A model generated the notes under the pieces. That model searched no databases and was not told the DNA's origin. It was given only the letters and a program-made list of their open reading frames with translations. Positions 1-61,028 of a stretch of 61,028 bases of DNA are shown in pieces. Location of the stretch: UHGV virus genome UHGV-0011871. The stretch is one strand, 5' to 3'. Source of the DNA: a virus. Positions within the stretch are counted from its first letter, which is position 1. Each line of letters opens with the position of its first letter. The position numbers and the translations under genes were made by a program.

Positions 1-286
1 CGATTTTGAGTCGTGCGCGTCTGCCAATTCCGCCACACTGGCACGATAAACCCTGGCATTACGGGGTTTCTATATTGTCGAGGTTCGTACTACCCCGAAA
101 CAGGTCGTACTATCCTGTCCGAAATGGGGTCGTTTGACTACGACTTCGTACGATTTTGCTCGTGCGAACATCTATTATATTACGTTGTTTGATTCGATAT
201 GTCAACGGTTTACGAAAAAAAAGTTACGCTAGTATAATTTACCAACGTAACCGTTTATTTGACATTCTATTCGATTTATGCGTTTG

Positions 287-1072
287 TTATTTTTTCTGCA
301 TGACACGTTGTAGCATGACCGCCATGTCAGCACGAGTGATATGCTCGTCAGGACGGAACGTATCGTCTCCGAAGCCGGATGTGATTCCGTTGTCCCTCAA
401 GAACATAATCGCCTCTGCCGCTCTGTGGTTTGCCGGTACGTCCGTGAATCCAGTCGCTTTTTTATTCGCTGCCATTCGTTTTGCCTCCTCTTCTTTTTTC
501 GCTTTGTCGTCTGCCTTACCTACCTTCGGCTGTAGTCCGTAGAACTCTGCGAGAGCCTTTACGTTTGCCTCCGCACATAGCTTACGGAACTGAGACGTTT
601 TCAGCTTCGGCAAGTCCGTGTAGGAATCCATGAAGCCATGCTCGATTAGGATAGCCGGCATTTTCGATTCCCGTAGGACGTGCATGTTCATTACCTTTAC
701 GCCTCGATCTCGCAATGCGGTTGCGGCGATAAGGTGGCGTTGAACCACCCTCGCCAGTTTCAGCGATTCGCCCACCGTGCTGTACACAAGAGTTTCGATA
801 CCTCCGTGATTGCCCATCTTACCGGCTAGTGCGTTGGCGTGGATGGATACGAAGACATCGGCTCCCCATTTATTCGCTTGGTCTGTCCGTGTCCTTAACG
901 GAACATCTTGCGAGTCCGAGAACGTGAATAACACCTCAACGTCTTTATACTTCATTAACTCGTCACGCATAGCGTACGCAATCTCACGGTTAATCGTATA
1001 TTCACGTAAGCCGTCAGGAGAACGTTTGCCAGGCGTATTCGGGCCGTGCCCTGCGTCAAGTACGATTTTCAT
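287..1072 (-). CDS. N-acetylmuramoyl-L-alanine amidase endolysin (Amidase_3-like catalytic domain plus C-terminal SLH domain)
   Basis: The N-terminal block 'KIVLDAGHG...SIHANA...' is typical of MurNAc-LAA amidases. The C-terminal 'FTDVPANHRAAEAIMFLRDNGITSGFGDDTFRPDEHITRADMAVMLQRV' is a canonical S-layer-homology repeat. Confidence 0.85.
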   Translation of the reverse strand: MKIVLDAGHGPNTPGKRSPDGLREYTINREIAYAMRDELMKYKDVEVLFTFSDSQDVPLRTRTDQANKWGADVFVSIHANALAGKMGNHGGIETLVYSTVGESLKLARVVQRHLIAATALRDRGVKVMNMHVLRESKMPAILIEHGFMDSYTDLPKLKTSQFRKLCAEANVKALAEFYGLQPKVGKADDKAKKEEEAKRMAANKKATGFTDVPANHRAAEAIMFLRDNGITSGFGDDTFRPDEHITRADMAVMLQRVMQKK

Positions 1073-1089
1073 TTGCGATCACCCTCCGA

Positions 1090-1281
1090 TTATTTTTTGT
1101 CTGATACGTTGAAACCTTTGCCACGTACAGGGTCAGTTACGATACCTGCTGCGATTAGCAATCCGAGAATTACATCGAGATACCTCTGAGTGTCTTCGGC
1201 AGCAATTTGGAATGCATCCGTAAGAATCATCGTGATTAGCGCCCCTAGTGCCACCCATAGTCCGTAGTTATTCCATCTCAT
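1090..1281 (-). CDS. holin (XhlB-like small two-TM protein)
   Basis: 63 aa with two hydrophobic helices and a charged C-terminus, immediately upstream of the endolysin. Confidence 0.6.
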   Translation of the reverse strand: MRWNNYGLWVALGALITMILTDAFQIAAEDTQRYLDVILGLLIAAGIVTDPVRGKGFNVSDKK

Positions 1282-1324
1282 TTACAATCTCTCCCTTTCG
1301 TTTTTTAATTTCGAGAATTTATAT

Positions 1325-1612
1325 TTAGAGGAAAGTGCTGATTAACGATGCGCCGAGTGTAAAGATACCGGCGATAATCGCAACCCACAATCCCCATTTC
1401 TCGCTTCGGTCAACTTTCCACTTGTCGTCATGTTGGTCCATTCGTCTCTCTAACTCCAATAGCCTGCGGTCGTTGTTATTCGCTTTGTCTAACGCTTCCC
1501 TAGCCGTATGCTTTATGTCGACTTGTTCGTCAAACTTCGTTTCCAATCGTGCAAGTCGGTCGAGGATTTCGAGGAGTAGTTGGTCCCGTTTCTCATTATC
1601 CAACATAAACAT
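1325..1612 (-). CDS. XhlA-like lysis-associated protein (coiled coil plus C-terminal TM helix)
   Basis: A coiled-coil N-terminus and a C-terminal 'WGLWVAIIAGIFTLGASLISTFL' anchor. The XhlA-holin-amidase order matches PBSX-type lysis cassettes. Confidence 0.5.
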   Translation of the reverse strand: MFMLDNEKRDQLLLEILDRLARLETKFDEQVDIKHTAREALDKANNNDRRLLELERRMDQHDDKWKVDRSEKWGLWVAIIAGIFTLGASLISTFL

Positions 1613-1618
1613 CCTCCC

Positions 1619-1765
1619 TTATTTAGTCTCCTCCAATTGGCGGATTTTCTCTTCCAACGATTTGATATGCGCCTTTAGCACGACTCGGTCATTTGTTAAC
1701 TCCGCCACCTCATGTTTGTAGAAAGCGACGATGTCTTCGATTTTGATTTTGCTATCCGGATTCAT
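1619..1765 (-). CDS. hypothetical small coiled-coil protein (48 aa)
   Basis: Not in the ORF track (<60 aa). ATG preceded by a GGGAGGGG RBS; ATGA overlap with the upstream gene's stop. Confidence 0.3.
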   Translation of the reverse strand: MNPDSKIKIEDIVAFYKHEVAELTNDRVVLKAHIKSLEEKIRQLEETK

Positions 1766-2274
1766 CGTTTACCCCTCCCGAGTAAGTCTTCTATTTTTTC
1801 CTTGATGTTTTTACCTGCGTCGTCACCTTTCGGCTCCTTTGCTTCGTCAATCTTATCTTTAATGCCTCCGACGAATTCGCCGATCTTCGCTTGTGCTTTT
1901 TCGATTTCTTCTTTGAGTTCCTGCTTGCGCTCTTCGTTGAATACCTGCCGGTCTTCTTTTCGTAGGTCAGGGCGGAATGCCCACATGATGTCCCGAACGT
2001 ATTTCCTAGCGTTGATTTCTTCGAACGGCATTTCCGGTTCGATTTCCGCCTCGTCGAATTCGCTTTCCGGCAAATTCAAGTTAATGGCAACGTAAGTGTG
2101 AATACCGTCCCTGTCTTCGCAATTCGGACATTTGATTACGAGGTTTTCGTATTGCTGAAATTCCTCGATGTACTTCGGTCTGAAATCGGAAGGCACGTCG
2201 TATGTGAAAACCTCCGAGCACCGAGGACACGTAAGTTCGACCGTGCCGTCGGTGTAGTTACTTACTAATGACAT
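1762..2274 (-). CDS. zinc-ribbon protein (CPRC...CPNC), acidic C-terminal half
   Basis: Two CxxC pairs; sits between the receptor-binding protein gene and the lysis cassette. Confidence 0.45.
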   Translation of the reverse strand: MSLVSNYTDGTVELTCPRCSEVFTYDVPSDFRPKYIEEFQQYENLVIKCPNCEDRDGIHTYVAINLNLPESEFDEAEIEPEMPFEEINARKYVRDIMWAFRPDLRKEDRQVFNEERKQELKEEIEKAQAKIGEFVGGIKDKIDEAKEPKGDDAGKNIKEKIEDLLGRGKR

Positions 2275-2285
2275 CTAATCACTCC

Positions 2286-4991
2286 TTAACAGTTGTATGT
2301 TCCACGCCAGTACGGATACGCACCGGCTGTATTTGTTCCGTTTATATACAGCCAAAATCCGTGACCTGAGAAGTCAATGGCGTATGGGGTTACGTTTCCT
2401 GCGGAAGAAAAAAAGCCTGCGGATGATGGAATATAGTTCTTCTGAGTACGGAAGTTAACGCCCACACCTGCGAGTGTACTTGTGGTTTTCACATGTTCCC
2501 GAGCGCCCACACCGCAATAGCCGGTTTCTCGATAGTTTTTAACCCAGTCTCCGGAACTGTTTAGGTATAGCTGATTTCCGTATGAGCCGATTCCGTCAAA
2601 ACTCATAGACGTTCCGCTTAACATCCGTACCGCCGCTCCACTGATTTCGAGGGCACCGTAAATGCTAGTTAAACGTGAGGAAGGGCTTATCGAGATTCCG
2701 CCTCCGCTATACATATTGATGTACGAACTTATGTTGCCCCAAGAGTCCGAAGCCCCCATTCGTAACAGACCGTCTCCGAGAATCTGCTTGCCTTGCGACA
2801 TTAACAGGTCCGCCCGCATTTGAAGGCTGCTATTGTCACTTGCGATGTAACCGGCTCCGCCCGTTGTCGTTCCTAGGTAAATCGACTTGTGAGTCTGGCT
2901 TACGTTTATAGTTCCGACTTGAAATCCGCTTGCATTCCATATCGCCCATGAGCCTGTGTTATTTTCTATCTTACCGTGTCCATCCGTTAGTTCCATGTCG
3001 GAGGCACCGTCTGACGAACGGAATACCGAACCTGTAATCGTAGTACCGGTGATGTAAGCACTCGTAATGTTAACCGAGTTTAGCTGACCGGAGTACACCG
3101 TTCCCAAGTTGGCTGTTAATGACGATAGTTCGTAGACATTTATGTGATTCGAATTGATTACGTTAGCCGCAATCTCAGTCGTGCTGTCCACTCGGTTCGG
3201 ACCTGCAGGACCCATCATTAGCGCCCAAGTGTATTCGGATGCGTTCGTGGACTCAACCGGTGTCGTCTTGTTATGCGCAACCCCGATGTATTTCTTTCCG
3301 GTCGGGTCGTCGCTCAATCCGCCTCCGATTGCGTTGTCAGCGTACTTAATCCACGTATATGTTGTGACTCCGTCTTTCCCGTCTTCGCCGTCAGCACCTC
3401 TGATAAGCGACCATACGTAGTCAGCCGGGTCATTCGATTCGGTAGGAGTCGTCTTGTTGTATGCGAAACCGATGTACCGTTTTCCGGTCGGTTCGTCGGA
3501 TATGCCCGAGCCGTTTTCATCGTCTGCATATTTGACCCAAGTGTACGTCGTCTCACCGTCTTTGCCGTCTTTACCGTTCTCGCCGTCTGCCCCTTTAATC
3601 AGCGACCAAGTATAGTCGGTCGGGTCGTCGGATTCCTTAGGTGTCGGCTTATTCGCTGCGATACCGATGTAGTCTTTACCGCTCGGGTCGTCTGTCATTC
3701 CGTTACCTTGAGCGTCGTCAGCGTACTTAACCCAAGTGTAGAACGATAGCCCCGGAGGTCCTTGCGTTCCCGTCTCTTCCCATTGACCGGTGTCGTGATT
3801 ATATATCTTCATTACGTGTGATGCGCCTGACGTGTCAATCCATATCCAGTTCGTATTAGTAGGCGGATTGTCACCATAAAAGATGTTCGTTTTCTGCGCT
3901 AGCTGATTTCGGAAGTAATCCCGTAGAGCACGGATTTCATCCTCTTCATACTCGATGAACTCGCCTAGCGTAAACTTCTTCTCTGTCGGGTCTGTGATAG
4001 GTGCTTCGATTGCGATCACTCGAGCGTCTAGGTATAGTGGCGGTTCGTATTCTGTCGCTTTGATTCGTACGCTATCGCCCAGTCGAATCTTCTCGTTTTC
4101 ATAGCCGAGAATATGCTCGAGGTCTGCCCCATCGATTGTGTACTCGATAGCTGCCGCAATCCTAGCGTTAAGTGACTGCGTCGCATACTGCCGGACTTGC
4201 GCCTCAGACATTTCTTGATTGTCGGATTGAACCTCGAGAACTTCCCATAGGTGCCGTCCGTCCCTGCCCCAAACTTGACGTGCTTCTTCATTGGTCACTT
4301 CGACAACGATTCGTGAGCCATCTTCCCTTTCCGGTCCTAAACCGACTAGAGCCGTGACCACTTCTTCGGTTGTTTCCCGTCTTGTCGCATTGATTAAGTC
4401 CTTACCGGAGTTAATTTCCCGACCGATAAAGCCTCCAATACGTTTGACAGCGTCTACGTAGCGTCCTGTGACCTTGTTACCGTTAGTCTCAATACGGAAG
4501 CTGAGTTCCATTTCATGGGCGTATGCCGTTTCCTGCAACGCTTGGAAAGGCGATACATAATTGTCGAATTCAATTGTAGCCGTACCGGAGTAGTCCGTGT
4601 TACCACGCTTCCACCCCGTGCCTGATAAGACAATGTCCATCATCGTATTTAGCGATTGTCCCTCGTGCTTGCCTGCCGGTAACGGCTTACCTTTCTTCAA
4701 TTCAAGATGCGATGCCGTGGAGTAAACCTCGACTTTGTGGAAGTCTTGAATCGTTTCATCGATAATGAACTCTCGGAAGATACCGCCCCCGACCGGAATA
4801 ATCAGTCGGTTGCGTTCCCGAAGGAAAGGGGTAGCATCGCTCTCAGGAACCGTTGTAAAGTCGAAAGTCTCTTTGCTGCCGGATAGTTGCTGTAGATGTG
4901 AGTCGTCGTATATTACCGTTCTTTCGCTAGTGTTACTCAGAACGGCGACCAATAAATCGGTCTGACCGTCTAGTACGTGAATTTGAGACAT
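2286..4991 (-). CDS. tail fibre / receptor-binding protein (Tal-like N-terminus, triplicated internal repeat)
   Basis: 901 aa, directly downstream of Dit. Three tandem ~60-aa repeats ('TYTWVKYADD..GxG.SD.PTGKxYIG.A.NKTTP.ES.D...Y.W.L..G..G..GKDG') and a Gly/Ser/Thr-rich C-terminal domain. Confidence 0.7.
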   Translation of the reverse strand: MSQIHVLDGQTDLLVAVLSNTSERTVIYDDSHLQQLSGSKETFDFTTVPESDATPFLRERNRLIIPVGGGIFREFIIDETIQDFHKVEVYSTASHLELKKGKPLPAGKHEGQSLNTMMDIVLSGTGWKRGNTDYSGTATIEFDNYVSPFQALQETAYAHEMELSFRIETNGNKVTGRYVDAVKRIGGFIGREINSGKDLINATRRETTEEVVTALVGLGPEREDGSRIVVEVTNEEARQVWGRDGRHLWEVLEVQSDNQEMSEAQVRQYATQSLNARIAAAIEYTIDGADLEHILGYENEKIRLGDSVRIKATEYEPPLYLDARVIAIEAPITDPTEKKFTLGEFIEYEEDEIRALRDYFRNQLAQKTNIFYGDNPPTNTNWIWIDTSGASHVMKIYNHDTGQWEETGTQGPPGLSFYTWVKYADDAQGNGMTDDPSGKDYIGIAANKPTPKESDDPTDYTWSLIKGADGENGKDGKDGETTYTWVKYADDENGSGISDEPTGKRYIGFAYNKTTPTESNDPADYVWSLIRGADGEDGKDGVTTYTWIKYADNAIGGGLSDDPTGKKYIGVAHNKTTPVESTNASEYTWALMMGPAGPNRVDSTTEIAANVINSNHINVYELSSLTANLGTVYSGQLNSVNITSAYITGTTITGSVFRSSDGASDMELTDGHGKIENNTGSWAIWNASGFQVGTINVSQTHKSIYLGTTTGGAGYIASDNSSLQMRADLLMSQGKQILGDGLLRMGASDSWGNISSYINMYSGGGISISPSSRLTSIYGALEISGAAVRMLSGTSMSFDGIGSYGNQLYLNSSGDWVKNYRETGYCGVGAREHVKTTSTLAGVGVNFRTQKNYIPSSAGFFSSAGNVTPYAIDFSGHGFWLYINGTNTAGAYPYWRGTYNC

Positions 4992-5002
4992 TGAAACACC
5001 GC

Positions 5003-6475
5003 CTATTTGTATTTATTGCGCCAGTGTATATCCGTTACTAGCGCTTCTGTCGGGTACTGATGAATCGAGTTGTAGCCAGGCTCAAGCGTAAAGAACGTTG
5101 CCCCGAAGTCCTTCAAGTCCTTACGTGATTCGCCGTTGATTAAAATGTCTTCGGTTGCATGGTCGATTACTAATCGATCGCCCGGATTCATGATGACTGG
5201 CACCCCGTCAGGACGTTCGTTGATTCGGAATGCTTTAATGTCCTTAACTCGCATTGTCGTCGGTCGAATGTCGGGCCAGCAACGAATTGCAACTTGAATC
5301 TGTGTGATAGGTGCGTCGAACTTATGAGCGTAATCGTAGTAAATCCATTGACCGGAACGAGTGTAGTGTGTGCCATCCTTCGCAACCATCGCAAAGTACG
5401 GTTTGTATTCGTAGATGCCTGACGGTGTCCTAGAACGTGTTAGCCTCAAGATGCCATCAAAGTCGTTCCAATCGGAAGGTGTATCGGCGTACCTGCCGTA
5501 GTCCACCCGATCTTTTCCGACATTCCCTAGCTGCATCTTCACTCGGTTACGGCTGATAGTCCGTTCAGTGTCTCCGACCCCTAACTTTGCAACCGTATTG
5601 TTATCCGCATCTAGTAGGTAAACTTCGATTTGACCTACGTGTGTGCCGGACACCGTGTTAATGTTTTCTACCATTACGTCTACTACGAATTGGTCAAGTG
5701 CTTCACCGATGCTTCGTTTAACCGACGGACCTTGCCAACCGATAGGCTTGACAGGTTCACCGAATGCACTAGCAACGAAGGCACCTCCGGTAGCTGACAT
5801 TTGACCTGCGATATGTCCGTTATCTACGTAGGTAGCATCCGTCCATCCGGTCAGTGCGTTCATAGCGTCATGCATTGAGAGAGTCTCCCGATCAAATACC
5901 GTGTCGCTCGCAGACGCAGGCTGACCGATTCGCATATACTCGCCATCATGCCGTACAAAGTCTACGTGAGTGATAGCGTGGTGTGCTGTGGCTTCGAAAC
6001 GAGGCGCTGTGGCTTCGTTACCCTCGACTAGCAATGTAGCTGAGTCCGAAGTGTTATCGACCTGTACAATCTGCTCTGAGGCGTATTTGAACGGGTCAGG
6101 ACATGTAAATTTAAACGTCCCTTGCCCGAATGTACGGATTTCATCCCACGAACTCGTGTCGGATAGGATGCCGTAGTACGTTTTGTCTTCGTCAGAAAAC
6201 TCGATCGGCACTACGTCTTCTGTCGTAACAAGTTCGTTTAGCTTATCTACCTTTGTGCGTAGGTCTGCGAGGCTTGTCGCCCGAAGCGTGAACGATACCT
6301 CTAACTCACGAGGAGGAGTCTTGATTCTTCGTAAGTAGGCACCGTGACGACCGGGAACCTCGAGCAATGTCGCTTCTCTCTTCGACGGCCCACGCCCTTT
6401 AATCTCGTTTATATCGAAGACCCCGGAGCCAAGCACTGACTCCAAGGGTTCGTTATTTACTTTCATAGTTATCAT
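5003..6475 (-). CDS. distal tail protein (Dit), long form
   Basis: Sits between the TMP and the receptor-binding protein, as usual for siphoviruses. At 490 aa it probably carries an inserted carbohydrate-binding domain. Confidence 0.55.
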   Translation of the reverse strand: MITMKVNNEPLESVLGSGVFDINEIKGRGPSKREATLLEVPGRHGAYLRRIKTPPRELEVSFTLRATSLADLRTKVDKLNELVTTEDVVPIEFSDEDKTYYGILSDTSSWDEIRTFGQGTFKFTCPDPFKYASEQIVQVDNTSDSATLLVEGNEATAPRFEATAHHAITHVDFVRHDGEYMRIGQPASASDTVFDRETLSMHDAMNALTGWTDATYVDNGHIAGQMSATGGAFVASAFGEPVKPIGWQGPSVKRSIGEALDQFVVDVMVENINTVSGTHVGQIEVYLLDADNNTVAKLGVGDTERTISRNRVKMQLGNVGKDRVDYGRYADTPSDWNDFDGILRLTRSRTPSGIYEYKPYFAMVAKDGTHYTRSGQWIYYDYAHKFDAPITQIQVAIRCWPDIRPTTMRVKDIKAFRINERPDGVPVIMNPGDRLVIDHATEDILINGESRKDLKDFGATFFTLEPGYNSIHQYPTEALVTDIHWRNKYK

Positions 6476-6487
6476 GCAGTTACCTCC

Positions 6488-8677
6488 TTACTTGAATCGT
6501 TGATTTCGCTTCTTCTCCCGTTCCTGCTCCTGCGTAACATACCGGATAACGCCTTTCGCTTCGTGACCGCCAATTTGAATAACCGCATACTGATCGGTAG
6601 ACGAGTTATTACTATCAGAAGTTGCTGTAGCTTGCGGTGCTTGTCGTGTAGCGTACTTAGCTGCTCGTGCGTTTTCGTATGCTTCTCGTGAAGATGCTAC
6701 GCCTGCCGTGAATTGGTAGTCTTTGTTCATTTGCTCAAGTGGTCGGCTGATTGCTTTCGCCACAATCGCTGCCTCACGCTCTGCCTTAGAAGCCATTCCG
6801 ACCATTCCGTCAATTACACCGTAAGTAATCCAACGTCCTACGTCCTTCTTCATTACTCGTGATGGCGAGTTAATATCGAAGAAGCTAGTAAATCCGCTTT
6901 TGATTTTGCCCCCGATATTCTTAACGGCTTTGCCAACGTCGATACTCGAGATACCATCGACTAAACCTTGAATGATGTTTTTACCGATGCTTACTAAGTC
7001 GATGCCTTCTAGGAAGCTGACTGCGTTATTCCACATGTCAACGATTTTGTCATACATGTTTCCAAGCCATTTGACGATAGAATCGTACATGTTACCGAAT
7101 CCATCGGCTACGGTCTTTACCCACTCTTTGACCTTGTCGATTGTTTTTCCGGCTTCGTCCCACTTCGTCTTAATCCAGTTAGAGACTTTATTGAACGTTT
7201 CAATCGTCCATGCTTTGATTGAGTCCCAGTTCTTGTAGACAATTACAGCAATTAGGATAACCGCTTGAATCGCCATTCCGATAGGACCGCCTGCGAATCG
7301 AAGTAATGTCGCTCCGACACGTCCGATCATCGGGATTATTTTCATGAAGTTCGCACCTAGATTGCCAATCCACGTCCAAAGACGAGAGACTACCGGTATT
7401 AGCTTCTGCGTTATTCCAGTCGAGCGACCAATCCACGCCACGAACTTTATTAAGCCACTGACAATCGGTTCAAAAAACCGAAGAAGCGCTCCGAGAATTG
7501 GAAGGATTAGCGAGAGTGACGCTCTGTAAAGCATGAACGCTGCAATAGCCTTACCTATCCATTCGTTATTCTTTAGACCTGCCTCCGCCCATACGAGGAA
7601 TTTGTTAACAAGATCGAGAACTATCTCGCCTACCGGAGCCATCGCAATTCCAAGCTGTACGAGGAATGTGATTAGATTACCGATGAAGGATAGCAATACC
7701 GGACCTTGTTCCGCAGCATACTGTAGGAACCTTTGGAATGCATCGTTTTCGTCTAACGTAGATGACCACTCACGGAATGATTCGGACATGTCGAGGAATC
7801 CATCCGCAAACTTATCGGTCAACGGTTCGAATGCCACCATCATATTCATGAATCCGACACCGAAATTACCGATAGTCTTCATTAGCTTTTCGAAGTGCGT
7901 TCCGGCTTCTGTGCCGAACCATGCGAATATGTTCTTAACGTCATTAGAGCCGAGGTTCTCGTTGAATGCTTTCGCCAAGTTCTTAGCCGCTTCAATCGAA
8001 CTTTCAATTGTAGGCTGAAACATTTTCAGTGCGGTATTGGCACCTGTCAACGCAAGTACGAATACCTCTAGCGTGGACTCACGGAATTTATCTTGCATCG
8101 TATCCCAAGTATCACGGAATTGGTCGAGTGACGCTAACGTGTCCCTAGTTGCGGTGCTGAGATTATACCACTCTTTCGAGCCTCGCTTGACAGAATCGTC
8201 TAAATCGTTTATGTGCTGAATTGCCGGAACTGCTACCAATGCGAACGCACCCATCGCTCCGGCTGCTCCGATCAGTTGGGCGGCTAGTGCTCCGGCTCCA
8301 CCTGCGGCACCGCCTAGTATCGGCCCAAGCGTAGGTAACATCATCCATATAGCGCCCGTTCCCATTTGCATTAGGATTTCGTCGATATTACGAAGCCTTG
8401 TCGCTACCTTATCGATGTCTTTCGATTCGTGAATCCTAATCCACATATGTTTTACTAACGGGATTCGGCTGACTACGCCCAAGAATTTGTTAACCTTACG
8501 AGTAGGCTCTTCCGTGTGTGCGTCTACATCTACGTCGGGGTCAATCCGGTCTAATGAACGAGCCGACCGTTCCAGTTGGTCTAGCTGACGCTCAAGTCGT
8601 GCGTGAGTAGCCGTAAACTTGTCGATGGCTTGAATTGTATAGCTTATGTTCATTTTGTTGTTATTTTTCTGCGCCAT
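6488..8677 (-). CDS. tail tape measure protein
   Basis: 729 aa with a Gly/Ala-rich hydrophobic central segment and coiled-coil ends. Follows the G/GT chaperone pair. Confidence 0.8.
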   Translation of the reverse strand: MAQKNNNKMNISYTIQAIDKFTATHARLERQLDQLERSARSLDRIDPDVDVDAHTEEPTRKVNKFLGVVSRIPLVKHMWIRIHESKDIDKVATRLRNIDEILMQMGTGAIWMMLPTLGPILGGAAGGAGALAAQLIGAAGAMGAFALVAVPAIQHINDLDDSVKRGSKEWYNLSTATRDTLASLDQFRDTWDTMQDKFRESTLEVFVLALTGANTALKMFQPTIESSIEAAKNLAKAFNENLGSNDVKNIFAWFGTEAGTHFEKLMKTIGNFGVGFMNMMVAFEPLTDKFADGFLDMSESFREWSSTLDENDAFQRFLQYAAEQGPVLLSFIGNLITFLVQLGIAMAPVGEIVLDLVNKFLVWAEAGLKNNEWIGKAIAAFMLYRASLSLILPILGALLRFFEPIVSGLIKFVAWIGRSTGITQKLIPVVSRLWTWIGNLGANFMKIIPMIGRVGATLLRFAGGPIGMAIQAVILIAVIVYKNWDSIKAWTIETFNKVSNWIKTKWDEAGKTIDKVKEWVKTVADGFGNMYDSIVKWLGNMYDKIVDMWNNAVSFLEGIDLVSIGKNIIQGLVDGISSIDVGKAVKNIGGKIKSGFTSFFDINSPSRVMKKDVGRWITYGVIDGMVGMASKAEREAAIVAKAISRPLEQMNKDYQFTAGVASSREAYENARAAKYATRQAPQATATSDSNNSSTDQYAVIQIGGHEAKGVIRYVTQEQEREKKRNQRFK

Positions 8678-8698
8678 GACGTACCTCCCTTTCTCTTA

Positions 8699-9297
8699 CT
8701 ACTTCCGTTGGACATCCTTCGATTTCATCTTCCAAAAAGCTGACCAAAACGGAATTTCGTTAGGAGAGATACCTTCGTCGTGATGTTCTATTCTAATAAC
8801 GGATTCGTCCGCACTTAATCCGAACGCCTGCGCAACACGCTCGGGTAAATGGACGGTTGAGTAACGACGACGTGTACCTGTAAGTTCGCCCACCGTGATT
8901 TCTTTAGCGTCTGCCAATTCGTACAGTGAGCGAAGGTACGGGTCGTCCTTTAGTCGTTTTTTGCGTCTTCCTCCGCTTTATCATAGAATCCACTCATTTC
9001 AAGTACCTTTCCTGCGATTGTTTGAATCGCACCGAATGATTTTTCGGCTTCAAGTACCGCCAGGTCTTTTTCGTTGAATACTGCTTCGCCGTCTTTCGTT
9101 TTGCATCCGTAGATTACCGCAAGGTTTAACATACGGACTTGGTCGCTTCTGTATTTCATTACCTGCTTCAACTCTTGCGATGCAAGCGTCTTAACCGGTA
9201 GCGTTACGTCCCATTCTTTAACGTAGATTTCATCGTACTTGATGTCGTCTGAACTGATTACCTTTTCCCTCAATGCTTTAACGTCGAATTTACTCAT
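8699..9297 (-). CDS. tail assembly chaperone GT fusion (programmed -1 frameshift)
   Basis: The -1 frame from heptamer AAAAAAC (plus-strand 8956-8962) continues '...KKRLKDDPYLRSLYELADAKEITVGEL...' into the 8699..8917 ORF. Confidence 0.55.
8950..9297 (-). CDS. tail assembly chaperone (G product)
   Basis: 115 aa, acidic, immediately upstream of the TMP. Ends at the slippery heptamer A_AAA_AAC. Confidence 0.6.
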   Translation of the reverse strand: MSKFDVKALREKVISSDDIKYDEIYVKEWDVTLPVKTLASQELKQVMKYRSDQVRMLNLAVIYGCKTKDGEAVFNEKDLAVLEAEKSFGAIQTIAGKVLEMSGFYDKAEEDAKND

Positions 9298-9409
9298 TTA
9301 TAAAACCTCCGATAGTTTATTAGTTTGATTTCCGAGTTTATGCGCCTGCCAGGCACCTCGGACCGTGCTTTTCGGGAGCTACCCTAGACAGGCGATAAGT
9401 TCCGTTGGC

Positions 9410-9799
9410 TTATGCAGTTGCAGGAGTACCGCTAGTCAATTCCCCGTCGCCAGTGAATGACAAGCTAGTTTCGATCATGTCGTCGTACGGAGTGCCTGTT
9501 TCGAAGTCAAGTGATGCCCGACCTTCGTATGCAGGAGCCGTATCGTCTTCGTTGTAGAAGAATCGAATCGTTACCTTATCGAATAGATGCGCTGTCCAGT
9601 ACGTGTCGATGTCGAGGATAGTCGCTTCCCCTTCCCATGAACCGTGACCGATTTCGTGCTCTGTCCATCGTGCGCCGGCTACCGTAGAATCAACTTTTTC
9701 AGTTGAACCGGATACGGACCACTCACGTAGTTCCATTACAGTTACAGCCGTGCCGCCTACCGTAAGTTCGACCTTTGCGTATTGACCTGTTGCTTTCAT
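9410..9799 (-). CDS. major tail protein (small)
   Basis: In the right position upstream of the chaperone genes, with a beta-rich composition. Small for a major tail protein, so the call is tentative. Confidence 0.4.
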   Translation of the reverse strand: MKATGQYAKVELTVGGTAVTVMELREWSVSGSTEKVDSTVAGARWTEHEIGHGSWEGEATILDIDTYWTAHLFDKVTIRFFYNEDDTAPAYEGRASLDFETGTPYDDMIETSLSFTGDGELTSGTPATA

Positions 9800-9820
9800 T
9801 TAATCGCTTCCTTTCGTTTT

Positions 9821-10261
9821 TTAGTAGAATTCAATAGCCACGTCAAAATAGCCGTGGTTACTGGCTGTCAGGTCTGAGTTATCGTCACTGCCAATCGGAG
9901 TGAACCCGTTGTCATAAAACGGTACTAGCCTGTCAGTCTCTTCGAATGCTCCCGTCGTTTCATCGTAGGAATACATCGGATGTCCTTTGCGCTCCCGAAG
10001 CACTCGGCGCACCTTGCTGACTAGCTGATACATTTCGTTAACGTCTCGGGCATATACGCCGATTTGAAAACTGTAAGTATCGTAGTAGCTGCGGTGACCT
10101 GCCGATAACTCCTCGGGCAACGCTTGAAGATAATCGATAGTTAAAAACGGTCGAGGTATCTCCGTCAGGTTTACGCCTGCATAGATGATTTGAACATCGT
10201 TGGCCTCCGGTACTCCATATTCGAGAGCCATCCGAAGCGAATACATAAACTCGTATTCCAT
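9821..10261 (-). CDS. tail completion / tail terminator protein
   Basis: Position within the head-tail joining block. Confidence 0.35.
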   Translation of the reverse strand: MEYEFMYSLRMALEYGVPEANDVQIIYAGVNLTEIPRPFLTIDYLQALPEELSAGHRSYYDTYSFQIGVYARDVNEMYQLVSKVRRVLRERKGHPMYSYDETTGAFEETDRLVPFYDNGFTPIGSDDNSDLTASNHGYFDVAIEFY

Positions 10262-10278
10262 CGGTTACACTCCTTTCG

Positions 10279-10638
10279 TCAGTCGAAAGTATCTTTGACC
10301 ATGTATTTCATGCGGTCCCGAATAAGCACTTTGTTCTTGGCGATAGACTTACGGAAGTACCCTCGTTTCGATTTGTGCTCGTACTCCTGACGTTGGGCAT
10401 ACGGCATAGTGGAACCGTAGAACCATTTCATCTGATTCTCCTGCGTGACAGACGCTTTAATCGACTGTGCAAGAGCCGTGGTGTCTTTCGGTGCCATTTC
10501 GTATGAATCCTCCGCCATATCGTGAATGCCTTCTTCGAGTGCGTTCCGTATTCTCTTCTTTAGTTTTCGTGCGCTACGTCGCCCTGCATGTCGCTTGACA
10601 TCGTCAGCACCTTCGAACTTGAATCGATACCTAGGCAT
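10279..10638 (-). CDS. head-tail joining protein (HK97 gp10-like)
   Basis: Position and size; basic. Confidence 0.35.
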   Translation of the reverse strand: MPRYRFKFEGADDVKRHAGRRSARKLKKRIRNALEEGIHDMAEDSYEMAPKDTTALAQSIKASVTQENQMKWFYGSTMPYAQRQEYEHKSKRGYFRKSIAKNKVLIRDRMKYMVKDTFD

Positions 10639-11030
10639 TACTTAATCAACTCCAATAGGATATAGTGACGGTTCGGAATCCCGATGCCCTTTATATCCGC
10701 AGCTTTGATTACGTACTGCTCTCCGGTAAGTACACGGGTTACTTTCGTTACGCCGTCTACATCGATTTCGATGTCGAGGTTAATGATCGCATCATCCGTA
10801 ACAACGTGAACGCCATTCTCGAATTCAATTTCGCCCTCGCCGCCCGATTGCGAGATAAGTGAAACCCACGTACCTTTCACCGTCCTCGCTTCCTCACGAT
10901 ATTTCTTATCGCCGGTAAACGGGTCTTTTCCGATCACTACTCGTTTTGTCAGGAGGATGTCTTCCTCTCGCCCCCGAGTAATCTCTTTCCGTGTCTCTTT
11001 CATATGCTGAATGTCCCACGGTTCTAACAT
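10638..11030 (-). CDS. head closure / head-tail connector protein
   Basis: Position and size. Confidence 0.35.
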   Translation of the reverse strand: MLEPWDIQHMKETRKEITRGREEDILLTKRVVIGKDPFTGDKKYREEARTVKGTWVSLISQSGGEGEIEFENGVHVVTDDAIINLDIEIDVDGVTKVTRVLTGEQYVIKAADIKGIGIPNRHYILLELIK

Positions 11031-11046
11031 TAGCGTCCCTCCTCGT

Positions 11047-11925
11047 TTATGCTAAACGGTCGTCCAGGACTAGGTGCAACGTACTCCGGCAACGTGGATG
11101 CGGATGCCGAATCTTTCGAGTACCGACCGGATAAACTCCTTTGCCCATGCCATGAGCGTCTACGTTAGCGTACTCGTAGCATTTGTGGCGTTCGTGCTCT
11201 CCGGCCTTACCGTGAGGGTAGTCTTGAATACGAAGCCCAGTAGCAATGCCGGATAACTCAGCAAACGTAGCGATTGTATTCCTATGGACGTAAAGTGTCT
11301 CCGTTTCGGCTATCGTCTTTAATCGCCATGCTAGCGAAGAGAATCCACGCTTTACCTTTCGGTTCATTTCGGAAGTGACTTCGCCTTTTCGGATACTTGT
11401 TCGAAGTGTGCCGGATACTTCCCGAATGATAACCCGTGAAATGTCTTGTAGCCTGTCGTTAAGCCGTAAGCCGTCGGAATCCTTACGATTGAAAGGAGTT
11501 CTCGCCATGTCTTGAATGAATTTTTCCGTGCTTTTGCCGATTAGTGCCGGAAACAGCAACGTGATGTCAGCTAGCGATTCCGCAAGTTCCTTGACCGCAA
11601 GTAACGCAGCTATATCGATTGCCGTTGCGATTGCCGTAGATAATCCGACTGCCGTAGCCTCGGCTGTGGCGTTGAACATGATTTGCAGTTCTGCTTGAAT
11701 GTCTCGGTAGATTTGCCCTTCCACTCTCGCTAGGTCACGGATAACCGCACCTTGCTTGTTTCGGGGAATGATACCGTTGCTGTCCGCATACTTCGCAAGA
11801 ATGTCCTCGACCATTAGCCTCGCTCTATCGGCTGCCCGAGTAAGCTGACCATACTTTCGTGGGAGAGTATTTTCGATGTTCTCGAGAAGTTCATCGATCT
11901 TAGCGTTGAATTGTTTCTGTCCCAT
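11047..11925 (-). CDS. minor capsid protein (SPP1 gp7 / Mu F-like)
   Basis: 292 aa; the Ala-rich helical central region and C-terminal 'HPHPRCRSTLHLV' resemble Mu F family head morphogenesis proteins. Confidence 0.45.
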   Translation of the reverse strand: MGQKQFNAKIDELLENIENTLPRKYGQLTRAADRARLMVEDILAKYADSNGIIPRNKQGAVIRDLARVEGQIYRDIQAELQIMFNATAEATAVGLSTAIATAIDIAALLAVKELAESLADITLLFPALIGKSTEKFIQDMARTPFNRKDSDGLRLNDRLQDISRVIIREVSGTLRTSIRKGEVTSEMNRKVKRGFSSLAWRLKTIAETETLYVHRNTIATFAELSGIATGLRIQDYPHGKAGEHERHKCYEYANVDAHGMGKGVYPVGTRKIRHPHPRCRSTLHLVLDDRLA

Positions 11926-11937
11926 CGGTAACCCTCC

Positions 11938-12324
11938 TTAGTAATATGGTCTGTCTGCTCGTGGGATTGCTCGGAATCTCGGTCCTGCTGTCCGTCCTGC
12001 TTCGTTTTTCTTTCGTTCGTATTTGCGAAACAATTGTTCAGCCATATTCCGGTACGTCTCCGATACCATTCGTTTGTCGACGGTTTCTTCGGCATCCTTG
12101 TACTGGAAGTAGTAAGCTGTCCGTAACGCAATTTGTAGCGTTCCGTCCCATTCTGCGTATAACAGAATTAGTAGCTGATCGGAGTCGGGCACGTCCTGCT
12201 CTAGGCGAAAACCATGTTCAAGCATCGACCGCTCAATCCAACCCTCCACGTCTGTTTGGTCAACGTTCGGGACTCCTCTAAATCGGGCAAGCAAAGCCGT
12301 TGCTAACTCTGATTTTGTCGCCAT
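11938..12324 (-). CDS. head-tail adaptor / DNA packaging protein
   Basis: Position directly after the capsid genes; 128 aa. Confidence 0.35.
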   Translation of the reverse strand: MATKSELATALLARFRGVPNVDQTDVEGWIERSMLEHGFRLEQDVPDSDQLLILLYAEWDGTLQIALRTAYYFQYKDAEETVDKRMVSETYRNMAEQLFRKYERKKNEAGRTAGPRFRAIPRADRPYY

Positions 12325-12341
12325 CTAAACGCCCCCTTATA

Positions 12342-12566
12342 TTAGTCCTTCTTAGCGTCCGTTTTCTTTTTCTTCGTAGCCTTCTTCTTCGGCTTCTCTT
12401 CGGTTGTTTCATCTGCCTTTTTCTCGGCTTTCGGCTCTTCCGTAGATTTTAGTATTTCGCCGTAACCTACTCGCTCAAGATACTTCGCAGATTTCTCGTC
12501 TACCTCGATGGTAGTACCAGGGCCATGTCCGTTGACATAAGCCCCAGTGACTTTAACCTTCGGCAT
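12342..12566 (-). CDS. small lysine-rich head-associated protein
   Basis: 74 aa; the C-terminus is K/E-rich ('KKKATKKKKTDAKKD'). Confidence 0.35.
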   Translation of the reverse strand: MPKVKVTGAYVNGHGPGTTIEVDEKSAKYLERVGYGEILKSTEEPKAEKKADETTEEKPKKKATKKKKTDAKKD

Positions 12567-13582
12567 TAGACAGTGTAAACGTCTGCGTGGAAGATACGGC
12601 TAGGTTGCTCGATAGTCGGGAAGCCTGCTGCTACCGCTTCGATTACGGAACGGATAGGAGCACGTAAGTCCTCGGCTGTAAGAGCGATACCTGGATTGAA
12701 GTCGTTTTCTACCGTTGGTCCAAGCAAGAATTTGCCGACACCTTCGGATAGCATTACGACACGGTTAACTGGGAAGAACTCGATAGTTTCGTTCTCGCCG
12801 TTAGCAACGTTCTTAACTGTTACTTTACGGTTAGTAACGATGCTTACTGTCGGAAGACCGTAACCGCTAAGTACGGAATCCAATTCGCTGACAGATACAC
12901 GAGTACGTCCAGAACCTCCGCCTGCTGCTTCCGTGATGATTGTCGTATTTTTCAATAGCAACGCTTGAACTTCACGGGACATGTAGATAGCGTCAGGAGA
13001 TTCGCCGTTAGCTGTTTCGTACGCTTGGCTCCATTCCAAAAGATCGCCGATAACATCGTGGCTCTCGTCAGCCCATGTAGACTCAGTAAGAACTACTTTG
13101 TTTTCTGCCGGTACGCCGAAATCAACGTTAACTTCGATGCCGTGTTTCTTGTAAGTGAACTCGCCTTTAGCAAGTGCCTCCATTTTGATAACGTGAATAC
13201 GACGATTCAACGCTTCAACTAGCTGAACTGCTTCGAACGTAAGGTTGTCTACCATCGCTTGGGACTCGGCTGTAGAACGGGCTTGGTGCAACGCTAGCAA
13301 TTCCTCTTCGGTTGCTACGTATTTAAGACCCATCTTAGCGATTTCGCCTGCCATGCTAGCGACTTGATTGCGGTCTACTACCGGTGGCTCGGCTCCGTGT
13401 CCGATCATCGCTGCGATGTATTTGTTAGACTTGATAACGTCATATGCGAACTTCGTGCTGAACGTATTTTCGTTCGGTAGGTAACGGTCTGCGAAAGTCT
13501 CTTGTCCTTCCTGTACAGTTGCGTCTACCAATCCAAGTAATGCCGGTTTTTGAAATTCCTCTAAGTGTGTAATACCTGCCAT
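12566..13582 (-). CDS. major capsid protein
   Basis: 338 aa, following the scaffold gene; size and position are typical. Confidence 0.65.
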   Translation of the reverse strand: MAGITHLEEFQKPALLGLVDATVQEGQETFADRYLPNENTFSTKFAYDVIKSNKYIAAMIGHGAEPPVVDRNQVASMAGEIAKMGLKYVATEEELLALHQARSTAESQAMVDNLTFEAVQLVEALNRRIHVIKMEALAKGEFTYKKHGIEVNVDFGVPAENKVVLTESTWADESHDVIGDLLEWSQAYETANGESPDAIYMSREVQALLLKNTTIITEAAGGGSGRTRVSVSELDSVLSGYGLPTVSIVTNRKVTVKNVANGENETIEFFPVNRVVMLSEGVGKFLLGPTVENDFNPGIALTAEDLRAPIRSVIEAVAAGFPTIEQPSRIFHADVYTV

Positions 13583-13638
13583 TTTATATCGTCTCCTTTA
13601 AATTTGTTTTCGTTTATTTTCGTTAAAAATCGTTTGAC

Positions 13639-14013
13639 TTATCGTGCCGGAATGTAACGGATGTTGTCGTTAGCTGCACGGAACTCAGCCGTAGGTGCCT
13701 CAGGCATCTTGTCGACGTATACAGAACCTCGAATGATGATTTCACCAACGATAGTATCGTTTTCGCCATCGTTTACGAAGTCAATATTTAGTACGCCGAA
13801 ATCAGTGTAGCCCGTTAGGTCAGTGCCGTTGAAAGGCTCGAATTTACCGGAAGTCTCGTTACGAGCAACAAGAGTACCAATAGGTACAACGCCTGCGTCG
13901 AATGCTCGAGCGTCCATAGTGCCTCCTACTTCGATAAACTGAACGTGCTCGGATGCTAGGATGTTAATTCCACCTGTGAAACCTGTTTGGCTAGTTTGTA
14001 GATTGTATGCCAT
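13639..14013 (-). CDS. head decoration / capsid-associated protein
   Basis: 124 aa, between the scaffold and the major capsid genes. Confidence 0.3.
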   Translation of the reverse strand: MAYNLQTSQTGFTGGINILASEHVQFIEVGGTMDARAFDAGVVPIGTLVARNETSGKFEPFNGTDLTGYTDFGVLNIDFVNDGENDTIVGEIIIRGSVYVDKMPEAPTAEFRAANDNIRYIPAR

Positions 14014-14046
14014 TATAAATCGTCTCCTTTTCGTATTTATTCGGGG

Positions 14047-14658
14047 TTATTTTTTCCCCTTAATTTTTCCCAATGATTTGAGTCGTTCGTACTGCGCCTT
14101 ACCTTTGTCCTCGAGGTTTTTCTTCTTCGGAACTGCTTTACCGCCGTTGCCCGGATTCGGGTCACCGTATTGCTTCTTCGGTGGGATGTCCGCCTTGAGT
14201 GCGTCTAGCGATGCGTTTAATTCGTCGTCAGACTCACCTTCGATGAACTTGATATATCGTTTAGCTTGTTCTTCTGTATAGCCGGCTTTAACAAGCAACG
14301 ATTCTTTCTTCGCTTGGAGTGCGGTAGCACGTTGAGCCTCTAGGTCTTTTTGCAAAGTCTCGTAAAGGTCTTTGTACTTCTCCTGCTCCAAGAGTCGTTC
14401 ACGCTCGGATTTCTTGCGCTCTTCTTCGAGTGCTTCCTCACGCTTTTTGCGTTCCCTCTCGAGACGTTCCTTTACGATGCGGTCGATGTCCTCCTGAGTA
14501 AACGTTTTTGACTCGCCGTGATTTTCCGGTTCGGCTCCCGTGTCTTTTTCGTCAGGTACGTTGTCAGTAGTTTCATCGTTTGTATCTGTAAGGTCTGCGC
14601 CTTGATCGGAATTACCTTCCGCAAAATGTTGTAAGTTTAATCGTAGTAATTCTTCCAT
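14047..14658 (-). CDS. capsid scaffolding protein
   Basis: Highly charged alpha-helical protein (E/K/R-rich coiled coil) directly upstream of the capsid gene. Confidence 0.6.
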   Translation of the reverse strand: MEELLRLNLQHFAEGNSDQGADLTDTNDETTDNVPDEKDTGAEPENHGESKTFTQEDIDRIVKERLERERKKREEALEEERKKSERERLLEQEKYKDLYETLQKDLEAQRATALQAKKESLLVKAGYTEEQAKRYIKFIEGESDDELNASLDALKADIPPKKQYGDPNPGNGGKAVPKKKNLEDKGKAQYERLKSLGKIKGKK

Positions 14659-14725
14659 TGTTCCTCCGCCTTTCGTGCGTATAAGTTCTCCGTCAGTTTA
14701 ACGACATATCGTAGGTCAGTTACGT

Positions 14726-15151
14726 TTAAGCCTGCGTAGGCCACGGTACTGCGATTGTTTCTCCGTTTGATAACGTGAATGTGATGTTTGTGCCATCGGA
14801 TGTTGCGCCTGTGACGCTTACTCCGTCTGCTCCTTTTGCTCCGGCTGCTCCTGCGTCGCCTTTATCGCCTTTATCGCCTTTCGGGCCTTGTGCTCCGGCT
14901 GGTCCGGCTTCTCCTCGCTGTCCTGTGTCACCTTTCGGTCCGGTGGCTCCCGTTGCTCCACGGTCGCCCTTCGGTCCTTTAAGCGATGCTAGCCATTCTT
15001 GCTCGGTTCCTTCGAATCCATTATCGACTGCGATCTCGTATGCTGATTTTCCTGGGGCACCGCTACCTCCGCCTCCGATAATTCCTCGTTTGTTACTGAA
15101 CATCGGCTTATCTGCCATTTCGTCACCCCCGTTTATTGGTTTTCTCCGCAA
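14726..15151 (-). CDS. collagen-like (Gly-X-Y repeat) protein
   Basis: About 17 uninterrupted G-X-Y triplets ('GPKGDRGATGATGPKGDTGQRGEAGPAGAQGPKGDKGDKGDAGAAGAKGADG'). Confidence 0.6.
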   Translation of the reverse strand: MRRKPINGGDEMADKPMFSNKRGIIGGGGSGAPGKSAYEIAVDNGFEGTEQEWLASLKGPKGDRGATGATGPKGDTGQRGEAGPAGAQGPKGDKGDKGDAGAAGAKGADGVSVTGATSDGTNITFTLSNGETIAVPWPTQA

Positions 15152-15222
15152 TCACAATCCTCGCAAAATGGGCAATTCTCTCTATCGTTGTTCATAAAGC
15201 GCACCTCCTTTGCTTAGTGATA

Positions 15223-17118
15223 TTAGCGTTGTCTCACTTGTACTACGCCGTCTCCACGGCAGTTCTGACATGTTGCGATGTCGCCTTGCTCGATGCTGAT
15301 TACCTGACCGGAACCTCCGCACTCTCCGCACATTTCAACGAGTTCGCCTGCTGAGTTCTTCGGTTGTCCGCCCTGCTCTAGTTGAAGTTCGGCTTCTTTG
15401 GCTGCCGGAGTTAACGGCCCACCGGAAGGCTTCGTATCCTTATCGAGTGGCATGTCGCCACCGTACGGGTCCATCATTTGTTGCATCGCCATGAATTCTT
15501 TATTGATTTCGTCTTGCTTCGCTTTAATGTCCTCAACGCCTAGACGTTTAAGAGCACCTGATTGCGACTCAAGCTGTGCCGTCATTTCTTCGGTTAGCAA
15601 TTCGACAAGTTCCTTACGGTTATCCGGTAGTGGGAATACAAATTTCATTTCTGTTTCGTAGTCCTCGATCTTACGGATAATTTCCTTATCGTAATTGAAC
15701 ATCGATTCTCCGAGACGGGCTTGCAGGTACTTGATTGATTTCTCGTGAAGTTCCTGTAGACCGTACTCCCACGTTAACCAATGCTCTTCGGTATCGCTGA
15801 TAATCTCGTGGAAGAGAATCTGTAATGCGTCTCCGTTAAGTCCGCCGAAGTTTAGTTCCTGAGGAACGATTTGCGGTAAGCCGGAAACCTCGTGCATTGC
15901 GCCCTTGACTCGCATGTACTGGTCTTTGAAGACTGCTCCCCATTTGAAGCCGGATTCGATTTTCGAAATCTGCGGATTCTGTCCGTCTTGGAACCCTCTC
16001 GCTTCAAGTACGGCTCCAGGCGCAATCTGCATTTGATCGGCTGTGCCTTCCGGTGCATTCAGTACCGCAGTCATAGCGAACATTTCGAATTTAAGAGCGT
16101 CGATTGCGTCTTCGTTCATTCGATTGAGAACATCGTTTTGCTCCCGTAGGTTTGCGATCTCGCTGTCCCGAGCGTTTTCCGCCAGTAGGTCGTTTACCTC
16201 GAAGGTTACGACTGGAATGAACGGAATGCCCATCGGTGTATTCGGTTGAATCTGCTCGATTACCTCGAGTTCATCCGCACTGTAAATCGCTTCCTCTACG
16301 TAGCATTGTCGTGATTCCCCTTCGCCATCTAGTCTGAACGTTTGCTTACGGAATGCTTCGACTTCCTCTCCGCCATCTTCGACCATCATTTGACGGATGA
16401 AGTGACATGCGACCATTTCCTCGAAGTCGTCGTCCGAGTAAACCGGAAAGAACTCCGTGTCAGGTCGGAATAGCCATCGTAGCTTCCCTGTATTCGGATT
16501 AAAGACGATTTTACATACGACTCTATCTGCGATTAACCGGTCCCTAGCTGCTTGCAATAGCTTCGAACGCATCTTGTTCTCACGCCATAGCTGATGAAGA
16601 ATCTTTTCGTATCCTTCCGCAATTCGGTCGGCTTCCATTTGCTTCGTTGCTGTTTCGTCTGACATCGCATTAATAGGCGCTGTCGTCGCTTGTGAGCCGT
16701 TTAAGCCCGTTTGGCTAGGCTGACCTTCGGGAACCCCTTCCGTCTGTTCTGCCGCCATCCTGAGGGCTTCTGAGCCGTCCTCCTCTACGACTTTCTTACG
16801 AGGCACCGCAATTGAGTGTTTTCCACCCATCTGCCAACGTGCTTTTCGATTGATAATCGCTTTGAAGTAGTTTGTAGCGTAACGGGTCGGGTCATATTCG
16901 AGTCCTGGCGGTCTATCCAATTCGGATGCGTGAACCAATTCGCCGTTCTCGTTTCTGTGCTGTTTACCGGAATAATACTCGTAGTTCTCGAACTGAGTCT
17001 GTAGTCTTGCGACTGTTTCTTCGCCCAGGGCAATTTCCCACGGCGAGAATAACAATTCGTCCATGTCTTCCGGTGCCATAAGGTTGTAATCGGCTGTGAA
17101 CTTTTCAAAACGTCCCAT
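15223..17118 (-). CDS. portal protein with C-terminal CxxCxGxG zinc-finger extension
   Basis: 631 aa, immediately downstream of TerL. C-terminal 'CGECGGSGQV...CQNCRGDGVV'. Confidence 0.65.
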   Translation of the reverse strand: MGRFEKFTADYNLMAPEDMDELLFSPWEIALGEETVARLQTQFENYEYYSGKQHRNENGELVHASELDRPPGLEYDPTRYATNYFKAIINRKARWQMGGKHSIAVPRKKVVEEDGSEALRMAAEQTEGVPEGQPSQTGLNGSQATTAPINAMSDETATKQMEADRIAEGYEKILHQLWRENKMRSKLLQAARDRLIADRVVCKIVFNPNTGKLRWLFRPDTEFFPVYSDDDFEEMVACHFIRQMMVEDGGEEVEAFRKQTFRLDGEGESRQCYVEEAIYSADELEVIEQIQPNTPMGIPFIPVVTFEVNDLLAENARDSEIANLREQNDVLNRMNEDAIDALKFEMFAMTAVLNAPEGTADQMQIAPGAVLEARGFQDGQNPQISKIESGFKWGAVFKDQYMRVKGAMHEVSGLPQIVPQELNFGGLNGDALQILFHEIISDTEEHWLTWEYGLQELHEKSIKYLQARLGESMFNYDKEIIRKIEDYETEMKFVFPLPDNRKELVELLTEEMTAQLESQSGALKRLGVEDIKAKQDEINKEFMAMQQMMDPYGGDMPLDKDTKPSGGPLTPAAKEAELQLEQGGQPKNSAGELVEMCGECGGSGQVISIEQGDIATCQNCRGDGVVQVRQR

Positions 17119-17142
17119 TCGCTCAACTCCTTTCGTTTATTT

Positions 17143-18759
17143 TTATCTTGCTCGTTTCCTCGTCGTTCGGATTACTGCGTTTCCTTGCTGTGCCGTTGCG
17201 TATCCCATTTGTACCGCATCGGGACCGTCGTCGTGTTTATGCATCGGATACATTTCGAACTGCTCGATCAGCTTCCGATCGATGTTACGATTGAACCGTA
17301 GCTTACCGCTTTGAACGTCCGGCAGCATCGATTCGATACGCAGTGCCTTACGAGTACGTTGTTTTATCTGCTTGATACGTGTATGGCTCGGGTAGCCGTG
17401 CGCTTGTAAGCCCTCCGCCAACTTGTCAGCGATAAACTCCTGTGCGAACTGTGCCTCGATGCCGATACCTTCGTATTGATATTTCATCGTATAATCGATT
17501 ACCTTCTGAATGAGGATGTCGGGATGAACCCGTTCCATGTATATGTCCCACACGTAATACTTGCCAGTATCGAGGTTCCTCACAATCGTAGCGATAACCG
17601 AGTAGTCACCTGCCTGCTTACCCATCGCAATATCGATACCTGCGTAAAAACGTAAGTTAGCGTGTTTCAATTCCTCAGGGTCGAACCATTCGAAGTATTC
17701 CGGCTTGAAGACCTGACGTTCCTCGTCCGTTGGGTTATTTTGGTATTCTTGGTTGAACATCTTCGCACCGTTTTCCTCACGGATAACGATAAACTCGTAG
17801 TATGACCAATAGCCGGGCCACAAGATTTCCGTACCCTTCAACATTTCCTCTTCGTTTTCCTCGTAGAATGCCCGAGCGTCGTCGGCTGCTGTTTTCGAAT
17901 CAGACCGATAAATCTTACGCCATTGTTCCCACAAGTCCTCACGTTCTGAAAACGAGGTTACCGCCGACATTTTACGAGATTCGAAGTCTCGCCGTTCTTC
18001 GATTACATAATGTAGTAGCGAGCCGAAACATAGGATTGTTCCGAGGTAAATACAGATACCTTCCTTCGACATCGCCGGTAGCATTTCCTCACGGAACCAC
18101 GCTTTGTTCTTCTCGATCAATACCGGAGTATTAGTCGACTCTTTCGATTCCAAGTCGTCGAGAATGAACATGTCCGGTCGAGTATCGCCGTGTCGCAAGC
18201 CCCTCGTTTGCGTTCCTAACCCTTTCGCTTCCACTTTCGTATCAGTCGTCGTAATGAACTCGTATTTGTTATCAAGTTCGTTCATTGACGGCTTGACATG
18301 CAAGATTTCACCGTAGTCGGCTCGTAGCTTTTCGTTTAATTTCAGTTGGTACTTGCCCCACGAAATGAAGTCGCCTGCTACGTCGGTAGTTTCCGAGAAC
18401 AATACGATGTAACGCTTTGCCCTGTACACGATTTGATGCACGAGGAATATGTTCGAAATCCATGCGGTCTTTGCGTGTCTACGAGGTACGGCCCAAGCTA
18501 CGTTTTTCTTCTGCCTGCCGGTCATGATGTCGTTGAACAATTCGCAAAGTTCCTTGTGTATCCATGCTGCGTTAGCTACGTTGACACCCTCAGGAATCAA
18601 GTTACTCGGATTGCCTGGGTTACCATCGTCCGAGAAATACGTCATTCCGAAGTAGAGAACGTCGTGCTCCCCACGATGGATGCGTTCTACCTGCTCGATC
18701 TCGTCTAACACGTCCTCTAATCGAATGAGGTCGGCATCTACCGCTTGACCTGACTTCAT
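17143..18759 (-). CDS. terminase large subunit
   Basis: 538 aa, with an N-terminal ATPase region and a C-terminal nuclease-like region containing acidic motifs. Sits between TerS and the portal. Confidence 0.8.
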   Translation of the reverse strand: MKSGQAVDADLIRLEDVLDEIEQVERIHRGEHDVLYFGMTYFSDDGNPGNPSNLIPEGVNVANAAWIHKELCELFNDIMTGRQKKNVAWAVPRRHAKTAWISNIFLVHQIVYRAKRYIVLFSETTDVAGDFISWGKYQLKLNEKLRADYGEILHVKPSMNELDNKYEFITTTDTKVEAKGLGTQTRGLRHGDTRPDMFILDDLESKESTNTPVLIEKNKAWFREEMLPAMSKEGICIYLGTILCFGSLLHYVIEERRDFESRKMSAVTSFSEREDLWEQWRKIYRSDSKTAADDARAFYEENEEEMLKGTEILWPGYWSYYEFIVIREENGAKMFNQEYQNNPTDEERQVFKPEYFEWFDPEELKHANLRFYAGIDIAMGKQAGDYSVIATIVRNLDTGKYYVWDIYMERVHPDILIQKVIDYTMKYQYEGIGIEAQFAQEFIADKLAEGLQAHGYPSHTRIKQIKQRTRKALRIESMLPDVQSGKLRFNRNIDRKLIEQFEMYPMHKHDDGPDAVQMGYATAQQGNAVIRTTRKRAR

Positions 18760-18895
18760 GAGCGCTAAGAGTAAGTCTCGCTCCTCTCGAAGCTGTTCGA
18801 GGTACTCAGCACGTTCGTTGTAGCCGAGCCATTTTTTATCACCGTTGCTGTCCGTGATTAATGCGATAGTAACCGCCTCCCTTCGAATTTAGTCG

Positions 18896-19330
18896 TTAGT
18901 TATCGTTTGCTTTGTTAATACGTTCCAGTAGCGCTGCCTTACGCTCTTCGAACGAAAGATCGCCACCGTTATTGATCGTTACCTCAGTATGCGTATCTAG
19001 GTCGCCAATACGCTTCAAGTAAACCTCGATGCCCCTTACCGAGCCACGCTCGATGGAGTCGATTAGTTTCTTGTAAACTAGCGCAAGGTGCGAATCCATG
19101 AACTCACTCGCTAAATAGTTCTTGTAGTTAATGAAGTTCGAATCCTTCGTATCCCAGTTATGCAATGTCTTCCGGCTGACACCGAGTTCTTCTGCGATTG
19201 CTTCCTTAGTCTTGCGTTGCCCTTTCGGCGTAAACTCGTATTCTACTAATGCTATCGCTGCTTCTCGTTGCTTCGGTAAGAACTTAGATTCATCGTATTT
19301 AAAGTTATGTTTGTTGCTCACGTTGTCCAC
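18896..19330 (-). CDS. terminase small subunit (HTH)
   Basis: 144 aa with an HTH ('EAIAEELGVSRKTLHNWDTKD'). It is the first gene of the structural operon, adjacent to a repeat-rich non-coding region. Confidence 0.6.
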   Translation of the reverse strand: MDNVSNKHNFKYDESKFLPKQREAAIALVEYEFTPKGQRKTKEAIAEELGVSRKTLHNWDTKDSNFINYKNYLASEFMDSHLALVYKKLIDSIERGSVRGIEVYLKRIGDLDTHTEVTINNGGDLSFEERKAALLERINKANDN

Positions 19331-19570
19331 CTCCTCGTTTTAATTTCGTACACTGCTTCGCCACCGTGGAACATGCGCCCCTTGACGTAAATTAATACGC
19401 CATGTTATCGTATGTATGTAAAATCCTCACGTAATGCCCATCGATTGCCCACCGTATTGCCCTCTCGTGGTCGACCCCGACCTTTGAAAATTTTGTAGGA
19501 ATTTTTCGGACACCCGGCAGCACGGGCGCAGGCTCGATATACCCCCGGGGGTTCACAAACCCAGTAATAC

Positions 19571-20300
19571 CAACGGTTTGACCCGTTTCCAGGCGTTTCC
19601 AACTAGCCATAAACTACGTTATGTAAACTAGACCGGAATGCCTCGAAGTGGCTTCGGCCTTACAGCCCCAACGGTTGCAGCCGTTTGCCCACCGAATCAT
19701 AATAACTTCCCATTGCGTATATACCCCTACCATACGGGACTATCGTACTATATCCGACACTATGCCCGAGTCAATACGTATACCCCCAATATCTGACGGA
19801 TGCCCGTCTGCTGAACGGTTTGCCCGATGTTTTGGCGTACATGACCGAGTGCCTATAGCGTACTCATACCATGCCCTGTACGTTGCCTATACGTGTAATA
19901 CCGTATACCGTATACCCTATCGATGCCCAAACGTCTTTTTTCGCCTTTAATAGAAGGAACTGGCACGGATACAACGAAGATCGACTATATATAACGTTAC
20001 ACAATCGCTGATATACCAACGGTTTAACACGTTTATATCGAGTGTTATTTATCGCTTATTTACTTGTGTTTTCTAGGTTGTCTATTGATACGAGCGAAGC
20101 GAAGTATAGTCTCTTATATACGTTGTTACCGTTGTATATACGTTAATACGTGTACAACCGTTGTCCCCGTTGACTTCTCAATATATAGTGGGACTACGCC
20201 GGTAAAATATAACCTATGGAACGAAAAAACTTTTTATTTTCGTAAAAAACGTGTAAAAACCCCGTCATATCAACGTTTGCAGCGTTTCATAAAACGTCGA
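19571..20300. repeat. dispersed AACGGTTT-N4-CGTTT repeats in the non-coding region upstream of terS
   Basis: Copies at 19571-19600, 19669-19690, 20017-20037, 20156-20175 and 20269-20300. Related copies at 196-262 and 60993-61020. Confidence 0.5.
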
Positions 20301-20439
20301 TCTTCGATGAAAAACGAAATAAAACGAAATTAATACTTGCAATCGAAAGTACACGGTTATATAATTGCATTAGCCAGTTAGGAACGGCACGGAAACGATG
20401 CCTACCGACACGGCAACGAAAAAGAATTTTCGAAAGTTG

Positions 20440-20469
20440 TTGACACGGTTTAAGAGTCGATGCTATACT
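20440..20469 (+). promoter_or_regulatory. early promoter P1 (TTGACA-N18-TATACT)
   Basis: The -35 is TTGACA at 20440-20445 and the -10 is TATACT at 20464-20469, with an upstream A-tract. Confidence 0.6.
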
Positions 20470-20543
20470 GAAAAGGAATCAGCGACACGGCACGGTAAAC
20501 GTCAGTCGGGTTGTAACGATTCAAAAATAGTTTTAAAAAGTTG

Positions 20544-20573
20544 TTGACACGAAGAATGAGTCGATGCTACAAT
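20544..20573 (+). promoter_or_regulatory. early promoter P2 (TTGACA-N18-TACAAT)
   Basis: -35 at 20544-20549 and -10 at 20568-20573. Shares the spacer motif CGAAGAATGAGTCGATGC. Confidence 0.6.
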
Positions 20574-20662
20574 AAAAGGGAATCAACGGCTGTACGGCTT
20601 GCTAGTACGATTGAGTTCGGAAACCTACCGAAACGGCTGAAAAAAGATTGTCGAAAAAGTAG

Positions 20663-20692
20663 TTGACACGAACAATGAGTCAATGATACAAT
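20663..20692 (+). promoter_or_regulatory. early promoter P3 (TTGACA-N18-TACAAT)
   Basis: -35 at 20663-20668 and -10 at 20687-20692. Confidence 0.6.
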
Positions 20693-20770
20693 GAAAGAGT
20701 CGAAGGCAAGCCGGATGCAGAAGCCGGAAACCCGACACGGATAACGACTTGAAAGTTTTTTAAAAAGTAG

Positions 20771-20800
20771 TTGACACGAAATTAGTGTCATGGTAAACTA
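20771..20800 (+). promoter_or_regulatory. early promoter P4 (TTGACA-N18-TAAACT)
   Basis: -35 at 20771-20776 and -10 at 20795-20800. Confidence 0.5.
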
Positions 20801-21156
20801 AGGTTACAACGTCACACAAGCCAAGCGAAGCAAGGTCACAACGTCACTAAGTTTCGATCTTTGACATAACCCTATATTCGGACTCTATCGAAGTGCTGAA
20901 TCCGACGACGAAAACAAGCGAACCCGCACGTTAACAAACGAGTGGCAAGCGGTAACTAGTCGACTACTACCCGAATGGATAGGCACTACTAAATCGTCCT
21001 TTATCGATAGCATGTTAAGCGAAGCGGAACCTTAAAGGTTGCGGTGACGGGCGGTAAAAAACCCCGAGCGACGGACTAAGGCTGAACAGATTTCGTGAAC
21101 ATGAAGTGCTTACCTCGTCTTTAAGCGAATGGGCTTACGAAAGGAGGGTCGATCTT

Positions 21157-21246
21157 ATGCAAAATAAGCGGATTTTTTACCTTGGGACTCGTGTATCAAT
21201 CGTAGTTAAGTCGAAGAACAAACGAAGAGGAGTGATAAACTGGTAA
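21157..21246 (+). CDS. possible leader peptide (29 aa) in the early leader
   Basis: A strong RBS (AAGGAGGG) sits 9 nt upstream of the ATG. Not in the ORF track (<60 aa). Confidence 0.25.
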   Translation: MQNKRIFYLGTRVSIVVKSKNKRRGVINW

Positions 21247-21337
21247 CGATACATCAAGCGGTTACATAACTAATCTATCGGATACCCCATTCGTTTAAAG
21301 ATGCGGTAAGTAAACATAAAATATGGAGGCGATACCT

Positions 21338-21565
21338 ATGAACAAACTAGAAGAACGAGTATTTGCAGCGTGTGCATGGAATCAAGCGAATGACAGCAAC
21401 GGTGAATTCCTGGAATTGTGGGCGGAGTATATCCGAGAGGAACTGACAATCGTACTACTAATAGACATCGTAAACAATGCGACAATGCAGGCATACGAGG
21501 ACTTATACACAAGCGGAAACATTGCGGATGCGAACGAAGTCAAAAAATATATCGTGGAGGTATGA
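21338..21565 (+). CDS. hypothetical early protein
   Basis: The ATG at 21338 has an RBS (TGGAGGCG); first gene of the early operon. Confidence 0.5.
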   Translation: MNKLEERVFAACAWNQANDSNGEFLELWAEYIREELTIVLLIDIVNNATMQAYEDLYTSGNIADANEVKKYIVEV

Positions 21566-21569
21566 GAAA

Positions 21570-21824
21570 ATGGAAAAACGGGAAGTGGTAGCGGTAATAA
21601 CGGTGACAAACGTATCGGCGGTGCTTATATACGAAGCCGAAAGCGACTATGTAGTAGCATCGTTGGCAGTAGGTGACTCGATTGACGAGCCGGAGACATA
21701 CGAGATTCAATACGAGTTACCCGAGGACGCAGACGAAGAGGACGAAGACATCGAATACGAGCCGGTATTCTACATGGGTGAATGGCGGATGTCACTGAAC
21801 CACGCAATGAGAGTACAAAGGTAG
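21570..21824 (+). CDS. hypothetical acidic early protein
   Basis: ATG at 21570 after a GGAGG; the protein is very acidic ('PEDADEEDEDIEYEP'). Confidence 0.5.
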   Translation: MEKREVVAVITVTNVSAVLIYEAESDYVVASLAVGDSIDEPETYEIQYELPEDADEEDEDIEYEPVFYMGEWRMSLNHAMRVQR

Positions 21825-21916
21825 CCACGCTGACGAGTCCTAGCGAGGACGAAACGGTCGACAAGACCGTCCGTGGATAGGTACCACGAACATTATACGA
21901 TAAGGGGACGATATAC

Positions 21917-22489
21917 ATGATTAGCGTAGCACTTACAAACTTAGGAAAATACAACGAAGGGACATTGGATTACGTATGGCTAGACTTACCGGCAACTGAC
22001 GAAGATATTGCGGAGGCATTCAAAACTATCGGAGTAGCTGACGGCACCGAATACGAGGAACATTTCTTGAGCGACTGGGACGCACCGGACTTCTTCGAAG
22101 TGGGTCAGTACTCGAGCGTGACAAAACTCAACGAATTAGCTGCAAAACTGGCGGAGATCGACGGCTTGGAGTCTATCTTTGACGGGACATACGAAGCAGG
22201 CGACATCGTAAACCTAGCCCACGAACTGGAAGCACAAGGACATATTCAAGATGCACACGACTATGTCGGGGACATCGTTTCAGACGAAGAACTTGACGAA
22301 ATGGTAAGACATGAGGCGGAATCAGGCGGATGGCAACGTGTGGCACACTTCCTAGACGGAATCAAATACATGTCGGAGGACTACTACTACATTAACGGAT
22401 ACGCAAACGCTGAGAACTTGTCGCAAGTCACGCTCGATGCAATCGTAGACGACATGATGAACGAAATAAAACGCAACTTAGAGGTATAA
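21917..22489 (+). CDS. ardA: ArdA-like anti-restriction protein (DNA mimic)
   Basis: The N-terminal 'LGKYNEGTLDYVWLDLPATDEDIAEAF...EEHFLSDWDAPDFF' matches the ArdA signature (KYN.G.L.G.WLDL ... D.EF ... F.DWEG.P). The protein is highly acidic. Confidence 0.7.
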   Translation: MISVALTNLGKYNEGTLDYVWLDLPATDEDIAEAFKTIGVADGTEYEEHFLSDWDAPDFFEVGQYSSVTKLNELAAKLAEIDGLESIFDGTYEAGDIVNLAHELEAQGHIQDAHDYVGDIVSDEELDEMVRHEAESGGWQRVAHFLDGIKYMSEDYYYINGYANAENLSQVTLDAIVDDMMNEIKRNLEV

Positions 22490-22584
22490 CAGGAGGCTTC
22501 CTGCCTCTTGCCGGACATCCGAAACGCTCGGGTACTCGGCAAGCGTTGGGAGGCGCTTATTAACTACGAAGGAGTGGAAACGAG

Positions 22585-22836
22585 ATGAACGAACTGACAA
22601 TAGTTGAGGAACTCGAGGACTTAGGTGTGCATGACGTGGAGGTCGAAAGCGTGGACGGTCACGCTGTTTACTACTACGGGATTCAATATGGAGTGCCTCA
22701 CGAATACAAGGCGGTAAGGTGCGACATGGCAGACGGTATCGAAATTTACCATCGGCATGAAGGCATGGAGGATTGGTACTACATGGTATTCATTGAAGAC
22801 GAAAACACTGAGGAGGACGATTGGGAATGGGAATGA
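22585..22836 (+). CDS. hypothetical acidic early protein
   Basis: 83 aa with an RBS (AAGGAGTGG). The C-terminus is 'EEDDWEWE'. Confidence 0.5.
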   Translation: MNELTIVEELEDLGVHDVEVESVDGHAVYYYGIQYGVPHEYKAVRCDMADGIEIYHRHEGMEDWYYMVFIEDENTEEDDWEWE

Positions 22837-23054
22837 TTAGCTGCGAATTCAAGACGGCACAAGAGGCGATTAGATACGCTCAGTCACACGGAGGATGGCT
22901 TTACTATCGATTGGAGGACGGTCACACGTTTTGGCACTGTCCGAGGACGTACATGATGCATGAAATTCTGCGGAAACATGCAGGCTCTGGCTACTGTAGT
23001 GCGTGGGTTGGTATGGAAGAATACGTAAACAATTTGGAGGCGAAATTATTATGA
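22827..23054 (+). CDS. hypothetical early protein
   Basis: ATG 10 nt after an AGGAGG; overlaps the upstream stop. Confidence 0.45.
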   Translation: MGMISCEFKTAQEAIRYAQSHGGWLYYRLEDGHTFWHCPRTYMMHEILRKHAGSGYCSAWVGMEEYVNNLEAKLL

Positions 23055-23587
23055 AAACAATCGTAAAAACATTCGAGGTATTCGAACTAAGCGAACTGAA
23101 AGGCGTGAACTACCGCAATGCGTTAGATGCGGTATCACGTCAGGCGTCCGAAGATTGGGCAGAATTTGAATCATACGAGTTGCTCGAGTCACTGAAAGAA
23201 TCTGCGGAACATTTCGGAATGAAAGTGACGGACTATTCCATCGGACTCTATGATCGATCTTACGTAAAAGTTGAGACAGGATACTTCGAAGAGGAACAGG
23301 CGGAACATGCAGTACAATGGATTGCGGATAACTACAAGGAAGGTGCGGACGGTACGTGTCCTTTCACTGGCGTATACTTCGATTGCTTCTTCTTCGACTA
23401 CTTCGTTAAGAACGGAGTACCAACGGAGGACAACGTCAAGGACGAGATTGTACGGGCAATCGGTTACATGCTCGAGACAGCCGTTGACAATGCCGAAAAA
23501 GATATGATGGACGATGACAGCCTATTGGACTACGCAATCAGCAATGAACTTTCTTTCTTATCAGACGGTGCAATTTATCACGGGTAA
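23051..23587 (+). CDS. hypothetical acidic early protein
   Basis: ATGA overlap with the upstream gene; RBS (GGAGGCG); 178 aa, acidic. Confidence 0.5.
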   Translation: MKTIVKTFEVFELSELKGVNYRNALDAVSRQASEDWAEFESYELLESLKESAEHFGMKVTDYSIGLYDRSYVKVETGYFEEEQAEHAVQWIADNYKEGADGTCPFTGVYFDCFFFDYFVKNGVPTEDNVKDEIVRAIGYMLETAVDNAEKDMMDDDSLLDYAISNELSFLSDGAIYHG

Positions 23588-23615
23588 CTGACACGAATTA
23601 TGAGTCGAATAAAAT
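23587..23615 (+). promoter_or_regulatory. internal early promoter P5 (CTGACA-N17-TAAAAT)
   Basis: Same family as P1-P4: 'CTGACACGAATTATGAGTCGAATAAAAT'. Confidence 0.45.
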
Positions 23616-23632
23616 AATCGGAGGCGGTAACA

Positions 23633-24085
23633 ATGAAAAAACAAAGATACTTTATACGAATCAAAGACGGCACACTTGGCGGAGAACGTGGACACATTTA
23701 CAAAGAGGCGACAAACGTCTTCCTTCCCGATGGCTTCGTAGCTTACACGAATGAATACAGTACGATGCCGGACGCTATCGAAGTGCATCCGGCAGACGAA
23801 CTCAGGGTAATTACGGCAGACCAATACAACCGAATTGCTGCCTGTGTCATGGAAGGTGTCGAAGCCGGACACGAAATCAAGGCGGTCATGGTTGCGGTAG
23901 AAGCCGAGGACAAAATCCTCGATAAAGTGGCGGAGTTTAAACGGGTAGCATCCGAGTTATACAGCCTGTGGGAACCCATTCCCTTCGCCTCTCCGGTTAA
24001 TCAACTACTAACCGATACGTACCCATTCGACAAGGATTTCCAGGAGGTTCTCGATGAAATTTGCAGGTGGGGAAATCGTAAGTAA
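23633..24085 (+). CDS. hypothetical early protein
   Basis: RBS (GGAGGCGG). Confidence 0.5.
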   Translation: MKKQRYFIRIKDGTLGGERGHIYKEATNVFLPDGFVAYTNEYSTMPDAIEVHPADELRVITADQYNRIAACVMEGVEAGHEIKAVMVAVEAEDKILDKVAEFKRVASELYSLWEPIPFASPVNQLLTDTYPFDKDFQEVLDEICRWGNRK

Positions 24086-24165
24086 TGCACGGGACTCCCG
24101 TCCCTTGTCTTGCGTCTGCTACGGCAGGCTCGAGCCAAGCGTTGGGAGGCGCTGAGAAATAATTG

Positions 24166-24194
24166 TTGACACGATATACGAGTCGTGATAATAT
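24166..24194 (+). promoter_or_regulatory. internal early promoter P6 (TTGACA-N17-TGnTAATAT, extended -10)
   Basis: 'TTGACACGATATACGAGTCGTGATAATAT' has the same -35-proximal 'TTGACACGA' and the 'GAGTCG' spacer core as P1-P5. Confidence 0.55.
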
Positions 24195-24228
24195 GTATTC
24201 AAGCGATCATAAACGAGGAGGAAACGAA

Positions 24229-24699
24229 ATGAAAAACGAAATGTACACTAGAGGGGTATTTACACCAACGGCACACGTTATCTGCTACAACTGCCACGAC
24301 ACAAGTTACAGACCATCCGATAAATTGGCGGACTCAAGCAAGCGACCATTGCAGGAAGGTAACGGGGTTACAAAGTGCGACATGTGCGGAACTGACATCC
24401 AGTTAGACTCAAGCGTAGCCGAGGAACATAATCTAGTAGCCGAGTTTAAAGCGCTAGGATTCGATGCGGTAATGGCACAAACTGGCGGTATGAATAGTGC
24501 ATGTGAGATTAATACGAAGGTTGAAGACGGTAAAATTATCGAATGGGTATCGATAACATTCGACTACTGCGGAGACTCGGAGTATGCAGCCTTGCACATT
24601 CTCGAGGAAGGCGACGACTGGGAGGACATCGTTTGTACTACGGACAAGGCGGAGTTTATGAAAGCTATCACGGAATTCGTGACGAAGGAGGAAAAGTAA
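24229..24699 (+). CDS. zinc-ribbon early protein
   Basis: ATG after a GGAGGAAACGAA RBS; CxxC ... CxxC. Confidence 0.5.
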   Translation: MKNEMYTRGVFTPTAHVICYNCHDTSYRPSDKLADSSKRPLQEGNGVTKCDMCGTDIQLDSSVAEEHNLVAEFKALGFDAVMAQTGGMNSACEINTKVEDGKIIEWVSITFDYCGDSEYAALHILEEGDDWEDIVCTTDKAEFMKAITEFVTKEEK

Positions 24700-25208
24700 T
24701 GATACTGAAAAGGTTTTATATAGACGGAATTGACGATAGCAACGCATTTTGGGGTTACTCAGTAGGCAAAACGTGGAACGGATGGGCGATGCCTTTGTTC
24801 TTGAAGGAACAAGCCGACAAGGTTGCGGAAGCATTCACCGCACAAGGCGATACTGTTACGTACAATCCACAAACGGATTCATTCATCGTATTACTGGACG
24901 GTGCTGACGAGTATGAAGTATTCAAAGGTGTCGAGATTGACGGGACAACGTACTACCCTATCGGAGCAGGCTCGTGGATATGGGACGAAGAGTACACGAA
25001 AGGCGAAGAACTTCGGGACTTCCGTAAGCATATGTACCATTCGGTCGAAACACTGCAAGACGAACTGGCCAGGCACGGGGACTACGATAACAGGTTCGAT
25101 CTTCACATCGAGTTAAACGGAAAACGTATATCACTGGAAATGTGTGCGGACTTGTACCATCGTTTAGGGAAATTCATTGACGAAACTATCGAGGAGGAAA
25201 GCGAATAA
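24699..25208 (+). CDS. hypothetical early protein
   Basis: TAATG overlap with the upstream gene; RBS (AGGAGGAAAAG). Confidence 0.5.
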   Translation: MILKRFYIDGIDDSNAFWGYSVGKTWNGWAMPLFLKEQADKVAEAFTAQGDTVTYNPQTDSFIVLLDGADEYEVFKGVEIDGTTYYPIGAGSWIWDEEYTKGEELRDFRKHMYHSVETLQDELARHGDYDNRFDLHIELNGKRISLEMCADLYHRLGKFIDETIEEESE

Positions 25209-25483
25209 TGAAAGCGAATCTGACAGCGTTTGGAATGCCAATACTGACGGGCCTACTGCTCGTCGGTCTTTGGATGAACGCACCGGACAGTGGGACGGAA
25301 TGCACCACGGCAGACTACGCTCACATCCCGTATGCCGAGTCTTTTGACTTCCGGTGTACCGAAGACACTATGACGGTTTACAATGCGGAGACGAGCGATG
25401 TAATAGCGACTGAGGCACGATGCAAAACGAACGAAGTTAAAGCCGAAGACGGCACATGTGTACCTGAGGACTTCTACGAATAA
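25208..25483 (+). CDS. small secreted / lipoprotein-like early protein
   Basis: N-terminal signal-like hydrophobic segment; four Cys. Confidence 0.45.
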   Translation: MKANLTAFGMPILTGLLLVGLWMNAPDSGTECTTADYAHIPYAESFDFRCTEDTMTVYNAETSDVIATEARCKTNEVKAEDGTCVPEDFYE

Positions 25484-25502
25484 ACGAAACGAGGCGATAA
25501 CA

Positions 25503-25691
25503 TTGTTAGTATTACTATTTTGGTTCCTCGGTGTTCCGGCAATCATATCGGTGATATGTACCCCGTGGAGAGGTTCCGACTTCCTAATTATGAGCCGGAT
25601 TAAAGCCGTATTCGAATATACAACGGTAGTAATGATGCTCGTAGGATTTATCATGATACTAGGATACTTTGAAGCAAATATGAGAGGATGA
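25503..25691 (+). CDS. small membrane protein
   Basis: TTG start after a GAGGCG; two TM helices. Confidence 0.35.
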   Translation: MLVLLFWFLGVPAIISVICTPWRGSDFLIMSRIKAVFEYTTVVMMLVGFIMILGYFEANMRG

Positions 25692-25697
25692 TAGACG

Positions 25698-26021
25698 ATG
25701 GCAATGAGTAAACGGGACTATGCGGAGTTACTGCGTGACGCTTCGCAATCGATGATGGACGTTGTTAAGGCGATAGACAAACTGTACTATGACGTAGAGC
25801 CACTGGACGACTATAAGGAGTTTGAAGACGAATTGAATCAGACGGCTAAGAGTGCGATTGAGGACGCAATCAACGTACGTCAGATGTTCAAGCGACTAAT
25901 CACACTCGAGGACTTAGCGTTGAAAGTCGATGCAGTAGCCGATCACCTGCATTTAAGTGCCGGAGAAAACGAATACAACGGCGAACTGGACACGGGAATA
26001 CCGTGGAAGAACGAAGATTGA
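25698..26021 (+). CDS. hypothetical early protein
   Basis: RBS (GAGAGGA). Confidence 0.45.
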   Translation: MAMSKRDYAELLRDASQSMMDVVKAIDKLYYDVEPLDDYKEFEDELNQTAKSAIEDAINVRQMFKRLITLEDLALKVDAVADHLHLSAGENEYNGELDTGIPWKNED

Positions 26022-26118
26022 CGGGCATGTCTCCCGTCCCTTGTATAGCATCCGAGCCACCCGTTCGGACGTTATCCAAGCGTTAGGAGACGCTTATAAA
26101 ACACGAGGAGGAATCGTA

Positions 26119-26409
26119 ATGACAACGACTACTAAACAGGAAGCATTTATCACGGAACTTCGCCTGACTGCGATAGCTTTGCAGAAAGCAATCCCGACTA
26201 TGGATGAACTGAACGGGAGATTGTACGAACTGACTCACGAATACGAGCACGAAGTCAATCGGCTTCCCGAGCATGACGAGCAACTGATTCTCGAAGCAAA
26301 GGAAATGTTCATGAACCTTCCGGTGTGGTCAACAATGACAGACGTAGCTAACGGACTTGTCGATCTTGTCAACGATTTAGAAGCGAAGCAAGGCGAAGGC
26401 AAGCAATGA
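26119..26409 (+). CDS. hypothetical early protein
   Basis: ATG after a CGAGGAGGAATCG. Confidence 0.45.
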   Translation: MTTTTKQEAFITELRLTAIALQKAIPTMDELNGRLYELTHEYEHEVNRLPEHDEQLILEAKEMFMNLPVWSTMTDVANGLVDLVNDLEAKQGEGKQ

Positions 26410-26615
26410 CACTAGCCGATAAGATACGGGCACAAGCACGGGTTAAGGCGGTCGAGATACCGCCCCCTGGGGCTACCCAACGATGCAAAGACGCACTAGA
26501 CACGTACTTTTTCGGAGGGACACCGTGCAAGTCCGATGCCTTATGGTTCTACGGATTCGCTACGTTAGCCCTCGTAACAATAATTTTACTCGGCACGATT
26601 AACGTGCTATTATAG
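26406..26615 (+). CDS. small membrane protein
   Basis: ATGA overlap with the upstream gene; C-terminal TM helix. Confidence 0.4.
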   Translation: MTLADKIRAQARVKAVEIPPPGATQRCKDALDTYFFGGTPCKSDALWFYGFATLALVTIILLGTINVLL

Positions 26616-26618
26616 GAG

Positions 26619-26876
26619 GTGACATGCATTATGGGAGTGAAACAATTGATTCAATCTAACCTGAAAGAACTGTTACACGCTAGACGGCTGACGATTCGTG
26701 AGTTCTCACGTATGATCGACTACCGATTCGAGTCTGTACGTCAACTGTATAACAACGAATCCAAGCAGGTTCCGCTAGCCCTAGTCGAACGGGTTTGTTT
26801 GGAACTTCGCATAACTCCGGGCGAACTATTCACGGTGATAGACGCTAACGGAGAGGCAATACAACCGAAGCACTAA
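26619..26876 (+). CDS. XRE-family HTH transcriptional regulator
   Basis: 'LTIREFSRMIDYRFESVRQLYNNESKQVPLALVERVCLELRITPGELF' is a typical HTH_3 fold; RBS (AGGAGGTG). Confidence 0.6.
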   Translation: MTCIMGVKQLIQSNLKELLHARRLTIREFSRMIDYRFESVRQLYNNESKQVPLALVERVCLELRITPGELFTVIDANGEAIQPKH

Positions 26877-26903
26877 ATCATACGAACAAACGGAGGGGAA
26901 ACG

Positions 26904-27080
26904 ATGCAAGAGTACATGATAGGAACGCATAAGTTCGAATGTAACGATGAAACCGAGGCGTTACGTATAGCAAAGCGTACCATGTTCGAAAAAGGATGGC
27001 GCAATCTTCGCTTATTGCGAAAAGAAACTGACGGATGGAACGTATGCCAAGTGATACCTAGCTTCAATACTAATCGATAA
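26904..27080 (+). CDS. hypothetical small protein (58 aa)
   Basis: Not in the ORF track. RBS (GGAGGGG), 4 nt spacer, then ATG. Confidence 0.35.
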   Translation: MQEYMIGTHKFECNDETEALRIAKRTMFEKGWRNLRLLRKETDGWNVCQVIPSFNTNR

Positions 27081-27102
27081 AAACAAAAGGGGAGAAAACA
27101 AA

Positions 27103-27681
27103 ATGGCAAAAGCAGAAAAAGTAAAGAAACCGTTCTACAAAAAATGGTGGGTATGGGTACTCGCAATTATCGTTATAGCTGCATTCGCAGGTGGTGGCGA
27201 GGAAGCCGAGGAAACATCCACGTCCAATCAAACGAACCAAAAAGAGGAAAAAGCGAGTAAGAAAGAGGAAGTCGTAGGCATGGGCGAAGCGATTAAAGTC
27301 GGTGACGTTGTATTCACGGTACACGGCAAGGAAACAGCGAAGACAATCGGCGATCAATACGTAGGGCAAGACGCACAAGGAACGTATCTAATACTCGATG
27401 TCACGGTTAAGAACGAAGGCAAAGAAGCGATAACAACCGATTCATCGTTCTTCAAACTGAAAGCAGGCGAATCGACTTACGACTCAGACGGGACAGCCGA
27501 CATGTATATCAACGATGCAAACAATATGTTCTTCCTCGCTAAAGTAAATCCAGGCAACGAGACACGAGGCAAGATAGCATTCGATGTCAACGATGCAGTT
27601 ATCAACGCTACTGATACGGTAGTCAACGTACAAACGGGTGCCTTCGGTACCGAACAAGCGCAAATTAAAATCGCTGAATAA
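27103..27681 (+). CDS. DUF4352-like membrane-anchored protein
   Basis: N-terminal TM helix followed by a beta-rich domain with 'VGDVVFTVHG...YLILDVTVKNEGKEA...', resembling DUF4352. Confidence 0.5.
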   Translation: MAKAEKVKKPFYKKWWVWVLAIIVIAAFAGGGEEAEETSTSNQTNQKEEKASKKEEVVGMGEAIKVGDVVFTVHGKETAKTIGDQYVGQDAQGTYLILDVTVKNEGKEAITTDSSFFKLKAGESTYDSDGTADMYINDANNMFFLAKVNPGNETRGKIAFDVNDAVINATDTVVNVQTGAFGTEQAQIKIAE

Positions 27682-27693
27682 CGCAAAAAAAAT

Positions 27694-27727
27694 GCCCTCC
27701 GTCCAATCGACGGGGGCTTTCTTCTTA
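27694..27727. terminator. bidirectional rho-independent terminator
   Basis: 'GCCCTCCGTCcaatcGACGGGGGC' hairpin flanked by an A8 run upstream and TTTCTTCTT downstream, between convergent genes. Confidence 0.65.
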
Positions 27728-27745
27728 TCATGGCGTGATACCACG

Positions 27746-28171
27746 TCACCAACTATTATGAAACGACCTAGTATTCGGTGTGTAGTCCGTTCCATCGGTC
27801 GCTACGTTGACACCGTGAGTGATTGGCACTTCGTACGTAACTACTCCTGCCTTGTTCTTCTTACGCTCGGAGCCTTGCGTACGTACCTTGTACATTCTCT
27901 CGGACATTATCGGGTACTCCTCGAGCGTCATTTTGTCAGGATGTGAGTCTGATAATTCTTCGTGCAGAATCACGTTAGCCAGTCGCTCAAGCAACGGCCC
28001 GTCAGGTGTTTTTCCCGTCTGCTCTACGTATGCATCCGTCAAATCTTCGACCATTTGCATACGGGCATCCCGAGGAACCTCACCTACGGACTGTTCTAGT
28101 TGCTGTACGTACTCTTCCATTCTCGACTTATAGTTAACACCAAAGCTGTATTGATTAGTTGACATATTCAA
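27746..28171 (-). CDS. hypothetical protein
   Basis: 141-aa ORF; last gene of the leftward replication-module transcripts. Confidence 0.4.
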   Translation of the reverse strand: MNMSTNQYSFGVNYKSRMEEYVQQLEQSVGEVPRDARMQMVEDLTDAYVEQTGKTPDGPLLERLANVILHEELSDSHPDKMTLEEYPIMSERMYKVRTQGSERKKNKAGVVTYEVPITHGVNVATDGTDYTPNTRSFHNSW

Positions 28172-28493
28172 GCGCCTCCCACTCTTCGTATATGTTCGCG
28201 ATCTTCTTTATTGCAGTTGCTACGTGCTTTGTAATCATTGGCTGACTAACTCCCATACGTTGGGCGGTATCCTCTTGACCTAAGTCATAACGGAAATATA
28301 GCGACAAGGCTTCACGCTGCTTATCCGTCAAGTCAGCCAGTTCGATTGCACGGTCAAGCGTCATTAACTCGTCGGCTAGGTGCCACTTACCTGCGTACAT
28401 TTTCTTCTCATTTAAATCCTCGTAACCTTCTAGTAATGCTTTTACATAAATCTCGTGTTTTGTTAATGTCATTGACAACGGACTTCCTCTCAT
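28155..28493 (-). CDS. ArpU/sigma-region-4-like transcriptional regulator
   Basis: 'LTDKQREALSLYFRYDLGQEDTAQRMGVSQPMITKHVATAIKKI' is a sigma-70 region-4 / ArpU-type HTH. Confidence 0.5.
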   Translation of the reverse strand: MRGSPLSMTLTKHEIYVKALLEGYEDLNEKKMYAGKWHLADELMTLDRAIELADLTDKQREALSLYFRYDLGQEDTAQRMGVSQPMITKHVATAIKKIANIYEEWEALEYVN

Positions 28494-28525
28494 AGTAAGA
28501 TGTGCTAAAGGAGTGTGATTTTTTT

Positions 28526-28918
28526 ATGACTGGTAAGACGAAACAAAGCGAAACGTTTTCATGGATTTCGAATAAATCCGCAGTAGCTTACGTGACTATC
28601 GATAACCTACGAAGACTATACATTTCCAAACCGACTAAGGAACTCATGGGATTACCCGATGGAAAGTTCCGCCTCATTGCCGGATACGATTTCGCCAACA
28701 ACCGCATAGTATTGGCAAAGCCGGAAGTCGTCCGTGTGTCAGACGTGAAGCCGTTCAACTTCGACAAGCGAGGCTACTCGAATGCGAAGCATTTCGTAGA
28801 ACGTGCTAACCTTACGACCTTGCCGATTCGCTTTCTCTACAAAGGTAAAGATTATAGCGAGTACCCTGACGGTGCTTATTGCTTCGAACTAGACGGCTCA
28901 ACTCCCGAGGATCGGTAA
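28526..28918 (+). CDS. hypothetical protein
   Basis: ATG after an AAAGGAGTG; a lone plus-strand gene. Confidence 0.4.
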   Translation: MTGKTKQSETFSWISNKSAVAYVTIDNLRRLYISKPTKELMGLPDGKFRLIAGYDFANNRIVLAKPEVVRVSDVKPFNFDKRGYSNAKHFVERANLTTLPIRFLYKGKDYSEYPDGAYCFELDGSTPEDR

Positions 28919-30223
28919 CAGACGCTCGCCTAACGCTTTGATAACAGGGACACTGACAGCGTTGCCTGCCATCTTGTATCGTTGAGAATCGCTTATGCCT
29001 GCGTCTACAATCGTCTGATGCACCTCGTCCGAGAATCCTTGCAATCGGAAGCACTCGAGAGGCGTTAGCTTACGGATACGATATTTAGGCTCAGGCTCTA
29101 CAATGTGCGTCCTGCGTCCCTTTCCGACTAGGCTCGGGGCAGTACCCTTCCAGTAATTAGCGTCAAGGCAGCACGACACGCCTTCGCCTTCGGAGAACTG
29201 CTCGACGTTTCCTTTCAGTACCATCGAGTCTTTCGTAACGGACGTGACCGTGTTTCCTACGTCGTCCTTACGTATCTCTAGCTGTTCGCCTTGACCACGA
29301 TAGTTCCGGCTCCTGGTCGAACATCCTTTGACTTCCTCGGCTTGCTCGGCTTGCTCGGCTTTCTCGAGTACCGACGGCAAGTGACCACCTCCGGCTGACG
29401 TTCGGATAGTTGGCGATTCCCCATCGAATAACCTCGGCTTATCTTCCTTGAATCCTCCGTAGATATTGTGGATGCATTTCGGTGTATTTGCCGTGTCCTG
29501 CTCGTCTAGCTTCGCAACTAACTCCGCAACCTTTTCGTCAGGCAGGTAATACTTTTCGTCCACTACCGGCTCGAGAACATCGATCAGCTTAACTGTGACT
29601 TCCTCTTGCTCGGGCCAGTCGAAGTTAAACGTCTTGATTCCTTCGTATCCCATTATCCTGCGTTTCCCCTTCGGTACTACCTTCGAACCTTTCGTATTAA
29701 CCCACTCTTCGTTTTCGATTAAATCCTCACGTACAGCTACGCAGAACCACCTCTCACGATTCTGAGGAACTCCGAAGAATTTAGAGTTTAGAACCTCGAA
29801 GTCCACTCGATACCCTATATCGTTCAATGTCTTGACAATCGTATCTAACGTCTTTCCTTTGTCGTGAGATATTAAGCCTTTGACATTTTCTAGCAACGCC
29901 ACCCTTGGCTGCTTCTCTTTTAAGATTCGTGCGACCTCGAAAAACATCGTCCCTCTAGTATCTTCGAATCCTCCCCGTTTGCCTGCGACCGAGAACGGCT
30001 GACACGGTATTCCTGCCGTTAACAAGTCGTGGTCCGGCACGTCTGCTTCGTTTATCTTCGTTATATCTCCGTGTAAATGTTCCCCACCGTATATAGCTTC
30101 GTACGCCTTCGATGCATACTTATCGATTTCGGAAGCCATTACACATTCTCCACCTAACTGATTTAACGCTTGCTCGAATCCGCCCGTCCCAGAAAAGCAT
30201 GATACATACTTGAATTTACTCAT
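28898..30223 (-). CDS. DNA (cytosine-5)-methyltransferase
   Basis: Motif I 'FSGTGGFEQAL', motif IV 'PCQPFSVAGKRGG', motif VI 'ENVKGL' and C-terminal 'QRYKMAGNAVSVPV'. Start taken at the internal ATG with an AAAGGGGA RBS. Confidence 0.85.
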   Translation of the reverse strand: MSKFKYVSCFSGTGGFEQALNQLGGECVMASEIDKYASKAYEAIYGGEHLHGDITKINEADVPDHDLLTAGIPCQPFSVAGKRGGFEDTRGTMFFEVARILKEKQPRVALLENVKGLISHDKGKTLDTIVKTLNDIGYRVDFEVLNSKFFGVPQNRERWFCVAVREDLIENEEWVNTKGSKVVPKGKRRIMGYEGIKTFNFDWPEQEEVTVKLIDVLEPVVDEKYYLPDEKVAELVAKLDEQDTANTPKCIHNIYGGFKEDKPRLFDGESPTIRTSAGGGHLPSVLEKAEQAEQAEEVKGCSTRSRNYRGQGEQLEIRKDDVGNTVTSVTKDSMVLKGNVEQFSEGEGVSCCLDANYWKGTAPSLVGKGRRTHIVEPEPKYRIRKLTPLECFRLQGFSDEVHQTIVDAGISDSQRYKMAGNAVSVPVIKALGERLLPILGS

Positions 30224-30858
30224 ATTATCGTCCCCTTTCGTGACGTTTTCGTCACACAATCCGCATCTTCCCATCCTCGGTACTTCCGAGAACATGCCGT
30301 CTTATAGTTGACTCCGAACTCTTCGCACCAATCCTTCGCATGTTTTGTGACTCCATCGATTGTTATGTGCCATGCGTAATCTCGGTTCCTACTTTGCTCT
30401 ACGTTAGTAACCCATCGACAATTATCCGGCTCATATCCTCGTGCATTGTCCTTCCGATCAATCGTTAATTTATCGGTATAGCCATTAGTTACCGACCAAT
30501 CTCGGAATGCCTCGTAGCTTTTACTCCACTCCTCAGATAACATAATGCCTTTCGCCCCGTAACTCTCGTAGTTGGGGGAGTTAGGGTTCTCGCACCTCGT
30601 TTTTATATTCGTCCATATGCTGTACAGACGAGTTCCTGCTTCTCCATGCGTTCGCATAAGGGATGCGGTATTCTCTACTCGCTTACATCCGCAACTTTTC
30701 GTCTTGCCCTGACGCAGATTGCCTATGTGAAAGTTCTTAACCGTACCGCAGCTACATCGGCACTTGTATACCGAGGAGCCTGGACTTGACTCCACGAACT
30801 CAAGTACGGTTAACTCTCCGAATACTTTTCCGATATTCCTCTCACGCCCGTAAGCCAT
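30220..30858 (-). CDS. Zn-ribbon protein with conserved phage W/Y-rich C-terminal domain (often annotated AP2/HNH-associated)
   Basis: 'CRCSCG..CGC' ribbon, then 'YSIWTNIKTRCENPNSPNYESYGAKGI...LTIDRKDNARGYEPDNCRWVTNVEQSRN'. ATGA-coupled to the methyltransferase. Confidence 0.4.
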   Translation of the reverse strand: MAYGRERNIGKVFGELTVLEFVESSPGSSVYKCRCSCGTVKNFHIGNLRQGKTKSCGCKRVENTASLMRTHGEAGTRLYSIWTNIKTRCENPNSPNYESYGAKGIMLSEEWSKSYEAFRDWSVTNGYTDKLTIDRKDNARGYEPDNCRWVTNVEQSRNRDYAWHITIDGVTKHAKDWCEEFGVNYKTACSRKYRGWEDADCVTKTSRKGTII

Positions 30859-31286
30859 TAGCCTTCTTTCCTCTCTAGGTGCTCGATAGCAAACTCGAGA
30901 TATTTAACAGCTTTGCGAAGGTCAGTAATCCCACCGTCATTGTGCTTGTGCGGTGCCCTTGCGATGTATTTCTGCGTGTTACCGACGCAGTAACCTACGA
31001 ATGAATCGTCATAGCCTTTCGTAACCTCTTCGATAATTTCGATCACTTCGAACTTGCCTGACGTATAATGACTGGGATGCTCGACCATGTCGGTAGAAGC
31101 AGGAGTGCCGTCGCCCACAAGTTTGGCGTTACTGATGTCCACGTACCTACGACTGTATCCCTGCCCGAGCACTTCCTGAGGGTCGACATAGAATACTCCT
31201 GTGTCTGTGTCCATGCCGTTTACCTCGAATACCTCTCCGACTTTGTCTGCGTACCATCCTTTACCTTCCGTTATACGAATCTTCAT
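30858..31286 (-). CDS. DUF3310-like phage protein
   Basis: 'HPSHYTSGKFEVIEIIEE...GNTQKYIARAPHKHNDGGITDLRKAVKYLE' matches the DUF3310 signature. Confidence 0.5.
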   Translation of the reverse strand: MKIRITEGKGWYADKVGEVFEVNGMDTDTGVFYVDPQEVLGQGYSRRYVDISNAKLVGDGTPASTDMVEHPSHYTSGKFEVIEIIEEVTKGYDDSFVGYCVGNTQKYIARAPHKHNDGGITDLRKAVKYLEFAIEHLERKEG

Positions 31287-31287
31287 A

Positions 31288-31875
31288 TTACCGACTCTCC
31301 TTCGTTTGTTTTCGTTTACTTAGAAAAACCTTGCCCTCTTCTCCCGTGAACCTCCACCGATAGCCACCGTGCGTATCCTTCTTTAACTGACAGCAGCGAT
31401 GTACCGCAGCCTTATCGAATCCTGCTTCCCTCGTACTGGATACCGAGGGCCATTGCTTGATTAACTCGTTTGTTTTCGGGCATATCTGACTCACTTTTCG
31501 AGCCATTGAAGCCGAGTTTAACCGGAGAACCTCGTCATTCCTCAGTCCTGTTTCGTAGGCATGTCGGGTATTTTCAGCCGGTGTTACATACTCGAGATTT
31601 TCTTTGCGGTTATTGCGTTTGTTACCATCGATATGATTTACTTGCGGTTTATTTTCGGGGTTAGGTATGAAGGCTTCGGCAACTAGCCGATGGACGAATA
31701 TGTGCTTCGACTTACCGCCGATCTTTAACTGGATTCGCTCATATCCGCCCTTGTCGACTTGGTTCTTTCGGATGCGTTCCCTTCCGGTTCTCGTGCTTTT
31801 GACTCTGCCTCGGTCAGACACGAAGTACCCAGGGAAACCGTCAATAGCTGCCCATGTTTCACTCGACAATTTCAA
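31288..31875 (-). CDS. HNH homing endonuclease (NUMOD4 + HNH_3)
   Basis: '[20 protein letters not shown]...GYERIQL...[28 protein letters not shown]'. Confidence 0.75.
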
Positions 31876-32416
31876 TCGATACCTCCTGTCTGCCGAATTG
31901 TATAGCGTCGTCTACGGTTGCTACGAGAAGATCGATTCGGTTGCCCTTAATCGCACCTCCCGTGTCATTTGCCGTAGCTTCGATTTTCGTACCATCTTGG
32001 AGCGTAAGTATCACGTCGGAGCCTAGAGGGACAACGTTCGGGTCTGTAGCAATGAGGCGTTTACCTTCGTGGTAAATCGTATTGCTAACGTCAATGCCCG
32101 TCGCAGTTACTCCGATGCATCCTGTATCGCAGAAGGCTGTATAGGCTGTCGCTTCTACTGTAATGCTTTCATTAGCGTTGCTACCATCAGGATTACCGTC
32201 GGTACTGCTAACGCTAGCACTACTAGAATCAACATTAGTTCGTGTCTCCTCGGTGTTAGCCGCTCCTTCTTCGCTTTGCGGTGGGGTCTGCGGTGCTTGC
32301 TCGGTCTGCTCAACGTGTTCCCTCCTTTCTGCTAATTCTTGCTCGACTCGTCTCATTTGCTCCCCGTGATACTCCCGTACTTCCGTGGCTACTGTCAGTA
32401 ATGCGTACAATAACAA
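31859..32416 (-). CDS. 3D-domain (MltA-like) cell-wall-binding/hydrolase protein
   Basis: N-terminal TM/signal segment. C-terminal '[26 protein letters not shown]...[11 protein letters not shown]...[19 protein letters not shown]' is a 3D domain. Confidence 0.55.
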
Positions 32417-32446
32417 AGATGTGCCGATAGTTAGCCTCCGTTCTCT

Positions 32447-32788
32447 TTATTGGTCGTTGAATTTACGCAGTTCTCGTACTTCCTCGGTCAGTTTCGCTAT
32501 ACATTCCGTAAGGTCAGCGATAACGCCCAGCAGGTTCGAAGTTCCTAAGGCATCTACCGGCTCAAGTACGTTGTATTCCTCATGGTTTAGTCCGAGATTA
32601 AACTCCACGGGGGTTAATCCGCAATCGTCCGACCATCGGTCAGGGTTTTCCACGGTCAACACGTCGCCCGGCTCGTAGATATGCTCTAGTCCATACCCTT
32701 CTAAAACTACGATCTTTTCGCCTGCTCTCGCTTTACGTTTAACCTCTTTGTACTTGATACCGTCGATAACTCGAATTGCTCCTGCCAT
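32447..32788 (-). CDS. hypothetical protein
   Basis: 113-aa ORF. Confidence 0.4.
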   Translation of the reverse strand: MAGAIRVIDGIKYKEVKRKARAGEKIVVLEGYGLEHIYEPGDVLTVENPDRWSDDCGLTPVEFNLGLNHEEYNVLEPVDALGTSNLLGVIADLTECIAKLTEEVRELRKFNDQ

Positions 32789-32799
32789 GTTTACGCCTC

Positions 32800-33507
32800 C
32801 TATTTTAATAATTCGTTTAAACTTACTGGGAAATGCGGTTCTACGAGTTCCTTAACGGCTCTAGCATACGCCTGTATCTCCGCCTGGCTATCGTGGGCCA
32901 ATCGTTGATTTAAGAAGTGTGCGACCGACTGTAACGATGCTGTCCAGTAGTAGCGAATATACATTCCGTAAGCCGGTAAGAATAACCTCGCTTGCTCAGG
33001 TGCTACACCTCGCTTCAATGCCCGTTCGTACTGCGGAATGCACTCGTCCAGTAGCTTCATAAGTTCGTACGTATTAATTCCGCCTTCTTCCTCGGACATT
33101 AACTCTCCCGAACCCTGCTTGGAGTTTTCCGGTGCCCTTCGCCATTCTCCGGCACTTGGTACGTAGAACTCAGGCTCTTCGGTAATGTACCGTCGGCTCG
33201 ATTCGTTCCATGCCATCATCGGGTCGGATGTCGCTTCCAAGATCGACGAACCTACGAGGTACTTGAAGTGCTGACGTGCCACCATTAGTGGCGAGTACAC
33301 TTCGAATTGAAGCATCGCATGTCGGAACGGTGACGTATGCCCTTCCCTCGCTAGGAATGCGAGTAGCTTCGCATCCTTTTCGTCAAACTCCTCGGACTTT
33401 TTGTTATATGACGTTCTAGCTGCATTTACTGGGGTCAGGTCGCTTCCCATTACCTCATGTAAAATTACATAACCCTTATCATCTAATACGTTGACTTTAT
33501 TTAACAT
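32800..33507 (-). CDS. ThyX-like (flavin-dependent thymidylate synthase family) protein, divergent active-site motif
   Basis: Colinear with T. maritima ThyX ('DKGYVILHEVMGSDL..NAARTSY', 'HTSPFRHAML.F', 'ARQHF', 'ESSRRY', C-terminal 'FLNQRLAHDSQAEIQAYA'), but the RHR motif is replaced by KYL. Confidence 0.6.
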   Translation of the reverse strand: MLNKVNVLDDKGYVILHEVMGSDLTPVNAARTSYNKKSEEFDEKDAKLLAFLAREGHTSPFRHAMLQFEVYSPLMVARQHFKYLVGSSILEATSDPMMAWNESSRRYITEEPEFYVPSAGEWRRAPENSKQGSGELMSEEEGGINTYELMKLLDECIPQYERALKRGVAPEQARLFLPAYGMYIRYYWTASLQSVAHFLNQRLAHDSQAEIQAYARAVKELVEPHFPVSLNELLK

Positions 33508-34033
33508 CTGCGTAATTCCTCCTAGTGTGTATTAAGTAAATGCAGTTTCTTGTGACTCCGAAGTCTTTTCCAATATCAACGCCGGACTCTCCTGCATCCC
33601 GTCTACGTCGAATCTCTCGGACTTCTTCGTCAGTAAATTTGCTATTATGTGCCCGACTCGGCTGACTTGCTCTTGCGATCTTTCCCGTTCGTGACCGTAC
33701 CTCGGAAGGTTTATCCAACTCGTTTTGTGAGTACGTCCCTAGAACGATGTTTTCCTTCGATACATTCTCCGTATCTGCATCTAAGTGCCGGACGACTATT
33801 CCGTCTTTGAACGTCTCCTCTCCGTAAAAACAGTAGGCTGCGAACTTGTGGACTGGAATACCGTAGACTCCCGAACCTGTTAATGAACCGACGTTTGCTG
33901 AGAATGTTGGATACCTTTGAGTTCCCCGTTTCTTTATTAGCAACGGATTTCCCTTTAGTCCGAGTAGAGTGCCATCCTCGGTCACTCGGTAACCTTTGTC
34001 GTAGGCAACTTTTATCGCCTCAATCATTCCCAT
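33497..34033 (-). CDS. HNH homing endonuclease (HNH_3)
   Basis: 'GYRVTEDGTLLGLKGNPL...GIPVHKFAAYCFYG...VRHLDADTENVSKENIVLGTYSQN'. Confidence 0.7.
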   Translation of the reverse strand: MGMIEAIKVAYDKGYRVTEDGTLLGLKGNPLLIKKRGTQRYPTFSANVGSLTGSGVYGIPVHKFAAYCFYGEETFKDGIVVRHLDADTENVSKENIVLGTYSQNELDKPSEVRSRTGKIARASQPSRAHNSKFTDEEVREIRRRRDAGESGVDIGKDFGVTRNCIYLIHTRRNYADVK

Positions 34034-34254
34034 TCCGGAACCTCCATTACGTCGATTTTAATTGTATGTTCGGTGCTTCCGATGGCATTGCTTACGGCTT
34101 GCTGTAATAAGCCTGCCGACCGAGTAAGGGCAGCCGCTTGGTCTTTGCCTTCCTGCTCTCGGAACCATTCCGTATCCTCTTCGTCCATCTTCACTAAGAC
34201 TTCGATAGTCGTTTTTAATACGAGTGGCTTAGTCATTCGATCACCATCCTTCAT
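34024..34254 (-). CDS. hypothetical protein
   Basis: 76-aa ORF. Confidence 0.35.
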   Translation of the reverse strand: MKDGDRMTKPLVLKTTIEVLVKMDEEDTEWFREQEGKDQAAALTRSAGLLQQAVSNAIGSTEHTIKIDVMEVPEWE

Positions 34255-34501
34255 ATTTGCAGTAGCAGCGTTCGCACATGCCTTTACTTAGCGCCCATGT
34301 TCCGCCTTCTACGTCTTTTTCTTCTTCGCATACATTACATATAATCCGCACGGAATCGATGAACCCGTCTTCATCTACTGTTATCCCGTGCCTGTCGGTA
34401 ATTGCCCGAATTCCGTCGAAGTCGACATACTCCTCTTCACCGACTCTTATTAACTCAATCGCTTCATATAGGGCTAATACGTCCTTCTGCTGTCGCTTCA
34501 T
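34241..34501 (-). CDS. zinc-finger protein
   Basis: 'CNVCEEE...CERCYC'. Confidence 0.4.
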   Translation of the reverse strand: MKRQQKDVLALYEAIELIRVGEEEYVDFDGIRAITDRHGITVDEDGFIDSVRIICNVCEEEKDVEGGTWALSKGMCERCYCKYEGW

Positions 34502-35034
34502 TCGATCACCCCCGTACTTCCGAAGCCATCTTCGCCTCGAATCGTTTCATCTAGCGTGTCGACTTCGTCAAACTTCGCTTGAACAATCGGAGCAATTACG
34601 CCCTGTGCGATGCGGTCACCCTTGCGGATAAAATATGTGTTATGTTGCCAATCGTCCTCGTCCCATGCGAGAGTTCCGTCTAGGTACTTCGCTTTGTAGT
34701 CGTACTCGAGTCCGATTATTCTGTACTCTTCGTTGTAGTAGAAAGACGGCATTACTGCATTGTCGACAATAACAGCGACTTCTCCCCTGTACGTACTATC
34801 CACCGTACCTAGTTGCACTCGAAGTTTTGTTTTCGAGGTGATACCGGAACGTGGTCGAATCTGTAACTCGTACCCGTTAGGTATTGCGAATGCTAGGCCC
34901 GTCGGCACTTTAACTGTTTCGCCAGGCTCTACGATAACGTCCTCGACTGCTACAAGATCGAATCCCGAATCCCCGTCATGTGCATACTTCGGAATAACTG
35001 CTTCGTCTCTAAGTCGCTTAATCTGTACGTTCAT
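34498..35034 (-). CDS. dut: dUTP diphosphatase (trimeric dUTPase) with insertion
   Basis: The dUTPase motifs are present: 'AHDGDSGFDL', 'RPRSGITSK', 'GTVDSTYRGEV', 'GDRIAQ' and 'RGEDGFGSTG'. Start taken at MNVQIKRL with a GGAGGA RBS. An extra ~35-aa segment lies between motifs 3 and 4. Confidence 0.8.
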   Translation of the reverse strand: MNVQIKRLRDEAVIPKYAHDGDSGFDLVAVEDVIVEPGETVKVPTGLAFAIPNGYELQIRPRSGITSKTKLRVQLGTVDSTYRGEVAVIVDNAVMPSFYYNEEYRIIGLEYDYKAKYLDGTLAWDEDDWQHNTYFIRKGDRIAQGVIAPIVQAKFDEVDTLDETIRGEDGFGSTGVIE

Positions 35035-35218
35035 TATCGAGTTCCTCCAATAGCTGTAATAGTTCCTTTTCGATGGCGTTACGAGCCGCCTCGAGTCCAC
35101 TTACGAAGAACCCAGTAGCGACTAAGATAGCCGGTAGGATTACCGATGCATCCTGTGCTACGAATCCTAACCACAAGGCCCCAATGCCAATTATGATATA
35201 TGCGATTACTTGATTCAT
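35018..35218 (-). CDS. small membrane protein
   Basis: 66 aa, two TM helices. Confidence 0.4.
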   Translation of the reverse strand: MNQVIAYIIIGIGALWLGFVAQDASVILPAILVATGFFVSGLEAARNAIEKELLQLLEELDNERTD

Positions 35219-35382
35219 TCTTCCGCCTCCTTAGTATTCGTTCTATCAACGTATGAATTTATTCCAATCGACACTCCGGCTAGAATCGCACAAAAGGCGT
35301 ACAATGCTTCCGTAACGGCATCGTCTGTGATTACGATAATTACTACCGACATGACTGCGAGTATCAACATGCTCCACTTCAT
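35215..35382 (-). CDS. small membrane protein (55 aa)
   Basis: Not in the ORF track. ATGA/TGA coupling on both sides; two hydrophobic segments. Confidence 0.3.
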   Translation of the reverse strand: MKWSMLILAVMSVVIIVITDDAVTEALYAFCAILAGVSIGINSYVDRTNTKEAEE

Positions 35383-35573
35383 CCGATGACCTCCATTTGC
35401 GTTATCTTCGCAATCCTACCGCCGTTCTGTGCCTGACCTCGTCTAGCACTCGGAAGGCTGTCGTATGCTTTAATTCTCGGTGCTGTCGATGAACCTCCAC
35501 CTTTCGGGAATCCTACGACTTCGTCCGCAAAGTTTGTATTTACTAATACGTATAGTTCGACTTCCTTCTTCAT
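35379..35573 (-). CDS. hypothetical protein
   Basis: 64-aa ORF, translationally coupled. Confidence 0.35.
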   Translation of the reverse strand: MKKEVELYVLVNTNFADEVVGFPKGGGSSTAPRIKAYDSLPSARRGQAQNGGRIAKITQMEVIG

Positions 35574-35752
35574 TCGAGTACCTCCAATATGCTTAGTTCC
35601 GACTCAACGATTACTCGGTCTGTCAAGATTACCTCGATGTTCAAGTCTCGGCTTTCTTGGGTCACCGATAAGATGCCGTCCTTGCCTGCGATAATTACGC
35701 CTTCTTCGTGAAGGTTAATACCGTGCTTTTCGATCAGTTCTTGTAACGTCAT
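35570..35752 (-). CDS. hypothetical protein
   Basis: 60-aa ORF, translationally coupled. Confidence 0.35.
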   Translation of the reverse strand: MTLQELIEKHGINLHEEGVIIAGKDGILSVTQESRDLNIEVILTDRVIVESELSILEVLE

Positions 35753-36450
35753 AGGTTACCCCTCGCTTCCAGTTCGGAAAATTCTTCCGGCATTTCGTGA
35801 CTCCTGAGAATATCTTCGACCACTCCGACTACCGGATGTCTTTGCGACTCCACGAAATTGATATGATCGAAATACTCGAATGCTTCCGCATCGTACAGAC
35901 CTTTCAATAGCTGATACAGTCCGTTCTTGCTCGGGTTACGTAGCTGCTTTACGTCCACCTGCGAAAAGTTACCGCAGAATATGAACTTACTACCTTCGCC
36001 TATCCTCGTCGCTAGTCCGTGCATTGTCGCCACGTCTAGGTTCTGAACTTCGTCGGCTATGACGTAGGCTCGGTGCTGTGTACCGCCTCGCATCGTCTGA
36101 ATCGGGTCAAAGAAGATTGTCTCGTTTAGGTTATACGACATTACAGCGCCAGGCTTATCGGTCATGACCTCGAGGTTATCAACGAACGGTCGCATGAACG
36201 GGTATGTCTTTTCATCGAATCCGCCTGGAATCGCTCCGACATCTTTTCCCATCTGCTCTTGCATTCGAGTGTAGACTAGCTTGCGATACCTTCGTTCCTC
36301 CAACGTGTGCTCTAGTCCGACGGCTTGTGCGATCAATGTCTTACCGCCACCTGCCGGCCCAGTGATGAACGTAAATGGTTTCTCGTTGCATAACGCCTGC
36401 ATCGCTGCCTTTTGCTCTTCGTTGCGTGAACTGATTCCGTAGAATCCCAT
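35749..36450 (-). CDS. phoH: PhoH-like ATPase
   Basis: Walker A 'GPAGGGKT' and Walker B 'VIADEVQN'; the PhoH-family C-terminal half. Confidence 0.75.
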   Translation of the reverse strand: MGFYGISSRNEEQKAAMQALCNEKPFTFITGPAGGGKTLIAQAVGLEHTLEERRYRKLVYTRMQEQMGKDVGAIPGGFDEKTYPFMRPFVDNLEVMTDKPGAVMSYNLNETIFFDPIQTMRGGTQHRAYVIADEVQNLDVATMHGLATRIGEGSKFIFCGNFSQVDVKQLRNPSKNGLYQLLKGLYDAEAFEYFDHINFVESQRHPVVGVVEDILRSHEMPEEFSELEARGNL

Positions 36451-36461
36451 GCCATCGCCTC

Positions 36462-36650
36462 CTAGAATTGTTTCTCGAATTTAGCGTACCAATAGTAAGT
36501 TCGGTTATCGTCCCACAAAGAGTCATCGGAACGTTTAACCTGACCGCTACATACGAAGCCTAGCGACTCCATCCATTTAACGTGAGTAGAGCGGTCTTCC
36601 TCGGAATCATATTTATATTCGAGTATTCGCCTTTCTGAAATCTGTTTCAT
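36462..36650 (-). CDS. hypothetical protein
   Basis: 62 aa; first gene after conserved motif A. Confidence 0.4.
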   Translation of the reverse strand: MKQISERRILEYKYDSEEDRSTHVKWMESLGFVCSGQVKRSDDSLWDDNRTYYWYAKFEKQF

Positions 36651-36657
36651 CGGCTCG

Positions 36658-36710
36658 CCTCCCTTACTTACTAATAGACCATTTCAGCCGTTTCGTGGAC
36701 CATGTTTTAC
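36658..36710 (-). promoter_or_regulatory. conserved phage motif, copy A (putative middle/late promoter or operator)
   Basis: 'CCCTTACTTACTAATAGACCA-N14-TGGACCATG' overlaps the RBS of the downstream minus-strand gene. Confidence 0.45.
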
Positions 36711-36875
36711 GATATTTTCCTTGCCGACTCGTTTGAACCGATGCCCATCGTCGTCTCCGTCGTCAAGTTCTATCTCGATGGGGTAGAAGGCGCAGTTCAC
36801 CACGCCTAATACCGTTGCCCATCCTGAGAATAGCGTCGACTCAACGTACACACGGTCGCCTTTTACAGACCGCAA
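36684..36875 (-). CDS. hypothetical protein
   Basis: 63-aa ORF. Confidence 0.3.
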   Translation of the reverse strand: MRSVKGDRVYVESTLFSGWATVLGVVNCAFYPIEIELDDGDDDGHRFKRVGKENIVKHGPRNG

Positions 36876-39313
36876 CGCAGCTGTGCTCCGCAGTTATTAC
36901 ATTCGTGACAGCCTGCTCGTTCGATTACTTCGCCTTGACGGCATACCGGACAATGATCGCCGATGTCAGTACCGAACGTTACCGTATCCTCCAACGGCTT
37001 TACCGGAGCCTCGTACTGGACTTTTACCTCCGCCTCGATGTCTTTGTCTCGGGAGTTCTCTTCGGCTGTCAGCGATAGCACCTGTGCGTCCCTAGAGCCA
37101 TCCACGTAGACAGTTCCACCTTTCGCACCGCCTTTGTACAGCCGCTCGTATACAGCTTGCACTTGCTCGACGGAATAGCCTTTCGGTGCATTTACCGTTT
37201 TACTCAACGAGGAGTCAACGTGCTTCTGAATAGCGTTCTGAACATCCGCATGTGCTTCCGGTGTAAGGGACATCGCTGTGACAAATTCTTTCGGCAGGTT
37301 ATCCGCATCTACGCCCAGTTCCTCTACGATAGCTGCGTTAACTTCCATGAACTTTCCTAGTCGTCCACTGCGGAAGTATTTGAATGCGAAGTACGGCTCT
37401 AGTCCCGTGGATACTCCGACCATTGAACCGGTTGAACCCGTAGGTGCTACCGTCAGTAGGTGAGAGTTACGAATACCGTGCTTCAATACGCCATGCTTCG
37501 TATATGCAGGCATACGTTTCATGTAGCCGGACTCGATGAATCTTTCACGTAGGTCTTGCGTAGATTCCACGTCTTCACCGATTAGGAACGGGAATGAACC
37601 CTTTTCCTTCGCAAGATCGATAGATGTTTGGTAGGCTTCGTGTGCCATTGTTTCGAATACCTTTTCGATCAGTTCGATTGACTCGGGGCTTCCGTACTCG
37701 ATACCGCAGTAAATCAACATGTCAGCGAGGCCCATTACGCCAAGTCCGACACGTCGCTCTCCTAACGCCTGCTTCTCGTTAGCTGGCAGGAAGTACGGAG
37801 TAGAATCGATTACATTGTCCTGCATACGTACGCCCACTCTTACTGTGTTACGTAGCTTTTGGAAGTCGACCTGCTTCGTCTGCTTATTGACCATGTTCGC
37901 AAGGTTAACGGCAGCTAGGTTACATACGGAGTAAGGAGCCAACGGTTGCTCTCCGCACGGATTCGTACATACAACCTTCTGACCGTAGGCACTAGCGTTA
38001 GTTTCGTCATTCGCATTGTCGATGAAGAAGATACCTGGCTCGGCTGCATACGTCGCACAAATATTGACTAACTGCCATAATTGCTTCGCTTTAATCGTGC
38101 GGTACGTTTTAACCGGAAGATGCCATTCTCGCACGTCTCCGACCTCGTGCCATTTAGCGTTGTATTCCGCCATCTGCTCCGGCGAGTAGTTTTCTACGTC
38201 CGGGAAGCGAAGATCGTAGTCGGCATCGGCTTCGACCGCTTCCATAAAGTCTTTCGTAAACGCGACGGAAATGTTTGCGCCGGAAAGGAAGTCCGGATTA
38301 TGGACGGAGTAGTGGCCGCCGTCGTTAAGTAGGTTTTCGGCATATGCTAAGCTATCGTCGGAGATTGCGTGGGTTATGGTCGCTGTCAAAGACTCCTGCT
38401 CAACTACCGATAACGGCGTAAACTTAAGCTTTTGCTGCGCCAAGCTGCGTATTTCCTCGTCGTCCGTAGTCTCGATAATGAAGCGCAAGATTTTCGGATT
38501 CTGCATTTTCGAGATAATGAACTCGAGAATATCGGGATGCCAATCGGCTAGCATTATCATTTGTGCTCCACGTCTGCTACCGCCCTGCTCGACTAGGTGC
38601 GTTAGCTTCGCAATATCATCGAGCCAAGATACAGCACCGGAGGACTTACCGTTTACGCCTCGGGCCAATGCATTGCGTGGACGTAGCGTAGAACCGTTCG
38701 TACCTACACCGCCACCTCGGCTCATGATTTCCATTACTTCGTTACGATGTTCACCGATGCCCTCACGGCTGTCTTTCGGATACGGCATTACGTAGCAATT
38801 GAAGTAGGTTACGTTCTGCTCCGAACCTGCTCCGTAGATTACCCGACCTGCCGGCACGAAGTTAAGATTGACAAGTTCGTGGTAAAAATCGGCTTCGCTT
38901 TCTTTTCGTTTACTTTCGTCTGTCTCGACCGCAGCTAGCCCTCTTGCGTTCCTTTTCGCTATTTGCTCGTAGAACAATTCGAGGGGCTTGTCGACTACTT
39001 TGCGGTGAACCTTGATTTCCTTTCCACCGGCTTGCCCTTCGTACTGCTCTTCGAGTTCTACCGTGATATGGTTGCCCTCGATCTTCGCTACGTTACCGAT
39101 TCCTCTTGCCGGAAAATTCGGGTCAGGATTAATCGTCAGGACGACTAGGTCACCGACTTTCAGCGTGGACAGCTTCGTATCTTTGAATGAGTAACGGTCG
39201 AGCATGATTAGCCTCGACACGCCCTCGAATGTTTTCGTCATATCTTCGGTGATCGGAGCCACCTGCGGAAAGTTCTTTATGTCTTCGTTCAGTTGTTGAA
39301 TATCGAATCTCAA
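36863..39313 (-). CDS. nrdJ: ribonucleotide reductase, class II (adenosylcobalamin-dependent, NrdJ-like)
   Basis: 'NLNFVPAGRVIYGAG' and the 'CTNPCGEQPL' cysteine loop. C-terminal Zn ribbon 'CPVCRQG...CHECNNC'. No NrdB/NrdF partner in the window. TTG start with an AAGGAGGG RBS. Confidence 0.75.
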   Translation of the reverse strand: MRFDIQQLNEDIKNFPQVAPITEDMTKTFEGVSRLIMLDRYSFKDTKLSTLKVGDLVVLTINPDPNFPARGIGNVAKIEGNHITVELEEQYEGQAGGKEIKVHRKVVDKPLELFYEQIAKRNARGLAAVETDESKRKESEADFYHELVNLNFVPAGRVIYGAGSEQNVTYFNCYVMPYPKDSREGIGEHRNEVMEIMSRGGGVGTNGSTLRPRNALARGVNGKSSGAVSWLDDIAKLTHLVEQGGSRRGAQMIMLADWHPDILEFIISKMQNPKILRFIIETTDDEEIRSLAQQKLKFTPLSVVEQESLTATITHAISDDSLAYAENLLNDGGHYSVHNPDFLSGANISVAFTKDFMEAVEADADYDLRFPDVENYSPEQMAEYNAKWHEVGDVREWHLPVKTYRTIKAKQLWQLVNICATYAAEPGIFFIDNANDETNASAYGQKVVCTNPCGEQPLAPYSVCNLAAVNLANMVNKQTKQVDFQKLRNTVRVGVRMQDNVIDSTPYFLPANEKQALGERRVGLGVMGLADMLIYCGIEYGSPESIELIEKVFETMAHEAYQTSIDLAKEKGSFPFLIGEDVESTQDLRERFIESGYMKRMPAYTKHGVLKHGIRNSHLLTVAPTGSTGSMVGVSTGLEPYFAFKYFRSGRLGKFMEVNAAIVEELGVDADNLPKEFVTAMSLTPEAHADVQNAIQKHVDSSLSKTVNAPKGYSVEQVQAVYERLYKGGAKGGTVYVDGSRDAQVLSLTAEENSRDKDIEAEVKVQYEAPVKPLEDTVTFGTDIGDHCPVCRQGEVIERAGCHECNNCGAQLRCGL

Positions 39314-39487
39314 TTAAACGCCCTCCTTTTTGTCGTAACTGCCCTGTTTGATTTGCTTTAACGCTAATAACGTTTGGTCTTCCTCTCGTTCCAGTTCTTC
39401 GAGTCTTAGCCGTGCCTGACGTTGCCTTGCCCGAATGTCTGCGAGTGACGTTTCCAGGCTTTCGATTAACGCTTGCTCTAGGTTCAT
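39314..39487 (-). CDS. hypothetical coiled-coil protein (57 aa)
   Basis: Not in the ORF track. Its stop abuts the RNR TTG start; RBS (GAAGGTGAAG). Confidence 0.3.
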   Translation of the reverse strand: MNLEQALIESLETSLADIRARQRQARLRLEELEREEDQTLLALKQIKQGSYDKKEGV

Positions 39488-39714
39488 TCGGCTTCACCTT
39501 CAATCGCTTCTTTCGGACTGTTTCCGGATAATGCTCCGAATATAAGAGCACCCATGAATAGCCATGCCATTAGTGCCGGTGTACTTGCGAAGTCCACTCG
39601 GATAGCATCGCCAATCACCGGAATAATGTCGACAATCACTCCGAAGAAACTGCCGAGCAACGCCATGAAGATTAAGCCGACGGGAATTACGATTAAATTT
39701 AAAAGGAATCTCAT
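39484..39714 (-). CDS. small membrane protein
   Basis: Three hydrophobic helices. Confidence 0.4.
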   Translation of the reverse strand: MRFLLNLIVIPVGLIFMALLGSFFGVIVDIIPVIGDAIRVDFASTPALMAWLFMGALIFGALSGNSPKEAIEGEAE

Positions 39715-40127
39715 TCGCTTTCCTCCTTCAACGGTTTCTGAATCGTGGCTAGCTTACCGTCCATATCGACAATTTCGTATCCTTCGTCGATAACCATTTG
39801 GATGTCCGTAATTACTACTTGATGTTCGAGGTACTCAGTGCTGTCTACGTCGTGCAAGTGATATGCCACGAGAATGCCTACGACGAACATAGTCAGTCCT
39901 ACGAAAGCCATGAGCCAGTTATCCTCGCCCACCCCGACTATCATATAGAACAGACCTACCGCCATGAGGATTCCCCCGACAAGAATCGCAACTATCCCGA
40001 GTCCGTCCAATGCTGTATACGTTTCAGTCGTTAGAATCTGCATTATATGCTCACCCACTTTGTTATCGTGACTTCTCGCTTCTCTACCTCGTCGATGTCT
40101 GCATCGCCATAGTCTTCGTAATACCAA
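39711..40127 (-). CDS. membrane protein
   Basis: Two TM helices. Confidence 0.4.
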   Translation of the reverse strand: MVLRRLWRCRHRRGREARSHDNKVGEHIMQILTTETYTALDGLGIVAILVGGILMAVGLFYMIVGVGEDNWLMAFVGLTMFVVGILVAYHLHDVDSTEYLEHQVVITDIQMVIDEGYEIVDMDGKLATIQKPLKEESE

Positions 40128-40321
40128 TCCGTGAACGGAGAACCTGACCGAGTAACGTCGGTACGGTAATATTTGACTCCATCCGTGAAGATTACCTCGG
40201 CAGTTTGATATTTACCGTCTTGCTCGAAGTCTCCCTGCTCAGAAAGAAATAAAGTTACACCGTCTACATCGACTTCCCCTTGTCTAAACAGATCGATAAC
40301 TTGCTCGTTAGTTAGTTGCAT
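40043..40321 (-). CDS. hypothetical acidic protein
   Basis: 92-aa ORF. Confidence 0.35.
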   Translation of the reverse strand: MQLTNEQVIDLFRQGEVDVDGVTLFLSEQGDFEQDGKYQTAEVIFTDGVKYYRTDVTRSGSPFTDWYYEDYGDADIDEVEKREVTITKWVSI

Positions 40322-40898
40322 TACTAATCGCCTCCAGGTCGAATTTATTCAGCTTGCCGTGTACATCCGGCATTAAGCCGAGTTGAATCCCATATGCCAA
40401 TGCGATACATACCGCATCTGATTCGTCGTCACGTTTGAACTCTCCGGTGTAGCCGGTTAACTCTCGGACTGCTGTCTCGACTTCGTGCTTCTCCGCCTTC
40501 CCTTTGCCGACAACTAACGTCTTGGCTCGAGACTGCGATACACCATGCGCCTGCTTACGCTTTCCAGTTTTAGTATAGTACACGTATTTGTCGAACTCGT
40601 AGTCATGTGCATGAACGGCTCTTTCGGTAGCTGCCCATGCCGCAAATACGGGGTAATTCTGCTGAGACGACATGCCTTGGAAGTCTTCACGTCCGACATA
40701 GTCGAACTTTCTCCGCTTGTGCTCGTGCATGAAAAGAGTGGCCCACGATTCGACGATTGCGAACCGTAGGGCTAGGGGCTGTGCTGACGAGGTTACTACG
40801 TGGCTTACATCGAGTACTGTCGGCTTGCCTTTCTTGAAGTCTACGAGCGCTGCCCCAGGAGCACCGAGGCTCGTATCGAACGTCAGGATGCGAGTCAT
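40308..40898 (-). CDS. RuvC-like Holliday junction resolvase
   Basis: 'ILTFDTSLGAPGAALVD' is RuvC motif I; the size (196 aa) is consistent. Confidence 0.55.
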   Translation of the reverse strand: MTRILTFDTSLGAPGAALVDFKKGKPTVLDVSHVVTSSAQPLALRFAIVESWATLFMHEHKRRKFDYVGREDFQGMSSQQNYPVFAAWAATERAVHAHDYEFDKYVYYTKTGKRKQAHGVSQSRAKTLVVGKGKAEKHEVETAVRELTGYTGEFKRDDESDAVCIALAYGIQLGLMPDVHGKLNKFDLEAISNATN

Positions 40899-41062
40899 TG
40901 CGTCAGCCTCCCGATCAATAGAGCCGAGTGGTAATTGTCTGTCCGGCTGTACTGCACCTCAACGTCGTACCCGTCTGCCTGCATGTGATTGATTGCTTCT
41001 GATAGTTCGTCGATGAAGTCTGTTTCATATCGAGTGCGGACGAGTAATACTTTTCCGATCAT
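40895..41062 (-). CDS. hypothetical protein (55 aa)
   Basis: Not in the ORF track; ATGA overlap with the RuvC start. Confidence 0.3.
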   Translation of the reverse strand: MIGKVLLVRTRYETDFIDELSEAINHMQADGYDVEVQYSRTDNYHSALLIGRLTQ

Positions 41063-42069
41063 AGGCTATCACGCTCCTCTCGTATCCGTTCGATAGTCCG
41101 CAGGCATTCTGCGTAGGTTTCCTTAATGAACTTCGGCATACCCGAACGCATGACACGGTTCTTCTTACGTCGTATCTCCTCGACCTCTTCGTCAGTCATT
41201 TCCAGTGCGATGATTTTCTTGAACGAGTTAAACGTCCACTTCTCGGGGTCGAGTGCCGGAGGTTCCATATCGTTTACAGCTTCGAGAACTTCGACGAAAT
41301 AATCGAATACCTCTTCCTTGTCCTTCTGAGTAATTTCGATGCCGAACGCTCTAATGTCCGGTGACTTTTCGTACTCACCTTCGGGGTATTCCCACCCTTT
41401 ATGTGCCGTGTTAACGTACAGTACGATGAAGTAGTCAAGATCGAACATTTCAGCGTAACTTACGCATTGCTTAACGTGCTTAATGTCCGGCTCTTTCAAC
41501 GAGTACAGCGATGTCCTAGCTGCTGACGTTTGCTTCGTTTTGATTTCGAGTCCCACTCGGATGATTTCGCCAGTCTCAGGATGTGCGTATTCCATAACAC
41601 CGTCGGTAGCCCCGAACAGATAGAACGACCAATCCTTGTGCTCGACTTTCTTGTTCTTTTTCGAGAACTCCTCGAACATCGGTTGCCCCTTCTTCGTACG
41701 CTCGAAACGGAACCTCGAAGGGAATGAACCCTTTTCAGCGAGGTTACGTTCCATAGCGAGTACCGTACGTTGAATCATGTCACCGACACGAGTACCGATG
41801 TCCTGCCATCTGCCTTGATACGGCGGCTTCCGATCTTCGTCCTTCTCCGCCCTAATCGATTTATAGTAAAGTTCTCGCTGACATGAGTTAGCTGCGGAAG
41901 GTGAGAAGTACGGTCGCTTCGGAAATACATTCGGAGCATCTACATACCATTCGTGAATCTGTGCATCCAGTTCGTTATCCCAAACCTCGGGCAACGAGTA
42001 CCATTCGTCTAGGTGTCGTACAAAATCGTCTGCTACCGCCTGTATGTCTACTTTCGTTGCTTTAGTCAA
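41059..42069 (-). CDS. PD-(D/E)xK recombination exonuclease (YqaJ / lambda-exo-like)
   Basis: 'FSPSAANSCQRELYYKS' ... 'VGLEIKTK' fits the YqaJ-type viral recombinase exonuclease family. Confidence 0.55.
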   Translation of the reverse strand: MTKATKVDIQAVADDFVRHLDEWYSLPEVWDNELDAQIHEWYVDAPNVFPKRPYFSPSAANSCQRELYYKSIRAEKDEDRKPPYQGRWQDIGTRVGDMIQRTVLAMERNLAEKGSFPSRFRFERTKKGQPMFEEFSKKNKKVEHKDWSFYLFGATDGVMEYAHPETGEIIRVGLEIKTKQTSAARTSLYSLKEPDIKHVKQCVSYAEMFDLDYFIVLYVNTAHKGWEYPEGEYEKSPDIRAFGIEITQKDKEEVFDYFVEVLEAVNDMEPPALDPEKWTFNSFKKIIALEMTDEEVEEIRRKKNRVMRSGMPKFIKETYAECLRTIERIREERDSL

Positions 42070-42080
42070 AGAACCACTCC

Positions 42081-42260
42081 TTACTCGTATTTAGTATTCG
42101 TTGTTTTCGTGCTAACTTCGTTGTATTTCGTATCGAAGCGCTCGTAACCCTCACCGTTGAATTGAATGTTGGTTACTGGGCCTTGACCGTTGTACTTCGG
42201 TTGGAATGGCAGTCCGTAACGCTTCGCTTCTGCCCGTCTTTCTCGTCTACTTGCTTTCAC
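42081..42260 (-). CDS. hypothetical basic protein (59 aa, GTG start)
   Basis: An AAGGAGG sits 9 nt upstream of the GTG. Not in the ORF track. Confidence 0.25.
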   Translation of the reverse strand: MKASRRERRAEAKRYGLPFQPKYNGQGPVTNIQFNGEGYERFDTKYNEVSTKTTNTKYE

Positions 42261-42346
42261 TTAGCATCGCCTCCTTAACTGCTTCCGCAGGTGTAATCCC
42301 TGTGAACGTGACTTCTCCGCCTAGGAGCAACGTCGGTACGCATGAA

Positions 42347-42499
42347 CTAGTTCCCCAATTTTCCCTGACGTTTTAATCTCTCGTGGCAGGCGTTACAATA
42401 AACCTTTTCTCCTACCCGTTTTCCGTCATAATACGGAGCCTCGAAACAAACATAGTTACAAACTTCGCATTTCTCATCGAATAAACTCGGTCTACTCAT
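42347..42499 (-). CDS. zinc-ribbon protein (50 aa)
   Basis: 'CEVCNYVC...CNACHERL'; RBS (GAGGGGGG). Not in the ORF track. Confidence 0.3.
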   Translation of the reverse strand: MSRPSLFDEKCEVCNYVCFEAPYYDGKRVGEKVYCNACHERLKRQGKLGN

Positions 42500-42541
42500 A
42501 TCTTAGCCCCCCTCGTTTTTGTTTCGTTAGTTTTCGCATTA

Positions 42542-43801
42542 TTACGCCAATCCTCTCTCTTTAAGTACGGATTGAACCGCCTCTTGCATCGCTTTGACGA
42601 GTGCTTCTTCCAGTGACTCCTCTTCGACTTTCTCGACTTCCCCGACCTTAACGAAGTAATCCGCATCTACATAGTAAGTTTCACCGACTGTACCCGGCAT
42701 AGTCCGATGTTCGAGAACCTTTACTCGGATTTCACCATCGTTGACCTCGATTACTTCTCCTTTTGTCATATCTGCGGTTGTAATTCCGTAGTGTCTCGAA
42801 GATTCGGGAGTTCCCGTTACGATGTCTCCGACTTGTAACTTCGGCTCCTCTTCGATCAACTCGACTTGTTTTTCGCCAATCCATCCGTCCTCTTCGACTC
42901 TCCACGCTGGACCGTAATCGGTAGTATCAAAGTCAGGTAGACGTTCTTTCAGTGTGTAAATACTGCCAGTACGGATGCCACGTACTTTGTCGCCTGCTTT
43001 TAGTTTTGCGAAATCGGCTTCCTCGACGATGTCCTCGGCTTTCCTTTCAAGTAACTCGACTTCGAAGTCTCTAATCGGTCGATCGTTTTCCTCGACGAAG
43101 AATCTGCCGTCGTCCTCGGAGGCAATCTCAGAAATCGTAAGGACATCGCCATTAGCGTACTGACCTTCCGTGCCGAAAGCGCTGACGACTTTTACTTTAT
43201 CTCCGACTTGCGGACGGAGTTTATCATCGTACTTTCTAGTGGTAGGCCCGACTAGCTTGACTTGGTCTTCGCCAACCCATCCGAACGAATACTCCTCTAC
43301 TGACCATGCGGCTCCGTAATCACCGTCCACATCCTTCCGACGTGCTTTCAACGTGAATACCTCGCCATCCATTAACGATGCGACCTTGTCTCCGACTTTA
43401 AATCTCGCAATGTCTACTAACTCGAAGTGTTTCGCATCTACGTAGTAAGTTGCACCAACTTCGTGCGGCATCGTTTTATGCTCGAGAACCTTTACTCGGA
43501 TGTCTCCGTGGTAGACCTCGATTACTTTACCCTTCGTCATGTCTTCGTCCGTGATGTAATATGGAGCGCCTTCCGTTGCAGTAACGATGTCTCCGACTTT
43601 GAACGGATTTACTGGACGGAGGCTAGTCGCATCTGCGTAACCTCTACGGTCGCCTTTATAAACTGCGTAGCTGTCGGGTCTTGTCTGAGGTATATATGAC
43701 GGGTAATCACCGATTACAACCTCGTCTCCGACTTCAAATCCGCCCAATGTAGATTCCAGTTTCGTAATTACCGCTTTGTCACCTTTTTTAAATTTCGCCA
43801 T
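42542..43801 (-). CDS. KVGD-repeat protein (internal-repeat, SH3/KOW-like modules)
   Basis: About eight '(F/L)KVGDxV' modules. The N- and C-terminal ~60 aa are near-duplicates ('VGDIVTATEGAPYYITDEDMTKGKVIEVYHGDIRVKVLEH' versus 'VGDIVTGTPESSRHYGITTADMTKGEVIEVNDGEIRVKVLEH'). Confidence 0.5.
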   Translation of the reverse strand: MAKFKKGDKAVITKLESTLGGFEVGDEVVIGDYPSYIPQTRPDSYAVYKGDRRGYADATSLRPVNPFKVGDIVTATEGAPYYITDEDMTKGKVIEVYHGDIRVKVLEHKTMPHEVGATYYVDAKHFELVDIARFKVGDKVASLMDGEVFTLKARRKDVDGDYGAAWSVEEYSFGWVGEDQVKLVGPTTRKYDDKLRPQVGDKVKVVSAFGTEGQYANGDVLTISEIASEDDGRFFVEENDRPIRDFEVELLERKAEDIVEEADFAKLKAGDKVRGIRTGSIYTLKERLPDFDTTDYGPAWRVEEDGWIGEKQVELIEEEPKLQVGDIVTGTPESSRHYGITTADMTKGEVIEVNDGEIRVKVLEHRTMPGTVGETYYVDADYFVKVGEVEKVEEESLEEALVKAMQEAVQSVLKERGLA

Positions 43802-43838
43802 TTAATATCGCTCCCTCGAGGCTTTCCGCCCGTTATTT

Positions 43839-43890
43839 GCCTTACACTTACTAATAGACCATTTTGAGTGTTTCGTGGACCACGTTTTAC
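43839..43890 (-). promoter_or_regulatory. conserved phage motif, copy B
   Basis: 'CCTTACACTTACTAATAGACCA-N14-TGGACCACGTTTT', between the polA stop and the KVGD-repeat gene. Confidence 0.45.
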
Positions 43891-46145
43891 ATTTTTTCTT
43901 TTTTAGCGAACCACGCTTCGACCTTCATACCTTCGCCCCAACGCTCCATTACCTCAAGATCGGTGCCGTTCGGTACAATATCGCCCCACGGATAACTCTC
44001 GATCATGAGACGTTCGATAACCTTCGCATCCTCACGAGTGAAGTCGGCAGGCACTTCGAATATCAATTCATCGTGGATTGTTCCCCATAACGCCCATCCC
44101 TCCCTACGTTGGCACTCCTCGTGCGCTTTAATCATCGTCACTTTCGTTTGGATAGCCGATGAACCCTGTACACGGGCATTCGTAGCCTGACGCAATGCAC
44201 GGCTGATACGGCTGTTATGCAGGCGCTGCTCTTCGTATTTGGGGTCGTAATACTTGTTCCACGGTATTTGCTTACGGCTTAACTTAGCGTCCGGCAAACG
44301 GCGTTTACGGTACTTCTTATCGGCCCATACGAAGCCGTGTTTCTTCGCAAATTCGCTGTTACCTTCGAGCCATGCTTGTAGCTTCGGCATGGAACCGAAA
44401 ATCTCTTCCTTGAACTGTTTGGCGGAATCCTTATCGGTGCCCAACATATCTGCGAGTGAAAAATCCGACATCCCATATAGGGTCGCTAACCATACGACTT
44501 TCATCTGCTTACGTTCCTTCGTATCTGAGCCGTCAGGTAACTTATTGACTTCCTCGTACGGACGCTTGTAATATGTTGCGGCCATCATTGCGTAAGGGTC
44601 ACGATTCGTCAGGAACGCATCGATCAATACCGGCTCCTGCGATAAGTACGCAACGCATCGGATTTCCTGCGCTTTAAAGTCGGCACCGATTAATACCTTG
44701 CCTGGCGGTGCCATGAACATCGGACGTGCTTCCTGCGGCTGATTCTGTACGTTGAATCCTTGATTGGTCGTATCTGCTTCGTCTTTGCCCGAACTGAATC
44801 GTCCCGTTACCGTACCCATCGGGTTAAACCTCGAATGCCAACGTTTAGTAGTCGGATTCTGTTTCGTAGGCAAAGTGTCGATATACGTTCCACTTAGCTT
44901 CGTGACTGCCTTGTATTCCAGTAGCTTTGCGATTACCTCATGCTTACCTTTCAACGGCTTTAGCGTACGTTTCGCATCCAAGTTAGGCAGTTTCTTGCCG
45001 ATCTTCTTAGATAACGCAGGTTTCATCTGATGCGGAGAATTAAGGTTCAGTTCCTCGTCTCCTTCGTGATAAGGCGATAGTTCCTTAATGAGCCATTCTC
45101 GCAGTTCCTCGGCTTGTCGGTGTAACTGCTCCCCGTACTCCTTTGCGAATTCCAGGTCGAGGATGTAGCCGTTTGCTTCCATCGCCACTACGACGTATAG
45201 AATCGGCACTTCTACCGTTTGGTAATATTCGAGTAGCGTCGGCATCTTCCTGTAGTATTTCATTTGATACTCGTACAGTTTCCAAGTCAGGTGCGTATCT
45301 TTAGCTGCATACACGAGTGCGATGTCGAGTGGAATATCGGAGAATAACGTCTTGCCGAATAGTTCCCCGAACGTATCCGACTCCACCTTGAGGTACTTCG
45401 GTGCTAGGTCTTTCAGCTTGAACGATTCCTCGTTTTCATTCAGAACGTGCATAGCCGTCATTGTATCCCATACAACCCCGAGAAGATCGGAGCCATGTCG
45501 TCTGAACATTGCTATATCGAATATGGCGTTATGTGCGACTTTGCCCTTCGATTCATCCCGTAGGAACTTGTCTAAGCCATTTAGAACGTATTCCCTCGAT
45601 AGTTGGTGCGTAGCTTCGTTATGCGCCACCGGAATGTATACGTGCCAATCTGCTTTCGGTAAGGTTATAGAAATACCGACGATAACGTCTGTGTAAACGT
45701 CAACGCCGGTAGTCTCGGTGTCTATTGCTACGATAGGTTCGAATAGGAGTGAGTCTACGAGGATTTTAAACCTATCTGCCGTAGTGATTAATTCGTAGTT
45801 GTCCGGTGTATTCTTGACCATGTTCGCAAGTGATTCCTCACGCTTTTTCTTAGCGAGGATTTCGTATAGACGCTTGGCTTCCGCAGCCGAGAACTTGCCT
45901 TGCTTTTTGCCTGCCGGAACAGGTTCTCGACCGACCTCGCCATTCATCATTGCTTCGTACACTTCGTCAAGCCGCTTTTGGTCAAGACCGCCCTTCGTGT
46001 AGGCTTTCGATTGCTTAATCCTTGCCCACGCTTCTTCTAGCGTTTCAGTTGCGTCCTTCTTACGTGACTCAGCTTCCTTCGCTTTCGCTTTGCCTTCGGA
46101 TTCTGCTTCGCCTTTCAGCTTGATTTTTCCGATTTTTATATTCAC
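43887..46145 (-). CDS. DNA polymerase I-like (family A) with 3'-5' exonuclease domain
   Basis: Exo I 'IVAIDTETTGVD', polymerase motif A 'GADFKAQEIRCVAYLS', motif B 'RQATNARVQGSSA' and motif C 'WGTIHDELIFE'. Confidence 0.8.
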   Translation of the reverse strand: MNIKIGKIKLKGEAESEGKAKAKEAESRKKDATETLEEAWARIKQSKAYTKGGLDQKRLDEVYEAMMNGEVGREPVPAGKKQGKFSAAEAKRLYEILAKKKREESLANMVKNTPDNYELITTADRFKILVDSLLFEPIVAIDTETTGVDVYTDVIVGISITLPKADWHVYIPVAHNEATHQLSREYVLNGLDKFLRDESKGKVAHNAIFDIAMFRRHGSDLLGVVWDTMTAMHVLNENEESFKLKDLAPKYLKVESDTFGELFGKTLFSDIPLDIALVYAAKDTHLTWKLYEYQMKYYRKMPTLLEYYQTVEVPILYVVVAMEANGYILDLEFAKEYGEQLHRQAEELREWLIKELSPYHEGDEELNLNSPHQMKPALSKKIGKKLPNLDAKRTLKPLKGKHEVIAKLLEYKAVTKLSGTYIDTLPTKQNPTTKRWHSRFNPMGTVTGRFSSGKDEADTTNQGFNVQNQPQEARPMFMAPPGKVLIGADFKAQEIRCVAYLSQEPVLIDAFLTNRDPYAMMAATYYKRPYEEVNKLPDGSDTKERKQMKVVWLATLYGMSDFSLADMLGTDKDSAKQFKEEIFGSMPKLQAWLEGNSEFAKKHGFVWADKKYRKRRLPDAKLSRKQIPWNKYYDPKYEEQRLHNSRISRALRQATNARVQGSSAIQTKVTMIKAHEECQRREGWALWGTIHDELIFEVPADFTREDAKVIERLMIESYPWGDIVPNGTDLEVMERWGEGMKVEAWFAKKEKM

Positions 46146-46357
46146 GTTACCACCCCGACGTTTAATTGCTTGTAGTAATCGATTAGGTCTTCGAAGTTAT
46201 CGAGTAGATATACGAGCATACAATCATCATCGCAGTAGTAATGCTCGTGTCTTTCGTCATAGAGACTAGGCTCCGAGGCACCGCAGGAGACGCACTTAGA
46301 TACGTACTCCTCCGGCAATCCCCGTTCTGTCCAGTCCGGTACATAGTTGCCTCGCAT
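46142..46357 (-). CDS. small zinc-binding protein
   Basis: 'CVSCG...YYCDDDC'. Confidence 0.4.
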   Translation of the reverse strand: MRGNYVPDWTERGLPEEYVSKCVSCGASEPSLYDERHEHYYCDDDCMLVYLLDNFEDLIDYYKQLNVGVVT

Positions 46358-46369
46358 TCTACCGCCTCC

Positions 46370-47731
46370 TTACTTACTCGCTACGTACTCTAGGTCGTCC
46401 GGTCCATACACATACGTCATAATCTGATTAACGGATGTCGACCATCCTTTTGCGCAGATATTAAAGTCACTGATTCTCGTAATCTCTACGATAGTTCCTA
46501 CCGGTGATGCACCAGGACTTTTCACTACCCTAGCGATGTCTCCGACTTTGAACTTAGCTAGCTTGGCTTTCTCGGCTTCTGCTTCGGATTTCTTGCCTTC
46601 CTCTTCGGAAATCTTTTTGATGTTCTCAGTTCTGATGAATCCGTAAGTGTCGTAGCCGATGCGGTCTACTCGGAAATCAAAACTTCCAGTGTCTTCCGTA
46701 TCCGTAATCTTCAAGATGTCTCCGACCTTATGCTCGAGATACTCCACGGTAACCATAGCGTAATCTCCTACTTTGATCGGCTCTTCGGTCACCTTTTCTA
46801 GCTGCGACGGGTCGGCGTACCCCCTCCGGCCCATGCCCGATTGCTTCTCGATTGCGATTTTACGAATACCACTACCATGCGAGTAGTTCGTATCTTTGAC
46901 CTCGTACGTGTTACCGTCTCCGAAGCCGATTAATGGGTAATCACCGCCACCACTCAACAGCTTCACTTTGTCGCCTGCTTTGAAATCATCGAAGGAAAGA
47001 CCGGCTTGCTTCGTTTCGATCAGACGGTAGACATCCCGTTTTTCTTTTCCGCCCCAACCTTCCGTGTAGAGGGTAGTCCAGTTGTCAGCTACGAATTGGT
47101 CGTCTTCCTTAACCTCATACGGCTTGCCGCCCGTAGTGTTAAAGGAATGACTATTGTGGAATACGACTAAGTCGCCTGGCTTCGCTTCTTCCGCACCGAT
47201 GTTTTCGTATTGCTTACCGTTGTACGTTAAGATTCCCTTGACATCCTTACGTAGCACCACGAAGTCTTCCATGTCAGTATCGAACATATCGCCATCATCG
47301 TCTCTAACCTGAGGGTCGCCTAATCCGTCAATCTCCTCAATTTTGTAGAGCTTCCCTTTGGTGATATAGTCAGGTACAACGCCTGTGAACTTAACGAAGT
47401 CACCGACCATTGCGTCCTCTACGTCGATCTCGGTAAAACCGGAGGTGTCTGTTTCTTCTTTGCGGAATACAACGGCTTGCCCTCCGAAGAAATGCGCTTC
47501 ATCCTCGGCATCATCGAAGAATGTATACTTGTGTACTTCACGGTATCCTGTATCGACAACCTCGTAGTACGCACCTTTCGTAATGTCCATGGTCTCAATA
47601 AGAGACAGCATGATGTCGCCAACATTCGCAGTTCTATCGTCTACTTTCGTGTACTTGTCGCCCAAGTATTCAATTTTCGTTACTTCCCCGTTCACCATAT
47701 CGATTGTTTTTACATTAGATAACATTGCCAT
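46370..47731 (-). CDS. KVGD-repeat protein, paralogue of 42542..43801
   Basis: Repeated 'KVGD'/'KAGD'/'KPGD' beta-rich modules ('IKVGDYAMVTVEYLEHKVGDILKITD', 'FKVGDIARVVKSPGASPVGTIVEITRI'). Confidence 0.5.
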   Translation of the reverse strand: MAMLSNVKTIDMVNGEVTKIEYLGDKYTKVDDRTANVGDIMLSLIETMDITKGAYYEVVDTGYREVHKYTFFDDAEDEAHFFGGQAVVFRKEETDTSGFTEIDVEDAMVGDFVKFTGVVPDYITKGKLYKIEEIDGLGDPQVRDDDGDMFDTDMEDFVVLRKDVKGILTYNGKQYENIGAEEAKPGDLVVFHNSHSFNTTGGKPYEVKEDDQFVADNWTTLYTEGWGGKEKRDVYRLIETKQAGLSFDDFKAGDKVKLLSGGGDYPLIGFGDGNTYEVKDTNYSHGSGIRKIAIEKQSGMGRRGYADPSQLEKVTEEPIKVGDYAMVTVEYLEHKVGDILKITDTEDTGSFDFRVDRIGYDTYGFIRTENIKKISEEEGKKSEAEAEKAKLAKFKVGDIARVVKSPGASPVGTIVEITRISDFNICAKGWSTSVNQIMTYVYGPDDLEYVASK

Positions 47732-47755
47732 TCCGCATTACCTCCGATTAATTTT

Positions 47756-48154
47756 TTATTGTACTGCCGTTACAGGTTCTACCCACTCGTCAGCGTTAAA
47801 TCGAATCCACCGTTTTGCAGCCGATGCGTCACCGGCCCAGTATTCTTTCTTGCCTTCGTTTTCGAACATGTACACCGTTTCTCCCTCGACACCGATAATA
47901 TAGTCGCAGTCATGGGGTTGATACGGAGTTCCGTTGCCTTTAGTAGCGTACACTACCATTTCGTTTCCACGGTCGACTCGTCTGCGGATGGTCTTTACTT
48001 GGATGGTCTTGAATTCGTTCGTGAACGGGTCCCTTGCTATGATGTCGTACACCTCGTCGACCACTGGGAAGGCTACGTCCCATCCGTTAGATAGGAGCGC
48101 CCTCGCTGCGGTCAATTCGGAGACGGTGCCTCGTACTTGCGTTTGATGTGCCAC
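47756..48154 (-). CDS. PD-(D/E)xK nuclease (Hjc / VRR-NUC-like)
   Basis: 'GTVSELTAARALLSNGWDVAFPVVDEVYDIIA....IQVKT' gives an E...D...(Q)VK catalytic triad arrangement. Confidence 0.5.
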   Translation of the reverse strand: MAHQTQVRGTVSELTAARALLSNGWDVAFPVVDEVYDIIARDPFTNEFKTIQVKTIRRRVDRGNEMVVYATKGNGTPYQPHDCDYIIGVEGETVYMFENEGKKEYWAGDASAAKRWIRFNADEWVEPVTAVQ

Positions 48155-48195
48155 TGTATCTCCTCCTGCTTTTTATTTGCCGTTGACTTCGGTTA

Positions 48196-48993
48196 TCAGA
48201 ATGGCACGTCGTCGTCGCTTAGTTCTTCCGGCTCGATTTCCGTAGCGCCTTCGTCTACGTTCGTCTCAGCTTCGTCTTTTGGCAATACGGACTTGTCGAC
48301 TTTACCTTCCGTAGCTTCACGTAGAATAGCGATGATGTCTGCTTCGTCACGGAAGTTAGCCAGTTCTTCGTAGTCGATTTCGGACTGATCGATTTTAGCC
48401 GCTTCCGCCTTGATTTTGGCAGCTTCGTCGTCTTCGAAGTCGGCAGTCGTAATCGTATACGTTTTGTCAGCTTTGCTAATCGTAACTACATCGCCGATCA
48501 TCGTATATGATTTATCGAACTTACGGGCAGCTTTCTCCGTTTTGTCCATGTCGGATAGCAAGTTATTTACGTGGAACTCTTTTAAGTCCAGTACACGCCA
48601 TACTTTCAATTCGACATCGTATACCGGAACCATGAAGTAAAGGCCTCGTTTTGCCTTCGCTTTGTCCGAGATACATACTTTCGGATTAGGCTTCTCGAAT
48701 TTCGCAAACATTTCGTCTGCTTCCTTCTCCGTTTCCGGTGCCTTACGTGGTGAGTTTAGGCACGTATGCTTTTGGAAGTACGTCTCACGAGGGCTGTAAT
48801 TACCGTGCTCATGTACGTAGTAGAAGTACCATAGGTTAGGGTCACGTAGGATTACGAAATCCTTACCGTCCTTCAACTCTTGGCTCAGGCGTACGTAGCG
48901 AGTGATACCTTCCGGCAGACCTGCGTTAATACCTCCGCTAGCTGCTTTTTCCCTTGCCTCGTCACGCTTTTTTAGTTTATCCCGTAGTCCCAT
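48196..48993 (-). CDS. SSB-like protein with acidic C-terminal tail (..SDDDVPF)
   Basis: The C-terminal 'EPEELSDDDVPF' matches the SSB partner-binding tail (DDDIPF). The N-terminal region is not a recognisable classical OB-fold SSB. Confidence 0.45.
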   Translation of the reverse strand: MGLRDKLKKRDEAREKAASGGINAGLPEGITRYVRLSQELKDGKDFVILRDPNLWYFYYVHEHGNYSPRETYFQKHTCLNSPRKAPETEKEADEMFAKFEKPNPKVCISDKAKAKRGLYFMVPVYDVELKVWRVLDLKEFHVNNLLSDMDKTEKAARKFDKSYTMIGDVVTISKADKTYTITTADFEDDEAAKIKAEAAKIDQSEIDYEELANFRDEADIIAILREATEGKVDKSVLPKDEAETNVDEGATEIEPEELSDDDVPF

Positions 48994-49118
48994 TGAAACT
49001 ACCCCTTTCGTTGGTTGATATTATTTTCGAGCGTCACCGCCCGTAACGTCCCACCGCCTTCATGCTTGGGGCCTTGCGACCACTTGGAGAAGCGATGAAC
49101 CGTTACCGACGGGCAGGA

Positions 49119-50015
49119 TTAACCTGCCGACTCAATCGGGTTGTCGTGGCACCTATACACATAATCACGGTACTCTTCGACTGTCATGTCGTTAACTTTC
49201 GCTAGATATTCGATTAATTCGTCGAACTTCGTTTGACTCAGGTTGAATCGTTCCTTGTTATCCGAGAACCATTCGAATATGTTTCTGTCGTGTTTCGAAT
49301 TGTTCAAGTCCGAACGAAGAGGAATCATGTTCCCTGCCGTTGTGCCTCCGTGCCCCCAAGATATTGGAATTACATGGTCCCATTGTATGTCGGGACTTCC
49401 TGTTAACGCACACCCTCCGAAATGATTGTGCGCCTCAAGTTGTTCTTCTGCGGTCCAATCGTCCGGAAGACCTGCTAGTCTCGCCTTTCGTCTGAGCCGT
49501 ATTTCTCTAATTTTTTCGGGGTTACGGGCACGGTAATTACGGATTACTTCTTGTATTTTAACTCGGTTAAGTTTGCGGTACTCACGCTCGTACGCTACTC
49601 GTTTATCTCTATTACGTAGGTAGTAGTCCCGTTTCTGCTCGGATAATCTATCTCGATTGCGTAGGCGATACTCTCGTTGGTACTCCGCCACCTTGTCTCG
49701 GTTACGCTGACAGTAATCTCGATTATATTCGAGTCGTTTATCTCTCTTGCGCAGGTAATACTCCCGTCTTTTCTCGGCAAGTTCCTGACGGTTGCGCTTC
49801 TGATACTCCCTCATTTGCAGGTTATTGCACACCCTACACGACGGATATGCTCCACCTAATCCGTTTTCCCTTCGAGTGAACTCGCTTAACAACTTCGCCT
49901 CGCCACACTTGGTGCAACGTTTGGCTACCACGTTTCCCTCGGAATCTTCCCAGTAATCCGTTCCTTTACGATTGGCTTTACGTACTAGCGTCGATAGAGT
50001 CTCGGTCAGTTCCAT
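49119..50015 (-). CDS. HNH endonuclease with N-terminal Zn ribbon and tandem basic heptad-like repeats
   Basis: HNH core 'CALTGSPDIQWDHVIPIS.GG...N..PL....N.SK'. Five or more repeats of 'EY.REYRLRNRDK'; 'CTKCGEAK...CRVCN'. Confidence 0.65.
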   Translation of the reverse strand: MELTETLSTLVRKANRKGTDYWEDSEGNVVAKRCTKCGEAKLLSEFTRRENGLGGAYPSCRVCNNLQMREYQKRNRQELAEKRREYYLRKRDKRLEYNRDYCQRNRDKVAEYQREYRLRNRDRLSEQKRDYYLRNRDKRVAYEREYRKLNRVKIQEVIRNYRARNPEKIREIRLRRKARLAGLPDDWTAEEQLEAHNHFGGCALTGSPDIQWDHVIPISWGHGGTTAGNMIPLRSDLNNSKHDRNIFEWFSDNKERFNLSQTKFDELIEYLAKVNDMTVEEYRDYVYRCHDNPIESAG

Positions 50016-50485
50016 TACGCACCCACCCCGTAATGTTCGGCTGCCTTCTTCACGTCTACGATTTCGACCTTGATGGACTCTTTAATGTCGATGGCTTCCG
50101 TTAACTTTCGTTTTAAATCGTCTTTGATTTTAGGATTACGTGCTTTCAGCATGTTCAGCGTGATTTCCGCAACTTTAATTTCTGCCTTACGAAACTCTCG
50201 TTCCTTGGTTTTCAGTATTTTCGTTACTTCCTTTGCGAGTTTACCTTTGAGTCGCTCCATGATCGGCTTCTCGTCGTACAAAGGTCTGACCGTTACTACT
50301 CTAATTCCGTCCAATATGATTTCAACGCCAGGAGCACGATATACTTTCTTATGACCATCGTTGCGGAGAAATTTACCTCGCGAAATCTTATCGTTAATCC
50401 AAGAAACTGCGACATCTTTCGATACGATATTGTAACGTTGTCTTAAACGTTCTTTTGCGTGTGCCGTGATATGGTACTCAATCAT
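50015..50485 (-). CDS. hypothetical basic protein
   Basis: 156-aa ORF; translationally coupled. Confidence 0.4.
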   Translation of the reverse strand: MIEYHITAHAKERLRQRYNIVSKDVAVSWINDKISRGKFLRNDGHKKVYRAPGVEIILDGIRVVTVRPLYDEKPIMERLKGKLAKEVTKILKTKEREFRKAEIKVAEITLNMLKARNPKIKDDLKRKLTEAIDIKESIKVEIVDVKKAAEHYGVGA

Positions 50486-50607
50486 GCTAATCTCCGCCCT
50501 TTCACCGTAATATTAATGTAATTCAGAATGTCCTCGTCTGCCGGAACCTCGCCGTGATAAATGAAGTCCGGTTGAGTTAACGTTAGGTCTTCGTGTAAGT
50601 TCGTCAT
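50482..50607 (-). CDS. hypothetical small protein (41 aa)
   Basis: RBS (AAGGAGCG); TGA/ATG overlap with the downstream gene. Not in the ORF track. Confidence 0.25.
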   Translation of the reverse strand: MTNLHEDLTLTQPDFIYHGEVPADEDILNYINITVKGRRLA

Positions 50608-50734
50608 GATAATTCGCTCCTTGTCGATAATTGTAATTTATTTGTAATTTGCGTTTGCAATGATTTTGTTTACTTTGTTAACATCTGCGGTATATAATTA
50701 ATCCTGAGGAGATATGGCGAATAGCCCTACCTAC

Positions 50735-51316
50735 TTACACCGTTTCATACGAAAGTATGTTACGGCACTCGGTTTTGAAGCGCTTTATGAAGCTGCGATG
50801 TCCAGTCGCTTTTCCTCCGTATAACTGCGCCAACAGTTCGGAGATAGCCAAGTCTTCGGAGCCTTTCGACCATTGTAATAGGATAGTCTCTCTCCGGGGG
50901 TCACCTTGCGCCAACTCGGTGACTCTTTCCGTAAATGCTACTTCCGATTCTACATCGGAGTTTGATTTAAACTGGAAGCCGAGGTTATCATCGCCTCCGT
51001 CTCCTTCGAGAGTAGTCATTGAAACGTAATTTCCGTTCTTTCGACTATCTCTCCTTATGAATCGAGCCTTACTTAGCGAAATCTGAGTCTTGACTCCTGA
51101 GATAAAATCGTGCTTTCCGTATTCGAAATTATCCATTAATCTCTTAATCTCACGAACTACTCGGCAGTCAAACTTAGTGAAATCGTCAAGGTAAGGTTCG
51201 ACTTCTCGGGACGCTTGCTCGATCATCGGGTTAATGAAGTCGAACAAGTTAGCCATTGCCGTTTCGTCTCCGTTTTGGTACGCCAATACCAATGAGTTAA
51301 TTTGTGCTTTATTCAA
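50735..51316 (-). CDS. phage-encoded sigma factor-like protein (sigma-70 regions 2 and 4)
   Basis: 'AQINSLVLAYQNGDETAMANLFDFINPMIEQASRE' is region 2.1-2.2-like. 'DPRRETILLQWSKGSEDLAISELLAQLYGG' is region 4-like. TTG start with an AAGGAGAAG RBS. Confidence 0.5.
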   Translation of the reverse strand: MNKAQINSLVLAYQNGDETAMANLFDFINPMIEQASREVEPYLDDFTKFDCRVVREIKRLMDNFEYGKHDFISGVKTQISLSKARFIRRDSRKNGNYVSMTTLEGDGGDDNLGFQFKSNSDVESEVAFTERVTELAQGDPRRETILLQWSKGSEDLAISELLAQLYGGKATGHRSFIKRFKTECRNILSYETV

Positions 51317-51342
51317 TTATCATCTTCTCCTTTTACGTTTTT

Positions 51343-51395
51343 GCCTTACACTTACTAATAGACCAAAACTGTAAGTGTGTGGACCACGTTTTTAA
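51343..51395 (-). promoter_or_regulatory. conserved phage motif, copy C
   Basis: Same motif, upstream of the sigma-like gene and divergent from the XRE gene. A partial extra copy lies at 51421-51443. Confidence 0.45.
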
Positions 51396-51522
51396 AATTT
51401 TTGTAAGTTTTTTTATTTGTGCCTTACACTTACGATAATACAGTATTTAATGTATGTTCGTAATGAGGCAAATAGACTATTTTACCGAAATAATTTATAG
51501 GACTAAAGGAGGATGTACGTTC

Positions 51523-51747
51523 GTGATTTCGTATAAACCACTGAAACTGACGCTAGTACACAAGGGAATGACCATGACCGATCTTGACGCTGTTAAAGGT
51601 GGGCCGTTAAACACACGGACGGTTTCGAAACTTCGGCACGATGAAACTATGAATCTCGAGTCTATCGTTAAAATATGTAAGTTCCTCGACTGTCCTATCG
51701 AGGATGTCGTCGAGGTTATTCTTGATGCAGAAGGTTCCGAAGATTGA
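51523..51747 (+). CDS. XRE/Cro-like HTH regulator
   Basis: GTG start 9 nt after an AAAGGAGGA. 'ISYKPLKLTLVHKGMTMTDLDAVKGGPLNTRTVSKLRHDETMNLESIVKICKFLDC' is a typical small phage HTH. Confidence 0.55.
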   Translation: MISYKPLKLTLVHKGMTMTDLDAVKGGPLNTRTVSKLRHDETMNLESIVKICKFLDCPIEDVVEVILDAEGSED

Positions 51748-52651
51748 TACCGTTCACTAACGCTTCATTTGAGTCTTTATATGGCGCAGGTATGTCGACT
51801 GAGTCTATCGTTAAATAGCCTCGGAGTCCTGCGTCCAGTAAACGGCTCATTTTCTCGCCTGGTCCGTCATTGTCCATCGCCTTGATTAATCGTTCAATCG
51901 GACTTCTCCGTATTATGTCTAGCTGCGTTTTCGTAACGGCGGTGCCTCCGAGGGCAATCGCAGGTACTCCGCAGGACATCCACGACATAGCATCGATCTC
52001 CGCCTCGCAGACCACTACGGTTTTCAGTTTCTTCTTATATACTTTATCGATTCCATACACGAGGGTACGAATAGGTGCTGCGTTATTCTCATACCAAAAC
52101 AGCTTGCCGGATATTCTACGAAACTTGATATTCGCCAAACTGCCGTCAGGATGTCTCCACGGTATCGTAATCGCTTTACTTTCCTTCGAATAGCCAACGC
52201 CCATAAAGCGTTGTATTTGCTCCGATATGCCACGTTTTGCTAGGTATGGGTTTCGGTATAGGTACGGCTTCAACGAGTCCTCAGGGAGCGTTATGCGTGT
52301 CTCCGAGGTCTTGATTGACACGCTAGGAAGTGTGAGTCGTTCCCCCGGTTGCGGTTCTCGTATTCCGTACATTTCAATGAGGTATTCCACCGTTTCTTCA
52401 TAGGTTTCATTTCGCAGGAATGCTAGTAATTTAGCGAAGTTTCCCGAGGCATAATTTTCATCGTATGCTCCCGAGTCTCCCCACGCACCTGTACTGAGGT
52501 TAACGAAGAATGATGGATGGGTTTCGTCACGGAACGGAGACGCAGCTATCAACTTTTCTGCGCTCCACCGAGGGCGTACCCAATCGTATGTTTGTAGTAT
52601 ACCTGTTATATCACAGTTCAAAACGTGCCCATCTATGGAAATTTTACTCAT
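51716..52651 (-). CDS. DNA primase (TOPRIM domain, degenerate zinc-binding N-terminus)
   Basis: TOPRIM 'VVVCEAEIDAMS...AMDNDGPGEKM'. N-terminal 'SPFRDETHPSFFVN' resembles a CHC2 finger with Cys replaced by Ser. Start taken at MSKISID with a GGAAGGCGGTG RBS. Confidence 0.6.
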   Translation of the reverse strand: MSKISIDGHVLNCDITGILQTYDWVRPRWSAEKLIAASPFRDETHPSFFVNLSTGAWGDSGAYDENYASGNFAKLLAFLRNETYEETVEYLIEMYGIREPQPGERLTLPSVSIKTSETRITLPEDSLKPYLYRNPYLAKRGISEQIQRFMGVGYSKESKAITIPWRHPDGSLANIKFRRISGKLFWYENNAAPIRTLVYGIDKVYKKKLKTVVVCEAEIDAMSWMSCGVPAIALGGTAVTKTQLDIIRRSPIERLIKAMDNDGPGEKMSRLLDAGLRGYLTIDSVDIPAPYKDSNEALVNGINLRNLLHQE

Positions 52652-52706
52652 TTTCACACCGCCTTCCATTTAATTACTTTTATTTCAATAAACTTACTTT
52701 TATTGG

Positions 52707-54095
52707 TTAGAACTGGGAGGCGATTGCCATAGCTTCACTTTCGTCTAGCGTAATTTCCTGTATGATTCCATACTGCGGAAGGTAGATTATTTCAGCGAAT
52801 TGGCCTTCTCCACCGTCACGTCCCTTGCTTAGACCTACGAGTCCTCGACCTTCGAGGTAATTCGTATCGACTCCGATCAATAACGCAGCATCCTGCAATA
52901 GCTGTTTCGTTTTGCTGACTTCCTTACGTTTAGGCAGGCGTAACTCTCGATTGCCGTCTTCGTCCTCTGCTTCCTCTGTTTCATCTGCTTGCGTAATCGC
53001 TAGTACAGTTACGTCAGTCGTACCGGCTAGCCTACGTAGCTTCTTCGAGGTATTCTCAGCGTCTCCGCCCGTCTTCTTAGATGTGTTTGCTTCATAGTCG
53101 AGATAGTAGAACGGGTCGATCAGCACCACGTCAGCTTCCGTCTGAATGATTTCGGCTTCCAGTGCTCGCAATGATCGCTCAGTAAAGTCGTGGTCGTCTA
53201 CGCCCCTTACGATGATGTTTCCGGCTAGCGTGTCGTTAATGTTACGTACGAACTCGAAGAACTTTTCTTCGAAGTCCTCAGGCAATTTACCTTGTCGCAT
53301 GTCCCTCGAATTAAAGCCCACGTCCATATCTACACCGTTGATTTCCGCAGTAGCCACGTCTCCGACTGCCTGCGATAGCATCGTAAAGATACGAACAAGC
53401 ACCTCGTACCATCCCATTTCCATCGACCATATCAGAACGTTAGCGCCCTGCATCGCTAGATTAAGAGCCTCACGTAACGCTACTGCCGACTTACCTCGAC
53501 CTGACTTACCGTAGATAACGTACACGTTCGATGATACATAGCCGCCCGTTGCACTGTTAATCTTCGGCAGGAACGAATCCCATACTTTGTACGTCTCGCC
53601 TTTCTTGCGATTCTCGTATTCTTCGAGGATTCTCTCGGAGTCGTGTTTCACGTCGGTTCCTAGCTTACCTCGAACACCTGTTCTCATTTTAACATTTTGA
53701 AGTTCCTCTATCAACAAATCAATGGCAACATTTCCATCTTTTTCATTTAGGATGTCTTCGAACGTCGGTTTCGTCGGCTTGCCCCGATCATCCGGCTTAC
53801 CTTCGAGAATGTCGATGATTCCCTTCTTAGCTGCGAATGATTTTAACTCCTGGACCATATATCGGTAGCTGTCCGTAACTCCCTCACGGTAATAGAAGTC
53901 GGGATATTTCTCGACAACTGTCCGGTAGTCAGGCGTTTGGTGCTTATTTGATTTCGAATACTCGATGATGAAATCGTACACGTCACGCTCGGCTTTGGTC
54001 GGGAAGTCCGAACGGTCAACGTTGAACTCCCGAATAGCCATCGTATTGCCATCGTCTAATACTCGTGATAGAAACTGCTCTCCGTAGTTTGGCAT
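52707..54095 (-). CDS. replicative DNA helicase (DnaB-like)
   Basis: Walker A 'GKSGRGKSAVAL'; a RecA-like C-terminal domain; 'LAGTTDVTVLAITQ'. Confidence 0.7.
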   Translation of the reverse strand: MPNYGEQFLSRVLDDGNTMAIREFNVDRSDFPTKAERDVYDFIIEYSKSNKHQTPDYRTVVEKYPDFYYREGVTDSYRYMVQELKSFAAKKGIIDILEGKPDDRGKPTKPTFEDILNEKDGNVAIDLLIEELQNVKMRTGVRGKLGTDVKHDSERILEEYENRKKGETYKVWDSFLPKINSATGGYVSSNVYVIYGKSGRGKSAVALREALNLAMQGANVLIWSMEMGWYEVLVRIFTMLSQAVGDVATAEINGVDMDVGFNSRDMRQGKLPEDFEEKFFEFVRNINDTLAGNIIVRGVDDHDFTERSLRALEAEIIQTEADVVLIDPFYYLDYEANTSKKTGGDAENTSKKLRRLAGTTDVTVLAITQADETEEAEDEDGNRELRLPKRKEVSKTKQLLQDAALLIGVDTNYLEGRGLVGLSKGRDGGEGQFAEIIYLPQYGIIQEITLDESEAMAIASQF

Positions 54096-54186
54096 CTATT
54101 TAACGCCTCCTTATTTGTTATCCTGTTTGTACAGCCACCATCCGAGCGCAATGCCGGCAGCTATCATGCCCCCGAGAATAAGTGCA

Positions 54187-54417
54187 TCATCCGTCATGCT
54201 CCGGCACCTCCCGTAGTAATTGGAAGTTCAGTATGACTACGGTGTATACTTCGTCGTAATCCTCCCGATGTTTTTCTGCAATAGTCTGCATAACACCCGT
54301 CAATGCTTCCGACGAGTCGATTTTATATGACGTAGACATAACCACGTTTCCGAACCCGTTGTCTCCACTACTCTTTGACGATGCGTGGTACGATACGAAA
54401 TAATTGTATTTATTCAT
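54187..54417 (-). CDS. hypothetical protein
   Basis: 76-aa ORF. Confidence 0.35.
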   Translation of the reverse strand: MNKYNYFVSYHASSKSSGDNGFGNVVMSTSYKIDSSEALTGVMQTIAEKHREDYDEVYTVVILNFQLLREVPEHDG

Positions 54418-55143
54418 CGTAAATCACTCTCCTTCGGTTGTAGTACCGGACGTATACCGTTTAGTTCTCCGCCTGCCTTGCGAATCTCCGTACCTGCATC
54501 GAACATCGCTTGCTCGTACCTGTACAGCTTCATTACCTGCTCGGCATCCTCGAGGTTGTCTTCCTTTACATGCTCGTTATATAAGTCCAATAACTCGTCT
54601 GCTCGTCGTGCCCATTCTTTCCTACGTGCGATTTCCGCCTTCTCCGACGCTCGATGACCTTTCTTCATGGTCGATTCCTCCCTTTTGTTTTCGATGGTTT
54701 CCGGGGCATCCTTAACATTTCCTTTCGTCATGAACGGGAACTCAGGTTTCGCTAGCCAATCTTCGCCATACCATTCTCCGTCACCTTCCAGTAGGTATCG
54801 ATAGCATCTGTCCTCTTCGTCCCACTTGAGGTCTTCAATCTCGAAGTACAACGGGGAACCGTCGAAGTCATAGTCGACAAAGTCGTCAGTGTACGGGCTG
54901 AACGTTACTACCATTTCACCGACTGAGAATAACGGGCCGTCGTCTTCATCGTCTTCATCCGTTTCGTACACCAACTCAGCTTCATCCTCGTCTTCGTCCG
55001 CACCTATCCATTCGAAGTTATCGAGTCTCCTCGGCACGGTTGCGTACTTAGGCTCCTGCGATGCTTCTTTCATCTTCCTCGCTACGTAAAACGCTGTGAC
55101 TGCCGACGCTATGCTTGTAATTCCGATCTTCAACTTTTTCATG
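54414..55143 (-). CDS. membrane-anchored acidic protein
   Basis: N-terminal TM helix; start at MKKLKIG with a GGGGAGGG RBS; acidic repeats. Confidence 0.4.
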
Positions 55144-55359
55144 ATAACCCTCCCCAACGAATATAGGTGACCACTTGCCGTCGTCTGCCTGCTTGTATTT
55201 GACTCGGCATCCGCACGTTACGCAACGGATAACCGGTCGGCCCATGACTTGATACGACTCAATATACTGTTCTGCTGCTTTCACTCGGCTGTACCTCAGT
55301 CCGTGATACCGATAAGATGCTTCGGCGGCACACGAGAAACACTGGGATTCTATCGTCAC
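55048..55359 (-). CDS. Cys4 zinc-ribbon protein (GTG start)
   Basis: 'CFSC...CVTCGC'; RBS (AGAGGGGG). Overlaps the next gene by ~95 nt in another frame. Confidence 0.3.
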   Translation of the reverse strand: MTIESQCFSCAAEASYRYHGLRYSRVKAAEQYIESYQVMGRPVIRCVTCGCRVKYKQADDGKWSPIFVGEGYHEKVEDRNYKHSVGSHSVLRSEEDERSIAGA

Positions 55360-56144
55360 TTCCTACGCCCCCTCTTTGATTCGCCTGTAAAGTGGAAGTC
55401 CTGCGTCATGTCCTTAATCCGATCGGCTAACCGTTCTTCACCGAATACTTCCGGCAGTTCATCCAATGACAGGTTCGACGTGTAAATCGTAGGCAATTCG
55501 TTCGTCACTCGATAGTTAATAACGCTATGCAGGTCACTTCGAAATCCATCGGTTGTCGACCGTGTACCTACGTCGTCTATGACTACGAACGGAGTATGCT
55601 TCGCCTTCTCAATCGCTTGGTAGTATTTCTGAGCCGCAGGTTCCCCGATATGGTCAGGCACCTTCGGTCTGTTAAACGTCGTGTAGTCCGTCTGCAATGC
55701 GTTTGCATCTAGGAAGAAGCCTGGACGTTGCATCGGCGTTATCTTCCGTTTAAGGTGACCGATGTAACTGCGGAGAATCCATTCGTTTAGCAACGCACTA
55801 GCCGTCGTTGTCTTGCCCGTTCCAGGCGACTCAGACCACAAGTACAGCGATTTAATTTGTATTTCATCGTCTGACTGCCCTTGCTCCCGTAACTCCTCGA
55901 TTACATCGTCGAATTGCTTATCGAACGACTTTACGTAAGTTTCCAATGCCTTATATGTCTTTGCCTGCGATTCCCTGACGGGAGAGTCAGCGAGTAGAAC
56001 CCCGTGATAGTCCTTCGGGATTCCGGCTGCTCCTACCCGTCCGCCTTTGCCGTTGACACCGTGGAGTCCGATGTACAACGGGTTCATAGGTGAACATAAA
56101 TCCTTGCCGTTTAGGTTACGCAATACGCATTTCTTTTGGCTCAT
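55356..56144 (-). CDS. DnaC/DnaI-like helicase loader (AAA+)
   Basis: Walker A 'SPGTGKTTTASAL'; Walker B 'FVVIDDVG'. Confidence 0.65.
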   Translation of the reverse strand: MSQKKCVLRNLNGKDLCSPMNPLYIGLHGVNGKGGRVGAAGIPKDYHGVLLADSPVRESQAKTYKALETYVKSFDKQFDDVIEELREQGQSDDEIQIKSLYLWSESPGTGKTTTASALLNEWILRSYIGHLKRKITPMQRPGFFLDANALQTDYTTFNRPKVPDHIGEPAAQKYYQAIEKAKHTPFVVIDDVGTRSTTDGFRSDLHSVINYRVTNELPTIYTSNLSLDELPEVFGEERLADRIKDMTQDFHFTGESKRGRRK

Positions 56145-56162
56145 TCCGTAGCCACCTTTCGT

Positions 56163-57119
56163 TTAGTATCGTGCCGAATCGTCTAATACTACTAAGAAGT
56201 TGCTTGGATTAGATAGGTTGGCACTCGCCTTGAATCCGGCATCGTCAATATGGCACTTGACGCACGTCAGGTTACTATTCACCTTATCTAATCGATCAAC
56301 TCGATAGTTTACTTTTCCATGCCACGCATCATACTCAGGGAACGTGATTATATCGCCTACTTGAAAGCCCGTAGGTTTTGGTGCGTTTAGCAGATACTCC
56401 GGTACTTCCTTGCCCAATGCTCGGTACAATGCGATAGCCTTGCCGATGTGCTCGTTAAAGCAATCCGTCGGGTCACACTTAGCAATACCTTTTCCTCGTA
56501 TCTTGTTCGTATTAATTCCTCGCATGAGAGCGACTACTACTCTCTTTTCACGGTTGACGATGAACTCGACTTTAGTGACGTGGACTGAATGTATTTCTAC
56601 ATCGAATGGAATCCGGTAATACCCGTCAATGCCCTTCAATCCTTCGATAGCTAATTTCGCCTGCTTAACTACCACGTCTCGACTGTACTGCGGACTATCG
56701 CTTTTCGGCGGACTAATACTTTCTTGCTGTATCGTACCTTCTTCGAGCCTACGTTTCAGTTCCGCAAGTAACTCGTCATTGTTAACGGATGCTAGCGAAG
56801 ATGTCTCCGGTTCTTTCAAGTGACCGATACCTTTCAGTCCGTCTTCTCCGATTAAGAATTGATCGCCTTGCAGCGTTTCACATACGTAGACTGTATCGTA
56901 CTGGGTTCCGTGATTCCCTTTCGCTAGGACTCTCACCATCTTACCCTCTAAGTCGTAAGCATTGACAGTATCGTTATTGAAGAATCCCTCCGACGCTGCG
57001 TTCGGATATCCGGCTACTTCTGCGAATTTAGTGTACGATGAGTATTGCTGACCTCCGTCGATTACCGTTGCCGTTAGTCCCAGGTGCTCCAAGTTTTCCA
57101 CACGAATTTTTCTAGCCAT
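56163..57119 (-). CDS. hypothetical replication-module protein
   Basis: 318 aa, between the replisome organiser and the loader. Confidence 0.4.
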   Translation of the reverse strand: MARKIRVENLEHLGLTATVIDGGQQYSSYTKFAEVAGYPNAASEGFFNNDTVNAYDLEGKMVRVLAKGNHGTQYDTVYVCETLQGDQFLIGEDGLKGIGHLKEPETSSLASVNNDELLAELKRRLEEGTIQQESISPPKSDSPQYSRDVVVKQAKLAIEGLKGIDGYYRIPFDVEIHSVHVTKVEFIVNREKRVVVALMRGINTNKIRGKGIAKCDPTDCFNEHIGKAIALYRALGKEVPEYLLNAPKPTGFQVGDIITFPEYDAWHGKVNYRVDRLDKVNSNLTCVKCHIDDAGFKASANLSNPSNFLVVLDDSARY

Positions 57120-57155
57120 TTAACATCGCTCCATTTCGTTTAATTTTCGTTTTCC

Positions 57156-57539
57156 CTACCGTTGACTCTCGACATCCAGTAACGCTCGTATTTCCCCGTT
57201 AAAATCACGGATTTCATCGAGTAATTCCTTTAAAGTAGTCGCCTCACTGTCCCGAACCTTCTGCTCTCCGATCGACACGATGGCTTTCGCTACCGTTGAA
57301 TGATACGATACCTCTCGCCAACTTTCCCGAGGTGACGGGTCTGCCCCTTTCTCTTCAAGCTGTTTCCAGTTAGGAGATTTCGTCGGGTCGGTCATATACA
57401 TTCTCTCGACTATTACGTTTCGAGTATCGGACTTGATGCGGAACTCTTCACTTACTTGTATCAACATCATCCATCGCTCCATTTCGTTTAATTTTCGTTT
57501 ATAATCGGCACACTTACCTACGGAAGCCATCCGTCCCAT
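57156..57539 (-). CDS. hypothetical protein
   Basis: 127-aa ORF. Confidence 0.35.
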   Translation of the reverse strand: MGRMASVGKCADYKRKLNEMERWMMLIQVSEEFRIKSDTRNVIVERMYMTDPTKSPNWKQLEEKGADPSPRESWREVSYHSTVAKAIVSIGEQKVRDSEATTLKELLDEIRDFNGEIRALLDVESQR

Positions 57540-57721
57540 TCCATCGGTTTATCAATCGTAACTTTGATGGTCTTAGTGTGCGTTACTTCCTTTTTGGTTA
57601 CCGCATGTCTCAGCGATTGCACTTCGGCTCGGAGCATGGAGACTTCGAACTGAGTGTCTTCCAGTTCTCGAATAATTTTCCGAAGTTTCACGGAGTCAGT
57701 ACCCCTCCTTTTCCAAAACAC
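57518..57721 (-). CDS. hypothetical coiled-coil protein
   Basis: 67-aa ORF. Confidence 0.3.
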   Translation of the reverse strand: MFWKRRGTDSVKLRKIIRELEDTQFEVSMLRAEVQSLRHAVTKKEVTHTKTIKVTIDKPMEWDGWLP

Positions 57722-57742
57722 TTTACCGCCTCCATTTCGTTT

Positions 57743-58141
57743 TTAGAACCACCCCTCGTCTACTTCGGTTTCTTCGGCTTGCTTTGCAGCTTCCTCACGT
57801 TTCTTCTGTTTGCGTAACTCCACCTCGGCCCGTGCCATGTTATCTCGCATATATGACCACATGAAGCCGAATGACAACGTCGGGAAGTCGGGATTAAAGC
57901 GATGCGAGTCGAAGCACTTGTCGATGAACGCTTTAGTCGCTTCGTTGCCGTGCTTTGTAATCGCCTGCTTTAGCTGCCCTTTTTCGGTTGACCATCGTTT
58001 GCTTATCGAACCTCTTCCGAATGGCACGTAATCTGCGTTGTAATCTTCACGGTTGCGGTCGATCAGGTAAGCGTGGAATGTAGTTACGTTCCAATCTTCG
58101 ACTGCCCTCGCTTTCCAATCGCTTGCTTTCGTTCTTGGCAT
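57743..58141 (-). CDS. hypothetical protein
   Basis: 132-aa ORF. Confidence 0.4.
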   Translation of the reverse strand: MPRTKASDWKARAVEDWNVTTFHAYLIDRNREDYNADYVPFGRGSISKRWSTEKGQLKQAITKHGNEATKAFIDKCFDSHRFNPDFPTLSFGFMWSYMRDNMARAEVELRKQKKREEAAKQAEETEVDEGWF

Positions 58142-58506
58142 TACTTAGTCGCCCCCTTGATAACGTCCATGATTTCTTTGATAGCGTAATACTCAGGATT
58201 CATTACTTTCATGATTGCGTCTCCCACATCGACAAAAGCGAATACACTAACGAATATTAAAACTATACATCCGATAACCGCAACGTAGTTGGCTATACAC
58301 TCGTAATCAAAGTCGGATTTCTTTACAGCGACACCTACGACAATTCCGAGGACTAAATATACGACTCCGAACATAATCAGCGTTGTAACTCCTTCGGCTA
58401 CCTGCTGTCTGACGAGTATCCCGTAAACATGCTCCGCAGCTACGCCCAGGCTTGACGCTAGTGTCTCGATGTACTCCGTTGCTTTTTCGTATACCTTCTC
58501 TTTCAT
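58141..58506 (-). CDS. membrane protein (3 TM)
   Basis: Hydrophobic helices. Confidence 0.4.
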   Translation of the reverse strand: MKEKVYEKATEYIETLASSLGVAAEHVYGILVRQQVAEGVTTLIMFGVVYLVLGIVVGVAVKKSDFDYECIANYVAVIGCIVLIFVSVFAFVDVGDAIMKVMNPEYYAIKEIMDVIKGATK

Positions 58507-58886
58507 TATGCGTTCACCCCTTCGATCTTCATTCCGAGTGCATCGATGGTTCTCTCTATCCCACGACTAACTCCTCGGTAGTAAGGAACATTGTTACTTC
58601 CGAAGTCCGACATCATATATTCCCTACTTATTTCCTTATATAATGCTTGCACCCTTTCCTCCGGCGACTTCTCGATTTCATATCCGACATACAATGCGGT
58701 AATGAAATCATCGAGAGGTATATCGGATGCTGCTCGTAACTCGGGGTCACTCCATCCGCCTTTTACGTGCTCCGTAACTAGCGTAGACCTAGTTACCTCG
58801 ATGTCTTCGTCTGTCCATATATAAAGCAGTTCATCGAGTGCCTTCGCCTGGCTCCGGTCTAATGTAACTTTTCCTATTTTCCCCAT
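58506..58886 (-). CDS. hypothetical protein
   Basis: 126-aa ORF. Confidence 0.4.
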   Translation of the reverse strand: MGKIGKVTLDRSQAKALDELLYIWTDEDIEVTRSTLVTEHVKGGWSDPELRAASDIPLDDFITALYVGYEIEKSPEERVQALYKEISREYMMSDFGSNNVPYYRGVSRGIERTIDALGMKIEGVNA

Positions 58887-59011
58887 TCTTCGCTTCCTCC
58901 TTTAAATGTAACTGTTAGGTTACGTGCATCCATAATTTCTTTTACGTCCTCTTCACAAATGCCTGCCGAGCGAATCGCTTCAAAAAAGTCCTCTAATGCG
59001 TCTACCTTCAT
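58876..59011 (-). CDS. hypothetical small protein (45 aa)
   Basis: RBS (AAGGAGGA). Not in the ORF track. Uses the duplicated RBS cassette. Confidence 0.25.
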
Positions 59012-59171
59012 TCTTCGCTTCCTCCTTTATATTCGGTAGAATTGTTTGCGTATATCTATTTGCATGTTCTTGCGTAAGCAAGGTTATGCGTGAGTGTTAA
59101 CGAACTGCCCGTAAAGGTTTTTAAAGTCTAGTTAAGTAAGTATAGTTAATACAGTTTAGTTCGTCTTCACC

Positions 59172-59546
59172 TCATGCAGTACCCTCTTCATACTGTGAAG
59201 TACCTACTTCATCGATTGCAGTACCCTCTACGAACCATTTCGGCGGTTCATACAGTTCGTACTCATTCGATAGGTTACGAGTGCCTTTCTTCCTGACCGT
59301 AACTCCGATCAGTTCTAACTCCTGTAATCGCTTTAGTGCTGCCCGTACTGAGTTTTCCGAACATCGACACTTACCGGCGATTGTCTTTACACTCGGATGC
59401 GACTTAGTTGTAGTGTTATCTGCGTACATACAAAGCGTTGCATAAACGAGTTTTTCGACTGGCTTCTCGATGTATACTTCGTCGTCCATGACGGCTCTCG
59501 TCATTCTAACGAATCGCATGTCGTCGAAGTTTATTCGCTTTTTCAC
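59172..59546 (-). CDS. winged-helix replisome-organiser-like protein (N-terminal domain)
   Basis: 'LVYATLCMYADNTTTKSHPSVKTIAGKCRCSENSVRAALKRLQELELI' resembles phage replication-initiation N-terminal domains. GTG start 6 nt after an AGGAGG. Confidence 0.45.
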   Translation of the reverse strand: MKKRINFDDMRFVRMTRAVMDDEVYIEKPVEKLVYATLCMYADNTTTKSHPSVKTIAGKCRCSENSVRAALKRLQELELIGVTVRKKGTRNLSNEYELYEPPKWFVEGTAIDEVGTSQYEEGTA

Positions 59547-59564
59547 GAGCAACCTCCTTTCGTT

Positions 59565-59612
59565 CCTTACACTTACTAATAGACCAAAATGTTCATTTCG
59601 TGGACCACGATT
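59565..59612 (-). promoter_or_regulatory. conserved phage motif, copy D
   Basis: Same motif, 5 nt from the RBS of the replisome-organiser gene. Confidence 0.45.
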
Positions 59613-59708
59613 ATGAAAAAAGTTTCAAATATTTTTAAACGGAGCCTATCTCTCGAAAGTTGTCGAATAATTCTATATAATACGAAATAAGGAAACGGAG
59701 GTGAAACT

Positions 59709-59891
59709 ATGGGAGTTTATCGGGAGGTAGTCGCTGTCTGCGACCTATGTTCGAAGAAGGAGAATTTCCACGACGCTACGAGTATTAGTGATGCGGTAGC
59801 AATCGCACCTGACCGTGGATGGGTAATTAAGAAGAAGGGTACTACGGTACAATTTACGGTGTGTCCGAAGTGCCGAAACGAAATCGCATAG
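59709..59891 (+). CDS. zinc-ribbon protein (60 aa)
   Basis: 'CDLC...CPKC'; RBS (GGAGGTG). Confidence 0.4.
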   Translation: MGVYREVVAVCDLCSKKENFHDATSISDAVAIAPDRGWVIKKKGTTVQFTVCPKCRNEIA

Positions 59892-59904
59892 CTACATAAA
59901 AAAA

Positions 59905-59940
59905 ATCGCTGACCTCGACGGGTTAGCGATCTTTTCGTTT
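59905..59940. terminator. bidirectional rho-independent terminator
   Basis: An A8 run, then hairpin 'ATCGCTGACCtcgacgGGTTAGCGAT', then 'CTTTTCGTTT', between convergent genes. Confidence 0.65.
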
Positions 59941-60997
59941 AAAACAATTTTTCAATCGGACTGAAACGCTTATGTGCGGTTGTAACATCGTCGCTGAATA
60001 AGTTAACGTAATTACGAACCATTTCCAATGAAGTATGCCCGAGCACTTTTTGAAGCGAGAATACATCGGCTCCATTTTGTACGGACATCTTGGCGAAGGT
60101 ATGCCGGAATGTATGCGGACTGCATCGGACTCCTTTTATGTCTGCCATACGTCCATACTTCGCTATTCGGTTTTGTAATTGCCGAATGGTTATCGGTGTA
60201 TTATCGACGGTTACGAACAATGCCTCGTTTGGCGTGTCGCCCCGTACGGTTATGTATTTCTTTAGTTGTCTTTTCACGGTGGACTGAATCGGCACCAATC
60301 GCTCTTTGTAGCCTTTACCGTTGATACGAATTTGTCCGTCTTCCCATCGAATATCCTTTAATGTAACTTCGACTAACTCTCGAGCACGTATGCCGGTTTC
60401 CAATAGCAATAGGATTATCGTATAATCACGGAATCCCGTAAATGTGCCCTGGTCGGGCTGCCGGAGTATGTCGTGTATCTGCTCTCGGGTGAACGTCTCT
60501 ACGACTTCCTTTTTCGCTTTGACTAGCTTCAATTCTGCCAACGGGTTTTCTCCGATCATTCCGTCTTTCTCAAGGAAATTAAAGAATGCACGGATGGCCC
60601 GAAGCCTCGTATTGATTGTCGTCTCCTTCAAGCCTAAATCATCGAGCATGTAAAGTATGACGTTTTCCCGTAGGACATCGATAGTCATTTGATTAGGTCG
60701 GGTACTCACCTTCTGAGCCTCGAGAATCCCTCGTAATGACTTCAATTCGTTCCGGTAATACTTTAGGGTATGGTCGCTCAAATTACGTGCCCTAGCGTCC
60801 TTTAGAAAGCGTGTGAGACACACGTCAAAGTCTTCGCATTGGTCGTCAATATCACGTACTTTCGCTGCCCTCGAACTCACTTTTAACGTATTACTACGCC
60901 TTGCCATCGTCGAACCAACTCCCTCTATTCGTGAAATCAGTTCGCACGATTTAATCGTACGACAAAAAACAGCCAAAACTCGAAGTTTGCCCGTCAT
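59939..60997 (-). CDS. int: tyrosine recombinase / integrase
   Basis: C-terminal catalytic region '...RHTFAKMSVQNGADVFSLQKVLGHTSLEMVRNYVNL' carries the R..H..R..Y signature. SAM-like N-terminal domain. Confidence 0.8.
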   Translation of the reverse strand: MTGKLRVLAVFCRTIKSCELISRIEGVGSTMARRSNTLKVSSRAAKVRDIDDQCEDFDVCLTRFLKDARARNLSDHTLKYYRNELKSLRGILEAQKVSTRPNQMTIDVLRENVILYMLDDLGLKETTINTRLRAIRAFFNFLEKDGMIGENPLAELKLVKAKKEVVETFTREQIHDILRQPDQGTFTGFRDYTIILLLLETGIRARELVEVTLKDIRWEDGQIRINGKGYKERLVPIQSTVKRQLKKYITVRGDTPNEALFVTVDNTPITIRQLQNRIAKYGRMADIKGVRCSPHTFRHTFAKMSVQNGADVFSLQKVLGHTSLEMVRNYVNLFSDDVTTAHKRFSPIEKLF

Positions 60998-61028
60998 GTC
61001 AACGTTTATGCGTTTTACCAGTGTCCTG

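Follow-up and report, generated by a model that had tools for sequence, protein, structure and literature searches.

A repeated bipartite motif in a temperate phage and the phage-encoded ECF-like sigma factor that probably reads it

Motif copies and their gene context

The window, by which we mean the whole analysed stretch of 61,028 nucleotides (virus genome UHGV-0011871), derives from a temperate Bacillus-type phage with an integrase gene at 59939-60997, and it holds four copies of an element of about 50 bases that reads TGGTCCAC-N14-GGTCTATTAGTAAGTGTAAGG on the minus, gene-sense strand (Table 1). The first-pass annotation had listed these copies on the plus strand with a fixed internal spacing, and both statements hold, since its coordinates differ from ours by at most 3 nt and each of the copies has a spacer of exactly 14 nt. 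Copy A is degenerate at its 3' end, where it has GTAAGTAAGGGA in place of GTAAGTGTAAGG, and it furthermore carries CATGGTCCACG. The 11-bp perfect palindrome CGTGGTCCACG ascribed to the motif is found in copies B and D but is missing in A and C, the latter having CGTGGTCCACA at this position. A 22-mer from the element occurs exactly three times in the window as opposed to not once in 100 shuffles, and a profile HMM built from 28 motif instances, all taken from other genomes with the window left out, matches exactly copies A to D, all on the minus strand, the next match having E = 0.11. A partial fifth copy at 51420-51453 comprises only the last ~14 nt and is part of a separate sigmaA-type promoter, here called P1.

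Table 1. Positions of the motif copies and associated features in the window
Feature	Coordinates	Strand	Description
Motif copy A	36657..36708	-	-35-like box 36702-36695; block 36680-36660; profile E 1.3e-08
Motif copy B	43837..43888	-	-35-like box 43882-43875; block 43860-43840; profile E 9.7e-10
Sigma-like gene, proposed motif reader	50735..51316	-	193-aa ECF-like sigma factor, from structure and profile
Motif copy C	51341..51392	-	-35-like box 51386-51379; block 51364-51344; profile E 4.7e-10
P1, sigmaA-type promoter candidate	51435..51463	-	TTACGA-N17-TATTAT; from sequence and conservation only
Divergent XRE/HTH_26 gene	51454..51747	+	domain match
First gene behind copy D	59172..59552	-	HTH_36 / replication-initiation (RepO/DnaD-like) protein
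Motif copy D	59562..59613	-	-35-like box TGGTCCAC 59607-59600; 14-nt spacer; block GGTCTATTAGTAAGTGTAAGG 59585-59565; profile E 8.8e-08

The notion that the copies head four separate transcription units is only partly right, D and C being the only ones in a true intergenic location. The other two overlap stop codons, B that of PolA and A that of a 63-aa ORF following the ribonucleotide reductase (RNR) gene, and since a scan gave no terminator-like site just upstream of either, A and B are better described as internal promoters of one long co-directional array than as insulated unit starts. Copy D is followed 18 nt further on by the RBS and start of the HTH_36 replication-initiator gene, which heads a block with helicase loader, DnaB and primase, while copy C lies directly upstream of the sigma-like gene, 27 nt before its start codon, and would therefore be an autoregulatory promoter. 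Behind copy B are found a 419-aa ORF, a 336-aa ORF of no known family, RuvC and RNR, and behind copy A a 62-aa ORF followed by PhoH, dUTPase, ThyX and a C5 methylase. Sigma70-like sites are depleted between 28 and 44.5 kb (7 found versus 17.5 +/- 4.1 expected). No match to a phage RNA polymerase was found among 30 screened ORFs, which include all ORFs of at least 450 aa except the DnaB-family gene 52707-54095, itself assigned from the gene call of a relative; the large ORFs are tail, tape-measure, portal, terminase, PolA, RNR and C5 methylase genes. A promoter for a single-subunit (T7-like) or other phage RNA polymerase was rejected on these grounds.

P1 precedes copy C by 78 nt. Its spacer contains an inverted repeat, and it can be recognised in 13 of 16 upstream regions from relatives. 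The divergent XRE gene probably starts near 51523, since its counterparts in relatives are called at 74-75 aa, and the encoded protein is a candidate repressor at P1 and not at the motif.

The 193-aa sigma-like protein

The protein encoded behind copy C consists of a four-helix sigma2-like N-domain (residues 1-94), an acidic disordered linker (95-119) and a four-helix sigma4-like C-domain (122-192) with a recognition helix at 170-192, i.e. sigma2, linker and sigma4 with neither sigma1.1 nor sigma3. The two four-helix domains and the disordered linker are seen in an AF2 model (pLDDT 78), for which the best Foldseek matches are sigmaE, AlgU and sigma32, and a profile of 139 family sequences can be aligned over the full length with AlgU, SigW and SigH (E 1.4-1.9e-4). 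Searches with the curated sigma models (Pfam Sigma70_r2, r4 and ECF, NCBIfam TIGR02937) gave no match to the protein, and the few family members that do match Sigma70_r2 and HTH_16 are below threshold. In view of these failed models and a profile E-value of ~1.5e-4, the family is best regarded as a remote relative of the ECF factors and not as a member of a curated ECF group. When clustered at 50% identity it forms 177 clusters in a set of 1.84 billion representatives, and it is almost everywhere annotated as hypothetical. The sigma gene is followed by a conserved ORF of 41-53 aa, present in the window and in the gene calls of nine relatives, which has no family assignment.

The motif in related phages

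The same syntenic positions hold the bipartite element in 18 phage or prophage contigs of relatives in which the box can be seen, and all 33 instances from 16 contigs have an identical 33-nt register and lie on the gene-sense strand. The boxes are constant within each genome and the spacer sequence varies, so the element has the form of an ECF-type promoter, being bipartite (-35/-10), invariantly spaced and placed on the sense strand upstream of genes. In every relative with enough flanking sequence there are copies directly behind PolA and ahead of both the HTH_36 initiator and the sigma-like gene, an arrangement that extends to distant phages with other box sequences, and a copy equivalent to C precedes the sigma-like gene in every relative inspected, as expected for autoregulation. 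That the motif might travel with the sigma-like gene had been raised beforehand, and it does so in every relative that could be inspected, including the distant KLEB27-1 (31% identity), which has three copies of AATGTCCCGAT...GCGACTGTA, and the likewise distant Lietuvens, which has three of TGTCCCAA-N14-TCCGCATATATAA. In KLEB27-1 there is no copy after PolA, the third copy being found further downstream, before gp75. Paenibacillus phage Halcyone has a syntenic homologue and no obvious repeated motif.

Co-variation of boxes and protein domains

Relatives fall into GGTCC and GTCCC genomes by their upstream box and into TATTAGT and CATATAAGT types by their downstream block, and all four combinations occur. 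Among 16 proteins, residue 171 is the sole column that splits GGTCC from GTCCC genomes, and when one outlier is omitted columns 171, 172, 175 and 178 do so, all of them in the last helix. The 18 columns that split the two -10 types all fall within residues 27-96, and among them is an indel at 63-64, in the loop that joins helix 3 to helix 4. This contrast may reflect few independent events, as there are essentially two protein clades; all sequences compared are phylogenetically related. The specificity loop of ECF factors occupies the same helix 3-4 position (PMC6411747). The sigma gene is visibly mosaic, and in the relative L139 a type-2 N-domain is joined to a C-domain nearly identical to that of the window. 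The -35 box thus co-varies with the recognition helix and the -10 block with the sigma2-like domain, as in ECF factors, with one exception, L136, which has the helix SGHRSFIKRF and yet a GTCCC box. In four further relatives, both boxes were predicted blindly from the protein sequence and found to be right in all four.

The co-variation is furthermore in agreement with the sigmaE-DNA structure. In an HMM alignment the conserved R174 and R179 and the variable S/K175 and K/Q178 fall on sigmaE R171, R176, S172 and F175, respectively, and sigmaE R171, S172, F175 and R176 contact positions -31', -34, -33' and -35 (PMC1540707). When the phage box is lined up with sigmaE GGAAC as G-(G/T)-(T/C)-C-C, the bases that vary are at -34 and -33, while G at -35 and C at -31 are invariant. 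A testable code follows, in which T/G/S/K versus E/S/K/Q at positions 171, 172, 175 and 178 correspond to GGTCC versus GTCCC.

Interpretation and alternatives

The four elements are very probably promoters for the host core RNA polymerase when it is associated with the two-domain ECF-like sigma factor that the phage itself encodes. The sequence family with its synteny and rigid register, the sigma fold of the protein and the co-variation of domains with boxes are direct observations, and this fold, the co-variation and the four correct blind predictions bear out the first of two readings in the first-pass annotation, a phage promoter recognised by the product of the sigma-like gene. Most likely the type of control is a known one, the sigma family that exerts it here going unrecognised in standard databases.

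It is unlikely that the motif is instead a sigmaA promoter with a poor -35 at which the 193-aa protein acts as a DNA-bound activator and not as a sigma subunit. The block does resemble the -10/start region of P1 (TATTAT-CGTAAGTGTAAGG compared with TATTAG-TAAGTGTAAGG), TATAAG is present in type-2 relatives, and co-variation in itself tells that the protein reads the DNA, not that it replaces sigmaA. However, the poor fit to sigmaA claimed earlier is real: a generic sigma-70 scan passes over all four copies, and compared with TTGACA-N16-18-TATAAT no hexamer in the block of either type combines A at position 2 with T at position 6. In addition, the sigma2- and sigma4-like domains each co-vary with their own half-site at a rigid ECF-like spacing, and reading of a -10 through a sigma2 fold is unexpected of an activator. 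We consider it very unlikely that the motif serves as an operator for simultaneous silencing of all replication operons by a lysogeny repressor, the XRE protein or another HTH protein, which was the second of the earlier readings. The phage is temperate, copies B and D have the palindrome, and the asymmetric GTAAGTGTAAGG is present in both the motif and P1, where a repressor may conceivably act on both kinds of promoter. Yet the palindrome is absent not only from copies A and C but also from TGTCCCAC relatives, the GACCA direct repeat noted along with it is likewise unconserved in relatives, and each of the 33 instances keeps to one strand and to a constant distance from the gene start. Furthermore, the XRE HTH (GGPLNTRTVSKLR) is the same in genomes of all four box combinations, whereas box variation tracks the sigma-like protein. 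With neither a conserved dyad nor co-variation of a repressor HTH, an operator of the CI/Cro/XRE type was rejected.

The phage also encodes a region-4-only protein of the RinA/ArpU type (28155-28493). This protein has a clear Sigma70_r4 domain (4.7e-08) and belongs to phrog_3512 (PHROG), annotated 'sigma factor', and it had been named as another potential reader of the motif, but such a role seems most improbable. At 112 aa it is without a sigma2 domain and cannot explain a bipartite element, both boxes of which are already explained by the 193-aa protein, and nothing ties it to the motif; its gene is found at the far end of the copy-A array, just before the convergent block and toward the late genes, which is the usual place of a late-gene activator. 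That the repeats are mere module-boundary sequences, kept by recombination of mosaic phages and without a role in transcription, is next to incredible: the copies are indeed found at junctions of functional modules and the sigma gene is mosaic, but scars would keep neither register, strand nor position relative to the start codon, nor would they maintain a co-variation with protein domains over at least 16 genomes.

Proposed mechanism

For the ECF-like sigma factor as reader, we infer RNA polymerase binding, start site and timing as follows. The upstream box G(G/T)(T/C)CCAC would serve as the -35 element for the sigma4-like C-domain, and the downstream block, beyond the rigid spacer, as the -10 element for the sigma2-like N-domain, the -10 likely being situated around GTCTAT. 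Transcription would probably start in the invariant TAAGTG, ~35 nt downstream of the box's first G. The sigma factor would first be made by host sigmaA RNA polymerase from P1, which carries a dyad and is probably under control of the divergent XRE protein, and would then activate its own gene by way of copy C in a positive feedback. Copy D would drive the replication-initiation, helicase and primase block, copy B the recombination and RNR genes, and copy A those of PhoH, dUTPase, ThyX and the methylase.

Recognition by the sigma factor does not explain why the 3' part GTAAGTGTAAGG is common to the motif and the sigmaA-type P1. Indeed a start-proximal (C/A)GTAAGTGTAAGG is common to P1 and all sigma-specific promoters, and within the downstream block TAAGT alone is invariant across both -10 types. 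It is conceivable, although doubtful, that a second, sigma-independent layer acts on the element. All early-middle transcripts would then start with the same leader, and this leader or the DNA encoding it might function as an asymmetric 'stoperator'-like site or as an RNA handle, giving a single phage factor the means to silence or stabilise the entire regulon in lysogens. As a separate and equally doubtful matter, the family would constitute a natural set of orthogonal sigma/promoter pairs with swapped specificity, in which sigma2 and sigma4 modules would have recombined while every promoter in the genome changed in concert.

Comparison with known systems

The protein resembles group 4 (ECF) sigma factors such as E. 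coli sigmaE, P. aeruginosa AlgU and B. subtilis SigW in its sigma2-linker-sigma4 architecture and its size of ~190 aa, and the motif resembles their promoters in being bipartite with stringent boxes, a rigid spacer and a copy before the sigma gene itself. A promoter before their own gene is typical of ECF sigmas. Unlike these, however, the 193-aa protein is phage-borne and below threshold on all curated sigma models, no anti-sigma factor was recognised, its -35 box is without an AAC core, and its regulon is one of replication and nucleotide metabolism as opposed to envelope stress. SPO1 gp28 and gp33/34 and T4 gp55 belong to virulent phages, where they serve middle or late genes from unrelated promoter sequences, and T4 gp55 has no sigma4 and uses no -35 box, whereas the present phage is temperate and its factor has both sigma domains and a replication-module regulon. 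Like the late-gene activators of temperate Gram-positive phages, namely RinA (described in PMC3152322), ArpU, LtrC and Xpf of PBSX, the 193-aa protein is a small sigma-related phage protein that would turn on a gene block. Those proteins, however, act on one promoter upstream of the packaging and late operon, while the motif is here found four times, only in the replication and nucleotide-metabolism half, and the candidate reader is a full two-domain sigma factor.

Implications

A function can hereby be assigned to a family that is almost everywhere annotated as hypothetical, and which surveys of phage sigma factors built on curated models (e.g. PMC9429907) would miss. The sigma/promoter pairs could become orthogonal parts for Bacillus engineering, and since apparent isolate-genome lysogens exist (Rossellomorea marisflavi and Bacillus sp. 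7894-2), the prediction is directly testable. The findings suggest that a group of temperate Bacillaceae phages has a private, self-amplifying sigma circuit for its replication and nucleotide-metabolism genes, in place of sigmaA promoters or antitermination.

The repeated element and its copies

The plus strand of the window has three exact matches to the 22-mer CCTTACACTTACTAATAGACCA, whereas 100 shuffles gave none, and a repeat finder places four copies of 54 nt, at 36660, 43840, 51344 and 59565, in one family (D3). Read in the sense of the adjoining genes, on the minus strand, the element consists of an A-rich stretch, TGGTCCAC, 14 variable nucleotides and GGTCTATTAGTAAGTGTAAGG, copy A having a degenerate 3' end (GTAAGTAAGGGA) and CA, not CG, ahead of the box. 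A profile HMM trained on 28 instances from other genomes only recovers exactly four window sites, all on the minus strand (E 4.7e-10 to 8.8e-08), the next-best match in the window having an E of 0.11. From the exact repeats and this recovery we can conclude that the motif described in the first-pass annotation is real, and its reported lack of fit to sigmaA promoters is likewise borne out, since a generic scan for sigma-70 sites passes over all four. At 51420-51453 lies a partial fifth copy, which has only its last ~14 nt in common with the motif and is part of another, putative promoter. Neither the 9-11 bp palindrome nor the GGTCCA/GGTCTA direct repeat can be regarded as a functional feature, since relatives fail to keep either, and an ECF-style reading with GAAAC as the -35 was rejected, as copy C is without GAAAC and the distance to GTCTA is only 10 nt.

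The exact 22-mer does not occur in IMG/VR, a 15-mer scan of genome contigs gave chance matches only and the full motif in none, 15 nt being too short, and an 18-mer scan gave one chance match (L144) and an already known Rossellomorea prophage. A gapped scan of IMG/VR with CCAC-N16-20-TATTAGTAAGTG yielded 69 stretches, one of which is a real copy by profile (L204), and megablast of 9 kb of the window against GenBank phages gave no match.

Conservation of the element in related phages

Relatives were compared through the genomic context of 12 close homologues of the 193-aa sigma-like protein, the proposed reader of the element, and through six further loci (IMG/VR, JGI metagenomes). Synteny is conserved across the homologue-bearing loci, which include contigs of Bacillus sp. 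7894-2 and Rossellomorea marisflavi whose chromosomal-looking flanks suggest prophages. The bipartite element is found ~60-75 nt ahead of the sigma-like gene start in every locus with the region present, in agreement with the idea that the motif travels with this gene, and where flanks reach, further copies precede the HTH_36 gene and directly follow PolA. All 33 instances, from 16 contigs, share an identical register of 33 nt from the box TG to AAGT, and all are in gene sense. Copies from one genome agree in their boxes and differ in the spacer; between genomes the boxes vary, the upstream, -35-like box being TGGTCCAC or TGTCCCAC and the downstream, -10-like block (N)4TATTAGTAAGT or TTGGTTCATATAAGTGTA (types contrasted by TATTAGT versus CATATAAGT), and all four combinations exist. 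A weaker fourth copy was seen in a Rossellomorea prophage (L143, IMGVR_UViG_2936463923_000002) at 3741-3784 on the minus strand (GTGGTCCAC...TTGGTTCAAGTAAGT, E 3e-4), its 3' end degenerate as in copy A.

The same architecture with different box sequences is found in two distant phages. Bacillus phage KLEB27-1, whose homologue has 31% identity and is annotated as 'RNA polymerase sigma factor', carries three copies of AATGTCCCGAT-N9-CCRCATGCGACTGTA, before the HTH_36 gene, the sigma gene and a later block, and Sporosarcina phage Lietuvens carries three of TGTCCCAA-N14-TCCGCATATATAATAGG, one each ahead of an HTH gene and of the homologue and the third directly after PolA. Paenibacillus phage Halcyone has a syntenic homologue (gp50), but a convincing repeated motif was not found in it.

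The 193-aa protein as a probable sigma factor

Pfam and NCBIfam searches with the 193-aa protein gave no significant match, nor did a narrow-profile sequence search of the PDB, and its one PHROG match is to a PHROG of unknown function. Closer homologues (n = 20, alignment A1) have 53-71% identity. The AlphaFold model (pLDDT 78) has two four-helix domains separated by an acidic disordered linker, and the top Foldseek ranks are sigma factors, including sigmaE, AlgU and sigma32. An exhaustive profile search delineated a small discrete family of 177 clusters at 50% identity (E <= 1e-3), and a profile of 139 family sequences (A2) can be aligned over its whole length with AlgU, SigW and SigH of the PDB (E 1.4-1.9e-4). 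The sigma relationship is thus revealed only by structure and a wide family profile, which together justify the earlier label 'sigma-like'; to judge from sequence and model, the protein is a remote ECF-like two-domain sigma factor missed by curated models. Directly 3' of the sigma gene lies an ORF of 41-53 aa, seen in the window and called as a gene in nine relatives (e.g. L122, 10710-10835) and lacking a family assignment, which might encode an anti-sigma or partner protein.

Co-variation of protein and boxes

When 18 sigma-like proteins are aligned and labelled by box type, residue 171 is the only column separating all GGTCC (n = 7) from all GTCCC (n = 9) genomes, being T in the former versus E, D or S in the latter; with the outlier L136 omitted, columns 171, 172, 175 and 178 separate the types (TG..S..K versus ES..K..Q/T/L). 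These -35-tracking columns are confined to the beginning of the last helix, with none in the N-domain. The -10 types are separated by 18 columns, all in residues 27-96 and resting on few independent lineages. To these columns the loop joining helices 3 and 4 contributes an indel of two residues (63-64) and differences at 66-69; the loop occupies the position of the ECF 'specificity loop' reading the flipped -10 base (PMC6411747). The sigma gene is furthermore mosaic: in L139 a type-2 N-domain is joined to a C-domain that hardly differs from the window's, and the L139 promoter has hybrid boxes matching the two domains. In a blind test, the box types of four further relatives were predicted from the protein before the DNA was inspected, and both boxes were right in all four.

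By HMM alignment to AlgU, R174, S/K175, K/Q178 and R179 fall on the VRSRIFR helix as equivalents of E. coli sigmaE R171, S172, F175 and R176, which in the sigmaE4/-35 crystal structure contact -31', -34, -33' and -35 respectively, S/T172 moreover correlating with G/A at -34 (PMC1540707). In an alignment with GGAAC, the variable bases of the box G-(G/T)-(T/C)-C-C, at -34 and -33, face the two residues that vary, and its invariant G (-35) and C (-31) face arginines that do not. The helix rule holds for KLEB27-1 (EAHRKFIRRF) and Lietuvens (ETHRKSILRF), each of which has the GTCCC box expected from it. The sole relative breaking this rule is L136 (JACYYJ010137252.1, 760-825), whose helix, SGHRSFIKRF, resembles the GGTCC type but for S in place of T, yet whose box is TGTCCCAC (GTCCC); residue 171 may be dominant.

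The notion that the element is an operator through which a lysogeny repressor acts is contradicted by the facts that the palindrome is not conserved, that the instances are strand-locked, and that the HTH of XRE, the divergent regulator, is the same (GGPLNTRTVSKLR) whichever of the four box combinations a genome has, its gene being tightly linked to that of the sigma factor. A sigmaA promoter aided by an activator is disfavoured, since the two key bases never occur together in a -10 hexamer and since it is the sigma2 fold that co-varies with the -10 block. The proposal that an ArpU-like regulator reads the element found no support, a T7-like promoter was rejected because none of 30 ORFs screened matches an RNA polymerase, and recombination scars would keep neither register nor co-variation.

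Genome layout, P1 and a proposed mechanism

The window appears to hold a whole phage genome in circularly permuted form. A metagenome scaffold of 61,083 bp, 55 nt longer than the window, encodes an identical sigma-like protein in the same gene order and has a 261-aa amidase gene 407 nt before the integrase gene, a spacing that recurs in the window only across the end-to-start junction (61028/1), from which we infer circularity; the integrase identifies a temperate phage.

Features of the window
Feature	Position	Strand	Remark
Late genes	1-19330		terS, terL, portal, tape measure, Dit, tail
Amidase gene	287-1072		precedes integrase across junction
Tandem repeats	3184-3740		three, ~180 nt, within 901-aa tail protein gene
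9-nt periodic repeat	14823-14984	-	small structural-region ORF 14726-15151
Non-coding region	19330-20400		~1.1 kb, between terS and early promoters
Early promoters	20431-20800 and 24157-24191	+	five, near-identical, strong, sigmaA-type
112-aa protein	28155-28493	-	sigma-70 region 4 domain only, Pfam 4.7e-08
Duplicated segment	42652-43547		125 nt, copies 771 nt apart, within 419-aa ORF
Short ORF	50482-50607	-	directly 3' of sigma gene
Sigma-like protein	50735-51316	-	193 aa
P1	51463-51435	-	TTACGA-N17-TATTAT, ~78 nt upstream of copy C
Integrase	59939-60997		temperate phage

Leftwards on the minus strand, the integrase and a terminator are followed by copy D with the HTH_36 replication initiator, a helicase-loader-like gene, DnaB and primase, then by the divergent XRE gene, P1 and copy C with the 193-aa ORF and genes up to PolA. 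Copy B precedes the 419-aa ORF, a 336-aa ORF of no recognised family, RuvC and RNR, and copy A precedes PhoH, dUTPase, ThyX, HNH endonucleases and a C5 methylase. B and A each overlap the stop codon of the gene ahead, with no terminator-like site upstream; both are therefore predicted to be internal promoters, and the earlier picture of an element heading four separate minus-strand blocks is right only in part. Generic sigma-70 sites are depleted at 28-44.5 kb (7 found versus 17.5 +/- 4.1 expected). The ORF with the 9-nt repeat appears to encode a putative collagen-like Gly-X-Y stretch.

P1, a sigmaA-type promoter candidate, can be made out in the upstream regions of 13 of 16 relatives (L124-L141), some with better hexamers (e.g. 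TTTACA-N17-TATAAT in L133). Its spacer holds an inverted repeat (e.g. ATACA-N9-TGTAT), and P1 is a likely XRE operator. P1 and the motif have (C/A)GTAAGTGTAAGG in common, as P1 and the sigma-specific promoters have the start-proximal CGTAAGTGTAAGG, and TAAGT is invariant across both -10 types. Sigma specificity leaves the shared (C/A)GTAAGTGTAAGG and the invariant TAAGT unexplained; the shared stretch could act as a common leader, reflect a preference of the core polymerase or be the site of another protein.

With the box G set as -35, GTCTAT of the window falls at about -13 to -8, the same geometry as that of sigmaE promoters (consensus GGAACTT-N15-GTCAAA), and transcription would start within the invariant TAAGTG. 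Initial synthesis of the sigma would come from P1, transcribed by host sigmaA polymerase and controlled by XRE; the sigma would then amplify its own expression from copy C and also fire copies D, B and A. The 112-aa protein, encoded by the last gene of the array, has phrog_3512, annotated 'sigma factor', as its best PHROG match and is a plausible candidate activator of the late genes, so that the phage may have a two-step sigma-like cascade.

The early promoters (AAAAAGTTGTTGACACGA-N-GAGTCGATGCTAcAAT, i.e. TTGACA-N17-TAnnnT), four of them in tandem ~105-120 nt apart with short ~100-nt units between, head the only plus-strand gene block (~20.4-28.1 kb), which is convergent with the minus-strand array and is probably the immediate-early region. 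The non-coding region before them is dense in short repeats of AACGGTTT/CAACGTTTGCAGCGTTT type (family D11 at 19554, 20000 and 20254) and could contain an origin, a packaging site (pac/cos) or sites for late promoters.

Phage-encoded sigma factors with private promoters are a classic theme, as in SPO1 gp28 and gp34 and T4 gp55 (PMC9429907). No description of this sigma family or of its motif was found in the searchable literature, in keeping with the initial remark that the motif was not recognised as one of the described phage promoter families. The family and its promoter variants constitute an unusually clean natural specificity code, the predictions of which are easy to test.

Follow-up and report, generated by a model that had tools for sequence, protein, structure and literature searches.

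The window analysed here, the whole 61,028-nucleotide stretch of virus genome UHGV-0011871, contains an operon with the gene order DnaB-like helicase, primase, SSB-like protein, PDDEXK_5 nuclease, B, family-A DNA polymerase (PolA), A, Cas4-like exonuclease, RuvC and RNR, in which A and B denote two acidic proteins that are the subject of this analysis. The first-pass annotation had reported two ORFs flanking the polymerase inside a replication operon, close to the SSB-like gene; both ORFs were confirmed on the minus strand by a check of the ORF list, and their placement is borne out by the replication-recombination gene order. The genes around them are the following:

48196..48993, minus strand: SSB-like DNA-binding protein (PHROG 20486), with the C-terminal end ...DDDVPF
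47756..48154, minus strand: PDDEXK_5 nuclease gene (Pfam, 1.6e-6; PHROG 5018), immediately upstream of B
46370..47731, minus strand: gene B, acidic protein of 453 aa (pI 4.6, charge -31), member of PHROG 15694
46142..46357, minus strand: 71-aa acidic Cys-rich ORF between B and PolA, with homologues in L004, Lietuvens and L072
43887..46145, minus strand: PolA with 3'-5' exonuclease, assigned by sequence identity to phage PolAs and bracketed by the B and A genes
42542..43801, minus strand: gene A, acidic protein of 419 aa (pI 4.7, charge -29), with six SH3-like barrels and a C-terminal helix in the AF2 model
41059..42069, minus strand: Cas4-like PD-(D/E)XK exonuclease (PHROG 1706, 1e-55; synteny), in the downstream part of the conserved module

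The start of A is preceded by a Shine-Dalgarno-like GAGGGAG and that of B by GGAGG. PolA is 70% identical to the polymerases of Sporosarcina phage Lietuvens and of Bacillus phage phi18-2, and the Pfam domain DNA_pol_A has been found on its homologues in related loci. A scan for promoters and terminators between 39 and 52 kb revealed no internal minus-strand signals above background, a result compatible with a single long transcription unit without being evidence of one.

According to AF2 models, A and B are beads-on-a-string arrays of small barrels of the SH3/KOW/Tudor type. Six all-beta units are predicted in A and about seven in B, which comprises a beta-meander, about six SH3-like barrels and one helix; these units agree with the SH3-like fold, a five-stranded barrel of ~55-75 aa. 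The combination of confident barrels (pLDDT 81 for B and 76 for A) with low pTM (0.34 and 0.38, respectively) fits independent beads. In Foldseek searches the best matches of both proteins were the multi-KOW arrays of SPT5 (E = 1e-8 to 1e-9), followed by UBE2O, Mind bomb/HERC2 and the Tudor domains of SETDB1/53BP1, with probability 1.0 to KOW, SH3, Tudor, Agenet and MIB-repeat structures. The modules of A, from the N-terminus, are:

43610..43801, minus strand: A0 barrel (residues 1-64), with KKGD and EVGD motifs; its terminal RRGYAD resembles module B3
43409..43609, minus strand: A1 barrel (residues 65-131), of the type 'FKVGDIV..Y.IT...MTKG.V...VKVLEH' (HMM, 6.8e-27; pLDDT 91-96), with Y, T, M, K, E and H as invariant residues; duplicate of A5
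43217..43408, minus strand: A2 barrel (residues 132-195), duplicate of A4, modelled with lower confidence (pLDDT 57-80)
43010..43216, minus strand: A3 barrel (residues 196-264), modelled with low confidence (pLDDT 51-68)
42842..43009, minus strand: A4 barrel (residues 265-320), duplicate of A2
42638..42841, minus strand: A5 barrel (residues 321-388), duplicate of A1, with a repeat at the DNA level
42542..42637, minus strand: acidic C-terminal linker and amphipathic helix (residues 389-419; helix 397-415) in the AF2 model; a comparable short terminal helix occurs in many A-like proteins

The modules of B are:

47444..47731, minus strand: B0 (residues 1-96), the family-defining N-terminal domain, delimited from the family alignment
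47234..47443, minus strand: B1 barrel (residues 97-166), 'GDFVKF...GDPQ..DDDGD.FDT', second in conservation within B
46997..47233, minus strand: B2 module (residues 167-245), a low-confidence barrel (pLDDT 40-74) with the lead-in 'ILTYNGKQYE...KPGDLVVF'
46787..46996, minus strand: B3 barrel (residues 246-315), 'FKAGDKVKLLSGGGDYPL...RRGYADPSQLE'
46607..46786, minus strand: B4 barrel (residues 316-375), an extra module present in ~10-20% of family members (occupancy 0.21)
46370..46606, minus strand: helix (residues 376-392) and C-terminal barrel B5 (residues 393-453), from the AF2 model and the alignment

The repeated KVGD-type modules that had been noticed in both proteins are real. Nine of the 13 [KQ][VA]GD motifs in the predicted proteome of ~18,200 aa fall in A and B, which together make up 4.8% of its residues, and the xVGD repeat motif is thus genuine and far above chance. 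Looser xxGD variants occur 7-8 times per protein with a spacing of 55-76 aa, and in the AF2 models each GD lies directly in front of strand 1 of a small barrel. Duplicated modules within A exist as well, although they are neither near-identical nor terminal segments, as had been claimed: A1 and A5 share 62% protein identity (z = 30) and 78% DNA identity over 125 nt (42652-42776 vs 43423-43547), and they are the second and the sixth of six barrels, with A0 before A1 and the helix after A5. A2 and A4 form a second duplicated pair (~50% identity, z = 23), while the remaining modules have little in common past their xVGD caps (z <= 5). Searched as an HMM, the A1/A5 module has no further matches in the window.

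The first-pass annotation could not place the two proteins in a known family, and neither of them belongs to a named one. Scans of A, B and their single modules against Pfam, NCBIfam and PADLOC yielded nothing past threshold, the sub-threshold Pfam matches including SH3_2 at 0.17 and SH3_15 at 0.13 (the latter for a module of A). Among 73 long relatives of A, however, SH3_15 is reached by 11 (best E = 1.9e-13), and NHase_beta_C (5.7e-8), SH3_13 and KOW are also matched; together with the AF2 models and the Foldseek results, these SH3_15 matches support the earlier guess of SH3/KOW/Tudor-type small barrels. B matches PHROG 15694 in four stretches (E = 1.1e-44), a group with no assigned function; A does not match it, and its best PHROG is 33878 at 1e-5. 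Sequence searches of solved structures with A, the B profile and the A1/A5 profile returned, apart from coiled-coil noise from the gp26 tail needle, only the SH3-like protein Rv2302 for B (E = 2e-4). Megablast found no match to the region among 50,697 phage records, and tblastn none to A; the profile of the B N-terminal domain alone retrieved only short Bacillus fragments and no new architectures, and a literature search that included a genome paper (PMC5135824) found no mention of the A and B genes.

That A and B are paralogs, as had been proposed, holds at the level of profiles, but the relationship is distant: the best BLASTP E-value between them is 5e-5, whereas hhalign of the two family alignments, with chimeras excluded, gives 96.5% probability and E = 9e-10. 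A first hhalign comparison (98.9%) was discarded, as three chimeras sat in both families; in these natural proteins (P0012, P0013 and P0015) the N-terminal domain of B is fused to the A3 module type of A, which links the two families. Judging from the sequences, A and B belong to one mosaic superfamily of early or replication-module proteins, which diversifies through duplication, loss and shuffling of whole barrels, far faster than the neighbouring genes. B-like ORFs vary in length between 164 and 556 aa, with clusters near 240, 347 and 420 aa. In the closest relative, L004, the neighbouring genes are 67-76% identical, while B retains 32% identity over 31% of its length and A 34% over 59%. 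A is a lineage-specific accessory relative, which has arisen partly through intragenic duplication.

The part of B that escapes this turnover is its N-terminus, which in the window reads MAMLSNVKTIDMVNGEVTK and fits the conserved 'MAKLxGVKTxDMVNGEITK' domain of the family: residues 1-30 are the best-conserved stretch, with a consensus frequency of 0.84 vs 0.15-0.67 elsewhere. The position of the gene is conserved too. Our synteny sample for B comprised 72 IMG/VR loci, 68 of which reach far enough to include PolA. The PDDEXK_5 gene was counted directly upstream of B in 72/72 loci, PolA is present in 68/68 and follows B as the next large gene in 67 of them, and Cas4-like and RuvC genes were found in 67 and 63 loci, respectively. 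The B/PolA order is reversed in one locus (L072), and there, as in Mgbh1, B comes after PolA and the nuclease does not adjoin B. In 39/67 loci the stop of the nuclease gene overlaps or adjoins the start of B (-1 to +1 nt), and the gap is <= 40 nt in 59/67. The same order, PDDEXK_5-B-PolA, is found in a B. subtilis prophage, phi18-2 and Lietuvens. B is the copy, in the window, of a positional fixture of an operon running from the PDDEXK_5 nuclease through B and PolA to the Cas4-like exonuclease and RuvC. B and its close relatives (159 clusters) are found in Bacillus and allied genera, both in phages and in prophages.

A has a different distribution: its family is rare and sporadic (353 representatives among 1.84 billion proteins), and no counterpart of A is present in any of the 72 B-containing IMG/VR loci. 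A gene of ~350 aa following PolA in Bacillus prophages, Lietuvens and Mgbh1 was considered as such a counterpart, but it encodes the Cas4-like exonuclease. A search for IMG/VR loci with A itself found none, the alignment of its modules proved too variable to serve as a query, and a degenerate DNA pattern for MTKG...VKVLEH occurred in only two IMG/VR loci. In all six genomic contexts sampled, the window included, A-like genes lie amid early, replication or nucleotide-metabolism genes. Domain fusions among the 73 long relatives were limited to SH3-clan matches and isolated singletons; no enzymatic partner recurred.

Several known systems resemble these proteins in architecture. Like eukaryotic DSIF SPT5 (KOW1-7) and NusG, A and B are modelled as linear arrays of 5-7 SH3-like barrels with flexible linkers, and the GD-capped first strand of their barrels is a feature of KOW motifs; one homolog (P0040) is annotated as 'KOW motif-containing' and weakly matches the NusG KOW (E = 0.02). 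However, they differ from Spt5/NusG in that they lack the NGN domain (no NGN or NusG match in Pfam and NCBIfam), the N-terminus of B being all-beta, share only 10-14% identity, have no Pfam KOW match of their own, are acidic and not nucleic-acid-binding in character, and adjoin a DNA rather than an RNA polymerase. Tandem SH3-like barrels are also found in Mind bomb (REP/SH3_15), HERC2 and UBE2O, where they are protein- or peptide-binding modules (structural matches to A and B, E = 1e-4 to 5e-4), but those proteins act in eukaryotic ubiquitin-ligase contexts, and A and B have no ligase or zinc-finger domain. Tudor and Agenet readers (SETDB1, 53BP1, SGF29, AGDP) share the arrangement of two to four adjoining small barrels of similar topology; the identity is 7-20%, and a phage has no obvious use for methyl-lysine reading. 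The small single-domain protein Rv2302 of M. tuberculosis (PDB 2a7y), matched by the 'KVGDYAKVV' barrel of the B family, is unlike the A and B arrays and gives no functional lead. With the ~420-aa 'hypothetical protein' family of PHROG 15694 and Bacillus prophages, B shares both gene order and the N-terminal domain; it differs from most Bacillus prophage members in having no coiled-coil after that domain and from most family members in the extra barrel B4.

With low confidence, we favour a role of A and B as soluble adaptor proteins of the replication-recombination module, with multivalent protein-protein contacts. The near-invariant residues 1-30 of B, together with barrel B1, would anchor it to a conserved replication-recombination component of the phage, with the co-translated PDDEXK_5 nuclease, PolA and the DDDVPF tail of the SSB-like protein as candidate partners, while additional partners, varying from lineage to lineage, would bind to the variable barrels. 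By analogy with SH3, Tudor and KOW barrels, the modules may bind peptides or protein surfaces and not DNA. The predicted fold, synteny with the replication module, a conserved N-terminal anchor in front of a variable body, the common superfamily of A and B, the contexts of A-like genes, and acidity are in agreement with such a role. On the other hand, the divergence of both proteins in L004 is faster than would be expected of a stoichiometric part of the replisome, the missing N-terminal domain in Lietuvens, the split B of phi18-2 and the displaced B of Mgbh1 and L072 count against the adaptor role, adjacency in a phage operon can mean shared timing of expression instead of physical contact, and the SH3-like fold is functionally promiscuous.

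The main rival explanation, which we consider doubtful, is that A and B are effectors of host takeover or counter-defence, whose variable barrels would sequester host proteins (RNA polymerase, replication factors or defence factors), their adjacency to the polymerase reflecting co-expression only. This would agree with evolution much faster than that of all neighbours, through module shuffling, and with the sporadic occurrence of A. The A1-type module also stands alone in proteins of 57-140 aa and is joined to pentapeptide repeats in P0018 and P0026, and in one temperate phage an A-like gene is the first large gene past the repressor/Cro region. Pentapeptide-repeat proteins are DNA mimics, and the strong acidity of A and B fits the effector explanation as well. 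The invariant, nuclease-coupled position of B and its near-invariant N-terminal 30 residues speak against it, as they indicate a conserved partner on the side of the phage, and our searches found no similarity of A or B to PADLOC families or described inhibitors.

The proposal of the first-pass annotation, that the proteins serve as a processivity factor or an ssDNA-binding accessory of the polymerase, fares less well and is unlikely. It draws on the immediate adjacency to PolA in 67/68 loci and to the region of the SSB-like gene, on the top structural matches, since SPT5/NusG-type KOW arrays ride on a polymerase, and on the nucleic-acid binding known for some SH3-like barrels, such as Sso7d and the integrase C-terminal domain. 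However, ssDNA binding is a poor fit to the net charges of -29 and -31, and neither protein has a clearly basic module. Their fold is SH3-like: an OB fold, a sliding clamp or a thioredoxin fold is absent from the models and Foldseek results, a UL42-type fold is absent from the models, and a separate SSB-like gene exists. B is split, truncated or highly divergent in phages whose PolA is 70-75% identical (in phi18-2 it is split into two ORFs, and in Lietuvens it lacks the N-terminal domain); neither gene occurs in Listeria P70-like phages, whose PolA is related (35% identical), and A is absent from every sampled B locus. The charge of about -30 and the rapid turnover of modules thus argue against a role in DNA binding or as an obligate polymerase subunit.

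Also improbable, in our opinion, is that B, and by extension A, represents a new accessory subunit of phage family-A polymerases, an acidic SH3-barrel tether whose invariant N-terminal hairpin and B1 barrel would bridge PolA to the PDDEXK_5 nuclease and/or the C-terminal tail of the SSB, and which would couple replication to recombination-dependent fork restart. Finally, it is very unlikely that A and B are common SH3b repeat proteins, of the virion or for cell-wall binding, whose genes have strayed into the early region, the outcome that the first-pass annotation had named as refuting a link to replication: the sole generic SH3b match is the array in the amidase YrvJ of B. subtilis (rank 11 in the Foldseek list of A), and Phage-tail_3 is a weak sub-threshold Pfam match on module B4 (E = 0.024), whereas lysin, catalytic and tail domains, a signal peptide-like N-terminus and Pfam SH3_3 or SH3_5 are absent, the genes lie > 20 kb from the structural block within the replication operon, and all sampled contexts of homologs are early or replication regions.

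As outlined above, the B family is genuine and undescribed, a family of conserved hypothetical proteins with a putative role and not a demonstrated new mechanism. The family-A polymerase modules of Bacillus-type siphoviruses and prophages have been treated as fully annotated, with helicase, primase, SSB, PolA, exonuclease and RuvC; B adds to them one constant gene, which lies between a small PD-(D/E)XK nuclease gene and that of PolA in ~70 independent phage genomes as well as in many Bacillus prophages, and whose predicted fold had not been connected with phage replication before. If A and B are adaptors of the replisome, B would represent a novel type of factor associated with the polymerase; if instead they target the host, the shuffling of their barrels would clearly exemplify an evolutionary arms race played out on an SH3-like scaffold.

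The two proteins considered here, A and B, are encoded by minus-strand ORFs, each preceded by a Shine-Dalgarno-like site, which lie exactly where the first-pass annotation had placed them and which, as it had stated, flank the gene of a family-A DNA polymerase (PolA):

42542..43801, minus strand, gene A, ORF of 419 aa
43887..46145, minus strand, PolA, 752 aa, between A and B
46142..46357, minus strand, acidic Cys-rich ORF of 71 aa (CVSCG...YYCDDDC, pI 4.2), between B and PolA
46370..47731, minus strand, gene B, ORF of 453 aa

The stop of the Cys-rich ORF overlaps the GTG start of PolA, and homologues occupy the same position in the JGI contig L004 (40% identity, 87% coverage), in Sporosarcina phage Lietuvens and in the related locus L072; the product may be a small zinc-binding protein that partners the polymerase. 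The ORF just downstream of gene A encodes 50 aa, including two CxxC pairs of zinc-ribbon-like appearance (42347..42499, minus strand), and is itself followed by a basic 59-aa ORF (42081..42260, minus strand) inside the 470-bp stretch preceding the Cas4-like gene. Further away, a 298-aa ORF (49119..50015, minus strand), for which no Pfam match was found, comprises about eight tandem basic 'EY.R.Y.LRNRDK'-type units and an HNH-like C-terminus. Both the GC and the AT skew reverse between ~20000 and ~28000, where the genome, minus-strand elsewhere, carries a run of ORFs on the plus strand; this region is probably a module with divergent transcription.

Searches with the sequences of A and B against Pfam, NCBIfam and PADLOC yielded no family matches. 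AlphaFold2 models built with family alignments reached a mean pLDDT of 81 for B and 76 for A with pTM of 0.34 and 0.38, respectively, the pattern expected of confidently folded beads without a fixed mutual arrangement. A was modelled as six all-β units (A0-A5) followed by a C-terminal helix (397-415), and B as an N-terminal β-meander plus barrel, five more barrels and one helix (376-391); confidence was low in A2-A3 (pLDDT 51-68) and in residues 211-244 of B. The best PDB matches of both models found by Foldseek were SPT5 multi-KOW arrays (E = 1e-8 to 1e-9), followed by UBE2O, Mind bomb/HERC2 repeats, Tudor tandems of SETDB1, 53BP1 and SGF29, Agenet tandems and STAC SH3 tandems, all at 7-20% sequence identity. 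Pfam SH3_15 is matched by 11 of 73 long relatives of A (best 1.9e-13), and NHase_beta_C, SH3_13 or KOW by others; the B profile matches the SH3-like protein Rv2302. Together these results support the earlier guess of small SH3/KOW/Tudor-type barrels. Both the fold class and the tandem architecture are familiar from eukaryotic proteins and, according to BFVD matches, are shared by many uncharacterised phage proteins; function is not deducible from the SH3-like fold alone.

The repeated KVGD motif reported earlier is real: 9 of the 13 occurrences of [KQ][VA]GD in the predicted proteome (~18,200 aa) fall in A and B, looser variants recur 7-8 times per protein at a spacing of 55-76 residues, and in the models every xVGD immediately precedes the first strand of its barrel. 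A 'LKVGDLVVL...' segment resembling another small barrel is also present in the ribonucleotide reductase (RNR; 36863..39313, minus strand), in residues ~45-110 of a ~110-aa N-terminal extension (the first Pfam domain starts at residue 114); it matches the A1-module HMM weakly.

The duplication claimed within A was likewise recovered, although the copies are neither near-identical nor terminal, being the second and the sixth of six modules. In pairwise comparisons A1 (residues 65-131) and A5 (321-388) share 62% identity (z = 30), A2 (132-195) and A4 (265-320) ~50% (z = 23), and all remaining pairs, within or across the two proteins, score z <= 5; A1 and A5 are better described as diverged duplicates. 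At the DNA level the A1/A5 duplication comprises 125 nt at 78% identity, with copies 771 nt apart, and the A1/A5-module HMM finds no other match in the window. The 15-mer AARGTCGGAGAYATY, encoding the module start K-V-G-D-I, occurs on the minus strand at four sites, all inside A or B (42821-42835, 43586-43600, 46535-46549 and 46715-46729; against a chance expectation of 0.09); microhomology of this kind where modules join could favour the barrel shuffling seen in the family.

That A and B are paralogues holds in the sense of relatedness, but the relationship is distant (best BLASTP E = 5e-5). An initial profile comparison (98.9%) was contaminated by P0012, P0013 and P0015, members of both families, which combine a B-type N-terminal domain, the A3 module of A (50-67% identity) and a B-type C-terminus. 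After their removal, hhalign still related the families, in several registers, with a probability of 96.5% (E = 9e-10). This result and the composition of the chimeras indicate that A and B are distant relatives within one mosaic superfamily.

B belongs to PHROG 15694 (E = 1e-44; no assigned function) and has at least 159 homologues at the cluster level, mostly ~420-aa 'hypothetical proteins' of B. subtilis group prophages. Among 72 IMG/VR loci recovered with the B family alignment, a PDDEXK_5 nuclease gene lies directly upstream of B in all 72; PolA is found in all 68 that extend far enough, downstream of B in 67, with the order reversed in L072. A Cas4-like exonuclease is present in 67 of the 72 and RuvC in 63. 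The nuclease stop overlaps or abuts the B start in 39 of 67 loci, and 59 of 67 have no more than 40 nt between the two genes (24 nt in the window). The same annotated order is seen in phi18-2, in one B. subtilis and one B. paralicheniformis prophage and in Lietuvens; Mgbh1 carries two B-like genes after PolA. The family consensus frequency is 0.84 for residues 1-30 and 0.67 for barrel B1, and barrel B4 is found in only ~10-20% of members. The lengths of B-like ORFs vary between 164 and 556 aa and cluster near 240, 347 and 420 aa, in steps of about one module.

Relatives of A are sporadic: an exhaustive phmmer search of 1.84 billion representatives returned only 353 at E <= 1e-3, whose lengths span 57-1158 aa and which include anything between a single module and an array with as many as eight matched stretches. 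A-like genes are nearly absent across IMG/VR, and none occurs in the 72 B loci. In L004 the A-like gene lies directly 3' of PolA; in L003 and L080 it is found downstream of PolA-Cas4-RuvC, flanked by the genes of thymidine kinase and deoxynucleoside kinase; in L081 its neighbours are a DNA methylase and YopX; and in L082 it is the first large gene past the repressor region, with an SNF2 helicase downstream. All readable contexts are early, replication or nucleotide-metabolism regions, with none in a structural or lysis block. The L081 protein (P0018, 7001-7861) is an A1-type barrel fused to pentapeptide repeats, a fusion seen in two phage or prophage proteins (the other being P0026).

The window phage has its nearest relative in L004 (Ga0671488_0000059). 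Its SSB-like protein, PDDEXK_5, PolA, Cas4-like exonuclease, RuvC and RNR are 76, 68, 75, 67, 68 and 74% identical to ours; B retains 32% identity across 31% of its length and A 34% across 59%, with module order permuted. Three SH3-array genes surround its PolA (4084-4668, 4898-5596 and 8001-9266; 194, 232 and 421 aa), and the modules of the 421-aa A-like protein are ordered differently from those of A. The PolA proteins of Lietuvens and phi18-2 are each 70% identical to that of the window; in Lietuvens the protein in the B position is devoid of the B N-terminal domain, and in phi18-2 B is split into two ORFs. Both genes are missing from Listeria P70-like phages, whose PolA is 35% identical.

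Sequence and models taken together, we tentatively favor a role as multivalent protein-protein adaptor within the replication-recombination module, in which a conserved anchor would hold on to a partner from the phage, leaving the variable barrels to engage additional ones. In our view this would best fit a multivalent array fold of a type predicted to bind peptides or proteins, the strict coupling of B in position to the nuclease and polymerase genes and its near-invariant N-terminus, fast modular diversification of the rest and strong negative charge (A: pI 4.72, net charge -29; B: pI 4.64, -31), with no clearly basic module in either protein (the most positive being A0, +0.5, and B5, +1.8). 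The SSB-like protein (PHROG 20486; 48196..48993, minus strand) ends in ...ELSDDDVPF, closely resembling the C-terminal tip with which bacterial SSB recruits its partners, and its DDDVPF tip is a candidate ligand of the neighboring barrel proteins. The main rival, somewhat less probable, is that the barrels aim at host proteins as takeover or counter-defence effectors, which better accounts for how fast the proteins evolve and how sporadically A is distributed, but more poorly for the positional and N-terminal conservation of B; it can be combined with the adaptor role. The originally proposed processivity or ssDNA-binding accessory of the polymerase is unlikely given the net charges, the poor co-conservation of A and B with PolA and a fold that is neither clamp nor thioredoxin nor OB. 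Membership in a virion or cell-wall-binding family, named at the outset as the refuting outcome, is highly improbable, as it is contradicted by the genomic context and by the lack of any lysin or tail domain.

The literature searched holds no statements on these genes, and the recognition of a syntenically fixed SH3-array gene of the family-A polymerase module, as well as of its mosaic relatives, appears to be new within the papers and libraries covered. While the functional readings are predictions, A and B represent a solid conserved hypothetical that is experimentally tractable.
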